Notes under the pieces: generated by a model
Seen by the model: only the letters and a program-made list of their open reading frames with translations
What the model was told of the DNA's origin: nothing
The model's database searches: none
Part shown: positions 1-64,000 of the stretch, in pieces
Numbering within the stretch: the first letter of the stretch is position 1
Layout of the letters: every line of letters starts with the position of its first letter
Assembly (NCBI GenBank): GCA_024137785.1
Contig: JAHRHZ010000012.1
Span: forward strand, 62,520,854 to 62,584,853
Origin: Ginglymostoma cirratum
Taxonomy: Eukaryota
Length of the DNA: 64,000 nt
Reading direction: 5' to 3'
Translations under genes and position numbers: made by a program

Positions 1-299
1 GATCTCGTTAATAGCAAACTTCTGATATTAACTCTTTGGCTTGTACTCATGAAGAAAGAAAAGCTTGTTTTCCTTTAACGCAAGCTGTTATCCTCAGTCT
101 AAAAGTGATCATTAGCTCACAGTTCCCATTCCAAACCAAAATTGATAAAATAGTAAAAAACAATAATAAAGAATCAGCAAGGATTGAAACAATATGAAAT
201 GCACACAGCGTACAACTGCATTGAGTGGAATTGCTTTACGCTGTCATTGGTCATTGCAATTTCAAGGCAGTCATCTGTGTGAAGGCCGAGTAATGTCTA

Positions 300-450
300 T
301 GGATAGACCAACAGGAAGCTGGAAAAACACAGCAGGCCAGGCAGCATCTGGAGGGAAGGAGCAGTCAACGTTTCGGGTATTACCTTTCTTCAGGACTTCC
401 TCCTGTTCGTCTACCTTGGATTCCAGCATCTGTAGCTTTTTTGTCTCTAA
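300..450. mobile_element. Penelope-like terminal-repeat (pLTR) fold-back fragment, family A
   Basis: gctggaaaaacacagcaggccaggcagcatc...ccagcatctg motif shared with ends of GIY-YIG-bearing copies at 11620 and 29706. Confidence 0.7.
365..393 (-). ncRNA. Minimal hammerhead ribozyme motif in pLTR
   Basis: Minus strand CTGAAGA-A-AGGTA-A-TACCC-GAAA-CGTTG; A10.1:C mismatch at base of stem II. Confidence 0.5.
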
Positions 451-1605
451 CATCTATGGATGTTGTTTATACGGACTTTCAGATGGCATTTGATAAAGTC
501 CGACGTAAGAAACCTTTTATAAGGTAGAAGGCCGTGGAATTGAGGGCAAATTACTAACATGACTGAGAAATTGGTTGAATGACAGAAAGTAGGGATAATG
601 GTTAGGTTGTTATAAAGTTGGTGTAATTGGTAAAATGCAACTGATGGTGTTCCACAAGGAATCTGCATTAGGGCCTCAGTTGTTCACCTCATTTGCTAAC
701 GACTTGGGTAATGGCATGGAAATACATATATCCAAATTTTCTGATGACGCAAAATTAGGCAGCATGTGGACACTGTAGATGATAGCGTAAAATTACAAAT
801 AGATCTTGATAAACCAGGCGAATAGGCAAAACTAGAGTTCAATGTAAAAGCCAATGTGAGGTTATCCATTTGGCACTGAAAAGGGATGGATCAGGGTACT
901 TTTTAGATGGTATGAAGTTAAATACGATCTTTATCCAAAGACATTAGAAGTTCAGCTGCATAGGTTTTTAAAATGTCCCAAACAGATGTAGAAAATAATC
1001 AAGAAAACCTTTATATCTATAGAGGTGAAGTATAAGGATGCAGAAGTCATGCTTGTTGCATTGATACAAACGCCTGGTTGGACCCATCTTAGTGTACTGT
1101 GAGCAGAACTGTGCATCACACCTTAGGAAGGATATATTGGTCTTGGAGGGAATACAATGTAGGTTTACAGGATTGATACCTAGACTTCAGGGGTTGAGTT
1201 ATGAGGACAGATAATACAAATTAGGCCTGTTTTCTTTGGAATTTAGAAGGTTAAGTGATAACCTGATCAAAGTCTGTAAGAAATTAACAGGAAAGGATGG
1301 GGTAGATAAGGATAAACGATTTCCACTGGTTATGGAGTTCAGAACTTGGGAGCATTGTCTGAGAATTAGAGCCAGACTGTTCAGGAAAGATGCTAGGGAA
1401 CCCTTGTACACGAAAAGGTGGTACATGCAATAAATGCAGGTTTGGGTTTTAAAACTGAGAAAAATAACTTCTGGTTAAACAAAAATATTAAGCTTTATGG
1501 ACCGAAGACAGGCACATGGAATTAGGCCACAGATTAGCCATGATCTTTTTGAATGGTGGAACAGCCTCGCGGGGATGAATAGCCTACCCTTGTTCCTATA
1601 TTTCC
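450..1605 (+). mobile_element. Decayed CR1/HER1 LINE (RT domain to 3' end)
   Basis: Degenerate DVVYTDFQMAFDKV, GVPQGSALGP, SKFSDDAKLG motifs with frameshifts; CR1 3' UTR ending ccttgttcctat. Confidence 0.88.
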
Positions 1606-1939
1606 AGGAGTAATCACAAACCACATTATAAGTCTCACTCATGGGTCAGAATTCTCAAAGGTACTGCAAGATCTCATAGGCTACGCAGGGCACATAAACC
1701 ATTCCCTCTAACCTTGACCTGTTAAGCATTCAACAATTTGTTCCTATATGCAGCGATGTCTTTCTTACAAAATATGAGGCTGGCAGCAGAAGATGGCAAT
1801 ACAATAGAAGCAGTTACAATATCCCATCTCTTTCTGACATAATAATGCTTCATCCCTTGGAAGATTGCGCTATGTCGATGTTCCTTGTGGAGGCGTTCCC
1901 TGGTCCTCCTTGTCAGGTGTTAAGCAGCTCAATAGAGGG

Positions 1940-2045
1940 TTCATGTGATACAATGGTAATGATCCTGTCTCTGAAACAGGTAATCCACATTCAATTCCCA
2001 TCTGCTCCAGAGGTGCATGATAACATGACTAAATAGCTTGATCTT
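1940..2045 (+). mobile_element. Short tRNA-derived SINE remnant
   Basis: Degenerate A/B-box head plus ctgctccagaggtg...ataacat body; same family at 6835-7045 and 59285-59400. Confidence 0.5.
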
Positions 2046-2109
2046 TTAAACAAAAACATACGACACTGTTTGGATTTTGGGCCAAAGAACCCATTTCCGT
2101 TCTGTAAAA

Positions 2110-2620
2110 TACCAAGTCATTTCATTGCAGAGGAGGTTTACTAGATTGTTCCCTGGTCTGGAGAGTTATATGTATAAAGTGAGGCTGGGCAGACTGGGGC
2201 TGTTTTCCTTGGAGCAGTGGAGACTGAGAGACACATGACTGAGTTGTATAAAATTATGATGGGCACAGTTGGGGTAAACATGGAGCAACCTTTCCCGTTG
2301 TTGGAGGGATCAATGACAAGGGGACATTGATTTAAGGTAAGGGGCAGGAAGTTTAGATGAGATATATGGAAAACCTTTTTCACCTAGAAGGTGTGGGAAT
2401 CTGAACTCACTGCCTGTAAGGGAGATGAAGGCAGCAACCCTCAAAACATTTTAAAATTATTTAGATGTGCACTTGCGATGCCAAGGCATACAATACTATG
2501 GTCCACGTGCTGGAAAATAGGACTAGAAAAGGATCAGAATCAGTTAGATGACTATTTTAGACTGGCACAGACTTGAAGGGATAAAAGACCTTTTTCTGTG
2601 CTGTAGATCTCTATAACTCT
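2110..2620 (+). mobile_element. CR1/HER1 LINE 3' fragment
   Basis: LGLFSLEQ.RLR.. VYKIM-type C-terminus and CR1 tail ctgtgctgtagatctctataactcta. Confidence 0.85.
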
Positions 2621-2765
2621 AATCCAGGATTACAGGGAATGCTACAATTGGACTCAGCAATTGTGGGTGCGAGACAGCCAGAATCCACTCCCGTGTTCAT
2701 TATCCAACTTGTGACCTCAGACAGTGTGTTTGGCGTTGGATGAAGAGTGAACAGGTTGAGCAACA

Positions 2766-2891
2766 AAAGTAGGGATAATGGTTAGATTGTCATAAAGTAG
2801 ATGTAATTGGTAAAATGCAACCGATGGTGTTCCACAAGGAATCTGCATTAGGGCCTCAGTTGTTCACCTCATTTGCTAACGACTTGGGTAA
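2766..2891 (+). repeat. 126-bp ungapped local duplicate of 586-711
   Basis: Direct copy at offset 2180, 5 mismatches by manual alignment. Confidence 0.92.
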
Positions 2892-3104
2892 AGTCTGGCA
2901 TTTTGTACTCAGTAGATTCTAACTGCCACCAGATGGGTCACCACCTTCAGGATGAACAGAAAAATATCAAATTGCTTGTTTTTCTAAGTCATCATCCAGT
3001 TGTGTTGTGTACATAAAAATGAAAGAAGTAAAATCAGTAATCTCCATGGCATCCTGATGTAACTTCAGGGAAATGCATTGGTAAACAACTCATGAAGGAT
3101 GGCG

Positions 3105-3465
3105 GGGAGGTGATGACCTATTGGTATTAATGCTGCATTATTAATCCAGAGACCAGACAACATTCTGGAGACCTGGATTCAAATCCCACCACGGCAGATA
3201 ATGGAATTTGAATTCAATAAATATCTAGAATCAGGGATCTATTGATGACTGTGAATCCATTGTCAATTGTTGGAAAAACCCATCTGGTTCACTAATGTCC
3301 TTTAGGGAAGGAAAACTGCCATCCTTACCTGGTCTGGCCTACATGTGACTCCCGACCCATAGCAACGTGGTTGACTCTTAACTGCCCTCAGGGCAGTTAG
3401 GGATGGGCAATAAATGCTGCCTAGCCAGCCACACCCTCATCCTGTGAATGAACGAAAAAAAGAAA
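3105..3465 (+). mobile_element. tRNA-headed SINE family B (partner of LINE family B)
   Basis: ctggattcaaatccc B-box, aaacccatctggttcactaatgtcctttaggg core, tail gggcagttagggatgggcaataaatgctg...gaatgaa plus A-tract. Confidence 0.82.
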
Positions 3466-3684
3466 CTTCATAAAAACTGATACAAATGGCCTTTCTTTTG
3501 GGTCATTTCATCAATATTAATTCATGAACTTTCCAGGAACTGAATTAAAGTTTTGTGTTTTATAAAGAGGTTTATGCTGCCCAATTCTATTGAGTGCTGG
3601 TATAAACAAGGGCTGCTCCACTGCATAGAGTATTTTAGATCTGGGAAACAAAGGGGATGGTTACAATGAGCAACATCTTGCAAC

Positions 3685-3840
3685 CACTGGAAGCATCTGT
3701 GAAAGAGAAAACAGAGTTAATGTTTTGGGTCTGGTGACCCTTCCTCAGAAACTTCACAGATGCCCTCAGACCTTCTGAGCTTTTCCAGCGACTTTGTTTT
3801 TGTTCCTGATTTACAGAATCCACAGTTCTTTTGGTTTTTA
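3685..3840. mobile_element. Penelope-like pLTR fold-back fragment with decayed hammerhead (3718-3748, minus)
   Basis: gcatctgtgaa...ttcacagatgc inverted arms; CTGAGGA-AGGGTC-acca-GACCC-AAAA. Confidence 0.7.
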
Positions 3841-4999
3841 TCTTGCAACCACTACTCATTAGTCGCTCAGAAATTATATGTTTTAAATGGCACTTTTTTT
3901 TGTCTTGCCAAAATATGTTTTGTAATTTTAGTGAACTCATAAAATATTATGTCTCATCTTGCCGCATTCTGTAGGAGTATGGACTTCTTGCTTTCATTGG
4001 GGTCACTAACCAACTGCCTTGGCTGCCTCTTGTTGCTCTGAGCAATACAAAATGAATGGAAACCTTCTGTTGGTAGTTGTCCGCCTAATGTTCCTCTTTA
4101 CTTCGTAGAGAGAGGCCAGACACTTGCTTTTCACTTGCCTCCCTCAGTACCTGCCACAACATCATGAACGGGTCAACACAAGAATGGAGAAAGGGGTTTC
4201 GGTTCCTCTTGAATCATGACCCTTGCAGTATAATTCTCAAAAATGATTAAACCATATCTCCTAACTGTGTCACTGACTGTCTGAACCTTGCAGCTTTTTT
4301 TTAACCACATGAAGCATGAAAAGTGAAGAGAATTTTTTTATTCGGTTCCATATTTCATTCCTTCCTTGACATGATCTTTATCTGTGGTATAAATAGAATC
4401 TGTTGTGGCCAGCACATGGTGATAAATATCTTTACTCATGAGGTTGGCCATGACTCACACAAATTATCCGGTCAACTTCACTTCTAAAGGTACTTTGAAC
4501 TCTCTGGTGGTCATGACACAATGTCTCTAAATTGTGCACTCATGGCGTTGAAGTGGAGCTTTCCTTGGTGTCCAGTTCTACAGATGTTGATCGCTTTTTC
4601 CTTATCGTCAAAGAGCTGTTTTTGGCAATCATGAGAGGGGAGTGAAATCGTGCCAATGAATGTCTTTTTTCTCTTGTAATTAATGGCCCACTGACTAAAC
4701 CACATTCTCACAAACCACACACTCTCATAATTTCCTTACAGGGTCAGTAATTATATGAAGGAAGAAGGCATCCTGCTCTTTGTTAGAAGGATTTTCATAG
4801 ATAATGGAATCAGTTTTGAGATGTTTAAATGTGCTGTAGAAGTTAAAGCCGTATACTTTCGTGTTCAGAGGACATGCCTTAAGACATGAACATCTGTATA
4901 ATCAATTCTCTCATTTACAAAGATATTCCAAATGTGAATAACATCAGTAATCTGCATAGACTGCTTTGTCATGATAGAAGCAATCTGGGTAGTGCGATT

Positions 5000-5700
5000 T
5001 TGAGCGTTAACAGTCAGAAGACAGGAAATTATAGTCGGGAACAAAGAAATGTCTGAAGAATTGGACTTTGGTTCTGCCATCACAAAAGAGAGGGCGCAGG
5101 TGCTCCCAGAAATGTTAGGGAACCAAGAGTCTAGTGAGAAGTTGAAATTGAAAGAAGTCAGCATTAGTATCAAAAAAGTGCTGGGAAATTAATAGGGTTA
5201 TACTTTCCACAGAGGGAGTACAGCTGAGGGTCACTAAGCAGATATTGCGGATGGTTGGAATGTCCTAAGGGGAGAGATTGATTTGATTGTGCCTGCATTC
5301 ACTAAAATTTAGAAGAATGAGAGGGGATGCAATTGAAAATTATGATATTCTAACAGACTAAATGCAGGGAGGATATTTTCCTTGTGTGGGGAGTTGACAA
5401 TCAGTGGATATAGCCTCAGGATACAGGGTAGACCATTTAGGACTCAGGTGAGGAATAATATGTTCGCACAAAGGATAGTGAACCTGTGGAATCCTCTATC
5501 ACAGAAGGCTGCAGAGATTAAGTCATGGGCTAGATTGAAGAAAGAGATAGACTTTCCTTTAGATTTTAAAGCTACCAACAGATCTGGGGAGAAAGCAAGA
5601 AATGTGGATTCAAATAGACCAGTAGCAATGAACAGATTGAATGGCGGATCAAGCTGGAAGGCTTGATGGTTCACTGCTGCTCCTCGTTTCGATGTTTAAT
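5000..5700 (+). mobile_element. Internally deleted CR1/HER1 LINE
   Basis: EN-RT linker fragment then SLRIQGRPFRT..RNNMFAQRIVNLWNPL C-terminus and CR1 tail. Confidence 0.8.
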
Positions 5701-6719
5701 GAGATATTACTACCTACTCCAAGGGTAAATACAGGTAAAGTGATTGGTTGAGATCAGTCTATTCACTCCACATAACACTGGATGTCAATTTGAAACCTTC
5801 CTGATCTTAAACAGCTTAGAAGTGTGGTGCTACACTTATCCACAAAGACCTCAATGCTGAACTGTCATTGATAATCTTCATGTTCATAACACACTTTGTA
5901 GATATTCAAAAAAAAACTATAATAAAAATATGTACGAAATGTAAAGTCAGGAAGTCATAATAATGGATTTTAATACTTGAAGATGATATAGTTTGGCTGT
6001 GGGATTTTGGGGTTCTCCTAATGAAATGCTATCAAGAAAGCTGGGCTATATTGGAATTTTATAACTGGCATTAACAAATTTCCCCAATTACAGACCCTAT
6101 CCTGTAAGCAATGAATGTGTAGCTGCCAATTAATCTATTGCACCTCCAGGCAAAGGTCTAAATCAGCTGGATAGAGCTAAAGCAATTTGTGCACAGCTAA
6201 AATCAAATTGGCGAATAAGTGTTCCATACCACTGCCTAGATTTCTGAAGCTAATATGCAATTGGTATTCCAGCAATGGATATAAGCCACATTATTTGCAA
6301 CTATCAATTCTAATTATGCCAATTATTGATCACTTTGAAAAGTGAATAATCTAACATTCACACTTGCCTAATCAACTTCTCGAATGAAGTTGCATGTTAG
6401 CCAATTCTCAGGATTGGATGAGTTCTGAGATCAGGTTTCATATAGTTAGCTAAATTCTTGCTTTATTTAAAAACAAACCTAGCTTTAAAGGATGATGGTT
6501 TAGTTTTTCTGTGAATTTGCCTGCATTAAAATAAATAGACCAAATGTTAGAGCAGCTGTGCGGAGTCTGAGTGCCGTATTTTTATTTGTGCTGCAATAGG
6601 TATCAGGCATTAATTTGGGTATATATTCTGTAGTCACTCTTTCTCTCATGAAATTGCAGTCAGAGATGTGATAAATATCCAGGCCTAATATTTAGCTCTG
6701 ACTTTTAATATATCACTTT

Positions 6720-7265
6720 TTGGGAAGTAGTAGAAGCAAATACAATATCAACGTTTAAAAGGCATTTAGACAGACACTTGAACAGGCAGGGAATAGAGGG
6801 ATACAGACCATATGCAGAAATGGGTTTTTGTAATTTAACCTATTTTTCTAATCAACCTGTTCAGAGGTGTTATTTCAATCTTCTGGAGCCAGTGCAACTT
6901 GAACCCAGGCCTCTTGGTACATGGGTAGGGACACTCCCACTGTACAAGAAAAGGGCCCATAATATACATACAGAACAGGTGGGATTTGAACCCAGACCTG
7001 CCTCATTCCAAGGTAGAGAAACCACCAGTGTGCCACAAGAACCTGATGTGAAAATTAATTCCAGACCGATATTGAATTCAAATGCCAGTATCTGCCATGG
7101 CAAGATTTAAACCCCAGAATACTACCTGGGGCTCTGGATTGAAACAAATCTAGTGATAATACCACTAGACTATCCTGACTGTTGAGTATAGAATGTCATC
7201 ATGGCCGGTGTAGACATAGTGGCCTGAAGAGCCTGTTCCTGTGTTGTACTGTTCTAAATCCTATG
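6720..7265 (+). mobile_element. CR1 3' end interrupted by antisense SINE heads
   Basis: VVEANTISTFKRHLD...GIEGY, resumes ~7185 with ggcctgaagagcctgttcctgtgttgtactgttcta tail. Confidence 0.78.
6835..7172 (-). mobile_element. Stack of tRNA-derived SINE heads (two tandem short-SINE heads plus SINE-B head)
   Basis: Two ttgaaccc B-box units (6880-6960, 6970-7045) and SINE-B head 7065-7172. Confidence 0.65.
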
Positions 7266-7659
7266 TATTGAAAAGCAATCAATCCAAAAGCAAAATGAAA
7301 ACTACGGATGTCAAAATCTCGGAAAAGAATTTACTTGCCAGAACCATCAAGTAAATTACTAGTACAAGATTCTGATACAACCCAAAGTGTTGCTTGTGTA
7401 AATATACTACAGTAATTACAAACATTTAGTATAAATATCACCAATTATTTCTTAACCTTAATGCACAGAAGGAATTAACTCATTGGAATCTTTCCTTTTG
7501 ATTTGTTTTGATCACATTAACAACTGTACACTGCCACAAGGTAACTGCAATTCTGAATCATGATTAGTTCCAATGGAAGTAGCATTAACTTCTGAACATA
7601 CAATGAGCTAAGTGCCTATCAGTGCGCTGGAAATTAGATTATCTTTCTGGTGTTCTGTT

Positions 7660-8120
7660 GTGTAAATAGCAGGGAAGTGATCTCGAATTGTCTCTGATCT
7701 CACAGTTCTGCAAAGCTCAGGAGACCGAAAGACTCAAATAAGGAGGTGGGAAAGACCAGGAAACTCAACAGGCTGTAAAAGAAATCTATGCTGGACGCCC
7801 AGGGTGTGATAGTGACTGGGCACTATATGAAAGGAAGACATGAAAGCACGGTCACAGCAGTCTGGTGAAGAAGGATAGAGATCATTTCCACATTCAGCAC
7901 TGGTAATATCTGGCCAGTTGGGTGATTGTAAGTTTCAGTCAAATCAAAAAGGGCTTTATAGTTTGCTCTTGTTGGTTTAATGAATTCAAGCTTGAATTCA
8001 ACCCTGTTTCTTGTGTGTATTTTGTTCTTTTAACGTCAGGGTCCAAGAATCACTGTAAAGTGGAAGGGACTAGGATCGCCTATGGATCTTCTCAATCACA
8101 GCAGGACTCAAAGGTTTAGA
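7660..8120 (+). mobile_element. Possible LTR-like remnant
   Basis: Composition and poly(A)-region style resembling solo LTRs; no termini identified. Confidence 0.2.
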
Positions 8121-8449
8121 GCTAAATAATGAAAAATGTCAAGATACATGGTGGAGGATGGGATATGCTCATACGTGTCTAGCAGAGTAGATATTTCTAA
8201 ATCGAAGGTACAAGAAAATCTCCAGGAGAAGGCAGCAGAATGGACAATAGTAGTGACTATAAATGATTGAGAAGAAAGGCATTTTGGTTACCGTGGCTAC
8301 AAAAACAAAACCCACTCCTCATTGCAAATGTAAAGTAGTTAGAGGAGTTAAAAATGAATTAGAAAATTAGATGAGCAATTGAAAGGCCATTATGAATCGG
8401 GAGGCAAAAGACTGAGGTAATAAAAGACAGCAAAGGACAGTACAGGGAG

Positions 8450-8545
8450 AAACTGAACAATCGGTTCTGTCGAAGAGTCACTGGAGCCAAAACAATATTT
8501 CTGCTTTCTCTCCACAGATGCTGCCAGACTTGCTGATTTTTCCAA
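8450..8545 (+). mobile_element. Penelope-like pLTR fragment
   Basis: ctctccacagatgctgccagacttgctga motif. Confidence 0.6.
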
Positions 8546-8874
8546 TGTAGAATTACCAAATTACAATGGGGATGGTTCTCAGGATACTCGTGATGGGTCA
8601 GTCACGACAACTGGGTGGAAAATATTGGTGTCCTTCAAAATCATGCGTATGTGAGGCATCATAGGCCTCTCTACGTGTAATTAACTATAAAAGAACTCTA
8701 TGACCAACACAAATGTGGAAGGAATAAAAACAGAAAGTGCTGGAGAAACACTGCACTGGAATATTGAGCTTAATATTAAGGGTCTTCCTTGGATTTGAGT
8801 TGTGTCACATGTATTAGTAATTCTGCAATTGATTACTGTCTTGTATTTTTTGATATTTAAGTTGTTATGCCTCT

Positions 8875-9478
8875 GATTTGATTTGATTTATTTTGTCACA
8901 TGCACCTAAGTGCAGTGAAAAGTTTTGTTTTGCATGTAGTACAAGCAGATCATACCATACAAAAGGTCATATAGAGGTATAACAGTGTGAGGGACACAGA
9001 GTTACAGCTGCAAGGAAAGTGCACGAAAAGCAAGATCAACATTGGATTTGAAATTTGAGAGGTGAATTCAGAAGTCTGATAACAGCAGGGAAGAACCTGT
9101 TGTTGAAACCATTGGTATGTGTGTTTAAGCTTTTGTATCTTCTGCCTGATGGAAGATGTTGGAAGAGATTATAACCAAGGTGGGATGTTTGCTGCCTTTC
9201 CGAGGCAGTGACAAGTGTGGATGGAGTCAATGGATGGAAGGTTGGCTTGTGTGGTCGACTGGCCTATAGTTTCTTATAGTCCTTGACTGAGCAGTTGTCA
9301 TACCAAGCTGTGATGCATCCAAATAGAATGCTTTCGATGGTGCATGTATAAAAGTTGGTGAGAATCCTCATGGAAGTGCTGAATTTCCTTAGCCTCCTGA
9401 GGAAGAAGAGGCATTGTTGTGCCTTCTTGACTGTCGCATCAAGGTGGGTGGTCCAGTACAACTTGTTGGTAATCGTCA
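8875..9478 (-). mobile_element. Rex1/Babar LINE 3' fragment
   Basis: ORFs 9264-9461 KKAQQCLFFLRRLRKF..LTNFYTCTIESILFGCITAWY and 9036-9230 LPSGRRY..FFPAVIRLLN; (aaatc)n tail. Confidence 0.88.
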
Positions 9479-10119
9479 GTCCTGGGAGTAGGGTAGTCCC
9501 TGAAAATCAAACCCTGCTATTACATGAGTTGTCACAAAATTTAAGATTTTTAAAAGTATGCAGAATCCCCAATACACCTGTCCTTTAAAGCTGGCTTGGC
9601 AGTGAGATATATTGAGTTGCAAAGAGATATGGTTTAACTAGAGATAAAGAATAATGAACCACTGACATAAAACTCTACTAGTTAAAACTATACCCACTTC
9701 TTAATGTGCCCCTTTACACATGCTTACAGACAGATACCAAAATGGCTATAATATGTGTGGGGAAGCCTGGAAAGGCAGTACAGTGGTCTCTGTGCACAGG
9801 CTTGGTGGTACAATCCTTCAGCTGAACAAAATGCTGCTTCTTCATCTTCGTTCTCCTGCTGCTTTCTGTTATTTGCAGGGGGCACAGGATGACGGGTTCA
9901 CATTTGTAAAGGTCTCTGGTTTATTAATTAAAAGCCACAGCTAATAGCATCTGATGAGGTAAAATAGACTGGCTATCTTCTGGTTTGAAATGCTTTTCAC
10001 TTTGGAGCAAAAACAGTTCCTTTCCTACCAGAGGTCCGAAATCTTCTGACCTGAACACTTGTGTTAATTACCTGGGAGCCAATCACATAGTTGTTGGCAT
10101 GATGTTGGCATCACTTTAG

Positions 10120-10148
10120 CTGATGAAGGGTCAGCACTCTGAAACCTT
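10120..10148 (+). ncRNA. Minimal hammerhead motif, Penelope family B terminal fragment (fragment extends to ~10195)
   Basis: CTGATGA-AGGGT-cagc-ACTCT-GAAA-cctt followed by taaacctgttggactatagcctggtgttgtgtga. Confidence 0.55.
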
Positions 10149-10460
10149 GTGATTTTAAGTAAACCTGTTGGACTATAGCCTGGTGTTGTGTGACTTCAGG
10201 TAGTTGTTGGCAAGTATGAGGCCTTTGTCATTGATAATTGGTCACCATTGCATAGACAAATCAACTACTTATTGTTGACCAAGTGTTCACTTATACACAA
10301 TGCCTTGGCTTCAGCTTATCTGTAACTAGGCTTCCCTACTGTTTTGAACAAACAGAGTGTAAACAACACTTAAAATGAGTGTCAGGTAACCTTTTCTTAG
10401 AAAATGCAGTATTCCCTTTCACAATCCTTGGCATTTAAACCAGCCTTTTTCCCTTTTCAG

Positions 10461-10938
10461 AGATAGTAGGAACTGCAGATGCTGGAGAATCTGAGATAAC
10501 ANNNNNNNNNNNNNNNNNNNNNNNNNNNNNNNNNNNNNNNNNNNNNNNNNNNNNNNNNNNNNNNNNNNNNNNNNNNNNNNNNNNNNNNNNNNNNNNNNNN
10601 NNNNNNNNNNNNNNNNNNNNNNNNNNNNNNNNNNNNNNNNNNNNNNNNNNNNNNNNNNNNNNNNNNNNNNNNNNNNNNNNNNNNNNNNNNNNNNNNNNNN
10701 NNNNNNNNNNNNNNNNNNNNNNNNNNNNNNNNNNNNNNNNNNNNNNNNNNNNNNNNNNNNNNNNNNNNNNNNNNNNNNNNNNNNNNNNNNNNNNNNNNNN
10801 NNNNNNNNNNNNNNNNNNNNNNNNNNNNNNNNNNNNNNNNNNNNNNNNNNNNNNNNNNNNNNNNNNNNNNNNNNNNNNNNNNNNNNNNNNNNNNNNNNNN
10901 NGGTGTTGCTTGGCCTGCTGTGTTCATCCAGCTCTACA
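10461..10938. mobile_element. Penelope family A insertion spanning a gap, 17-bp TSD
   Basis: cctttttcccttttcag at 10444-10460 and 10939-10955; pLTR arms on both sides of the Ns in opposite orientation. Confidence 0.85.
10502..10901. other. Assembly gap (400 N)
   Basis: Run of N. Confidence 1.
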
Positions 10939-11683
10939 CCTTTTTCCCTTTTCAGTCCAGAATCAAAAATATAGCAAAATTTTTTTAAAAATGCAGTATT
11001 TATAAAACTAAAATGAAAAGCTAAAAAGGAGAAACTTAAAGGCTTTTCTTCGAAAAGGGATTCAAGGTGACGAAGCCAAATGTATTAACTGATTAAAGAA
11101 TTGTAAGAATTGTTTTTATGATTGGAAGCCTGTGCAACAAGGAACAGTGCTGGTATCCTCGTTGTTTGTTTTGTTCATTAACAACTTGGATGTGAATGTA
11201 GAAAGCACAACTATTAAGTTTTCAGTTGACATTGAAATTGGTTCAGAGATAGTAGAAACTGCTGATGCTGGAGAATCTGAGAACATGAGGTGTAGAGCTG
11301 GATGAATACAGCAGGCCAAGCAGCATCAGAGGAGCAGGAAAGCCGTGTTTTTCGACAGTGAGGAGGATGGTCTCAAGGTACAGTCTGATATAGATCAGTT
11401 GGTGAATTGGTCAGAGCAGTGGCAGATGGAATTTTAATCCTGGGAAGTGTGAAAGGTGAATGTTGGGAGGCCTAATAAGGGAAGAATTTACACAATGAAG
11501 TCCCTAGGAAGTACTGAGGAATAAAGGGACCTTGATGTATAAGTCTATAGATCCCTGAAAGAGTCAGCACAGGTAGACTGGATATTGAAGGTGGCAAACA
11601 CGATGTTTGCCTTCATTAGAGATAACAAGGTGTAGAGCTGGATGAACACAGCAGGCCAACAGCATCAGAGAAGCAGGAAGGCT

Positions 11684-11711
11684 GACGTTTCAAGCCTAGA
11701 CCCTTCTTCAG
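11684..11711 (-). ncRNA. Minimal hammerhead ribozyme motif, intact core
   Basis: CTGAAGA-A-GGGTC-ta-GGCTT-GAAA-CG-TC. Confidence 0.68.
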
Positions 11712-11982
11712 AAATGGGGGAGGTGAAGGGGGCTCTGAAATAAATAGGGAGAGAGGGGGAGGCGGATATAAGATGGATAGAGGAGAAGATAGGTGGAGAG
11801 GAGACAGACAGGTCAAAGAGGCAGGGATGGACCAGTAAAGGTGAGTGTAGGTGGGGAGTTAGGTAGGAGATAGGTCAGTCCAGGGAGGACGGACAGGTCA
11901 AGGGTGCGGGATGAGGTTAGTAGGTAGGAGATGGGGGTGGGGCTTGAGGTGGGAGGAGGGGATAGGTGGGAGGAAGGACAGG

Positions 11983-12327
11983 TTAGGGAGGAGGGGGCGA
12001 GCTGGGCTGGTTTTGGGATGCTGTGGGGGAAGGGGAGATTTTGAAGCTTGTGAAGTCCACATTGATACCATTGGGTTGCAGGGTTCCCAAGCATATGAGT
12101 TGCTGTTCCTGCAACCTTCGGGTTACATCGTTGTGGCACTGCAGGAGGCCCTGGATGGACATGTTGAATGAAGAATGGGATGGGGAGTTGAAATGGTTCG
12201 CGACTGGGAGGTGCCGTTGTTTAGTGTGAACCAAGCGCAGGTGTTCTGCAAAGCGGTCCCCAAGCCTCCGCTTGGTTTCCCCGATGTAGAGGAGGCCACA
12301 ATGGGAACAGCGGATGCAGTATACCAC
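11983..12327 (-). pseudogene. Penelope GIY-YIG endonuclease domain fragment
   Basis: VYCIRCSHCGLLYIGETKRRLGDRFAEHLR...HFN...LGTLQPNGINVDF; in-frame TGA just upstream. Confidence 0.9.
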
Positions 12328-13639
12328 ATTAGCAGATGTTCAGGTGAACATCTGCTTGATGTAAAAAGTCTTCTTGGGGCCTGGGATAGGTGTGAGGGGG
12401 GAGGTGTAGGGGCAGGTGTAGCACTTCATTAGCTGGGTTGTAGAATATCGGAGCAAGGAAGTCTTACTACAATTTTATAAACCATTGGCTGGGTCACAGA
12501 TTAGATATTGTGTGAAGTTCTGATCATCACATTATAGAAGGGACGAGATTGGACTGGAGAGGGTGCAGAGGAGATACACCAGGCTGTTAGATAACAAGGT
12601 GTAGAGCTGGATGAACACAGCAGGCCAAGCAACACCAGAGGAGCAGGAAAACGGACGTTTCGGGCCTAGACTCTTCTTCGCCAGGATGTTGTCTGGGCTG
12701 GAAAGTCTCAAATATGAGGAGAGATTGGATGGGCTGCGTTTGTTTTCCTCGGAGCAGAGGAGGCTGAGGGGGCAATCTGATTGAGGTCTCCAAAATTATG
12801 AGAGGCATAAACAGATTAGATGGTGAGAATCTTTTCCACAGTGCAGACATGCCCAAGACCAGAGGGAATAGGATTAAGGTAAGGAGCTGGTAATTTAGAG
12901 GGGATCTGAGGGAAAAGATGTGCTTCTTGAGACATTGCTGAGGCAACATTTGAGAAAGATCTAGTTGAGCACTTAAAATGCCAGGACGTTGTAGGCTATG
13001 GATCAAGTGCAGATAATTGGGATTAGTACAGTTTAGTACAAAAACAGAAATTGCTGGCGAAACTCAGCAGGTCAGGGGAAGAAAGTAGAGTTTTTGAGTC
13101 CAATGACTCTGCATCAGAAAACCCTTGTGTAGTTTGGTGTCTGATTGTCAGCACAGACATGGTGGCTGAAGGACTTGTTTCTATCTCTATGTCTCTCTTT
13201 CCCTATGTCTCTCTAAAATTTGGCCGAGTTGACCAGTGCATTCATAGTGGCAGAATGATCATGGGAAGTAATATCTCTGGTGTAAAAAGGATAATAAAGA
13301 GAGAACTGAACACGAGGAAACAGTTAACCTCAATGCACAGAAGAATGAACTCAACAAAATCCTGATTCCTGATCAATTATTAACAATACGACAATGACAC
13401 ACACATTAGCTGCAATGATCAGTTCCTATCAAGAATGGAAGAAGCATTATCACCTGAACAGGCTGTAAGCTAAGCACCCATCATTATGTTGGAAATCACA
13501 TATCTTTCTGCTGTGCAAACAGCAGGGGAGTAGATAAGGAACTATCTCTGATTTTGCAGTTCTGCATAGCTCAAGATAAAGAGGTGTGAAAGACCAAGCA
13601 ATCAAGTAGGCTGTTAACCAAATATATGCTGAGCCCTAA

Positions 13640-13830
13640 ATAGAAACATAGGGGCATGAGTAGGCCATTCAGCCCACATAGCCTATTCTATCACTCAATG
13701 TGGTCATAGCTGATCCTCTATCTTAATTACATATTCCTGCTCTTTTCCCACACTCTTTGAGATCTTTAGTGTCTGGAAATCTATTTTTTTCTTAAATGTT
13801 TTCAGTGACTTAACTTCCACAGTCTTATGT
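13640..13830 (-). mobile_element. CR1 3' tail
   Basis: gagtaggccattcagccc...cactcaatgtggtcatagctgatc antisense CR1 end. Confidence 0.7.
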
Positions 13831-13899
13831 GCTGGAGAGTTTCTCTTTTATTGAACTACGTTGATATTTCAATGGCCAGAAAGTCATTATTCCTGTGTA

Positions 13900-14690
13900 G
13901 ATGGAAGTTGCTCATGGGAACCTTCGCAGAATCCCCATCATAACAGACTTCGAAGGAATTACCCAGGAAATTGAACGCTCTGATGGGCATTTTTTCTAGG
14001 CTTGGGACTCTCTGAAAGTGTCCAATTACATTGGAGAATTCAGAGGATTTGATGAAATTAAGTAAAGACTTACTGAGGAAAAGTTAAACTATTAAATACA
14101 TACTTCTAACTCCTGAGTAACTGTTCAACTGACACTATACTTGCCTCAGTCAATCCTAATTGCGCTCTACAGACCATTCACATCACCCAGATCCTGAAGT
14201 GATATCCACTTCTCTTCCTTGGGACCCAACACCTTGCCCTTCTACAGACCAGACAGTACCCTTTCCCTGTTCACCACTTGCCTTGTGTTTGATACCTACC
14301 CTCTCTCACATCCTTTTCAATGTGATATTGCCATCCATTCTAACCTGCCCTATGTGCCACATCACTTACCTGCCTCCCCTATCACCTTCTTGCCTAACCC
14401 CTTGCCCTCCTAGATCCTTACCACCTGACACCCTGCCAACTTGCATCCTACACACATGTCAGCCCTCTCCCTGGAAACCCACTCCCGACCTAACTGGTAT
14501 CCTATCTACTTGGCACACTAGCCATTTAGCATCCTACACTCCTGGCACCCTCGCCCCTACCCACTTGGCACCCTGTTCCACATGGCACCCCACATACCCT
14601 GCTCTCTCTTACCCAATGGGACACCCTATTCTTTCAGCACTCTAACCTCATTCTCACCCTATGTACTATCCATTTAACAGCATCATCCAG
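13900..14690. repeat. C-rich low-complexity tract, probably inside an old non-autonomous DNA element
   Basis: Repeated cacc/ccct/tggcacc units; flanking ggaattacccaggaaatt motif loosely echoed near 41970 and 44930. Confidence 0.35.
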
Positions 14691-14726
14691 AAAGACAGTA
14701 TTACCTTTCACATATGCATGTGAACA

Positions 14727-15662
14727 TAGGAGATATGGTTCGAAAGTTTGCAGATGACGCCAAAATTGGTTGTGTAGGGGACAGCTGAGAAGATTACCTC
14801 AGAGTATAACAGGACCTTGACCAGATGGACCAATGGGCCAAGGAGTGGCAGATGGAGTTTAATTTAGATAAATGTGAGGTGTTGCATTTTGGAGAGGTAA
14901 ATCAGGGCAGGACTTATACGCTTAATGGTGAAGCCCTGGGAGTGTTGCCAAACAAAGAGACTTTAAAATGCAGCTTCATAGTTCCTTGAAAGTGGAGTTG
15001 CAGGTACTCAGAGTAATGAAGAAAGCGTTTGGTACGCTTGCCTTTATTGTTCAGTGCATCGAGTATAGGAGTTGTGAAGTCATGTTGCAGCTGCACAGGA
15101 CATTATTAGACTACTTTTGGAATTCTGCTCTCAATTCTGGTCTCCCTGCTGTAGAAAGAATGTTGTGAAACTTGAAAGGGTTCAGAAAAGATTTATAAGG
15201 ACATTGCCAGAGTTGGGGGTTTGAGCTATAGGGAGAGGCTGAATAGGCTGGGGCTATTTTCCCTGGAGTGACAGAGGCTGAGGGGTGACCTTATAGAGGT
15301 TTATAAAATCATGAGGGGCATGGATAGGGTGAATAGACAAAGTCCTTTCCCCAGGGTAGGGGAGTCCAAGACTCTAGGGCAGAGGTTTAAGGTGAGAAGG
15401 GAAAGATTTAAAAGGGACCTAAGGGGCTACTTTTCCATGATGAGGGTGGAGTGTGTATGGAATGAGCTGCCAGAGGAAGTGTTGGAGGCTGGTACAATTA
15501 CAACATTTAAAAGGCATGTGGATGGGTATATGAATAGGAAGGGTTCAGAGGGATATGGACCAAATGCTGGCAAATGGGACCAGATTAATTTAAGATATCT
15601 GGTTGGCATGGATAAGTTGGATTGAGGGGTCTGTTTCCAAGCTGTACAATCTATTGACTCTA
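14727..15662 (+). mobile_element. HER1/CR1 LINE, relatively young 3' portion
   Basis: KFADDAKIG, WQMEFNLDKCEVLHFG, VYKIMRGMDRVN, WNELPEEV.EAGTITTFKRH. Confidence 0.93.
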
Positions 15663-15762
15663 TATTTTCCAAAAATGCCCAGCTCTCCTTCACTGTTACT
15701 TCTCCTGCCTCCTCCCAAACTTATTATGAATTGATCCATATACTAGGTAAGGACGTAAAACA

Positions 15763-16135
15763 TAGACAACACATTGTGGAGCTGGAGGAGCACAGCAGGC
15801 CAGGCAGCATCAGAGGAGCAGGAAAGCTGATGTCCAGCTCCACACTGTGTTATCTCTGACTCCAGCATTGGCAGTTTTTACAACCTCTGAGTGAGTTATA
15901 ACCCCACTGCGAAGCCTCTTCTAGGGATACCTACCTTGGAGAAGTTATCCTCCTCCCTCCGGAAAGACCTCAGTGGATCTCTCGCCCATTGCAAGCCTCT
16001 GGTAATCTCTTCGGCCCTGAAGCTGCTCGATATGAAGAAGGGTCCTGATCCAAAATGTCAACTTTCCTGCTCGTATGACGCTGCCTGGCCTGCTGCGTTA
16101 TCTCTGACTCTGGCATCAGCAGTTCTTACTATCTC
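15763..16135. mobile_element. Rearranged Penelope family A insertion with probable ORF N-terminal piece, 15-bp TSD
   Basis: taaggacgtaaaaca 15748-15762 / taaggatgtaaaaca 16136-16150; pLTR arms flank LEKLSSSLRKDLSGSLAHC..VISSALKL. Confidence 0.75.
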
Positions 16136-16189
16136 TAAGGATGTAAAACAGTTGCTTTACATGTCTAAATATATAGCATGAACAGCTGC

Positions 16190-16680
16190 CATCTGCATTT
16201 CTATAGTATCTACGACATTTGAAATCATTCATTTTGTATTTGGAGGCTTATGCAACGGAACAGAAAGGAGAAAGGAAAATTTAGAACAGAGATTAAAGGC
16301 AAAGTCTATTAAAAGATTTTGAGGAATGCATCTGCCACAGTGAAGGAATGAGGGAGCAAATTTGCAAGGACAGGGAAATGGCAGGTAAACATCAGGCTAG
16401 AGGAGTAGACAATTTGGGAGTGGGGCAATGACATTTGAAAGTAATACATGAAAGAAAGGATCTTGAAATTAAATTGCTTCTCAGAGAGGAGACCAGATCG
16501 AACTTGGAAGGGACAAGGATGCTTGGAGTATAGGATGCTTGAACTTGTTTCAGATATGCTGGAGGTTGTGGAAAGAGAGCTGGGAGATTAGATGAGAGAA
16601 CTTCAGACAAGCTGAGTTTTGGGGTAATTGGGAGGATTGGGATTTTGAATGGGCTTTTTTGTGGGCCATATAGAAAGGTC
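16190..16680 (-). mobile_element. Old L2-like LINE 3' remnant
   Basis: ctgcatttctatag antisense L2 tail and purine-rich decayed body. Confidence 0.4.
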
Positions 16681-16759
16681 ATTTTATGAATGAGATACCA
16701 AGGATAATTGTCTAAGTTGCTCAATCCAATTGGTGGATTCGATGCAACTCACATTCTTG

Positions 16760-17095
16760 GTGTGACACAGCGGATCAGTGATTAACACTGTTGCCTCACA
16801 GTGCCAGGTACTAGGGTTTGTTTCCAGCCTTGGGTGACTTTGTACATTTTCCCTGTGTCTCCATGGGTTTCCTTCCACAGTCCCAAATGTGCAGGTTAGG
16901 TGGATTGGCCATGCTAAATTGCCCATAGTGTCCAGACTAGGTGGGTTAGCCATGGGAAATAAAGGGATAGGGTGGTGGTGGGTGGGGTGTGTGTTTGCTA
17001 CTGCGTTTAGATGGGATGCTCTTTGGAAGGTTGGTGTGTACTAAAAGGGGGAGTGTCGAATGGCCTCTTTTCACACTGTAGGGATTCTATGATTC
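16760..17095 (+). mobile_element. HE1-type V-SINE
   Basis: cactgttgcctcacagtgccagg head, gtgcaggttaggtggattggccatgctaaattgccc V-domain, cactgtagggattctatga HER1-like tail. Confidence 0.9.
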
Positions 17096-17649
17096 TCATG
17101 GGAAAATGATAGTTGGGGTCCTACCTCTTTGAGTTGGCAATTTACTGGTCCATCTTAAAATTCTTTCAGCCAGGCCCATGGGAATAACTGGAGCAGCCGA
17201 GATGTGACCTCATGCTATTTTCAACTGCTGACCAGCTGTGCCTCACGCAAGAAACATCAGCTGTCATTTGTAAACCACTCTCCTGGTGGAATTGTAAGCC
17301 AGAAAAGAATCAGTGTCTTCAGGAGAACTGAGAGTGACCACTCTGTTTTAATTGCCATGTGCTGCACAGTAGGAAGGGTCCTGCTGGAGCAAATTCATGG
17401 CTAATAACGAAACAGATTAACTAAAACAAATAACAAATGTGACAACAGTACAATTTTAAAATAACTAAATATTATGAGCAACTTACTGTGAAGCAGTCAA
17501 TTGTTTAGTCAGCATTATGTAATGTTCTGTAGAATTTATTCTGTCTCCCGTTGCCTCTATCAATTAGATATATAAATGTTTACATTTAAATATGACTCCA
17601 AACCATGTAATAATTTATTGCACTGTTCCTTTCTTTTCAACCTCATTAG

Positions 17650-17812
17650 ATCATAGAACTATAAAGTATAGGAGTCAAGGAAGGCCTCTCGATCTGCTGT
17701 GTCTGCTCTGCCTTTCAGTGACATCATGGCTGATCTGATCATCCTCAAACTTTTCTGCTTTATTCCCATAATTCTTGATTCTCTTCCTGATCACAAATCT
17801 GTCCAACTCAGC
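17650..17812 (-). mobile_element. CR1 3' tail
   Basis: gaaggcctctcgatctgctgtgtctgctctgcc...atcatggctgatctg. Confidence 0.65.
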
Positions 17813-17929
17813 CCTGGACAAAATCCTGGTCTTCTGCGCAGAAATCTCCTAAATAAAGCCCACCATAGCATTACAACCATCCAAATAAACTCCACACAAC
17901 AACAATTCATCTTTTCGAGAAGATTTGTA

Positions 17930-18810
17930 GATCGGGTTGTAGATGAGGTTGTAGACATGCTCACTGAGCCAGTGGGTTCGGTTGCAAATGTTTTGTCACC
18001 CTGCTGGGTAACATCATCAGTGCACCTCTATTGAAGCGTCGGTGTTCTGTCCCGCTTGTTATTTATATGCCTCAGTTTGTAGTTTGTTGGGGTGTTTGGT
18101 ATTATTTCTGGCTATAATTAAAAGTTTATTATATTAAAAGAATAATCCGTCATTACCTCCGGGACAGACCACATAACAGGAAGACATAACACCACTGGAC
18201 TCACTAGTCACCCTACTGTACATCAAGGACATTTCAGAGATGACCACAAGACTATTCAGACCCCTAGGTATCAGGGTAGCCCACAAATCAACAAGCACCC
18301 TGCGACAGCTACTGATGAATGTCAAGGATCCCATACCCAAAACCTGCAAAACTGGTGTAATATACAAAATACCATGCAAAGACTGTGAGAAACACTACAT
18401 AGGCCAAACCGGGAGAAAACTGACAATATGGATAGACAAACACCAACTAGCCACCAAGAGACACGACCAATTCTCACTTGTCTCACTGCACACGGACAGT
18501 GAGGGACACAAATTCATCTGGGACAACATATCCATAATTGCACAAGGCAAACAGAGAAACGGCAGGGAATTCCTGGAGGCCTGTATTCTAACTGGAACTC
18601 CATCAACATTGAATTAGACCCTGTGCACAAACAACTGAGAAACAGGACCAGAAGTAATACCAAACACCCCAACAAACTGAGGCATATAAATAACAAGCTG
18701 GACAGAACACCGATGCTTCAGTGGAGGCCCATTGATGATGTTATCGAGCAGGTGACAAAACATTTGCAACCAAACACAATGGCTCAGCGAGCATGTCGGC
18801 AACTTCAACA
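17930..18810 (+). mobile_element. Penelope-like element family C with inverted terminal repeats
   Basis: ~17945-18110 is the reverse complement of ~18648-18807; decayed hammerheads at 17986-18020(-) and 18732-18764(+). Confidence 0.88.
18240..18617 (+). pseudogene. Penelope RT-linker plus GIY-YIG endonuclease fragment
   Basis: LPYIKDISEMTTRLFRPLGIRVAHK...GVIYKIPCKDCEKHYIGQTGRKL..H...REFLEA. Confidence 0.9.
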
Positions 18811-18949
18811 ATTAATCTCCCAAAAAAACTCACAACTGAACTAAATCTTTCAAAAACTAATGCTGACCATAGATAAGCTCCCCCACCAACCAAAATAACA
18901 TGCCCCTAACTATGAAGCTAGATACTGCCAAATAAACCTGTTTAATCTC

Positions 18950-19150
18950 AAATTTATTTGTTGGATATGTTTGCTGGCTAAACCAACATTTAATGCCATC
19001 CCAGACTGCCCTTGAATGGAGTTGTTAGACGGCCATTTTAGAGGGTCTGGAGTCACATTAGGCTTGCTACCTTCTGCCATGGTGGAGTTTGAACCCACAT
19101 CCAAAGAGCATTAGCCTGGTACTCTGGTACAGTGATATTAACCACTATGT
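18950..19150 (-). mobile_element. Deleted SINE family B copy
   Basis: gggtctggagtcacat, ttctgccatggtggagtttgaaccc. Confidence 0.55.
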
Positions 19151-19699
19151 CATTGCTTTGCCATTCAGCACCAAAGCCAGATTGGAAAGCCTATGGCCTC
19201 TGCTGGTTATTCAGTGAGGCCTCCCTCGCAACAAAAACTCTTTCAGGAATAACCTCAGCTGGATCCATGGTATCAAGCAAATATCTCCCCAGGTTGCTGC
19301 AGTGTGAAACACACCCGGCCCCCCTCATACCCCATAACATGATGTGAGAAAGTGTCACCTGGGCCAATCCAGAACCCATGGTTTCCAGCTAGTCTCACAC
19401 CTCAGTCCCACACTGCAGCAGGCATCAGGACTTCTCAACTAATTCCTATTTAAAGATAGTCTTCATCAACTTGACCAAGTTTGACATCTTGGATAGGTAG
19501 GGAGATAAAAATTGGTGAGCTGCCTTTGCTGATTATGACCAATTAATGTAGACCATGGTAGCATGTTGTTAGAACTGATGCCATTACTCCTCAGCCATCG
19601 GCCATCTTGCCCATCTCAATCTGACTACAATTACGTTCTATGAGCATTTGCCGCTTAAATTTTGCAGTGTTTTGGACAGCTAAAGTTATAATGAGAGAA

Positions 19700-19938
19700 T
19701 TTAAATATACTTTTCCATGCAGAGTGTATGGAATGAGCTGCCAGATGAAGCGGTAGAGGCTGGTACAATGACAACATTTAAAAGGCATCTGGATACGTGT
19801 ACAAATGGGAAGGGCTTAGAAGGACATGGGCTAAATGCTGACAAATGGGACTAGATTTATTTAGGATATCTGGCCAGCATGGACAAGTTGGGTGGAATGG
19901 TCTGTTTCTGTGCTGTACATCTCTCTGACTCTATGACT
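19700..19938 (+). mobile_element. HER1/CR1 3' end
   Basis: WNELPDEAVEAGTMTTFKRHLD and tail ctgtgctgtacatctctctgactctatga. Confidence 0.88.
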
Positions 19939-22544
19939 GAATATATACATATGATTGTATGTTACTTTTTCTTTACATGTGAAAGATTGCAGCTGATTGA
20001 ACAAATTGGACAGTACGTGTTGCACACTAAGCTAAAACTAAGGAATGAATCAATCACACAAAAAAAAATCAACTTCTGTTATATTGCTATTTTATATAGC
20101 TGCTCCAAATATACCATGCACAGCTGGCTGCAAAATGTGCTGTTTTGGGAATTTGCCAGGAAACTGGAAATACTTGTTTTGTTACATTCAGACTGTAAAG
20201 AATTCCCCAGTAGCTAGATGATAGCACAGTGCAAAATATGTTTTCATAGTAGATTTGAGTCATGGTGCAGGTTTAGGAAATACCTTCAGTTCTAAACTAT
20301 AGTATAGATGGATAGCTGGTTGGAATTCTCTAAGCTACATTAAAATTTGGTTCCTTGTATAAATTGGGGATTCAGTCTGAATCTTTGTTCTTCCTCAGTT
20401 AGCCACTTCTCTTTTATTTTCGTGCTCTGAGCCATCTGCTCAGGACATATAAAATTTCTTATGAGCTTTCACAATGGCTCAGAGATTTAAACAGTAAGAA
20501 GCTGAACGTTAGAGGTCAGAAAGATCCCAGATTCAGACTGATTTCATCAACTGCGTTCAGGCACTTCATTTGGCCTCTTGATTTGGGGTCAAGGAAAATT
20601 TTCTTAGCTTCTCAATCTTTATTGCTAAGGAACTCGCAAAGAAATTGGGTCAGACTTTAGCTGTGATCACTATACCAGCATCAATCACCTCCAAAGTTAG
20701 AGGCAATGAACTTCTGCAAGGGGTTCTTGTATTTGTTTGATGTAAGAGCTGTGGAAACTCTAGGGGAAAAAAAAGCAGTGTAAAGGCCTCTTCTCCAACA
20801 TTGCCTCAGCTCTTCCCCCAAAGTGAACTACAACTTCCTGTCTAGACTCAATTCACACACAAATGAGGATCACCTGGGTGAAGTCCCTATAGACACATGA
20901 GTACGTGCGAAGCTGAATCCTAGCAATAAGCCAAAGCCTTCAGGAGAAACGAAACTTATTGGCATTCCTTAATTAAAACAAACAAAGGTTATTGTTACAC
21001 CCATCAAATATTAAAATACATAAGCAGACCGAATACACTTTCTGGAGTGGGAAAGTGAATTTAATTTTATTTTGTATTCTGAAGCAGCAGCTTAAAACAG
21101 ATTTTGCAGTTGCCACATCTCATAGTCTACTTATGAATGCACTTTTCATTTCCCAGTGTTGGAGAAATTGGAAACTAATATCTGTCTAGTGAGTAAGAAG
21201 AGGGTGGGGGAGGGTTGTGAAATGTGCCCTGTTCACATTACACTTAGGTTAGCAACGTCCTTTGGGTCACAAGGCAGTTTGACCCTAAATCATCAGGAAA
21301 ACAGTTTCCAATGTAAGTGGGATTTTAACTGAGGAGGTCAGATAAAAATTCTTTAAATTTTACAGAGGTCAGGTCCTGTTGGAAAACTTCAGTATAAATA
21401 TATCTACAACAGAAATCTGTAACTTGAATACCAGATGTTTCGAGTAGCAAACTCCATGACATCAGTGTTTTGAAACATGTCTGTAAGCATTTACTGTTCT
21501 CTTGGCATTTGCCCGACATCAAAATTTGTCAAGGTAAACAGTCTAGCGTCAAATTTAGTCACTTAGGGTTTATTGATATCAATTTTGCAAATATTTTACT
21601 GGGCTATGATTGTTGCAATGTGAATGGGGCTCTTGAGTCTTAAAAAGCCATAATATTCCATAAATACTTTGAGACAATCACAGCACATGCGTTCCAAGTA
21701 CATACCCTAATGATGGCTCAGTTTCTAAATATTTTGACCAGTGTGGGATGGAGCAAACACAGGCCAAGATGATTTGAGGTTCAAGCTGCAGTTTGTGCAG
21801 ATGTATCTGATTTCAACTTTGCTGGCAACACGTTCCTTTAAAAACCCTACTCCAGAGAGAAGAAATGTCAGCCAGTGTTAACTTTCTGGTAGATATCCAA
21901 CAATATATTTCTCTAAACAACGTGAATGAATACAGAGCAGGCTTGACTGTGATTCCCTTCATTGTCAAACAGCCCTCATTGGCTGTACAGAACCATGCAT
22001 AGCAACAATCCCTTAGATGAGTCCATGAGTTGAAGGTACATCCATGGTCAGGATATTGTATGGCTTGGAGGGGAACATGCAGATAGTGACTTTCCCATGA
22101 GCTATGTGATTTTAGAGGTGCTATTGAAGAAACCTTAGTGAGTTGCTCGCTTGTAGATAGTACACATTCCATGCTGATGTTTAAGTGAGCTGAATGTTGT
22201 TGGTGGTGTATTGAGTTTCTTGAGTTTTATTGGAATTGCTGGAAAGTGGAGAGAATTACTTCACAATCTGTACTTATGTCACTTGGACTGTGCAAAGGCT
22301 TTGAGGAGCCAGCTTGTAATTTGATCGCCTCTGAAAACTCAACCTCTCACCTATTGATGTAGCCACAGTATTTATGAGACTGGCTCAGATAAGTTGTCGG
22401 TCATGGGTAATCCTCACAATAGTGATGGTAGGAGATACAATAACAGGAATCCAAATGACTGTCAAAGCAAGCTGTGTAGAATCTCTTGTTGGAGATAGGT
22501 ATTACTGAGTACATGCAGCATGAATGTTACTTTCTGCTTACTAG

Positions 22545-24040
22545 TGTTCCAACCAATCCCCTGGTGAGGTTTCCAAATTGCTATGGTTCCACATGGGAAA
22601 CCTCAAACTGTTAAGCTCCTTGGTGAGAAGGGATGAACTGGCTCCATTTGGTTCTACACTTGTCTCCCAGGTGGTTGCAGCAAGTTTACTTTTAGAAGGA
22701 ACGCTTCTCTTGTGGATACTTTTCTCTGAGACACAGATATTTCAAAAGGGGTCAACTTTAGTAGGGTTTTCTTGAAATAACAAAGAGAGTGAACTCATTA
22801 ATTACTAAACAAAAGACGAAAATAGGAATGCAACAGACATACACGCAGATTAGAATTATGACGTGAGTCCAAAAAGATAAAACGGAAATGAATATATATG
22901 GATTGATTTCTAAGTTTTGCATAAAGTGCAGATAGCTGAACCTTGCATTTATTGCAGTGGTGTTACCATTAGCAACAACATTGGTAATTTGACAGTTGAC
23001 TTCAAGACTCTTGGCTTTGTAGGTTGATTAAAATGCTTATGTACAGTCTTTCAGCAATAGTTGATTGGCAGCACTCAGCGTGAGGAATGGCTTTTTTTCT
23101 TTCCTTACCCATAGTGCAGGGGTGGTTAAAAAGCCATTCTGAGAGCTGAGACCTCCACAGCACACCGATCCATGCATTTGGACATCAGGCAATCTGCATA
23201 CACAGACCGTGGTTGGACATAAAAATCAAAAGAACTGCAGATGCTATAAATCAGGAACAAAAACAGAACTGAGGAAGGGTCACTGGATCCGAAACGTTAA
23301 CTCTGATTTTTTTCTTCACAGATGCTGCCAGATCTTCTGAGTTTTTCCAGCAAATTCTGTTTTTATCCATGGTTCAGCGACCTGGAGCCGATCAAATGAT
23401 AAGCAAAAGTCATCAACAATAGGTCACCATTACCAGACCAATCAGTTATTTGTCGCCAGCTGAACCTTCATTGTACACAACCCTTGCCCCCATGTTCTCT
23501 GCAAGTAGGCCTCCCCACCACTGCCTCAACCAACAGCAGCATGAACAGCATTTACAATGAGTGTCAGGTAACTTGCTTTTTAAAAGTGCAGGAATCATTT
23601 CCGCAATCCTTGTCCTTTCAAACAAAATGTCTGTTGACACCAATGTTACAATGATAGATTCTGAATGAACACGCTCACCTCTGTTTTTATATAAGCATAA
23701 GCATATGCAATATACGGCCGATTTTAACAACGCAAATAAAAACTTACTTTGTTTAAAAGCTTTTTCCCTTCAACAATATAATTTCGCATTGATTTTTGAA
23801 ACATTTTTATGAGCTAATTCGGTTTTATTTAAATTTAATTCTGATAATTCACTCCGAGGTGCCAGCAAATGCAATGTTTATAAAACAATCCTTTTCCCAT
23901 TTCAGCCCATAATCAAAAATATAGAAAATAAAAAAAAAATCCTCTTACAGTCCTTTTCTTAACAGAAAGTCAAACATGTTGTAATTAATGTTCAGTATGT
24001 CCATGGGTAATCCTGGGTTATGAACTGTGATCTTGAAACT
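22545..24040 (-). mobile_element. LTR-like insertion
   Basis: Interrupts LINE-B; tgtt at 22545 and ttaca at 23949; similarity to 9530-11005; right boundary uncertain (23949-24040). Confidence 0.45.
23269..23299 (+). ncRNA. Minimal hammerhead motif, intact core, in pLTR fold-back (23218-23367)
   Basis: CTGAGGA-A-GGGTC-actg-GATCC-GAAA-CGTTA. Confidence 0.68.
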
Positions 24041-24619
24041 ATTCCAAGTCTGAACATTGTCCAGGTCTTGCTTCATGCACTTCATTATATGAAGATTTAT
24101 AAATTGAAGCAAAACTGAGGGAAGCCAGCTACGAGGATCACTTGCTGAGCTTTGGTATAGTTGATGAATTGCAATGGGCAATTATTTGGTAACTTTAGCT
24201 CATCAGTCAGGACAGAGGATGGTTAGTTGAGAGAGATGTTGATGGCAGGTCTTATAGAGGTGGACAGTACCAAAGGACAGAAAACCATTAACATTGATGA
24301 AGCCTCTGATCCAAAAGTAACTAATATATATCCAAAAATAATTTCTCATTTCCTTTCTGGACAGTCACTTCTGTCAAGTAACTTGCTTTGTCCTATTCTC
24401 TTAATCATCAATATTTTTCATATGCTGTCCCTGGGTCACATCAGCCGCAAGCATGTTGCCAGACCTCCCCTCAGTGTCATCAATTATTTACAGCCCGTGA
24501 CTCGAGTGTGTTAACCAGGCTCCCATCTGCCTTTTGTGGGAGTCTCATCTGTATTCAGTTTCCTGTGCCTCAAATTTTAAACAGGCAGGAAATGGGGTCA
24601 GGATGGGATCAGTTTGAAG

Positions 24620-24975
24620 AATCTATATAAAACGTCGGTTGGGCCTCGGCCAGAGTATTGTGTGCAAGTCTGGAATCCACGTTATGGGAGGGATATGATT
24701 GCATTGCGGAGGGTGCAAAGGACACTTATCAGGATGATGCCTGGGCTGAAGCATTTTAGTAATGAAAAGAGATCAAACAGACATTTTCTTTGGAGAAGAG
24801 GAGACTGAGGAGGTAAATATTTGAGAACTATTTAGATGTAAACTTGCGATACCAAGGTGTTCGAGGCTATGGCCATGTGCTAGAAAATGGGATTAGAATA
24901 ATTAAATGGTTGTTTTTGACCAGTGCAGGCTCAATGGGGTGAAGGGCTTCTTTCTGTGCTGTAAATCTCCATGAT
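24620..24975 (+). mobile_element. CR1 3' fragment
   Basis: LYKTSVGPRPEYCVQVWNP...LRRVQR; CR1 tail. Confidence 0.85.
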
Positions 24976-25793
24976 TTTATAATCCTGATATTTTAACAAC
25001 CCCTACCAATCCTGCTAGGAGTTGAGTTAAAATTCAGACCACAGGGTTGCACCATTCCATGATTCTCCGCCATGTGACTATTTATCCAACATCCAACTGT
25101 GAATGATTCGTAGCTTTATCCAGTTCATCAGAATTAAAACCAAAACCATTGCTACTGGCGCCAGCCACCGATTTTGCTCCCTACCTTTTATTCCATTTCT
25201 CTCCTTAGCCATTGTCTCAAGCTGAAAAGAACACTAGAATTTTGTCAATCTGTTCTTTTCCCTTTTTTTCTTTATTTTATCTCCCCATTTTCTTGTCATT
25301 ACCCTCAAACAATTTTTTTTTAGTTTCTCTCTGAGCTCCCTCACATTTTCTCAATGCAGTCTCCTGCACCCTTATCCTACGAAGTGCTGACCAATCAATT
25401 TCCCTTCTGACCTAATGTTAACAGACATTGTTGATGGTTCTCTGTCCTTAGGCGCTGTTCACCTCCTTAAAACCTGCCATCATCACTCTTAAAACCTGCC
25501 ATTGTCATACCTCTCAATTAACTCTGGCCTCACTGGTGAGCTAAAGATACCAAACAGCTGCCCACTGCAATTCATCAATTGTATCAAAGATCGGCAAATG
25601 AACTTCATAGCTAACTGCCAGGATAAAAGTCAAGTAGTGACAATGATAATCAACAGAATAAACAGTCTGTACCTTTCCCTTAAAAGAGCTCAATGTAATT
25701 TTATGATGTGGAGGAGCCCATGTTAGACTGGGGTGGACAAGGTTAGATATCACACGACACTGGGTTATAGTCCAATGAGTTTATTTGAAAACA

Positions 25794-25823
25794 CAAGCTT
25801 TCAGAGCCTTGCTCCTTCTTCAG
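25794..25823 (-). ncRNA. Minimal hammerhead motif, family B
   Basis: CTGAAGA-A-GGAGC-aag-GCTCT-GAAA-GCTT (palindrome AAGCTT). Confidence 0.65.
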
Positions 25824-25987
25824 GTGTTAGTGAGGTGGTATCGGGCACATAATTTATAAGTAAGAGATCAAAGGGTCACACCACTGATGAGGATGTATTA
25901 AACAAACCTAAGATGCTGTCTCTCCCACATTCTCTCTCCCACACACATTCTTTCTCTCTCTCTCCCTTCCCCCTCACCACACGCACA

Positions 25988-26116
25988 NNNNNNNNNNNNN
26001 NNNNNNNNNNNNNNNNNNNNNNNNNNNNNNNNNNNNNNNNNNNNNNNNNNNNNNNNNNNNNNNNNNNNNNNNNNNNNNNNNNNNNNNNNNNNNNNNNNNN
26101 NNNNNNNNNNNNNNNN
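25988..26116. other. Assembly gap (129 N)
   Basis: Run of N next to (ct/ca) low-complexity sequence. Confidence 1.
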
Positions 26117-26538
26117 ATCTATGGGGTGAATTTGTATTTGCAGATATATCTATATTGTTCAAAAAGCAATTTATGGACAGTCAGTTTATGTGGCATTTTA
26201 TAAATTCCTTTTTGAGGAATAAAATCAGTCTGACTCCAAAACAAAACACAAACACTATCTAAACAAGGCCTCACACCCAACGTGCATTGTCTGACCTAAA
26301 ATGTCACCTCTTCTTTACACTTATAAAACCCTTAGTTCTCTCAGGACAGTGACTTGAAAGGAATTCGGAGATTTACATATACATATTAATCGGTGAAAAT
26401 CTTCTAACTGATTAAAGATTTAATAGCATCGTAGGTTTGTTTAATCCTCATCAATAGTGTGACCCTTGATCTTTTACTTACAAATTCTGTGTTTGATACT
26501 ACTTCTCTCATTAACACTTAAAGAAGGTCATGGTGCGG

Positions 26539-26648
26539 ACAAGCATGGGGCTAGATGAACACAGCAGGTCAAGCAGCATCATAGGAGCAGGAAAACTGCT
26601 CCTATGATGCTGCTTGGCCTGCTGTGTTCATCCAGCCCCATGCTTGTT
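26539..26648. repeat. Near-perfect ~52-bp-arm hairpin (Penelope family A pLTR)
   Basis: acaagcatggggctagatg...ggagcag-gaaaa-ctgctcc...catccagccccatgcttgt. Confidence 0.9.
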
Positions 26649-27634
26649 ATCTCGGATTCTCCAGCATCTGCAGTACTTTTTATCTCATGGTGCGGACATG
26701 CTGGTCTTGGACTAGGGTGGAGCAAGGTTCTGAAAGCTTGCCTTTTCAAATGAACCTGTTGGACTGTAACCCGGCGTTGTGTGATTTCTGACAATGTAAT
26801 TTCACAGCAGTGTTATGTTCAGGAGATAATGTAGTTTCTTACTTGCCACATACCTTTCCAGCTATATTGATATTGTTTGTGACATAGTACATTAACCTTT
26901 TAGGCTCTGGAAGTTATAACATGCACCCCCTGCAAAGTCTGGGAACATCATAAAAAAATATATTTTATTACCACTTGCAATTCAACAGAATTCCAATTAC
27001 CTATCTTTAAAATACACAGTTTTTTTTCATTTTTACGCTCTGCTTTTTAAAAAGCAATGGTTCTTGTATGTTTACAGCACAGCACTCGCTTTAACTATGG
27101 ATGAGATGAGACAGGAGGGAATGGGATACGTGCATCCACACTTTCCTGTGAAACAATGGAATTGGATTCTGGTTTGGAATTTATCCAAATTCCACTCCAA
27201 CCTATTTTCTGGACACACTGTAGCTTATTACAATTGCCTGACTACCAACTGACCTAACACTCATCAAAAGTCGAAATAGATGACTTCCTGGTCGGCATAC
27301 TGGTTCCGGGTCTCCCCGTACCTCGAATTTAAAACATTCCTCTTTGTGATTAAATTCCAACCTTTTGTAAACTGTTTCTATTTTTACACATATCTTCAGC
27401 AACATTTGCCTGTAGCAAGGAGAAATTGAAATGTTCTTTATGGGTGTTCCTTCTGGGTGGTCGAATGACAACATTGGTTCCATTGCTTAACCCATGATAT
27501 TTTTTTCTGCTAACCAGATGAATGAAGAAGTTGGAAACCAATCAGTTTTCAGGTATGCTCCATGATATTTTTATGTCAGCCATGCCTCAACTGTAGCTCA
27601 CTCAACATCCAAGGCAGATTAAAACTGAACACAC

Positions 27635-27830
27635 AATCTCAGTTGATCTTGCAGTACTGAATGGAGACAGAGTTGCACTGTTGGAAGTGCTGTATTCTTT
27701 GGAGGAGATGCAATGTTAAACTTTTGCTCTCCTGTGTACATAAAAGATTCCATCTCATATGTCAAAGAATAACAGGGGAGATCTCCCCAGTGTCTTAATG
27801 AATGTTTATCATTCAAGAAACATCAGAAGT
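27635..27830 (+). mobile_element. DeuSINE-like (SacSINE1/AmnSINE1-type) remnant
   Basis: gcactgttggaagtgctg...aaaagattccat...aggggagatctccccagtgtc Deu-domain-like. Confidence 0.5.
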
Positions 27831-28579
27831 GAACAGAATCCAAAAATCCATGCTTGTTTGTTGACTGAGTTCCAGGTTGACAAGTGCTGGGGGAAGCATA
27901 AATTCTTGATCCTACCCCATCCCCCATAATGGACAATTAAAGCGTTTGGAGAGCTCACTAAGCCTGTTGAGAATCTCAGGGGACGGCCCAGGCTGTCTGG
28001 TGCAAACCAAATGAAAGGAAATGGGTACAGACTGGGAAGTCAGAAATGGTTACCCAGGGATTTCCCCTGGAGACATAAACATTTCAATGGCACAGCAATA
28101 GACGTGGAGATTGGTATCCTGGTGCCCTCGGTGCTGCCATGGTATCAGGCATCGCTGGGGCAGAAAAGTAGCTGAAAGCTGCCAAGGATAAATGGGCAAT
28201 CAACTGATCAGAAAGAAAGCATGATTTGGCAATGGGAACATGATGCTTGGATTTTGTGTCCAGTAGTGATGAGTGCAGATTGTCCAGAGGAAGGGCAGAG
28301 CCGATGATGATAGGAGCTGAGGAGACAGGAACAAGTGGTTTGTTGGTCATTAATGCAAAACCTTCCACATTGGATTCACTAGAAGGAGACTAAGAACCAG
28401 GGAAGCTGGGGATTACACTTCTCTATGCAGGCATCAGTATCCTCACAGCACTGATTGCCATAGAGTCATAGAGATGTACAGCAGAGAAACAGACCCTTTG
28501 TGTTATGTTGCAGATGGCTGCACACCAGTGCATCCTGCAGGTCACCTCAGTGACCTATTAACAGGCGTAGTTTTCATTT

Positions 28580-29530
28580 CCCAATAGATGAGGCATCGGA
28601 GGAACAGACACAAAGATAGGTGGCAAGGCAGATTGAGAGAGGGATACAGGCAGATTACAGAGAGATATTGATAGGTTAAGTAAAAGGCAAACAGTTGGCA
28701 AATGGAGTATAACGTGGGAAAAAGCAATGTTGTTAATTTTGGAAGGGAGAACAAAAGAAACGAATATTATTTCAAAGGAGAAAATCTGCAGAAAGCTGTA
28801 CTACAAAGGGACTTGGGGTGCAATTGTACATGAAACACAGCAAACTAGCAGCCAGATAATCAGGAAGGCTAATGGAATGTTGTCCTTATTTCAAGGGCAT
28901 TGGAGTATAAGAGTAGGGAAGTCTGACTGCAATTGTACAAGGTGCTGGTAAGATCACATCTGGAGTACTGTGCGCAGTTTTGGTCCTCTTATTTCTGGAA
29001 AGATGTCATTTTATTGGAGCCTGTTCAGAGAAAGTTCACTAGGATGATCCCTGGTATGGAGGGATGGTCTTATGAGCACAGGTTAAACAGGTTGGGACTC
29101 TACTCATTGGAGTTGGAAGAATGAGAGGCGATATCATTGGAACATATAGGATTCTTAAGGGGTTTGACATGGTAAATGCTGAGAGGATGTCTCCCCTCAT
29201 GGGAGGGTCGAGGACCAGAGGGCATAGTCTCAGAATAAAGGGATTCTAATTTAAGACTGAGATGAGAACGAGTTTCTTCTCTCAGAGGGTAGTGAATTTT
29301 TGGAAGCTCTCCTTGCCACAGAGAGCTATAGGGGCAAAGTCCTTACATACAATTAAGGGTGAGATAGATAGATTCTTGATCAATAGAGGAATCAAAGGAT
29401 ATGTGGAAATTGCAGGAAAGTGGAAATGAAGAACATTGGATTAGCTCATGATCCTATTGAATGGTGGAGGAGGCTCAAGGTTGAAGGGACTACTCATGTT
29501 CCTGTTTCATCTGGTCTTTTGGTCTTATGG
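28580..29530 (+). mobile_element. CR1 LINE RT to 3' end
   Basis: LQRDIDRL, WQMEYNVGK, LYKVLVRSHLEYCAQFWS, RKFTRMIPGM. Confidence 0.92.
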
Positions 29531-29705
29531 TCTAGGAAATAGGGTTTTGCTGCCATTGCTGGATTCTGTCAGGTGCAGGGCTTATTATGGTCATCAAAGT
29601 GTCTGGTGACTTTTTGACCAATGAGATCAGTCAACAGGAAAGGTTTCCACTGCTTCACTATACAACGGGTCTGTGACCAGAACAAGAGTTTGCTCAAAGT
29701 GACTC

Positions 29706-30220
29706 AGAGATAGTAAGAACTGCCAATGCTGGAGTCAGAGATAACACAGTGTGGAGCTGGAGGAACACAACGGGCCAGGTAGCAACAGAGGAGCAGGAAA
29801 GCTGACATTTCGGGTCGGGACACTTCTTCAGAAAAGGGGAGGGGAAAGGGAGCTGGGAAATGAATAGAGAGAGGAGTGGTGGGGCTGGGGAAGGCAGGTG
29901 GGATGGTGATTGGTGAGTACAGGTAGGCAGTAGTGGGGATTGGTCAGTGAGGTGGGAGGAGTGGATAGGTGGGAGAGAAGACGGACAGGTCAGGAGGTGG
30001 GGATGAGAGGGAGGGTTGGTCATGGGATGAGGCCGGGGGTGGGGAGATTTTGAAGCTAGTAAAGTCTACATTGGGTTGTAGGCTTCCAAGGAGGAATATA
30101 AGGTGCTGCTCCTCCAGTTTCCGGGTGGCGTCGTTGTGACACTGGAGGAGGCCCAGGATGGACATGCCGTCCAGGGAGTGGGAGGGGTAGTTGAAGTGGT
30201 TCGTGACTGGAAGGTGTGAC
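29706..30220 (-). mobile_element. 5'-truncated Penelope family A copy (hammerhead at 29804-29831)
   Basis: HLPVTNHFN..MSILGLLQC..RKLEEQHLIF.LGSLQP; CTGAAGA-A-GTGTC-cc-GACCC-GAAA-TGTC. Confidence 0.88.
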
Positions 30221-30381
30221 TGCATGATTTTATAAACTTTGATAAGGTCACCCTTCAAGCTCCAACACCCCTTTGACCTAACGTTTGGCCCTCGCTGTGG
30301 ATGAAGCATTATCTTGACTGTGAATGACCCGATAATTCCTTTCACCACCTCATATCATTTTCCTTATCATGTCTGTAATAA

Positions 30382-30670
30382 GGTCTGACACATGCTCAGG
30401 GACAGTCAGACGGCATTACTGTCACTCTCTCAGAAATGAGAAGGTACCCTCAGCACTCAGCCTCACCTACAACATACTCACTTTGTGACCACAGAGGAGC
30501 TCCAGGCAGTCTGCTCTCTGGTCTCTGCTTGCAGCTTCGATACATGTGACTGTGGTCCTCATCATGGAGGAGCCCATAGAGAATCACACAGTCTGCTACA
30601 TTTACACCACTGCAGAGGCAGCCTCTGTCACATGACCCTGCAGCATCCTCTGAGGAGCCGAGCAGCCGGA
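30382..30670 (+). pseudogene. Highly decayed PIF/Harbinger (DDE_Tnp_4-like) transposase remnant
   Basis: GLTHAQGQSDGITVTL ~ GFP.VQGAIDGTHV; CDH..LQAVCSL; MT.LQHP, in the expected order with frameshifts. Confidence 0.4.
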
Positions 30671-30969
30671 GAATGGCAATGGTGCCCAAGCTTGTGATTT
30701 CACTGCCTGTTGATGTGGGCTGAGGGCTATCATGATAGGATTTGTTCTGCATGATATATTTCACACCTATCACTATCACAAAGTATGCCTTCCAGTGACT
30801 GTGTAATTGACAGCTCCAAATATCTATAAACTATTTGAACTGGGGCTATGAATACAAATGCTTCTTTTAAAAGGGAATTAAGCAGTTGAACTTAAATGTA
30901 GTGAACATTATTTTAGCAAAGAGAGTCATGTTTTAAAATAGCGCATTCATCAACATTCATGACTTTTCC

Positions 30970-31830
30970 TACTCATTCACGGAATCCTTTCCTGTTAAAT
31001 TACTGCATTTATTGCCCATCCCAGTTAGCTTTAAGGAGGTGGGGAGTTGCCTTTTGGAAACATTACATTTCATGGAGGGTAGGTACAGCCATAGTGTTAT
31101 TAGGAAGGGATTATGATGTAGGAACAGCTATCTAGACCCAAGTCAGGACGCTGTGCGGATTGGATGGGAAGTTGCAGGTGACAGTGCTCCCACACATTTG
31201 CTACCCTTGTCTTTATAGGTGGTAGAGTTCGTGGGTTTGGAAGGTCAAAGTGGCGTGAGGAATCACAAATGGTGCTGAACATTGTGCAATCATCAGTAGA
31301 CATTCCCACTTTTGAACTAACGTTATAAGGACATTCATTGATGGAGCAGCTGAAGATGGTGGAGTCAAAGACCCTCGCCTGAGAAAATGCTGCAGTGATT
31401 TCATGATTGGTCACAAAAAAATGACGACTATCTCACAGAGTGTGAGGTATGGCCCCAATTAGTGGAGAGTTTTCCCCCGGATTCCCATTGACTCCAGTTT
31501 TAACTAAGCTCCCTGACGCCACACTCGGTCAAATGCTGCTTTGAGATCAAGTATGGTCACTCTCACCTCACTCTAGATTTCACCTCCACTGCCCATGTTT
31601 GGAGCAAGGCTGTAAGGAGATCAGGAGTTGAATGGCCTTGGCAGAATCCAAACTGAACACCAGTAAGCAGGTTATTTCTGGCCAAATATTTGATAACACT
31701 GTCAAGTTGTTGATGATTTGATATGGCTGTAACTGACAGATTGGATTAGCCTTGCTTTTTGTGGGCAGGATATAAATGGGCAAAGTTCCACATTACCAGG
31801 TAAATGCCAGTGTTGTAGCTGTATTGTAAA
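30970..31830 (-). mobile_element. LINE family B fragments
   Basis: Minus-strand VGMSTDDCTMFSTI (RT catalytic FADD-like), GFCQG, ccttacagccttgctccaaacatgg; 3' tail near 30970-31060. Confidence 0.72.
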
Positions 31831-32619
31831 AAAATTAGATCATTATCTTATTTAGTCTAGGCGTGGATTCATGTGGATACTGGATAAGTAAGTGTGCAGT
31901 TGGCTAAAGGCAAAGTAGGGAAGATGAGTCACCCTGAATGGGCACTTATTTGGCACAGGAGGCTATAAAGGGCCATTGGTAGACATGCATTGGTTAACAT
32001 AGGGGCAAAAATAGGCAATGGATGTTGATAAGAGGGCATAGATTGGCATGGAAGGCACGTGGGGACACGTGGGTAGGTGGAGGAGAATAAATTGGCACAG
32101 AGAATATGAGGAACCATGGGGAGTGGATAGGGAGCATGACACAGCATGGGTTGATGGGGCATGGAGTAAGTGTGTGGGGCTGAGGGCTGGCTTTTGGTTT
32201 TATTGTTTTATTAACAGCTTTAATGAAGAGTCGGAGTACAAAGACAGGCCTTTTAAAGGGGCCGGCTCTACATCAACAGCCCTTGTGGCTACCCCCTAAC
32301 TATGTTTGGTGGTGGTGGTGGACCTGACTCCAGTCATCATCCTTTTCCCTGGAAGGAAAACCTGACAAGTCAAAGCACTTTCTTCTGTGTTGCTTTTGTG
32401 TAGCTGGGATTTTGCCCAATTTGCATTGCCAATGCAAGGGCAAAAATTAAGGCTGCCGTCTGTTCACTAACACACACCGTTATTTAAATGATTCAACAAA
32501 ACTATTCCTTAGCACAATTAACCTTGTATATCATAAAGATAGACCAAAACAGTACGCATACAACAGACCTTCTTCTGTAAATGTGCCCCTTTAGGCAGAA
32601 GCTCACTGACTCACAACAT

Positions 32620-32730
32620 AGACTGCAGCGGTTCAAGAAAGTAGCTCACCACCACCTTCTCAAGTGCAATTAGGGACAGACAATAAATGATGTCCTATCC
32701 CAAGTCCAATGAAAAAGTAAGTGAAGAAAA
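32620..32730 (+). mobile_element. LINE family B 3' tail
   Basis: gactgcagcggttcaagaaagtagctcaccaccaccttctcaag..caattaggga. Confidence 0.7.
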
Positions 32731-33549
32731 ATGCCACTATCTGACTCCAGTCAATCTCACCAGCTGGACCTAGTCCAGCAACTCCTGGCTACAAAGCTCA
32801 TTCACTGAGCATTGCCTGATGATTATACCCCAATGTAAATCAGCAACCGAATTTCTCTGACTTCTATACTGTCACTCGCAGGGATTGCAACCAATCAATG
32901 ACTGTATCTTCTCGAAAGGTCTTGTGTACAGCTGTCAATATTGCTGGGGAGTTTGAGTTCTAAACTTTCATCTGTCACTCAGGGCCTAGTGAACACCCAT
33001 GTGGAGTTTGAGAAAGGAAAGCATGCAATACACCTTGCAGGATTAAAAGCAAACAGGTGACCATTCTAAACTAGTGAATGTATGCAATTTCTGACAATGG
33101 TTTATGTTATTGACAGTGAATGTGAATGCTCTGGCCACTTAACACCAGTCTCCAGCCTTTTTCAGGAAACAAACTGAAGCCACCACCCCCATCACTCCCC
33201 CCACCCCCACGTTTGGAAATACCCTGTGGGATATTGTTTTAACCCCATGTATGCTGATTAGAGCAAATACAAAATTTAACTTCAAAATTTCAACCGATAA
33301 ATTTGTTTTTATCCCAGTGAGGAACTTAAGAAAGGTGTGAACTTTGTAAATAGCGTGAATCAGGTGATGAATGGAGAAAAGATGGAGAAAATATTATAAA
33401 ATGAAGATCAAAAATTGGCTAGACTCATAGAATTGTGGAATTGTTACAGCACAAAAGGAAATGATTCAGCCTAGAGTAGTACACTGGATTTAGTAAAACT
33501 AGCATAAATCTCAATTTGCCTCTGACGCACTGCTACCCAGGATAAAAGT

Positions 33550-33833
33550 GGGTGGCACAGTGGCTCACAGCGCCAGGGACCTGGGTTCAATTCCACTCTT
33601 GGGCAACTGTCTGTGTGGAATTTGTACATTCACCCTGAGTCTGCACAGGTTTCCTCCCACAGTCCAAAGATGTGCAGATTAGGTGGATTGGCCATTCTAA
33701 ATTGCCCATAGTCTCCAGGGATGTGTAAATTATGTGGATTAGCCATGGGAAATACAGGACTACAGGGATAAAATAGAGGGGTGGGTCTGGGTGGACTCAC
33801 TGGCATGCTTCCACGCTGTAGGGATTCTATGAA
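33550..33833 (+). mobile_element. HE1-type V-SINE
   Basis: ggcacagtggctcacagcgccagggacctgggttcaattcc; V-domain; gggattctatga tail. Confidence 0.9.
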
Positions 33834-33967
33834 AAGTAAACAACACCAATGTTTCTTCAGTAAAAATTAGAGAGAAATACTATTGACTGTAACAAACTTT
33901 AACAAGAATAGTAAAAGAACAGCATTTCACGTGTATGTGACTTAAATTTTACTGCTTTTACAAACAG

Positions 33968-33998
33968 ACGCACGCACACACACACACACACACACACA
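33968..33998. repeat. (CA)n microsatellite
   Basis: cgcacgcacacacacacacacacacacacac. Confidence 0.9.
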
Positions 33999-34525
33999 TG
34001 CATTGCAGGATATACCAACACCTTGCATTGAAAGACAGCAGCTAGGCCACTGTGCGTATAGAGAGGAACTATACTGCAGCTCAGGGATGAGCACTTGCTG
34101 CACTAGCATTCATTCTGTAAGCACCTACTTGCTTGCTCACAGCATCCTTGCTTTGCCTTCATAGGAGATAATGAGCCTGATTCTGCGCACCTAGCATTTC
34201 ACCATCCAGTCTCTCTCTGCCCTATTATGGGCTGTCTTCTCCTGCAATGAGATTGGGGGTGTGGTGGTATAAATGAAAGGACAATGAGTGGCATGGCAGT
34301 CGTGCTGATGCATATGGAGCAAAGGTGGTGAGGTGGAGCAAAGGACTGAGGAGGCAGCACAGCCAGCATGTAAGGTCAGTGATGTGGGAGGCTGAGAGGG
34401 AGAATAAATGTGGGAAAACATTGGAGGCAATAGTGTGAGCGACACAGCAAGACTCATGCTGGGAGATGTATGTAATCGCAGAGATAGAGTGAGTATGATG
34501 TGACAGAGAAGAGTGTAGCACTTAC

Positions 34526-34726
34526 CCAGATAGATGAAGAAGTTCATTGACCATTTTGTAGCACCTGATGGCAATTCCTCTGCGCCCTGGGAATGGCATC
34601 GACTCAGACCAGACTTTCAGTGTCTTCCTCAGGGAAGGGTACAGCTATCCTCTGCATCACCACGTCTGCCAGGACCCACAGGCCCCGATAAGTGCATTAC
34701 AATGCCATCTTCCCCTTCTCTGACAT
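34526..34726 (-). pseudogene. Decayed Harbinger-type Myb/SANT-like DNA-binding ORF exon
   Basis: MSEKGKMAL*CTYRGLWVLADVVMQRIAVPFP...AIRCYKMVNEL then GTAAGT donor; matches APRF.D.DLEVL.D.V..R..VLFP...QCRKK.NDL pattern. Confidence 0.55.
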
Positions 34727-35689
34727 ATTCAGATTCTGCCCATTAATGAGCAGGGCAGCTTCAGAGTGCCAATGCGAGTTAGGTGCACTGCGGCAATTTA
34801 AAGATGGCACAGACACAAGGGACACTAGTGTTTCGGCAGAATTTTGCCAAGTGGCAAGATGTTCTGGGAAGGGCATGAAGTAAGATGGGACAGAAATCAG
34901 ATGTGAGAGATGTAATAGTAGCAGAGTAGGCAATTAATACAGTGGGTTTAGTCTGATAAGGCAAGAGAATTTGCTAGGCTTTGCAAAAACCCTCCAAAAA
35001 AATTGATGCAACTTGTATTGAGCCAAAGAAGCATAAGATTCAGCCTAATGTCCCCAAAAAGTAACATTGTTTCACCTAAACACTGGCTTCACATGTTTTC
35101 ATAAAGCTGCAAAAAGAACTCCTTCTACTTTCTCTTATTTTTAAAGCAGTGCCGAATTTTGTCATTTTCAGTCCTTTGTCCAAGGAAAATAAAAAGATGT
35201 TATCTCACAATTGTATTTGTGCTGGCTCTCTGATGAAACAATTCACCAAGTACCTTACTAATTTCTACATTAGTGCTATCTGTCTCTCCCAATCTTCCTT
35301 TCACTTTAGTGTCCATCTCTGGTGTTGCCTCCTGTGAAACTTTGCCAAGTTAGATTCAACTTTTGTCAATCGCACTGGCAAATAGCCCACAGGGTAATGT
35401 GTCCCTGCACTGTTAATGTCCAACCATGGGGGATAATAATCATTACTACTTAATTTTTTTAAAAAACTCACCGGCTCCTCACTATTTTTCTTCTATTGTC
35501 ACTTAAAGATAAGGACATTAATTGAAATGTTTTGCTTAATCCTTATTATTAAACAATATTTTTAATTTGCCAGCTCCTTAGACTAATTCCCTAACTTCAG
35601 AAAAATGAAAACAAAACCACAATACCCACCATATAATAAACTGATGACCTTTCTATCGTGCCATAACTTGATGTTTTTCTCTCTCTCAC

Positions 35690-36115
35690 TTCAATGGTCC
35701 TGATCTGTTCCACAGTGATTCAATTTTGTTTCACAGCAATACTGACTAGCTTCACTGTGATCCCAATCTACTGCACAGTGATTCCAACCTGCTTGATAGG
35801 GATCCCACCATACTTCTTGATGAGGATTCTGAGGAAGGGTCACCGGACCCAAAATGTTAACTCTGTTTTTCCCTTCACAGATGCTGCCAGACCTGTTGAG
35901 CTTTTCCCGCAACTTTGTTTTTGTTCCTGATTTACAGCATCCACACTTCTTTCAGCTTTTATTTAGTACTTCTTGGTGATCCTGATTTCTTCACAGTGAT
36001 CTTGATCTGCTTCACAGTGATTTTGCTCTGATTCCCAGTGATCCAGGTCTGCTTCGCAGCCATCCGAACCTGTGACACATTGATCCCGAATTGCTTCACA
36101 GTGATTCAACCAGTT
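35690..36115. repeat. Degenerate 21-bp minisatellite (consensus cacagtgatcctgatctgctt)
   Basis: ~13 imperfect units, interrupted by pLTR insert. Confidence 0.8.
35824..35966 (+). mobile_element. Penelope pLTR fragment with decayed hammerhead, ~13-bp TSD
   Basis: tacttcttgatga/tacttcttggtga flanks; CTGAGGA-AGGGTC-accg-GACCC-AAAATG. Confidence 0.78.
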
Positions 36116-36859
36116 CCAATAGCACTAATGCAAAGTCACTAAAGTGAAACCACATTTTGCTATTATTCATTTGAAATACCACATCAAAAGTTTAAATAGA
36201 GCACTGAGCTTGAAGGAAAGCTTTTAGGAAACATCTACTCAAAGAAACTTTAAGAATAAAGGACAGTTGTTCAGAAGTCTCATGATCATAGCATGCAATC
36301 AAATGGGAGAAGAATAATTTTAAATGCCCAGGACATATTATCTTCTTTACTGGTTTCACAAATATATAATTCTCCAGTGATTCTTGGAGTGTGCATGAAG
36401 GGATAGAAACTCTGCTGAAACGTCTTCATGTGCAGCCCGCTGGGATTCTGGAGATTCAGAGATGACAAATGTATTCACTGTTATTATCCCCGTGACACCT
36501 CAATCTGAAAGGTGGGGTTAGCAGGATTGGCACTCCTGGCTATAGATAAGAAAAGACTGTTTTGCGGCAAGCTATACAATGCTCTTAGCTCTATCTTTCC
36601 ACTATAGGTTTTTAAATCATTGTGAATAAACTCTCTAGTGATGAAAAATTGTATTTGCTCTGTATATGTGAGGTCAGCTTAAATGAATTTCCCATCAAAT
36701 TTAATTATTAAATATTAATGATGATCAGGGATTAGAGGAGGCTCAAATAGAACATTAAATATTTTCACAGACCAGCTGGGTTCAATGGTCTGTTCTCATG
36801 GTTTCGATTCTATGTAATTCTATATGAGCACAATTTACATACATATCAACAGGTAAATT

Positions 36860-37290
36860 GAAATAAAACACAGAACTGTGGTTGCTGAAGATCTGAAAAA
36901 GAAGCAAGAACAGAAATAACTGAACAAACTCAACAGGTTTGGCAGCATCTGTGATGAGAAAATGATTCAAGCTGAGTAAGCCTTCTTCTGAATTGTATAT
37001 ACAGACTGCTCTGGAGGCAAGGGAATTCTGTAAAATGAGTTCTGCAAAATTTGAAAGAATTATTATTTCTTATTTAGATTGCAAACTTTTTAAAACCAAT
37101 ATAACAATAAAAAATTTGCTTACCAGAGACTCACCAAACAGCTAGTTCCTTTCTCTGCAGTAAGGCAAAAGTCAATTACAAAAGCAAAATGTTGAAATAA
37201 AAACAGAAAGTTCTGGAGAAACTCAGAAGGTCTGACAGCATCTGTGGGGAGAGAAACTGAGTGAATGTTTTGAGTTTGATATGGCACTTC
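36860..37290 (-). mobile_element. Two Penelope pLTR fragments (36860-36992, 37180-37290); a third at 38155-38250
   Basis: aaactcagcaggtctggcagcatctg motif copies. Confidence 0.6.
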
Positions 37291-38509
37291 TTTGGAAATG
37301 AAGTTTACAATGGTTTTGAACGTACCCTTAATTTTGGTGTAAAATTTTTGACAATATTTTATAACCTGAAGACCTTTTAAGAAAAAGAAAATGCCCAAAA
37401 TAAAAGCTATAGAGAGCCAAGATGAATCTGACACTTTGAAACCAACTCCAAGGCATATTACTTGGTTTCTCTTGTAAACTTGTAAGCATTTCATTTATTC
37501 TGTGTTTCATAGGAACGCGCTCCAGTGTGTGGGTGCTGAAAGTTCGCCTGACATTCAATGTCACTGCCAAGCAATGGACACAACTGCCTCCCAGTGGAAG
37601 GATGGTGTATTTAGCCAGCCCTTGGGCAGCCAGTGAAAGGTGGTTGCTTGATGCCAAATGGGGGGAAGACCTCAGTGCCCTCAATGTTCTCCCCAAGACC
37701 TCAATATTCTCCCCAGCTACAATTCCACCTGGAGCCACTATCTCTCTCTTTATCTCTCTCTCTTTCTCTCCCCCGTCCACCATGAGGAGGCTAGCACTAC
37801 TTTACTGTCCCCATTCCCAGCAGATGGTCATGTGATAAACCGATTTGTCTTAGGGATGTTTGTGACCATAACTAATATCAGGGAGTCTGTTTGCACATGT
37901 GCAGACTGCCATTTATGCCAATTATGGAGGGAAGCGTAGAAAAACTTGAACTTCACAGTCACAGGACATTGAATTAAATACTTTTCAATATACTCAGTGT
38001 TCATATTTATTAAACACGGCAACCAATTTTGCCAGTTTCCCAAACAACATTGTGATAACAGACATTGTGTCTTTATCTGCAGTAGTCTGTGAACCATTGT
38101 TGTCCTGATGTTCCTGATGGAACTTGTCCCAAAGAAGGATGATTGGACAATCTATAAACGAAAGTTACTGGGGAAACTCAGCAGGTCTGGCAGCATCTGG
38201 AGAGAGAGAAACAGGGTAAACCTTTTGAGTCCAGTGTCTCTTGTTCAGAATTGATTGAACAGTTGTGTAGTGAGGTGAGGTGAGGTGAGGAGCGCACGAG
38301 GAAGACTGGGCCCTATTTCAGGCAGTCAGCATTATTGACAGGAGCATGTGAGGAAAGGACCTCATTGCAGGCAGTCAGAAACAGCAATAGATATGTTGGA
38401 GTTGATTGGAATTGGTTCTTGCTCGCTTATAGAGAAAGGAGATAGCTGTTTGGTGAGTCTCTGGTAAGTCATTAAGGTCTTTTCTATCCATAAATTTTGA
38501 CAAAAATAA

Positions 38510-38685
38510 TCCATCTAGTTCACTAATGTCCAATAGGGAAGGAAATCTGCCATGCTTACTTGGTCTGGCCTACACGTGACTCCACATCCACCTCAATGTG
38601 GTTAACTCTTAACTGCTTTCTAGGCAGTTAGGGATGGACAATAAATGCTGGCCTAACCAGTGATGCCCACACCCTGTAAAAGAAA
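38510..38685 (+). mobile_element. SINE family B 3' half
   Basis: ccatctagttcactaatgtcc...ggcagttagggatggacaataaatgctggcc. Confidence 0.8.
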
Positions 38686-40770
38686 CATAGTAAAAAAAGT
38701 TGTATGGTTGATAAACATGTAAAAAATAAATAAGATAATTAAGTATACAATTATTGATAATGCAAAACTTAAACATTGCTACAAGGAGCCAGAAGTTGAA
38801 ACTTTTCATCTGACCACATCAGAATTCATCGGATAAATTGAAAGGGTAAAGCTAGCTCTCTTGTGCTGCTATTGTGTGGTAAACACATGAGTGGTTTTCT
38901 CCATTAATAGAATGCTGCTGTCAAGCCAAAAACACTTTCTGCCTAGCACTGAAATGAGTGATGTGATATATGAGTTTCAGTGTTGGTATGATGTCAGGTA
39001 TATAGGTCATATGTCCCAATGAATGACGGGCCATATAAACAATATCATCCTGCTGACCATTTGCATTGGGCAGTGTGCTGATGATGTGAAACGGTGTCAA
39101 GACTTTCTAACATGTGATGATCACATTGAACAATGAGAAGATGCTAGGCTACATTTGGCATTACTTAAAGAGCAGTACTCCTTTTGACAAGTTTCTAAGA
39201 TAGGATGACGTTAAGGATGAATAAGCTATGTAACTCCGTTCTTAAATAACAATATATTTATTAATGTGCAGGTATTCCCAATGCATGGCTTGGCTTTATA
39301 AATGGTGCTGATGCAGGGAATCCCAGGAAGTCCTGGCAATGGTGACTGTTTCCAGTACTGGTCAGGCAAGAGATAGCAAACCACAGAAGCATACGGATAA
39401 CGAGGTGAGTTGTGAAAAACAGCACGAGAAATCTCGCTGGGCTTTTGGCATGCCAATATGGACACTTCTCAACTTGCTGGTGAAATTCATACCCAATGTC
39501 CTAGAAGCTTGACTTGTACATGTGTACATATGATAACAAAAGCTTTACACATTTCCAGACTATCACCAGTTTGCAGCATGTGGAATTTTGTAATGCATTT
39601 CATAGGAGTGATTGTATTTCTTGAGTTGAGTACTACCATATGGCGCATATTGCTACAGCGAATGACTGTGCCAAGATACTCGAGGAAACGAGCGATGCAC
39701 AGTTGTGGTTATACAGAACCTCAGATCTTTCCTCTTCTTTTCCTTCCGATTCCCAAAGGAATTCTCCATCTGTTTCACTCTGCTGTGAAAGAAAAGAAAT
39801 AACAAATTTCATCTGTACCCATCATTTCCTATGAACTACTATATATCCAATAACAATATGAAACCCTGAGTATTCTTTTGTGAATTAAGGCTCTTAACTG
39901 TGTGATTCATTCTTCCAAAAGAACACAGCTGGCAGCACTCAAGGCAGTGATGTATCTGATTTCAGGTTTCACATAAAAAGGCAACAAATCTGAACCACAC
40001 TGAAGTGCTGAGTGACTCCAAACATTGGAGGTTGATATAATCTGGAAATAAGAGGCTTTTTCTTTATATTTTGCAGGCCAAACATCTCAGTGTTTTCTTT
40101 TCCGCTGCCTGACGCTGTTCAGCCAGCAGAAGTGATCCATCTCAATCAGTGAAGTATATTAAATCAGTACCAGTTAGGACAAGGACAAGACTTTAGCGAT
40201 GGGGGTACAGGAGGCTAATAAATTAACATTACATATAGGATTTCTGAGGAAAGATGTTTGTCTTGGTTCAGAAACCTTGGCTTATACCACCGCTCTCTAT
40301 CACTCCCTTCCCCACTCAGGTTCTACCCCTGCTTTTATTCTTGCACCCACTTGCAAAGTGAGAAATTTAGTGAAAAACATTCAATTATTACATTTAAATA
40401 ATGTGTTTTTTCTACTATTAGTGATTTAGCTTTAGCAAATTCTGTGAGGTCATAGGACATGGTGGCGTTAGAATTTAGGAGACAGCCAGCAGGAGATGAT
40501 CCTTAGCCATCTTCTTATATTTTTAATGTCTTTCATTTTGTATTGAGTTGTACTAGTTAGCCAGAAAGAAGTCTGCAGAGATATTCACTTAATACATTGC
40601 ATCCTTAACTTTAAATGTTAAATGTTGCAACAAAAGACATTGCCAAGGTGGAGCACTGATCTTCCGTTTTTGTAGACACGAAAGCTGTACATAAGATTGA
40701 ATCAGCCAGCATTCAACTTTTAACAAGAACAGCAGGATGTACATAAAGAGATACCATTTCTTATTTGAGA

Positions 40771-40952
40771 TAACAAGAACTGCAGATGCTGCAGTCAGAG
40801 TCTACACAGTGTGGAGCACATAGGTCAGACAGCATCACAGGAGGAGGGAAGTCAGAACTGCCCTGAAGAAGGATCCCAACCTGAAATGTGAACTTTCCTG
40901 CTCCTCTGACACTGCCTGACCTGCTGTGTTCCTCCAGCTCCACACTGTGTTG
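40771..40952. mobile_element. Penelope family A fold-back mini-insertion, perfect 18-bp TSD, hammerhead-like 40863-40890
   Basis: accatttcttatttgaga at 40753-40770 and 40953-40970. Confidence 0.88.
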
Positions 40953-41189
40953 ACCATTTCTTATTTGAGACCACACAACCAAGGCTGCAAATTCCACAGA
41001 ACTAGACATTTCTCTTACACACGTTTACAATAGGATTTACAATAGGTGCTGAACTTTATACTTAATCATGTGGGATAGCAATAGTAATTTGAGGATCAGC
41101 TCAAATCACTTTGTCTGGCTTGTAGTGATTACATCTCATCTGTGAATTTAACCGTATTAGGGAAGCCACCCAAATATTTAATGAATACT

Positions 41190-41620
41190 TGCGCATGTTA
41201 TGCTGTTCAGCAAGTCCATTGGTTGACTTGGGCCATTGGGCGATGTCCAGCATGGAGGAGGTGCAGGACCCTCACAGTGTGACCATCTCCAGCTTGGAGG
41301 CGATGGAGGCTGAAGTGACGATACCAGTGGCTGCAGAGAAGGGACACATTGCCAGGAACCCTGGACAATGTCAGATGGTGGCGACTGAAGGAGCAGAGAG
41401 GATGAAGGCTACGGAGAGGGAAAGGTGAGATTACTTCAGTTTTAGTAATAGCAATTTGATATTAGTTTATTCAGTACAACACCATCTATACAATTTTTAC
41501 AATAATTTATTCTGTAATCCAAAATGGCGCCAGAACATGGTGACATTATCCACTTTTCACTGTACCAATGTCCATGGCAATATTAAATAAAGCTAAATCT
41601 AAAAAATCTAGAATCTAAAG
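41190..41620 (+). mobile_element. Non-autonomous element with Rex/Babar-like 3' tail
   Basis: Ends acttttcactgtac...aataaa..(aaatct)n like the Rex tail at 8875-8930; GC-richer non-coding body. Confidence 0.4.
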
Positions 41621-43504
41621 TCTGCTATCCTAACGAATTCAAATATTTGCACTTCAGGCTGATTGAAAATAACAATAAATAACTGGCTTGGCTGTTGATA
41701 TACCAGTGTTTTGAATGATAATTTAATTCAGATAACAAAAAAGTATTGTTCTGTTTTGATAGCTTTTAACAGAATGGTTGAAACCATGTTTTGCCCTGTT
41801 AGCAATGAAGCTTATTAAAGTAAAGGACAAAAGGGTTTTCATACAGTTGTTTGTCACTAGCCTGATCGCAACTACAAATATTTTTGAGAATAGTGCTGAA
41901 GAAATGATTCATGTCATCAACCTTAGTCAAAGGAACTGCAATGGACCTTTTTGCCAGTGGTGGTGGAACTTTCACAGGAATTCCTGGGAAATTTGGGCAG
42001 GTCTACTTGACCCACCTTATCTCAATTAGTATCCTAACAGGGATTCAAGATAGCTGGAAAGATAAAAAATTTTAATATGGGAGGGTTTATTCTCTCTCCC
42101 TCTAGGCTGTCCCACTGATGTCGTTGGAAGGAGCAAGTGGCAGGTCCACTCCTTCTAAAGCCAATTGAAAAACCTATGGAAAGGCAGGCACCCAATAACC
42201 ATTTTGGGCCAATATGTTATATATGACAGATCACTGTCAATTCAGTTTTCTCTTATTATAGGCTGCTTGCTATTAGGCATCCCCTGTTGTTAATAGCGAA
42301 TCATAGTGTGGAATGTTGATGCCATTAGCACCAGCATGACTATGTGTCATTATCTGCAGCCAGCAAGTAGTATTGAGATGGCTGTAAGAGGTAAAGTCTA
42401 GTTCACCCTTGTGAAAAAGAGAAAGGCTTGTTTCTGCATGGTAGCTCTTCAGCTTATGTTGGAACCTTGATAAAATTTGCTCAAGTGCAGCAGCTTAAAG
42501 TTTAATTTGCAGTATACCCTGCGACACAACTTAGAAGCCTGTGGTTTTCTGTGCATGACTCAGCTACTTGATATATTGACTTGTGTTCTTGCTATTTTTA
42601 TATCAAGCATTCTTTAAGCAAATGGTGTTGACAGGACTGGAATGATGTAAATAAAAAATTGTGCTCTACGTCCGCATTGGTGACATAATTTCTGAATTTT
42701 ACAGCAATTTCTACTTTTGTTTTTATTTTCAATTTCTGGCACTTGTAGTATTTTACATCTCCATTCCTGGTTGCAGCATCATTCAGAACAGTTCGTAAAT
42801 GGCAATAACCTAACATTCCTGAGTATTTAAACAAAGGTTAGGTTCAATGATGTCTCAGAATTGTGGAATCTGAAGGCTTTCTTGAAAATGGCAAGACCAC
42901 TGATTCCTTCAAATCTGTGGTGATAATCCAACAAGCCACGAACAAACTATTTTTAGTTTATTTGACTCATGCTAAAATATGTAAGTATTTTGTGGCTGAA
43001 TCCATTAGCCAGTTTAGTTTTTATTATGGCAAGGGCAATTGTGTTTGAAAGCCACAAACTTTAATACCTGAAATCCTAAATACTCCAAAAAAGATTAAAA
43101 GAAGAGTTGGTTGCAACTGGGAAAATGATTTTAAAATTAATATAATTTTAGGATAAATTTTATTCTTATCAACGTACTAACACTTGAAAATATATTTGCC
43201 TCCTTTCTGGGAATATTGTCACTGTCAAGTAATCCCAGGAGTCATGTCTATAGATAGAGATTAAAGTATCTGGCAAATCTCACTTCATGAAAGATCTTCA
43301 GAATTAACAGAGAGAGACTTTCATCTCAATAGTCTCAGCTGGAATCAAGCCCAAATCCCAGTGGTGAAATATTAGTGTGCTAACTTACTATATTACTCAC
43401 GTTCCCTGAGAAAGGTTTTCAACCTTCTAATATAGGAAAGGATTAAACAGTGTTAATCCTTTCTATTCATCTGTCTACCTATCAGTGCTAAAACAATAGA
43501 CATG

Positions 43505-43690
43505 GAATAAGCAACAACTTGCATTTAAAGTGCCTTTAATGTAGTAAAATGACCCAAGAGGCTTCAAGGAGTATTATTAAAGAAAAATTGGCAATAAGCC
43601 ACATAAGTGATGTGAAGGGCTGGTAGCCAAAATTTTAGTCAGTGATGTGTTTTAAGGAGTGTGTTAAAAGAAGACAGAGAAAGAGCTTCA
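43505..43690 (-). mobile_element. L2 LINE 3' end
   Basis: aacaacttgcattt..gtgcctttaatgtagtaaaa antisense L2 tail. Confidence 0.7.
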
Positions 43691-44140
43691 CCAGATTTTG
43701 CCTCATTTATCAATGCAATCTGTTACATTTAGACTCGCTTTTTCCAACAAAACCTTTGGGTTGCCTGAGGTTGGTTAACAGTTTAAGAGAACTGTTTTCA
43801 AACTGGAAAGAATAATTACATAAATCAGGTTTAAAGAAACTAAAACTAAACTAAATAGAAAGACTTTTCAAAAGGCATCTTGTTGGGCAGATGTTCTGGA
43901 TGCTTGTCGAGAAACTGAGCAAGCTCTCACAGCTTCCAATGGTCATAGTATACAAATTATATCATCCATGTGCAATCAGCATGTGAGGAAGCTGAGGTGG
44001 TAACTTTCATATTCATCGATGTTATCCTGCTCTATTTATTGTATTACTTCCTATGTTCAACGACAATGCTGATGTAATTCCTTTTTGCTAATTATTTAGC
44101 CCACTTTATCCTTAAACAATGTAGCTCTGAATTTCATCCA

Positions 44141-44452
44141 CAGAATCCCTACAGTGTGGAAACAGGCCCTTTGGCTCAACAAGTCCACACTGACCCTCAG
44201 AGTATCCCACCCAGACCCATCCCCCACCTAATCTACACATCCCTGAACACTATGGGCAATTTAACATGGCCAATCCACCTAGCCTTCACATCTTTGGACT
44301 GTGGGATGAAACTGGAACACCTGGAGGAAACCCACGCAGACGCAGGGAGAACTTGCAAATTTCCACACAGACAGTTGCCAGAGGGTGGAATCAAACCCAG
44401 GTCCCTGGCGCTGTGAGGCTGCAGTGCTAACCACTGAGCCACAGTGTCACCC
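44141..44452 (-). mobile_element. HE1-type V-SINE, full length
   Basis: Reverse complement ggctcagtggttagcactgcagcctcacagcgccagggacctggg, V-domain and tail. Confidence 0.93.
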
Positions 44453-46169
44453 TATTTCCAAAGCTAAAATCATGATTGTGCTACTCCTGTCCCTCATATT
44501 TGCACCCTACAGGCTTATTGTGGTGTTGCTGACAAGTTAAATGAAAAAAATGCTTTATTAGCGTTGGCCAGGAGACTGTGTGTCCCACTTCAGGCATACC
44601 TTTGGAGCCCATTTGACACAAATGGCTTCTACTTCCACTCTTATTTCCCATTCAATGCTGATAATTGGGTTCCAGAAAAATTGCCTAAACCATATACTCC
44701 TAGTGACAACGTAGCTGAAGGCTGGATTGCCTCCATTTATTCAGCATATTTTCTGTCCTTACTAAGCTGGGTGCTGAGGGTTGGGAACACCCAGGTAATG
44801 AAGCCCATGTCCCTGGCTTCATCCCTGGTGGCCCCTTGTAAGAGGTGAATAGAGATTCTGCCGTTTAGAAGACATTAAGGTAACACCAGGAGATGCAGGA
44901 GACCTGACATAAATTAATGTCCAGTGTTTCTCCGGGAATCTTGCAGTCTCCTACCAGAACTACACTGGGTTTACAGTGGAGCTCCTGAGAAATTTCAGGG
45001 TTTGCAACTGTTCCTATGCACCGGCACCCACAATTTTTAGGACCACTCAGGTTTCTATTAAATCTTCTGGCTGTCAAGAATTTGAGCTGAAAAATGAAAC
45101 TAAGAAGCATTAATGCTGTGCAACAGTCCCATTGCTTAACTGAGAAACAATGGGGCAAGCTTCATATGGGAACCAGAACAGCAGAAATTTACCTACATTT
45201 CCTGTAGGGAAAAGATGTCATGACAACAAAATGCTTTGATGAAAAGAATAGGAAATAGTAAGAAATGATAACAATAGTTAAATGTGAATAATGCATTGAA
45301 AGGATTTGCTTCGCCATGGGGGTTAAGCTCCCCTATAAGCTTTGAGATATGATGTGTTTTGCTTTTTGCCTGCCATTATCCACAAATTGACCTGGAGTCC
45401 TAGCACTACATGATGACAGCCAGCAATGCTCAAGGTCTGATTTAAAGCAATTTTGATTCTTTTTCTTCTGACTCACTGAATAATACTTGGTTTTAATCAC
45501 AGTATTCAGTGGATTTTATAAAGAGTGTTCTGATGTTTGGACAAGGAATTCTGTGTTTGCTTAGGAAAATAGGGAAATTGTTGTCTTGACAGTTTAGCTT
45601 ACAAAAAAAAGCTGTTTTGTAAAACAGATGTTGAGATCTGTCACTTGGCTCATTTGCTAAACATAACTTATAAAGTTGTGCTGCAGCCTCTTTGACATTT
45701 GACTACAGAAAGTGTTTAAGTGTCACTGGTAAATTTTGCTCAGCAATACTGTGAACGTGCACAGCTAGGCAGCTTTAGCTGACTGCCATGCATTGGCTTT
45801 TCATTGAAAACAGACTACTATATATTTTCTTTGTCTCTATCAGTATGGGTTATCTTGTATCTTATTTGTGAAGCTATGATGGGTTTCCAGTTATGTTATT
45901 ACTGCTGACAACATATTGTATTGATGCCAGACCAAGCATTTTGTGAAAAGTACACAGAAGCTTGCTTCTGCTTGCTGCATGATGTGACATGACATTTTAT
46001 TGTGCTTAAACTCTCTAAATTTTGACTAAATACCAAAAACTCTAAATACAGATAAAATATGTATAAATATGTACACTTTTGAAATTTACCCCTAATTTCA
46101 TATTGGATGCTAATAATAGCACCCTCACCTTGAATTTATAAAATACCAATTCAAGTACCCACTCAAATG

Positions 46170-46520
46170 TTTGAACCATGATCTAATCTGACACTGTACT
46201 GGACAGAGTGATGTGTTGTGTAAAGTGCTGTCTTTATGATGGAATGTTAACTCAAGGCCCACCTTGGCTGATTTAAAATGATATTAAAAAAAATCCCATA
46301 GCACACCTTTGAGGAATATAGAAGAGTTCTCCTTCTCAATGTCTCCAAATCAGCCTAACTGATCACTTATCTCATTTACTGATTGTGGAATTTTACAATC
46401 TGGAAATTGAATGAATGATAAATTTGCTTTTATAAAATCAGTCACTATACTTCAAAATCACTTAATTGGCTGCAAAGCACTTTGGTATCACGTACAGTTA
46501 TGAATAGCAATGTATATTCA
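46170..46520 (+). mobile_element. DeuSINE-like remnant with L2-type tail
   Basis: atcccatagcac, cagtcactatacttcaaaatcacttaattggctgcaaagcactttgg. Confidence 0.6.
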
Positions 46521-46621
46521 CAGCTACACATCGTTCCAGAGGAATTGCATAACTGGCAACTTTTCTTTTATGAGCCATACCATGAACCATTCTATGAAGC
46601 GTCACAGGCAAACAGAATCGT

Positions 46622-46750
46622 CTCGGAAGAAAGGTCCAGACCTGAAACATCAGTTTTCCTGCTCCTCTGATGCTGCTTGGCCTGCTGTGTTCATCCAACT
46701 CTACGCCTTGTTATCCCAGATTCTCCAGCATCAGCAGTTCCTACTATCTC
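46622..46750 (+). mobile_element. Penelope family A pLTR
   Basis: gaagaaaggtccagacctgaaacatcag...ctccagcatcagcagttcctactatctc. Confidence 0.8.
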
Positions 46751-47187
46751 CGAATGCTACACTTATCTGATTTAGACATTTGACTTACTGGAGTGTCATA
46801 AGGAGTGCTATCCCTGCCTGAAATTTCCCACTATAACTGAATAATCTCCCAACTATTGTTTCAACTGGAATCAGTCAACTCAGCACAGTGCACTGGCTAC
46901 CCTCAATTGAGCAAAAGGTGAAGTCAAGCATTTCACACTGCTACTATGAAGAAACTCCACAAATAATATTTTCAGCTAATAAGATGCTGCAAGAAAGGCA
47001 AATATATACATACATATGCTGTGCCTACCATACATGTCAATGGCATATGAATTTCAGTACCAATGCATTGTTTTCACAAATGGCTGATCACTTTAAACAA
47101 TATTTCCTTTTTGTTTTTTGCAATAGGCAGATTATTGTCTGTCCTCAATCAGCTCATGCTTGCAAACATAGAACATAATGTATAACT

Positions 47188-47515
47188 TCATAGAATCCCT
47201 ACAGTACGGAAACAGGCCCTTTGGCCCAACAAGTCCACACCAAACCTCAGAGCATCCTACCCAGACCCATCCCCCTATAACCCACCTAATCTACACCACC
47301 CTGAGCACTGCAGGCAACTTAGCATGGCCAATCCACCTAACCTGTGTATCTTTGGACTGTGGGAAGAAACCAGAGCACCTGGAGGAAACCCATGAAGACA
47401 CAGGGAGAATGTGCAAACTCCACACAGATAGTCGCGTGAGGCTGGAATTGAACTGAGGTCTTTGACACTGTGAGGCAGCAGTGCTAACCACTGTGCCACT
47501 GTACCACCGTGCCAC
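47188..47515 (-). mobile_element. HE1-type V-SINE, full length
   Basis: Same architecture as 44141-44452. Confidence 0.93.
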
Positions 47516-48062
47516 CCCAGCTTGAGGTGTGATTCTGTGATTGGGTGACACTTGTTGAACAATCCCAAGTATGCCAAGAATTAAGCTAACGACAAATTAA
47601 AGATTAAGAGTTGAGCTTGCATTGTGGATCACTTATGTTTGCTGGAAGCTATATATATTCATACTCAGGGACCAATTCTCTGCAGATAGAAAAAAGACTG
47701 TGAGAACAAAAGTTAATGTTATTAGCAGCTTGACCAATCAGATTTGACTTGCCGTCAATTAGCACCTCTTTCTCTTGCAGTGTAAACCATTACTTCCTCT
47801 AAAGTTTGATTACCTTTCATTCATTCAGGGGATGTGGGCTTCATAGGCTGGGCTGCATGTATAGCCCATTCTTCGTTGTCATTCAGAATGCAGTTGTGAG
47901 CTGCCTTCTCGAAATGCTGCAATCCATTTGGTGTAGGTGCAGCCACATTGCCATGAGGGAGTGGAGTTCTGGAACTCAATGTCACTGAAAGAACAGCCAT
48001 ATATTACAAAGTCAGGATGGTATTTGGCTTGAGGAGGAGTTGGCAGGTTGTGATGCTCCTAA

Positions 48063-50497
48063 GGGTGAAATCTTCCCGACTCCTTAACAACGCGGCCATC
48101 GGTGAGAAAGTTTGGAGAATCACATGAGATCAGCACCGAAGAGCTTCTCACTGTCGAGATGAAAAGTTCTATTTTCCATCAAGTGTTGAATGGCGAGATG
48201 AGATCTTAGAGTCATGGACGCATAGATCTGTACAGCATGGAAACAGACCCTTTTGTCCAACTCGCCCATGCCGACCAGATATCCTAAATTAATTTGCCAG
48301 CATTTGGCCCATATTCCTCTAAACCCTTCCTATTCATACACCATCCAGATGCCTTTTAAATGTTGTAATTGTACTCGCCTCCACCGCTTCCTCTGGCAGC
48401 TCATTCCATCCATACATGTACCACCCTCTGCGTGAATAAGTTCCCTCTTAGGTACGTTTTAAATCTTTCCCCTCTCACACTAAATCTATGACCACTAGTT
48501 CTGGAGTCCTCTACCCTGGAGAAAAGACTTTGTCTATTCACCCTCTCCATGCCCCTCATGATTTTATAAACCTCTATACGGTCACCCCTCAGCCTCCGAT
48601 GCTCCAGGGAAAATAGCCTCAGCCTATTTAGCCTCTCATGGAAGCTCAAACCCTCTAACCCCGGCAATATCCTTGTAAATCTTTCTGAACCCTTTCAAGT
48701 TTCACAACATCCTTTCCATAGCTGGGAGACCAGAATTGAACACAATATTCCAAAAGTGGCCTAACTAATGTCCTGTACAGCTGAAACATGACCTCCCAAC
48801 TCCGATACTCAATGCACTGACCAATAAAGACAAGCAAAACAAATGCCTTCTTCACTATCCTATCCATCTCGACTCCAGGTTCAAGGAACGATGAACCTGC
48901 ATGCCGAGGTCTCTTCGTTCAGCGACACTCCCCAGGACTTTCCCATTAAGTGGAAAAGCTCTGCCCTGATTTGCTTTTCCAAAATGCAACACCTCACATT
49001 TATCTAAATTAAACTCCATCTGAGACTCCTCGGCCCATTGACCAATTTGATCAAGGTCCTGTTGAACTCTGAGGTAACCTTCTTCATTGTCCACTACACC
49101 ACCAGTTTTGGTGTCATCTGCAAACTTACTAACCATACCTCCTATGTTCACATCCAAATCATTTATATCAATGAAAAAAAGCAGTGGACCCCGCACTGAT
49201 CCTTGTGGCATACCGCTGGTCACAGGCCTCCAGTCTTAAAAGCAACCGTCCACCATCACCCTCTTATCTTCTACTTTTGTGTGAGTTTCACATCCAAAAT
49301 GGTTATTGTCCCTGTATTCCATGTGATCTAGCTAACCAGTCTACTGTACAGAACTTTCTCAGATGCCTTACTGAAGTCTATACAGATCACATCAACCGCT
49401 CTGCCTTCATCAACCTTCTTCATTACTTCTTTAAAAACTCTGTCAAGTTAGTGAAACATGATTTCTCATGCACAAGGCCATGTTGCAATCTCTAATCAGT
49501 CCTTGCCTTTCCAAATACATGCACATCCTGTCCCTCTGGATTCCCTCCAACAACTTACCCACCGCCGATGTCAGGCTCACCAACGTATAGTCCCCTGGCT
49601 TTTCCTTATCACCTTTCTCAAATAGTGGCACCACGTTAGCCAACCTCCAGTCTTCTAGCACCTCACTTGTGGTTATCAATGATACAAATATCTCAGCAAG
49701 GAACCCAACAATCTCTTCCCTAGCTTCCCACAGAGTTCTAGGGTGCACCTGATCAGGCCCTGGGGATTTAGCACCCTTTATGCATTTTAAGACATCCAGC
49801 ACCACCTCCTCTGTGATACGCTTTTCCAACAATATTTCAAAACTAATAGAATTTTAGTCACTGGCCCCAAAGTGCTCCAGCATTGACATGTCAGTCATCT
49901 GCCCAGTCTTATTTTTTTAGTGAATGTTGAGGGGTCTATTTGCATAAATCTGTAGGCATCAATGCTCTCATTATTATGTCATTTTGCCTCATTGATACAC
50001 AGTTTCCCATTTCCCGGCTGCTGATGACAAACTGGATGTGACAATTCCTGACATGAAAGTCAGAGCATTACTACTTCACTGTTCATTCCAGCTCACTGCT
50101 TGATCCTCCCTTCATCCATTTGTCATCAACCTCTCGGGACACACTCCATGGATGTGACTGCATGCACTCTCTGTCTCTGTCAGGACCTTCAGACCTGCGT
50201 CAGAGAAGCTGGCTGCCACCCACTCTTTGTCCAATATGTCCAGGGCAGATAAAATGAATCAACACAAGGAAGCTGCAGACTGCCAGTGGATGCATGAATG
50301 GTCTTTAAAAATGCTGCCAGTTCATAAATCCCATCATTGACCAACATTCTGTCTGTGCCGATTTGCAGAATATTTCGCGAGGGACAACATTGTGGCATTG
50401 TGCGCAGGAGTTTGAGGAGTTGTCGCTTGCAGAGAGAAATCCTCTGTGAAAGTTACCAAAAATGACACTTGTGTCGATTTCTGTTGAGATTGAGCCC
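48063..50497. mobile_element. Harbinger-like DNA element with decayed Myb/SANT ORF (minus, ~50030-50235)
   Basis: Imperfect TIRs gggtgaaatct / agattgagccc; minus VAASFSDAGLKVL. Confidence 0.5.
48207..49820 (-). mobile_element. HER1/CR1 LINE, 1.6 kb with most of the RT (frameshifted)
   Basis: KSPGPDQVHPR, DWRLANVVPLF.KG, SGMPQGSV.GPLLF, SKFADDTK, LVRPLLEYCVQFWSP. Confidence 0.96.
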
Positions 50498-50799
50498 CAT
50501 GTATTTTCTGCCATGTGTTTTGTGATGGTAATGGTCACGGGTTTGGACATTGATCTCTAAGGAGCCTTAGTGAATATTCTTACTTCTGTCATGATGAAAG
50601 TAAGATTAAAAGCTTCAACAACATTTTTTTAGAGCAAAGTCTGATTTGGGCAGGTCATTTGTTTCAACTGGTATATTCTGGTTTTGTTACTCCACATGCC
50701 TCCTCACATTCAGATGATTCTTCCCATCTTCCCCATACCCTACTACAATAAACTCTCTATACGGTCTGACAAATGTTCTGGATTGTTTAAAGTTACCTC

Positions 50800-51700
50800 T
50801 CTGCTTTAGAATTTTTATCCCTTGGAAAACAACTCTCGCACTTAGGTTGCAACGTTATGGCCTTATTAACATGACATTGCTACTCGTAGAGATTAATGCA
50901 TTTGTATTCCCAATTATGTTCTTTTCTCTACCCATGTCGTTTTTTTTTTAGCAACCATGGATAAGAAATGTGAAATGAACAAAATCACACAAATTTCTTT
51001 TGTTATTTGTTTCCCAGGCTGCAAGCCTCACTAGGTTTTCTCATATTTTGATGCAGCTCTTCATATTATTAATCCACTCATCTACACCTCACCCTCCCCA
51101 CCACTTGCAGAATTTCATCTGACATTTTTGTCATTACACCTTAACTTCCAGAATCTCAATCATTTAAATACATAGAGAACAAGGGTAGGATCCTTGTATG
51201 CTTTGTAATTTCTGCAACTTTTGAATCTTAACATATACCCATCTTTCAGTCTGGTTACCTATGTGTTGACATCAAACGTACTGACTATTGACATCAATCT
51301 TTTACCTGGCACCTTGTCAAAGACCTTTCGAAAGTCCATGACTATTCCATCCCATTGCATTGCCTGGTCCACACTTCCAGTTACGTCTTAAAATAATTTA
51401 ATAATGTTAGTTAAGAATGACCTCCTTTTAAAATTTTAAAAGCTGAATAGGCATTATTGTATTCCCCATTTCCAGACATTTAAGTTATTTCATATTCTAA
51501 CAAAAATTTTAATGTCTTTTCAGCACTGACATTAAACTGCCCTGTTTATCATTCCCTTCCTTTGCCCTTTATAGAGATTGAAATTACAGTAGCTATCTGC
51601 TCGATCTCTGGAATTGTTCCTTTTTTATTTGAACTTTTATATATTGATAATAGCACCTCTGCTCGCTCTCCCAAGAGTCATTGAGTCATCGTACATATTC
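50800..51700 (-). mobile_element. Very old CR1-like RT remnant
   Basis: ggcaccttgtcaaagacctttcgaaagtcca = minus DFRKVFDKVP. Confidence 0.5.
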
Positions 51701-53559
51701 ATTTTGTCAGTATTTAGTTTCTTTCTTGCTTAGTTGATGTAATATCCCTGGTAACTTCTACAGTTGTCACTTCCGCTTTGTTATCTTCTTTAGTGAAGAC
51801 ATAATACTTCAATGCTCACTGTCTTTACAGAATTGACATTCACAAGAGCTACTTTTGCTTGTTCTGGCTTTTTCCAATGGCTAAGCAAGTTGATGTAGTA
51901 TATAACTGAGTCGCACAGATGCGGAGGATTTACTGTTTGTAGTTTGTTGAGATGGAGGTTTTATTTTATATGTAAAATGAACCAGAGAATTTGAATATAG
52001 TACAATAAATTAGCTACATTCATTGTATAAATTGCCGGAAGCAATGTGTGGAAAATCTGTCCTTCAGTTTCACACTTAATAAAAACCTCCTATCAGTACA
52101 ATTACTGGACCATTGCGAATATGATATTTTTGCACATCAACAATCAACCTGGGCCCCAGGAGGCTGACACTTCTTGTCAAATTAAAAATCAATTGGATAT
52201 CAATTGTTAATGCTCATTTTTCCTTTTTTTTCATTTTTCTCCTACTATATCAAAAAGTTATCTTGCAAAAAGATAGATCCGAGGATCCTGGCAGATTTCT
52301 AGTAGCTCATTAAATGAAGCATCATGGATGTTGCTTCTCAATTGTGCAAGCTTATATTATCCTTATTTGATTTTATCTTTTTACAATCAAATGCACTTTA
52401 CACAAAAACACTTAGAAGTAGAAAATTTGTTTGATGTTTCTTTCCTTTCCCTGTGTTTTCTGTATTTGTAATCACTGCCACAGCTATAATTAGTAAAATC
52501 AGTATTCTGATCTTTGTGCATCAGCATGGAGTTAACAAGTACATTCACACAAAGTAGTATCATGGGAGCTGCTGATGTCTATTTCAGAGAACTCTTAAAA
52601 ACAGTTCACAATTTATTCTGCAGTCTGTTTCATATTGTGTAATAAGTACGTGACTCATGCTAACCTTTGAGTGATCTGGTGGGTGAAAATGGTTCTGTTG
52701 CTGTCTCAGAATAGGAGAATTTTGTGTCGTGATTTGAGAACTAGAATGACCTTGACAGAATTTAGATGGAATTTAATTCAACATCTGACTTTTGGCGGCC
52801 ACTGGAGATAAAGGCATTCATCTCCTTTCTCTGAGTGGGAATCAAACCAGGGTCTCCAGCAATGCAGGGAAAATACTTCACAGCAGCAGACTAATGTAGC
52901 ACACTAGACAGGACTCTGTGTTGCAAACTGTATTACTACAAAAAAAAGGGCTTTCATTATTGAAATCCCAAACTGTATCTCTCTGATTGCCATGGAGTGG
53001 GTTTTTTCTTTAAAAGTCGCTGACATTTTAAAATCGACTGAAAGATTCAGAGGAAGTACTAAATGTGGGAAATTGATGTCACGACTTCTAATTTACAGCC
53101 CATTAAAACTGACATTTTAGCATTTGCCATGTTTTCTTTCATTGAAAGATACAATGACGAGTAGTAAGAGCTGAACTTTATCAAATGATGTTAGTGGATT
53201 GCATTCCAATTAAACAAAGCAGCCAAGGAAACATATTAATCCACACTTTTGACCTGCGCTGAAATGATTGCTGGTTAATGTTTAGAACTGCTGGTGTCGG
53301 GTCACTGAAATTATTTATCGAAGCAGCACTTGTAGAATTGAGAAAGGAATGCAGAACTTTTAAAGTCTGACTGAAAGCTCCCCGCGGCTTCGGAAGTTTA
53401 TTTAGTAGGTTACTAAACCTCACAGACCAGGCAGTTGCACGGTTTGATCTCCATCCTGTTTTGAGTTAGCTGATCACATCAGCTGTAATCGTATGAGTAC
53501 TTAAAACCAGGCTCCCAGGTTGAGAAGATGAAAACGGCTCCTAAGCAGAACCCCAGTGC

Positions 53560-53885
53560 ATGGTGGCTCAGTGGTCAGCACAGTTACCTCACAGTGCTAG
53601 GGTCTTGGGTTTGATTCCACCCTCAGGTGACCATGTGTGTTGAGTTTGCACATTCTTTGTGTCTGTGTGGGTTTCCGCTGGGTGCTCCGACTTCTTCCCG
53701 CAGGTCAGGTGGCTTGGCCATGCTAAATTGCCCATAGTGTTCAGGTATGTGCTTGCTAGGTAGGCTAGCCATGGGAAATGCAGCATCACAGGGATGTGGT
53801 ATGGGATGTGGGTCTGGGTGGGATGCTTTTCAGAGGGGTGGTGTGGACTCAATGATCTGCTTCTATACAGTAAGGATTCATTGAT
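53560..53885 (+). mobile_element. HE1-type V-SINE
   Basis: tggtggctcagtggtcagca head, V-domain. Confidence 0.88.
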
Positions 53886-54118
53886 TAAAAATATGTGGTA
53901 CCACACAAAGTGGTGAAATAAAAAAATACAGAATGCTGCAGAAACTCATTGGGTCTGGCAGCATCTGTGAAGAGGAAAAATAATGTTTTGAGATTGATAT
54001 GACCCTACGGCATTTCATAAGACGATGGTTTGTGCCATGGTGGTCAACAGTGTGTTAAGCACTGTCTAGTGAGCCCCACCCTGCCCACCATGTCACCTTT
54101 GCTGCATTGGAAGACAAT

Positions 54119-54412
54119 AGGACAGCACAGTGGCTCAGTGGTTAGAACCGCTGCCTCACAGCACCAGGAACCTAGGTTTCATTCCACACTCGGGTGACTG
54201 TCTGTGTGAAGTTTGCACATTCTCCCCATATCTGCGTGGGTTTCCTCCAACAGTCCAAAGATGTGCAGTCTAGGTAGATTAACCATGCTAAATTGCCCGT
54301 AGTATTCAGAGATGTATATATTAGCTGGATGTGTCTGGGTGGGATGCTCTGAGGGTCAGTGTAGACTTGTTTGGCCAAAGGGCCTGTTTTCACACTGCAG
54401 GGATTCTATGAA
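54119..54412 (+). mobile_element. HE1-type V-SINE
   Basis: gcacagtggctcagtggttag head, V-domain, gggattctatga tail. Confidence 0.9.
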
Positions 54413-54429
54413 ATGGGCTGAGAGGTCTC

Positions 54430-55175
54430 TTCATTAACCATCTCCCAGTCATCGGTATTGACATCTGCATATCTCACTTGCATCTGTCCTAATTGCAGAG
54501 GTATGGATGCCTGGTCGATTGTAATTCATCACACAGAAGGCCTTTGGGTATATGATAGTCACAAATCCAATGAAAATGCCTGAACCAGGTGCAAAAGTTG
54601 TTGGATTCACAATGAGAATATTCCAATTGGATCAATATGTATCAGAGCTTTGAGTTGGTGACCTTTTTCCATCCTGGTAAGGAATCAACCTCTTCAGGGG
54701 AGAAGAAAAGGAAAAGAAATATGTAGAGAATTTGGTGAGAAGGAGGTCTGTCTGAGATTGAATGACAAAGTCAGTTGTGTACAAAATGTAAGTCAGCCAT
54801 ATTGGCAACATCACCCGTTTAACAGTGATTTTGATTTTGGATTTAAGGCAACATAGGTCTGTCTGTTCTGTAAATTATCTCTATGCCCCTGGGTAGTTTG
54901 CTGGAGGTGGCTTGCAGCAAGGAAGCTGGAAACTCGTGTTGGTGCCGTAATCTAGCCTGTTGGACCCCAGCATTTGCTGAGATAAGGTTTGTGGTGGTTC
55001 CATTGGTGAGGATTGTGGCCATTGTCATCATGGAGTAGGTGGAGGTATGGAACAGTTTCTTGACGCAGACAAACTTGTGGAGGCTATTTCTTAAGCCTTC
55101 ACTGTTGATAGAGTCAAAGGCTTTTGTAAGGTGAAAAAGCCAACTTCAACAGTTGGTGCTGTACCCTGGATTTGT
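54430..55175 (-). mobile_element. RTE-clade LINE RT remnant
   Basis: Minus FHLTKAFDSINSEGL, ILTNGTTT..AGVQQ, LPRGIEIIYRTD. Confidence 0.75.
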
Positions 55176-55309
55176 CATGTAAAAATAACATTTGGAAACA
55201 AATACACTGCTGGAAGAGGAAGCAATTGAGGAGGATCGTTGCAATGGTCATTCTGTTTCACACAGCAGGGAATTACCACAATTGAAGTTGTCTCCCATCT
55301 TGAATATCT

Positions 55310-55853
55310 TCTGGAATTCTGTGTCCAGTTTTGGTCGCCCAGTTATAGGAAGGATATTATTAAGCTGGAGAGGGTTTAGAAGAGATTTACCAGGATGTTA
55401 CTGGGTATGGGAAGCTTGAGTTATGAAAAAGTGCTGAATAGGCTGGGACTATTTTCACTGGAGTTTAGGAGGTTGAGAGGTGACCTTTTCAAAGTTTATA
55501 AAATCATGAGGGGTGTAGATAGGGTTAATGGTAGATAACTTTTCCTTAGGATTGGGGATTTCAAGACTAGGGACACATTTTTAAGTTAAGGGAAGAGAGA
55601 TTTACAAAAGACATGGGGGACAATTTTTTTACACAGATGGTGCTTCGTGTGTGGAATGAACTTCCTGAGGAAGTGGTGGATGTACAATTACAATGTTTAA
55701 AGACATTTGGATAAGTACATGAATAGGAAAGGTTTGGAGGGATATGGACCAGAAGCAAGCAGGTGGGACTAGTTTAATTTGGGATTATGTTCAGCATGGG
55801 CTGGTTGGACAGAAAGGTCTGTTGCTGTGCTGTATGACTCTACGACTTTATGA
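55310..55853 (+). mobile_element. HER1/CR1 3' end
   Basis: LEFCVQFWSP, LERV.KRFTRML, VYKIMRGVDRVN; tail. Confidence 0.92.
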
Positions 55854-56209
55854 TGCCCAGTGCCCTTAGAATCCCTAGGTATGCAGTGCTCTTCCTGGTT
55901 AAGGGAAATTCACTACCAAATTTTCACTATGATTTTGTACCTAACACATGAATAGTAGTGAGAGATTCCCTAAATGAATATGTTAATACTTAAATAAAAT
56001 GCACAACAAAGTGAGAGATGACTAAGTAAATATACTGGATATATAAGGCTCAAAATCATGGTTGAAATAACAGCTTAAAATGTTACTGTGATATTTTTCT
56101 GTCAACAATTTAACAGAGTTGTTAATTTACCTGAAATGAAATGTTTAACATCTCTGTTAAAATGTTGCACAAAAGAATGCCATACAAATGGATTACGTAT
56201 TTATATTGA

Positions 56210-56355
56210 ACCTACCTCTTTGGCAAAGCTTTTCCCTAATAACAAATTATATTGCTCACTGTCTAATTGTGCGTCATTTCGTTCTCCCGTGAAGTGCTTT
56301 GGAATATTTCATTGCAATATATGTTTCAGTTGCCACATAAATGTAAGTCGTTGTT
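56210..56355 (+). mobile_element. L2-type 3' tail
   Basis: gtgaagtgctttgg...ataaatgtaagtcgttgttg. Confidence 0.5.
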
Positions 56356-57064
56356 GGATGCTTTTAGCCTGTAAATTATCTAGCTCATAGTTCTAGCTTG
56401 TAAATTTCTGCAAGGATTACTACAGGAGGATATTCTTCAGATTTCATTGAATTAAACAAGTAGATTTGCGCTACGGAAATCCATTCTCGGTGTTATAAAT
56501 GAATATTTAATTAAGCTAATTACGTAACCAGATATCTTCTCCCACTACAGCTTGTGCTCTTCTGAAGGTGCTGCTGTTTGTAGTTTATAAAGGCAACATA
56601 GGGAGCATCACAGCAAGGCTCAATTATATCCATGTCATTACATGATCTTTTCCAGCAGAAGGTCTTGGCCTATGATGAGCACAGATTGTTATCCTGACTT
56701 ATTGTCGTTTCCTCTCTATATCATGCTGCACTGAAGCCAAATAAAGTGCTGTACTACAGCCTGGGCTGAAATAACCTGACTCACTGCAGGAAGGATCAAA
56801 CCTTGTTTGTATAGCTCAATCACACAACAGGCATTTCTCAGGAAAGCCACTGAGGAAAATAAATACTAAATGTGGCTTGCTTGATATTCTCAAAATACGT
56901 TGTTTACAGTTTCATATCTCCAGAAACAATAATGTCACCTTTCAACGCTTAGTTTGCTTAATAAAAACTGAAAGAACTGCAGATGCTGTAAATCAGAAAC
57001 AAAAACAGAAATTGCTTGAAAAGCTCAGCAGATCTGGCAACACCTATGGAGAAAAATCAGAACG

Positions 57065-57095
57065 CTGAAGAAGGGTCACCGGGCCCGAAACGTTA
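57065..57095 (+). ncRNA. Minimal hammerhead motif, intact core, in pLTR fold-back (56958-57160)
   Basis: CTGAAGA-A-GGGTC-accg-GGCCC-GAAA-CGTTA. Confidence 0.7.
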
Positions 57096-57257
57096 ACTCT
57101 AATTTCTCTCCACAGATATTGCCAGAGCTGCTGAGCTTTTGCAGCACTTCCCGTTTTTGTGGCTATTAGTTTGCTTTTTCAGAACTATGACGTTCTCCAG
57201 CTCAATGCTGGGGAGGTTGAAGTAATCACTTTTGGCTTCCTCGTTAACTCTATACAC

Positions 57258-57492
57258 TTTTTTAAAATCATTCATGGGATGAGGGCGTTGCTGGCTAGGC
57301 AACATTTATTGCCCATCCCTAATTGCCCAGAGTGCAGTTAAGAGTCAACCACATTGCCGTGGGTCTGGAGTCACATGTTGGCCAGAGCAGGTAAGGATGG
57401 CTGTTTCTTTCCCTGGAGGACACGAGTGAACCAGATGGGTTTCCCAACAATCAGCAATGGATTCACAGTCATCATTACACTCTTAATTCCAC
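57258..57492 (-). mobile_element. SINE family B
   Basis: catttattgcccatccctaattgccc, gtgaaccagatgggttt. Confidence 0.85.
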
Positions 57493-57499
57493 TTCTCAC

Positions 57500-58325
57500 C
57501 AACTTGACTTGACTGCCTTGTCACTGTCTCAGATGGAACCAAACTCTTCATAACCTTGGCATCCTGTGATAAGTTTCTGGCTATGTCTATCCCATAATCT
57601 TCCATCTCCACAGTGTGGAGATAGCAAGAGCTGCAGATGCTGGAGTCAGAGTCAATACACTGTGGAGCTGGAGGAACACAGCAGGTCAGGCTCAATCAGA
57701 GGAGCAGGAATGTATATGTTTCAGATCTGATGAAGGGTCCTGAACTGAAATGTTGACTCTCCTGCTCCTCTGATGCTGCCTGACCTGCTGTCTTCCTCCA
57801 GCTCCACACTGTGTTGACATCTTCACAATGTGCCATGTTCAGCCCCATCTGCACCTCCACATGAAGCCAGAAACCCTCCTAAATGCCTTTGCCACTCCAG
57901 CTTTAACAAAATACAATCTGCCCTTACTGACCTACATTTGCCATGAATCAAATTTTAAAAAAACTATATTTAGAAAACAACTAATTTGATCCATGCCTCA
58001 TCCTTTCCTATCTTTGTAACATCATTGAGTCATGCAATAAAGCTCTTCAGTGCACCAATCTCCTGACTTTGTTCTCTTACACACAGGTACCCCTTCTCTT
58101 TTACCACAAAGGCAGCTGTGCCAATAACTTCTTAGGCCCCATGTGCTGAAATTTTGTTTTTAAACCTCATTGATTTGTCACCTCATTTTCTTTCATGCTG
58201 TGCTCTTTAAAACTAATTTCTTTAATCAAGTTTTGGATCCACTTATTTCTCTGTTTCTTTGGCTAACTGTCCAATTTTTTCTTTATTCCTTGGAACGTTT
58301 TTCTACATAAAAGGTGATTTTTTTT
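57500..58325 (+). mobile_element. L2 LINE 3' remnant interrupted by pLTR hairpin
   Basis: FHLH.. then ETLLNAFAT (~ETLIHAFVT); tail ccttggaacgtttttctacataaaagg. Confidence 0.6.
57613..57817. mobile_element. Penelope family A fold-back with hammerhead-like motif 57727-57754, ~10-bp TSD
   Basis: catctccaca 57603-57612 / catcttcaca 57818-57827; inverted arms. Confidence 0.82.
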
Positions 58326-59200
58326 ACATTCATTTATGTGACGTAGGTGTCCCTGGCCCAGGCAGCATTTATGTGATGTAGGTCTCCCTGGCCCAGGCAT
58401 TTATTGCCTGTCCCTAGTTGACTTGAGAAGATGGAGATGCACTGTCTTCTTGAACCGCAGCAGTCCTTGGGATATAGGGATATTCGCAGTGCTGTTAGGC
58501 AGGGAGGTTCAGGATTTTGATCCAGCGAGAGTGAAGGAATAGTGATATAGTTCAAACTTAGGATTGAGTGGGTCTTGGAGGACAACTTGCAAGTGGTATG
58601 TTCCCATGTATCTGCTGTCCTTGTCCTTCTAGATGGGCAGAGGTTGTGAGTTTGGAACATGCTGTCTAAGGAGCCTTGGTATGTTGCTGTTATTGTGCAT
58701 CTGGTATATCGTGTACCCTGTTGTCACCGCGTATTGGTAGTGGAGGGAGTGAACTTTGAAGGTATTAGATGGAATGTTAGTCAAGTTGGCTGCTTTGTCC
58801 TGAATAGTGTTGAGCTTCCTAACAATTGTTGGGGCTGTGCCCTTCCAGGCAAGTGGGAGTATTTCATCATGTCCCCGACTTGTCTCTTGCAGGTGGTACA
58901 CAGACATTGTGGAGTGGGGAGTTGAGTTACTCAGGATAGAATTTTCATCTTTGAGCTGCTGTTATAGTTACTGTATTTATACGGCTGGTCCTGTTCTGAT
59001 GTGGGTCAATGTTGCTGAGTTTGGAGGATATAGTGATGGTAATATCATTCAATGAAAAGGGGTGGTGATTGGATCCTCTTTTGTTGGAGACGGTCATTAC
59101 CTGGTACTTGTGTGGTGGGAATGTTAATTGTTACTTATCATCCCAAACCCCAGTGTTGTCAGGTCTTGCTTCATTTTGACAAAAACTGCCTCAGAATTAT
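58325..59200 (-). mobile_element. LINE family B 3' 0.9 kb
   Basis: Minus PLAWKGTAPTIVRKLNTIQDKAANL; tail shared with SINE B. Confidence 0.85.
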
Positions 59201-59284
59201 AAATACAAATTGTTTTTATTTGAACACCTGTACCTCTTCCTAAAAAGTCCTTTACCTTTTAGTTGGTAATTTTACACATCAGCC

Positions 59285-59400
59285 TGACTTGGATTAAAAA
59301 CCTGTTCAGAGATGTTATTATCTCTGGAACAGGTGTGACTTGAACCTGGGCTTCCTGGCTCAGAGCATGGACACGGCCACTGCACCAGAAGACTCTGGTG
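59285..59400 (-). mobile_element. Short tRNA-derived SINE
   Basis: aacctgttcagagatgttatt...cttgaacctgggc...ccactgcacca. Confidence 0.65.
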
Positions 59401-59759
59401 AACCCAGGAGGCCAGATGATCACCTCTCTCATGCGATGTTATGACTTTTAAACACCAGAGTGATTGCAGTGATAACATTCATTATGCAAATAGATTTGGT
59501 TTACATATACAAACATACACAAAACTGCTCATCTCTGTCTGGATGTTAAAATTCTCAACCTTTGTATTCTAAACTCTCCATTGCCTTTCTCTCCCAATTT
59601 CTGTAACCAAGAGAAGATCATAAAAAAAATTACACATTCATCGGCGAAGAGTTCAAAGAAAACATAAATTCAGGGAGTAGGCTTCACTGTATGGAAGTTG
59701 CTGCTCTCAGTGGTAGAAAACTCCCATAAATGATTCAGAAAGTATTCTCTTGCTGCAGC

Positions 59760-62640
59760 CCTCAAATCTACAAGGACCAGTTAACCACATGAACAGCAAT
59801 GCTCCAATTTGTGCTTCAGTGCAGCGACAAAAGCTCAAAGGCAAAAGTAATAAAGAGCTTGATACTGTTATCAGCAGAACCCTGCAGTCAGAGCTTTCTA
59901 CCTGCTGGGACTTTTAGTGCAATAGTGGGCACGGATCATGAACAATGGCTTCCTTGCCTCTGGTTTCAAGGCCATGGAAAGGCAGTTGAGAATGGAAAAT
60001 GACTACTTGGGTCTGCTACTCCCACAAGCTAACAGCTTCATTCAGAACAAACTGTCATCGGGTACCTGAAGACAATACAAATCAAGCCATTCAAACCAGC
60101 TGGATCTGACCATCATCGGACTTGACTCTCTCAACAGCATTCTTAGGTCATAAAGTTATCACAGTGCCGAATGTAGGACAGATCAATCCACAGTGTACAC
60201 TTGAATGAGGATGTGACCCTTAAAGATTTTTTTATTCAATGTGGAAATGCTGTGCATATATCAATGATGATGCTCCCGGTCCAGATTAAAAAAATCAACA
60301 GTTCTGTGACCCAATTGAACGTGACTCAATTTTCGTGCTTTCTGCACCATCCCAAACAGATTATGAGAACTACATTGGAACTACGTTCAAGATACTATCT
60401 ACAATACACATCAACATATGGGAAACTTGAGCAGGAAAATACCCCTGCTTTCAGGTTAACCTCATTGTTTAAGAAACTCTAATTTAAGCCAAATGGATCA
60501 CTCTCATTAATTACAAGAGAAATCAGAATGAGAAAACTCTGAAATACAAATGTTACTCAAAACAAAATCAAACAGAATGTTAGGTGGTGAACCAATGACT
60601 GCTTACAACTCTGCAAGAATTCCAAGATATCCTTCAATACAAGGAATGTTACAGGGATGGTTTAAAAATGCAACCGACCTAACAGCAAAGAGAATTGCTC
60701 CATTGAAACCAAAGCTAGGGGAAGTCATTACCAACTGCAATGACCAATTGGACAGCTGGTTGGAACAATAGTCTAAGGAAATCATCAAGTGCCATCAGCT
60801 TGCACTCCTGTGGTATCTGGACAAACTTCTCTATCTCAGCAGAAAGGAGGGGGCAGTGCCTCAGGATGGTGCGTGATGGAAAGACGATATCCTTGCACAA
60901 GAATAAGGGTGACTGTAGCTATTGCAATAACTACTGAGGTATCTCCCCACTAAGCAAGATAGAAAAGTATTTGCCCATATTGCCTTTGTTGGCCTGCAGA
61001 TCTTGGCCAAATGTATCCATCTAAAAATCCTATTGTGGTCTCAGAATTGGAAGATCTGCAGTTGACATGATCTTGTTAGTTTGGGAGCTGTAAGAAAAAC
61101 ACAACGAATAAAGCAGACCTCATCTATATTACCTTTATCAGTCTCATCAAGACATTTGTTGACATGACCATAGCTAGTCTATTTAAGCTGCTGGAGAAAA
61201 TTGACTGCCCGACGAAAGGCACTCAAGGCGATCCTCCTGCTCCATGATGGGTTAGATCATCTATGACAGGGCAACACTGAAACTCTTTGAGATTCTGAGT
61301 AGGGTCAGACTGGGCTGTGTTCGAGAATTGACTCTATTTGGTTAATTCTTTTCTTGCTGCCTCACCTCCTGACACACCAAAGCCGGTCCACCACCTACAA
61401 GGCACATGTCAGGTGTGTGATGGAATACTCCCCACTTGCCTGGATGGGTGCAGCTCCAATAACACTCAAGGAGCTTGACGCCATCCAGGTCAAAGCAGCC
61501 CGCTTGATTAGTGCTACGTCCACAAGCATCCATTCCTGCCTCCACCACCGATACTCAGTAGCAGCAGTGTGTACATGATGCATTGAAGAAATTCACAAAG
61601 GCTTCTTAGACAGCGCCTTCCAATTCCACAACAACTTCCATGTAGAAGGAAAAGGGCAGCAGATACATCGGAACGTCACCACCTTCAAGTTCCTCTCCAA
61701 GTCACTCACCATCCTGACTTGGAAATATATCACTGTTCCTTCACTGTGGCAGGATCAATATATGGAATTCTCTCCTCAATGGCATTGTGGGTCAACCCAC
61801 AGCAGGTGGACTGCAGCAGTTCAAGAAAACAATTTACCATCACTTTCTCAAGGGCAACGAGAGACGGGCAAAGCATTCTGGTCACCCAACAACACACAAT
61901 TCCCACAAATGGATAAACAAAATGAAGGCAAACATCGGTGACAAATTTTCATAGCATCATCCAAAGTGCCAGGTCAGCCTTCAACCAAGTAAGTAGAAGT
62001 ATATTTGTGGGCCAAGATCTCAAAGTCAATACTAAGATCATGGTTTACCAGCTAGAATTGATTCTTGGCCTTCCATACATGTTGATGATTTGGATAATCT
62101 ACCCCGAGCACCTTAAAGCACTGGAGAAGAACCACCAGCAGTAACTATGCAACCTCTTTCAAATCAGATGGCAAGAAATAGCAGTTTTCCTTCTCAAGTC
62201 AACTTGCTCAGCTTCAAGATGCCAGTTATTCAAAACCAGCTCCACTAAGCAGGACAAGTGGTGAATTTGTCTGACTGTAGACACCCAAAGCAACTGCTCG
62301 AGTCGGAAGCCAATTGCTGCAGGAGACTCCCAAGGAAGCATCTCTGAAGACGTTTAAGATTTCTGTTGAATCATTGGGACCCCTGGTTTGTGATCGACCA
62401 AAATGGAGAAATGTTCATTCAGAAAACCAAACAAAAACACATCGAGTGACTTAACTGGGAAAGTGCAGAGGCAAGGTTGCGGTGTCAGAGAAACCCATCT
62501 ACCCAACACCCCAAATATGAATTGTCCTGAACGTGCCAGAGTCTGCAGATCATACACTGGACCTTTCAGTCATCTCAGGACCCTTCAAATCAGAATAGAA
62601 ACCAAATGATCTGCACTCTGAAGGGTGACCCAAGAATAAG
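59760..62640 (+). mobile_element. Decayed near full-length RTE-clade LINE (APE, RT, C-terminal Cys/His motif)
   Basis: GTFSAIVGTDHEQW.PCL..G.GK..ENG (APE), RDGKTISLHKNKGDCSYCNNY.GIS (RT), CPERARVCRSYTGPFSHLRT. Confidence 0.82.
61330..61922 (+). mobile_element. LINE family B 3' fragment nested in RTE
   Basis: HLLTHQS.STTYKAHVRCVMEYSPLAWMGAAPITLKELDAIQVKAARLI plus family B tail. Confidence 0.88.
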
Positions 62641-63424
62641 AGACCAATTCTACCTTATAGCTGCGAGAAATTGCTCGAATCTCAGGTAATTTAGTGCTGT
62701 ACCATTTGGTAATTGCTCGTAAATCTCTGGCTGCTTCTTCAAAAACACAAAAATGGCTGAATGAGTTTCTTTTTCCATGTACTTTATTTTAAAAGATTGT
62801 TTTGCATCTGTTGTAAGATTTAACACCTTTGCCTGACAAAAGCCAACTAAGGATATCTATATTTGTACAGATATACTTGTAAAATCTTGGCTGTTTAACG
62901 AGTTGTTAGATCAATGTCAGAGGCGCTGCATGGCATATTGGGCTGCAAACTGACCCTTCAGTCTAGTGAGCTGAATTTGAAGCCTGCCCAGAGTAACAAT
63001 GGATGAATCTACTTCTGTTTGTTATTGCTCTATTGCAGTTAAAATAAATTGGAAATAAGAGAAGAGCATTTAAACCCATGTTTACCAGATGTAGGAGTAA
63101 GAAGAAGAATGAAACTGCCATCTGGGGGGAAACATATGCAGAAGAGTGGCAAAGTTAGCATACAGCTGTTTTGTAAATAGCTTCAAAGCATGAGAACTAT
63201 AATCTCCATGGCTGTATTTGCATGCGGGATAGAGGAAGCTGAAATAAATATCATTCAGTAGTATTGGGAGTGCCTAGGTGTGGCGAATGGGTGTTGGGGG
63301 GAGGGGTGTGTGTGCTTTTGTGGCGCAGTGGTAGTGTCCCTACCCTTTATCACACAATATTTATAGGAAAATAGAATGGCCATTCGACAGGCCATTAGTT
63401 AGTTTAGTTTTGCTGACTAACAAA

Positions 63425-63660
63425 ATTATGACTCAGAAAGAGATTATTCACCCCATTCTATCAGCACTGGCTCTTTAAATTAGTATTTTGGTTTAGTGCC
63501 ATTTTTGTGGCTTTTCCTGTTAAGCCTACACATTTTCTTTCCATTCCACCAATCATCCAATACCCATGTGGATGCCTCAACAAAGCCTGCCGCCACCACA
63601 ATTCAAGGCAATGTCTTCCAGACCTTAACTACTTACTGTGTAGAAAACTTTTTTTCATAT
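63425..63660 (-). mobile_element. CR1 3' remnant
   Basis: caccacaattcaaggcaatgtcttccagaccttaactacttactgtgt. Confidence 0.6.
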
Positions 63661-63667
63661 CACATAG

Positions 63668-64000
63668 TGGGAGGAGATGGCCTAGTAGTTTGTTAACCCA
63701 GAGACTCAGATAATGTTCTGGAGACCTGGGTTCAAATCCCATCATGGCAGATAGTAGAATTTGAAATCAATAAAAATCTGGAATTAAGAGTCTAACAATG
63801 ACCATGAATCCATTGTCGATTGTCAGGAAAAACTCACCTTGTTCACTAATGTCCTTCAGGGAAGGAAAGTGACCTCCTTACCTGGTCAGGTCTGCATGTG
63901 ACTCCAGACCCACAGCAATGTGATTGACTTTTAACTGTCCTATAGGCAATAACTGCCACCTGGCCAGCAACTCCCTCATCCCATGAAAGAATAAAGAAAA
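63668..64000 (+). mobile_element. SINE family B, near full length
   Basis: ggagacctgggttcaaatccc head, gttcactaatgtcc core, cccatgaaagaataaa tail. Confidence 0.85.

What the first reader, a model, noticed from the sequence alone, without database searches (positions are those of the whole stretch)
365..57754. Dispersed minimal hammerhead ribozymes carried by three different Penelope families
Seen: a CUGANGA-[extra A/U]-stem II-GAAA-short palindrome (ACGU, AACGUU or AAGCUU) motif. Best copies are 11684(-), 23269(+), 57065(+) and 25794(-); weaker ones are 365(-), 10120(+), 29804(-), 40863(+) and 57727(+). Stem II differs between families (GGGUC/GACCC, GGAGC/GCUCY, GUUACC/GGUGAC) while the core is constant, which points to structural rather than sequence conservation. 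Established: Penelope-like elements carry minimal type I hammerheads with a palindromic stem III thought to act as dimers. Inference: about 14 motifs in 64 kb implies a very large genome-wide pool of potential self-cleaving sites in introns and UTRs. I do not know whether these shark variants have been characterised.
Basis: partly seen in the sequence, partly recalled or inferred. Interest (0 to 1): 0.7.

Follow-up and report, generated by a model that had tools for sequence, protein, structure and literature searches.

The report
Penelope hammerheads with fixed-start short copies
These are real copies of a known tiny self-cutting RNA motif carried by Penelope-type jumping genes; most are decayed, but many short copies begin just in front of the motif, which likely marks where the element's uncut RNA starts and offers a test of how these elements copy themselves.

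Summary
Observation confirmed. The window holds 20 whole minimal type I hammerheads from four Penelope-like families, not three: three Neptune-type and one Poseidon-type, each tied to RT and GIY-YIG remains. Stems I, II and III change in compensatory fashion between families.

The kind is known (Cervera 2014). The genome has at least 91,920 exact intact-core copies.

The 'pool of cleaving sites' is overstated. 16 of 20 window copies are broken and none is perfect. In 848 kb sampled elsewhere, 40 of 175 are intact, the catalytic G12 decays at the CpG rate, and only 4 of 47 have a same-strand partner within 1 kb. No host exon was found.

The fresh point: about 40-50% of Neptune A1/A2 copies start 0-7 bases before the core (56-92-fold enrichment), carry target-site duplications and often form head-to-head pairs. 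Few start at the cut site. The template was therefore mostly uncut RNA with a fixed 5' end, most likely a transcription start (inferred). This scan noted the same pattern before, on this and other genomes.

The parts
11617..12474 (-). Family A1 (Neptune-type) 5'-truncated element: Cys linker remnant and GIY-YIG endonuclease (11986-12474), 3' UTR, hammerhead, tail
   Evidence: Pfam PF01541 E 3.3e-5 for 11986-12339; 40 genome copies scored, 91-93% identical over 800 bp apart from itself
11681..11714 (-). A1 hammerhead, C3 at 11711; core intact, stem II weakened to G-U pairs
12587..12684 (-). A1 short copy, core broken
29696..30228 (-). Older A1 element: endonuclease remnant, UTR, broken hammerhead (C3 29831), tail
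40771..40952 (+). A1 fold-back unit, hammerhead at 40863 decayed; 18-bp target-site duplication 40753-40770 / 40953-40970
57618..57816 (+). A1 fold-back unit, hammerhead at 57727 decayed
46620..46754 (+). A1 short copy (hammerhead plus tail), core broken
16030..16163 (+). A1 short copy, core broken
11235..11351 (-). A1 tail-only copy
15756..15892 (.). A1 tail arms in inverted arrangement, no hammerhead core
26539..26686 (.). A1 fold-back of tails only, inserted into the second family B hammerhead
10432..10945 (.). A1 tail arms on both sides of an unreadable N stretch
56960..57165 (+). Family A2 (Neptune-type) fold-back unit; hammerhead C3 57065 has intact core and stem II but no stem I 5' strand; 11-bp duplication 56949-56959 / 57166-57176
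23209..23366 (+). A2 fold-back unit; hammerhead C3 23269 has intact core and stem II but no stem I 5' strand
35824..35966 (+). A2 short copy, G12 changed to A; 13-bp duplication with one mismatch
3689..3839 (-). A2 fold-back unit, C3 3748, G12 changed to A; 14-bp duplication
314..400 (-). Old A-type copy, C3 393; core letters kept, closing pair of stem II broken
8459..8543 (+). Decayed A2 copy
38153..38256 (-). Decayed A2 copy; further A2 remnants at 13040-13119, 36913-36996, 37200-37275, 53926-53988 (all minus)
25702..26791 (.). Family B (Neptune-type) inverted pair of terminal repeats between 11-bp duplications; hammerhead 25792-25826 (-) keeps stems I and III with a G-U closing pair; the second hammerhead (+) is split by the A1 insertion
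10100..10200 (+). Family B short copy, C3 10120, palindrome lost; 12-bp duplication
17913..18805 (.). Family C (Penelope/Poseidon-type): inverted terminal repeat (hammerhead 17984-18023, -), endonuclease remnant 18177-18614 (+), terminal repeat (hammerhead 18729-18767, +); both G12 changed to A; 13-bp duplication with one mismatch

Best explanation
The motifs are the minimal type I hammerheads in the terminal repeats of four Penelope-like retrotransposon families, scattered as mostly decayed insertion products, and the many short copies were likely made by reverse transcription of uncut element RNA that starts just before the ribozyme. Shown: family membership, copy numbers, CpG-driven decay, a fixed 5' boundary 3-5 bases before C3 in the Neptune families, target-site duplications and head-to-head pairs. 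Inferred: the element's protein nicks AT-rich DNA and starts reverse transcription in the tail about 95 or 127 bases downstream of C3; when it uses the tail at the RNA's front end it runs off the 5' end and leaves a 100-130 bp hammerhead-plus-tail copy; copying from both nicked strands gives the fold-back units. The RNA 5' end is most likely a transcription start at the A four bases before C3. Cleavage would need a dimer or the element's protein and would act only in the element's own transcript. The fold is conserved in the transposing lineages, not in the scattered copies.
For: RT and GIY-YIG remains lie upstream of the motif in all four families. 5' ends at -7..0: 47 of 123 A1 and 41 of 82 A2 copies, 56- and 92-fold over the upstream rate. 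Their upstream flanks are inverted arms (20 of 53, 32 of 50) or unrelated DNA (0 of 18 A2 flanks shared). 35 of the first 100 intact A1 copies listed break at 0..-7 (hand tally). In 4 of 4 public runs from two coded organisms the best-supported 5'-side loose end is at -3. Duplications of 6 bp or more in 9 of 20 simple short A1 copies against 0.6 shuffled. Position -4 is A or T in 36 of 38 A1 and 29 of 36 A2 short copies. Both families read YYANWYY there (initiator consensus recalled). Only 4 of 123 and 4 of 82 copies start within 2 bases of the cut site. Internal RT initiation, two-strand nicking and uncut RNA as substrate are reported for Poseidon of Anolis (PMC11167929).
Against: No RNA 5' end was seen; only contigs were available. 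A cap-derived extra G is not significant (5 of 9, p=0.08; 1 of 2). Ends spread from -2 to -7, and the T at -4 is unexplained. In Drosophila virilis the start lies about 120 bases upstream of the hammerhead (PMC2377424 with PMC4209133). Family C shows no such boundary (0 of 11; 0 of 6). No full-length copy with its front repeat was found to check the predicted start. A second 5' hot spot inside the A1 ORF (4 of 5 long copies within 14 bases) shows that fixed breaks can arise without an evident promoter. A weak excess of starts at the cut site may exist.
Confidence: 0.6

Rival explanations
1. The fixed 5' end is a processed RNA end: a longer transcript is trimmed by a 5'-to-3' exonuclease up to the folded, protein-bound hammerhead, which works as a protective cap rather than a cutter.
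For: The boundary coincides with the first base of stem I in A1 and A2; ends spread over several bases; no clear cap-derived G.
Against: Family C has an equally good stem I and no boundary. The B subfamily short copies share sequence to about -7 to -10, beyond stem I (by eye). Stem I has low predicted stability in three of four window copies.
Confidence: 0.17
2. The boundary is made at DNA level: the endonuclease cuts the cDNA or a hairpin intermediate in front of the motif, or second-strand priming uses the short T-rich run there; head-to-head pairs could come from self-priming on an antisense template.
For: Poseidon endonuclease prefers ATT in its own repeat (PMC11167929); A1 has ATT there. 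Several duplications overlap the element's first bases. Self-priming on antisense RNA was proposed for rotifer elements (PMC3846280).
Against: Other T runs in the UTR and tail show no peak. A2 has GTT, not ATT. Both arms of head-to-head pairs often stop at the same boundary with 0-27 filler bases.
Confidence: 0.16
3. One reading: the copies form a large pool of working self-cleaving sites that shape host intron and UTR RNAs.
For: At least 91,920 exact intact-core copies; repeat sequence is present in four runs guessed to be RNA.
Against: Core positions diverge like the neighbouring tail (G 6.0% vs 6.2%, p=0.91; A 4.5% vs 6.7%, p=0.06), and G12 is changed in 37 of 159. 4 of 47 intact copies have a same-strand intact partner within 1 kb, 22 an opposite-strand copy. 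Published monomers did not cleave and dimers were slow (PMC4209133); the Poseidon ribozyme needed protein (PMC11167929).
Confidence: 0.07

Closest known systems
Minimal hammerheads (min-HHR) of metazoan Penelope-like elements (Cervera and De la Pena 2014, PMC4209133)
   Same: Type I core, extra base between A9 and G10.1, G10.1-C11.1 pair, palindromic 15.2-16.2, location in terminal repeats, mostly solo copies, several families per genome
   Different: At least 91,920 exact copies against about 4,000 (coelacanth) and 9,000 (Xenopus); no shark named in the parts read or in 2 of 3 supplementary files; a fixed 5' start is not described in the parts read
Neptune-clade and Penelope/Poseidon-clade endonuclease-bearing elements (Craig 2021, PMC8557442; Arkhipova 2013, PMC3846280)
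   Same: RT then GIY-YIG; CX2-5CxxC linker in A1 and B, absent in C; inverted 5'-truncated copy, 30-40 bp optional tail, duplications of about 10 bp
   Different: Short hammerhead-plus-tail units and ORF-less fold-backs are a major product here
Poseidon of Anolis carolinensis (Frangieh 2024, PMC11167929)
   Same: Two 3' ends about 30 bases apart in the tail; hammerhead upstream of the tail; uncut RNA copied
   Different: Biochemically tested there, nothing tested here; the boundary is seen in Neptune families, not in the Poseidon-type family C
Non-LTR retrozymes (PMC7229834; bioRxiv 10.64898/2026.07.22.740005)
   Same: Short non-coding hammerhead units related to Penelope terminal repeats
   Different: Retrozymes are tandem arrays, many with canonical ribozymes; these copies are solo or inverted and carry minimal ribozymes

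Membership tests
Minimal type I hammerhead of PLEs | Core CUGANGA / GAAA / UH in type I order | tested here: met
   Family majority and 73 of 175 sampled copies; 4 of 20 window copies pass with stem II and palindrome
Minimal type I hammerhead of PLEs | Stem II with G10.1-C11.1 and an extra base after A9 | tested here: met
   Extra A or U in all families; inner pairs G-C/U-A, G-C/A-U/U-G, U-G/G-C/A-U between families (G10.1-C11.1 was part of the filter there, searches show it unfiltered)
Minimal type I hammerhead of PLEs | Palindromic minimal stem III | tested here: met
   ACGU in A1, A2, C and AGCU in B
Minimal type I hammerhead of PLEs | Short stem I with compensatory changes | tested here: met
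   Pair 2.1-1.1 is U-A (A1, A2), C-G (B), A-U (C); pairs 2.2 and 2.3 change likewise. Lost in window copies 23269 and 57065
Minimal type I hammerhead of PLEs | Self-cleavage after H17 as dimer or with protein | not testable with these tools
   Genomic footprint inconclusive
Endonuclease-bearing Penelope-like element | RT followed by C-terminal GIY-YIG in one frame | tested here: met
   A1: PF01541, RVT_1 in 3 of 6 A1/C fragments, best E 6.3e-5. A2 and B by tblastn to A1. C endonuclease by motif only; Pfam missed it
Endonuclease-bearing Penelope-like element | Inverted or tandem terminal repeats, optional tail, target-site duplications | tested here: met
Neptune clade (A1, A2, B) | CX2-5CxxC linker between RT and endonuclease | tested here: met
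   Seen in A1 and B (L051); A2 inferred from 50-65% identity to A1 across this region
Neptune or Poseidon clade | Placement in an RT tree with named references | not tested
   No reference sequences on hand
Non-LTR retrozyme | Tandem head-to-tail arrays with a ribozyme in each unit | tested here: not met
   No such array in the window; 4 of 47 intact copies with a same-strand intact neighbour within 1 kb

The most novel reading that the evidence does not exclude
Neptune-type Penelope elements start transcription at the first bases of their hammerhead, so the ribozyme is also the RNA's leader; reverse transcription from the front-end tail yields a fixed 100-130 bp 'strong-stop' product that inserts by itself or head-to-head from both nicked strands. 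Hundreds of thousands of genomic copies would then record this step of a poorly understood transposition cycle, with a rare subset recording ribozyme cleavage in living cells.
Probability: 0.4. Interest if true: 0.6.

Novelty: new member of a known kind. Interest (0 to 1): 0.37.

Why it matters
What the hammerhead does for Penelope-like elements, and how their inverted repeats arise, are open questions (PMC8557442, PMC11167929). This genome supplies very many junctions that show the copied RNA usually kept its ribozyme uncut and had a fixed front end. That gives exact predictions for 5'-end mapping and in vitro reconstitution. It also gives four natural ribozyme variants with compensatory stems. 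The host-regulation idea is much weaker than the copy number suggests.

Tried and rejected
Rfam scan: no hammerhead family matched; minimal motifs fall below those models. Host gene search: 0 Pfam hits in the 148 longest of 388 non-repeat ORFs, so intron context and sense/antisense bias stay untested. A 3' splice site as cause of the boundary: rejected, since A1 has no AG there and short A2 copies share no upstream exon. Hidden subfamily UTRs as cause: rejected for A1/A2 (7 of 33 A1 'shared' flanks were N runs or one shared host repeat). Cut-site footprint: 22 of the first 100 of 5,094 matches start at N1.1 against about 7 per neighbouring position, but 11 are ambiguous (palindrome or A-rich inverted arm); the clear 11 give p=0.10 (hand tally). 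Cap-derived G: not significant. Full-length elements: none found among 18 extended loci. MAFFT misaligned family B by one column, so pairs were counted by motif anchoring; no R-scape-type test was run. PDB and NCBIfam gave nothing useful for the RT. The protein atlas gave no result, and the representative-protein search was not finished when I stopped. Public runs were contigs only and cannot show RNA ends. Lunse et al. 2017 is not held; I know it only through a review.
Full report
Observation. All nine listed motifs are present. A strict descriptor gave 6 hits in the window against 0.35 in 20 Markov simulations. Family profiles gave 31 hits, 20 spanning the whole motif. Of these 20, 16 are broken, 2 (23269, 57065) keep core, stem II and palindrome, and 2 (11711, 25823) close stem II with G-U. 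23269 and 57065 have lost the 5' strand of stem I, and in the predicted fold of 57065 the inverted arm pairs with the palindrome and the cut-site base. No window copy is a perfect hammerhead. Rfam gave no hammerhead hit.

Four families. The window is G000:C12:62520854-62584853 in a 4.36 Gb assembly. A1 (stem II GGGU/GCCC): a GIY-YIG remnant lies upstream of 11711 (Pfam E 3.3e-5), and genome copies carry RT, a CX4CxxC linker and the endonuclease. A2 (GGGUC/GACCC): 9 of 30 loci have ORF remains about 50-65% identical to A1 upstream of the motif. B (GGAGC/GCUCC): RT and endonuclease about 25-36% identical to A1 lie upstream of a long UTR, with the Cys linker. C (GUUACC/GGUGAC): RT and endonuclease without the linker. 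RVT_1 matches 3 of 6 A1/C fragments; Pfam missed the C endonuclease. By the linker criterion in PMC8557442 (passages) A1, A2 and B are Neptune-type and C is Penelope/Poseidon-type; no tree was built.

Structure. These are four lineages chosen partly by pattern, so this is a tabulation and not a significance test.

Numbers. Exact intact-core patterns match 82,368 (A1), 8,188 (A2), 804 (B) and 560 (C) times, with 0 for each reversed control; the sum is 91,920, a lower bound. I fetched 120 stretches of 10 kb: the first 60 at arbitrary places, 342,791 of 600,000 bases reading N, and 60 more beside readable ones; 847,598 bases were readable. They hold 175 whole motifs (206 per Mb): 40 intact, 7 with a G-U closing pair, 26 with core only, 102 with broken core. 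The same patterns are 1.5 times denser in this sample than genome-wide, so the total is roughly 0.6-0.9 million remnants and 1-2 hundred thousand intact. For comparison, about 4,000 and 9,000 minimal motifs were reported for coelacanth and Xenopus (PMC4209133), and up to 120,000 canonical ones for axolotl (section title in PMC7229834).

Decay. G12, C11.1 and both palindrome bases sit in CpG and are changed in 23-28% of A1/A2 copies. Other core G and A positions diverge like the tail (6.0% vs 6.2%; 4.5% vs 6.7%, p=0.06). The scattered copies show no sign of selection. Only 4 of 47 intact or near-intact copies have a same-strand intact partner within 1 kb; 22 have an opposite-strand motif. No host exon was found.

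Fixed 5' start. Of copies reaching the tail, 47 of 123 A1 and 41 of 82 A2 start at -7..0 from C3, 56 and 92 times the upstream rate; 4 and 4 start near the cut site. The flank is an inverted arm or unrelated DNA. Among intact young copies 35 of 100 A1 (hand tally, mode -3) and 20 of 30 A2 break there. Contigs of 4 of 4 public runs, from two coded organisms, show their main 5'-side loose end at -3 (76, 36, 88 and 27 contigs, low agreement among flanks). One B subfamily lacks a long UTR in 8 of the 8 such copies fetched (by eye); family C shows no boundary (0 of 11, 0 of 6). 3' ends fall near +95 and +127. Nine of 20 simple short A1 copies have duplications of 6-15 bp (0.6 expected), and seven window units have 11-18 bp duplications. 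The short units are therefore independent insertions copied through an uncut ribozyme.

Mechanism. Frangieh 2024 (parts 1-2 of 4 read) showed internal RT starts in the tail, nicking and extension of both strands, uncut RNA as main substrate and a protein-dependent ribozyme. Run-off from an RNA that begins at the hammerhead explains both the short copies and the head-to-head pairs. A transcription start is favoured because position -4 is element-like (A or T in 36 of 38 and 29 of 36) and fits the recalled initiator consensus in both families. It is not shown: the extra-G test failed to reach significance, the Drosophila start lies further upstream (PMC2377424 passages), no full-length copy was found, and an unexplained second hot spot lies inside the A1 ORF. 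A lead from earlier notes, starts at the cut site, gave 22 of 100 against 7 expected, but half are ambiguous; this is at most about 1% of A1 copies.

Literature. Read: PMC4209133 parts 1-2 of 4 and 2 of 3 supplementary files searched for shark names, none found; bioRxiv 10.64898/2026.07.22.740005 parts 1-3 of 5, which includes one chondrichthyan with tandem retrozymes, supplements not seen and possibly relevant; passages only of PMC8557442, PMC6155905, PMC6765202, PMC2377424, PMC8969392, PMC3846280, PMC7229834. Six searches listed no paper on shark Penelope hammerheads or on this fixed start; hits were judged from listings and passages, and Repbase, Dfam and subscription journals were not searched.

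Verdict. Real, known in kind, four new members at very high copy number. The host cleavage pool is unlikely. The fixed start is the part worth testing; earlier AI notes of this scan report it too, which is not independent support.

Noticed in passing
L008:159 (also L014/L251, L227, L245): Four of five long A1 copies that reach this point of the RT N-terminal region begin within 14 bases of it, with unrelated flanks: a second 5' break hot spot, unexplained.
   Followed up: partly
A1 and A2 short copies, position -4 from C3: Where the native A is absent the base is T in 18 of 20 (A1) and 12 of 19 (A2); slippage, misreading of a modified first base or a non-templated addition are possible.
   Followed up: partly
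window 26516-26791: An A1 fold-back made of tails only is inserted inside a family B hammerhead, so A1 was active after B.
   Followed up: no
L068-L097, just upstream of the A2 hammerhead: The A2 UTR ends in a branch-point-like word, a pyrimidine run and CAG two bases before the core, like a 3' splice site; Drosophila Penelope has an intron ending at the same place (PMC4209133).
   Followed up: partly
L044-L067: Family B carries a long CA/CT microsatellite between the ORF end and a roughly 400 bp UTR.
   Followed up: no
window 14712-15663, 48210-49159, 55308-55853, 19718-19938: Fragments of a LINE whose translation looks CR1-like (label recalled, not tested).
   Followed up: no
window 16762-17045, 33547-33794, 44139-44451, 47187-47508, 53563-53852, 54126-54412; and 3138-3462, 38505-38684, 57257-57491, 63689-64000: Two further dispersed repeat families of about 300 bp, SINE-sized, not identified.
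   Followed up: no
window 35976-36105: Tandem repeat of 21 bp, 6 copies, starting right after the A2 insertion at 35824-35966.
   Followed up: no
window 20423-20486: Short imperfect hairpin with weak microRNA-model matches far below the gathering score.
   Followed up: no
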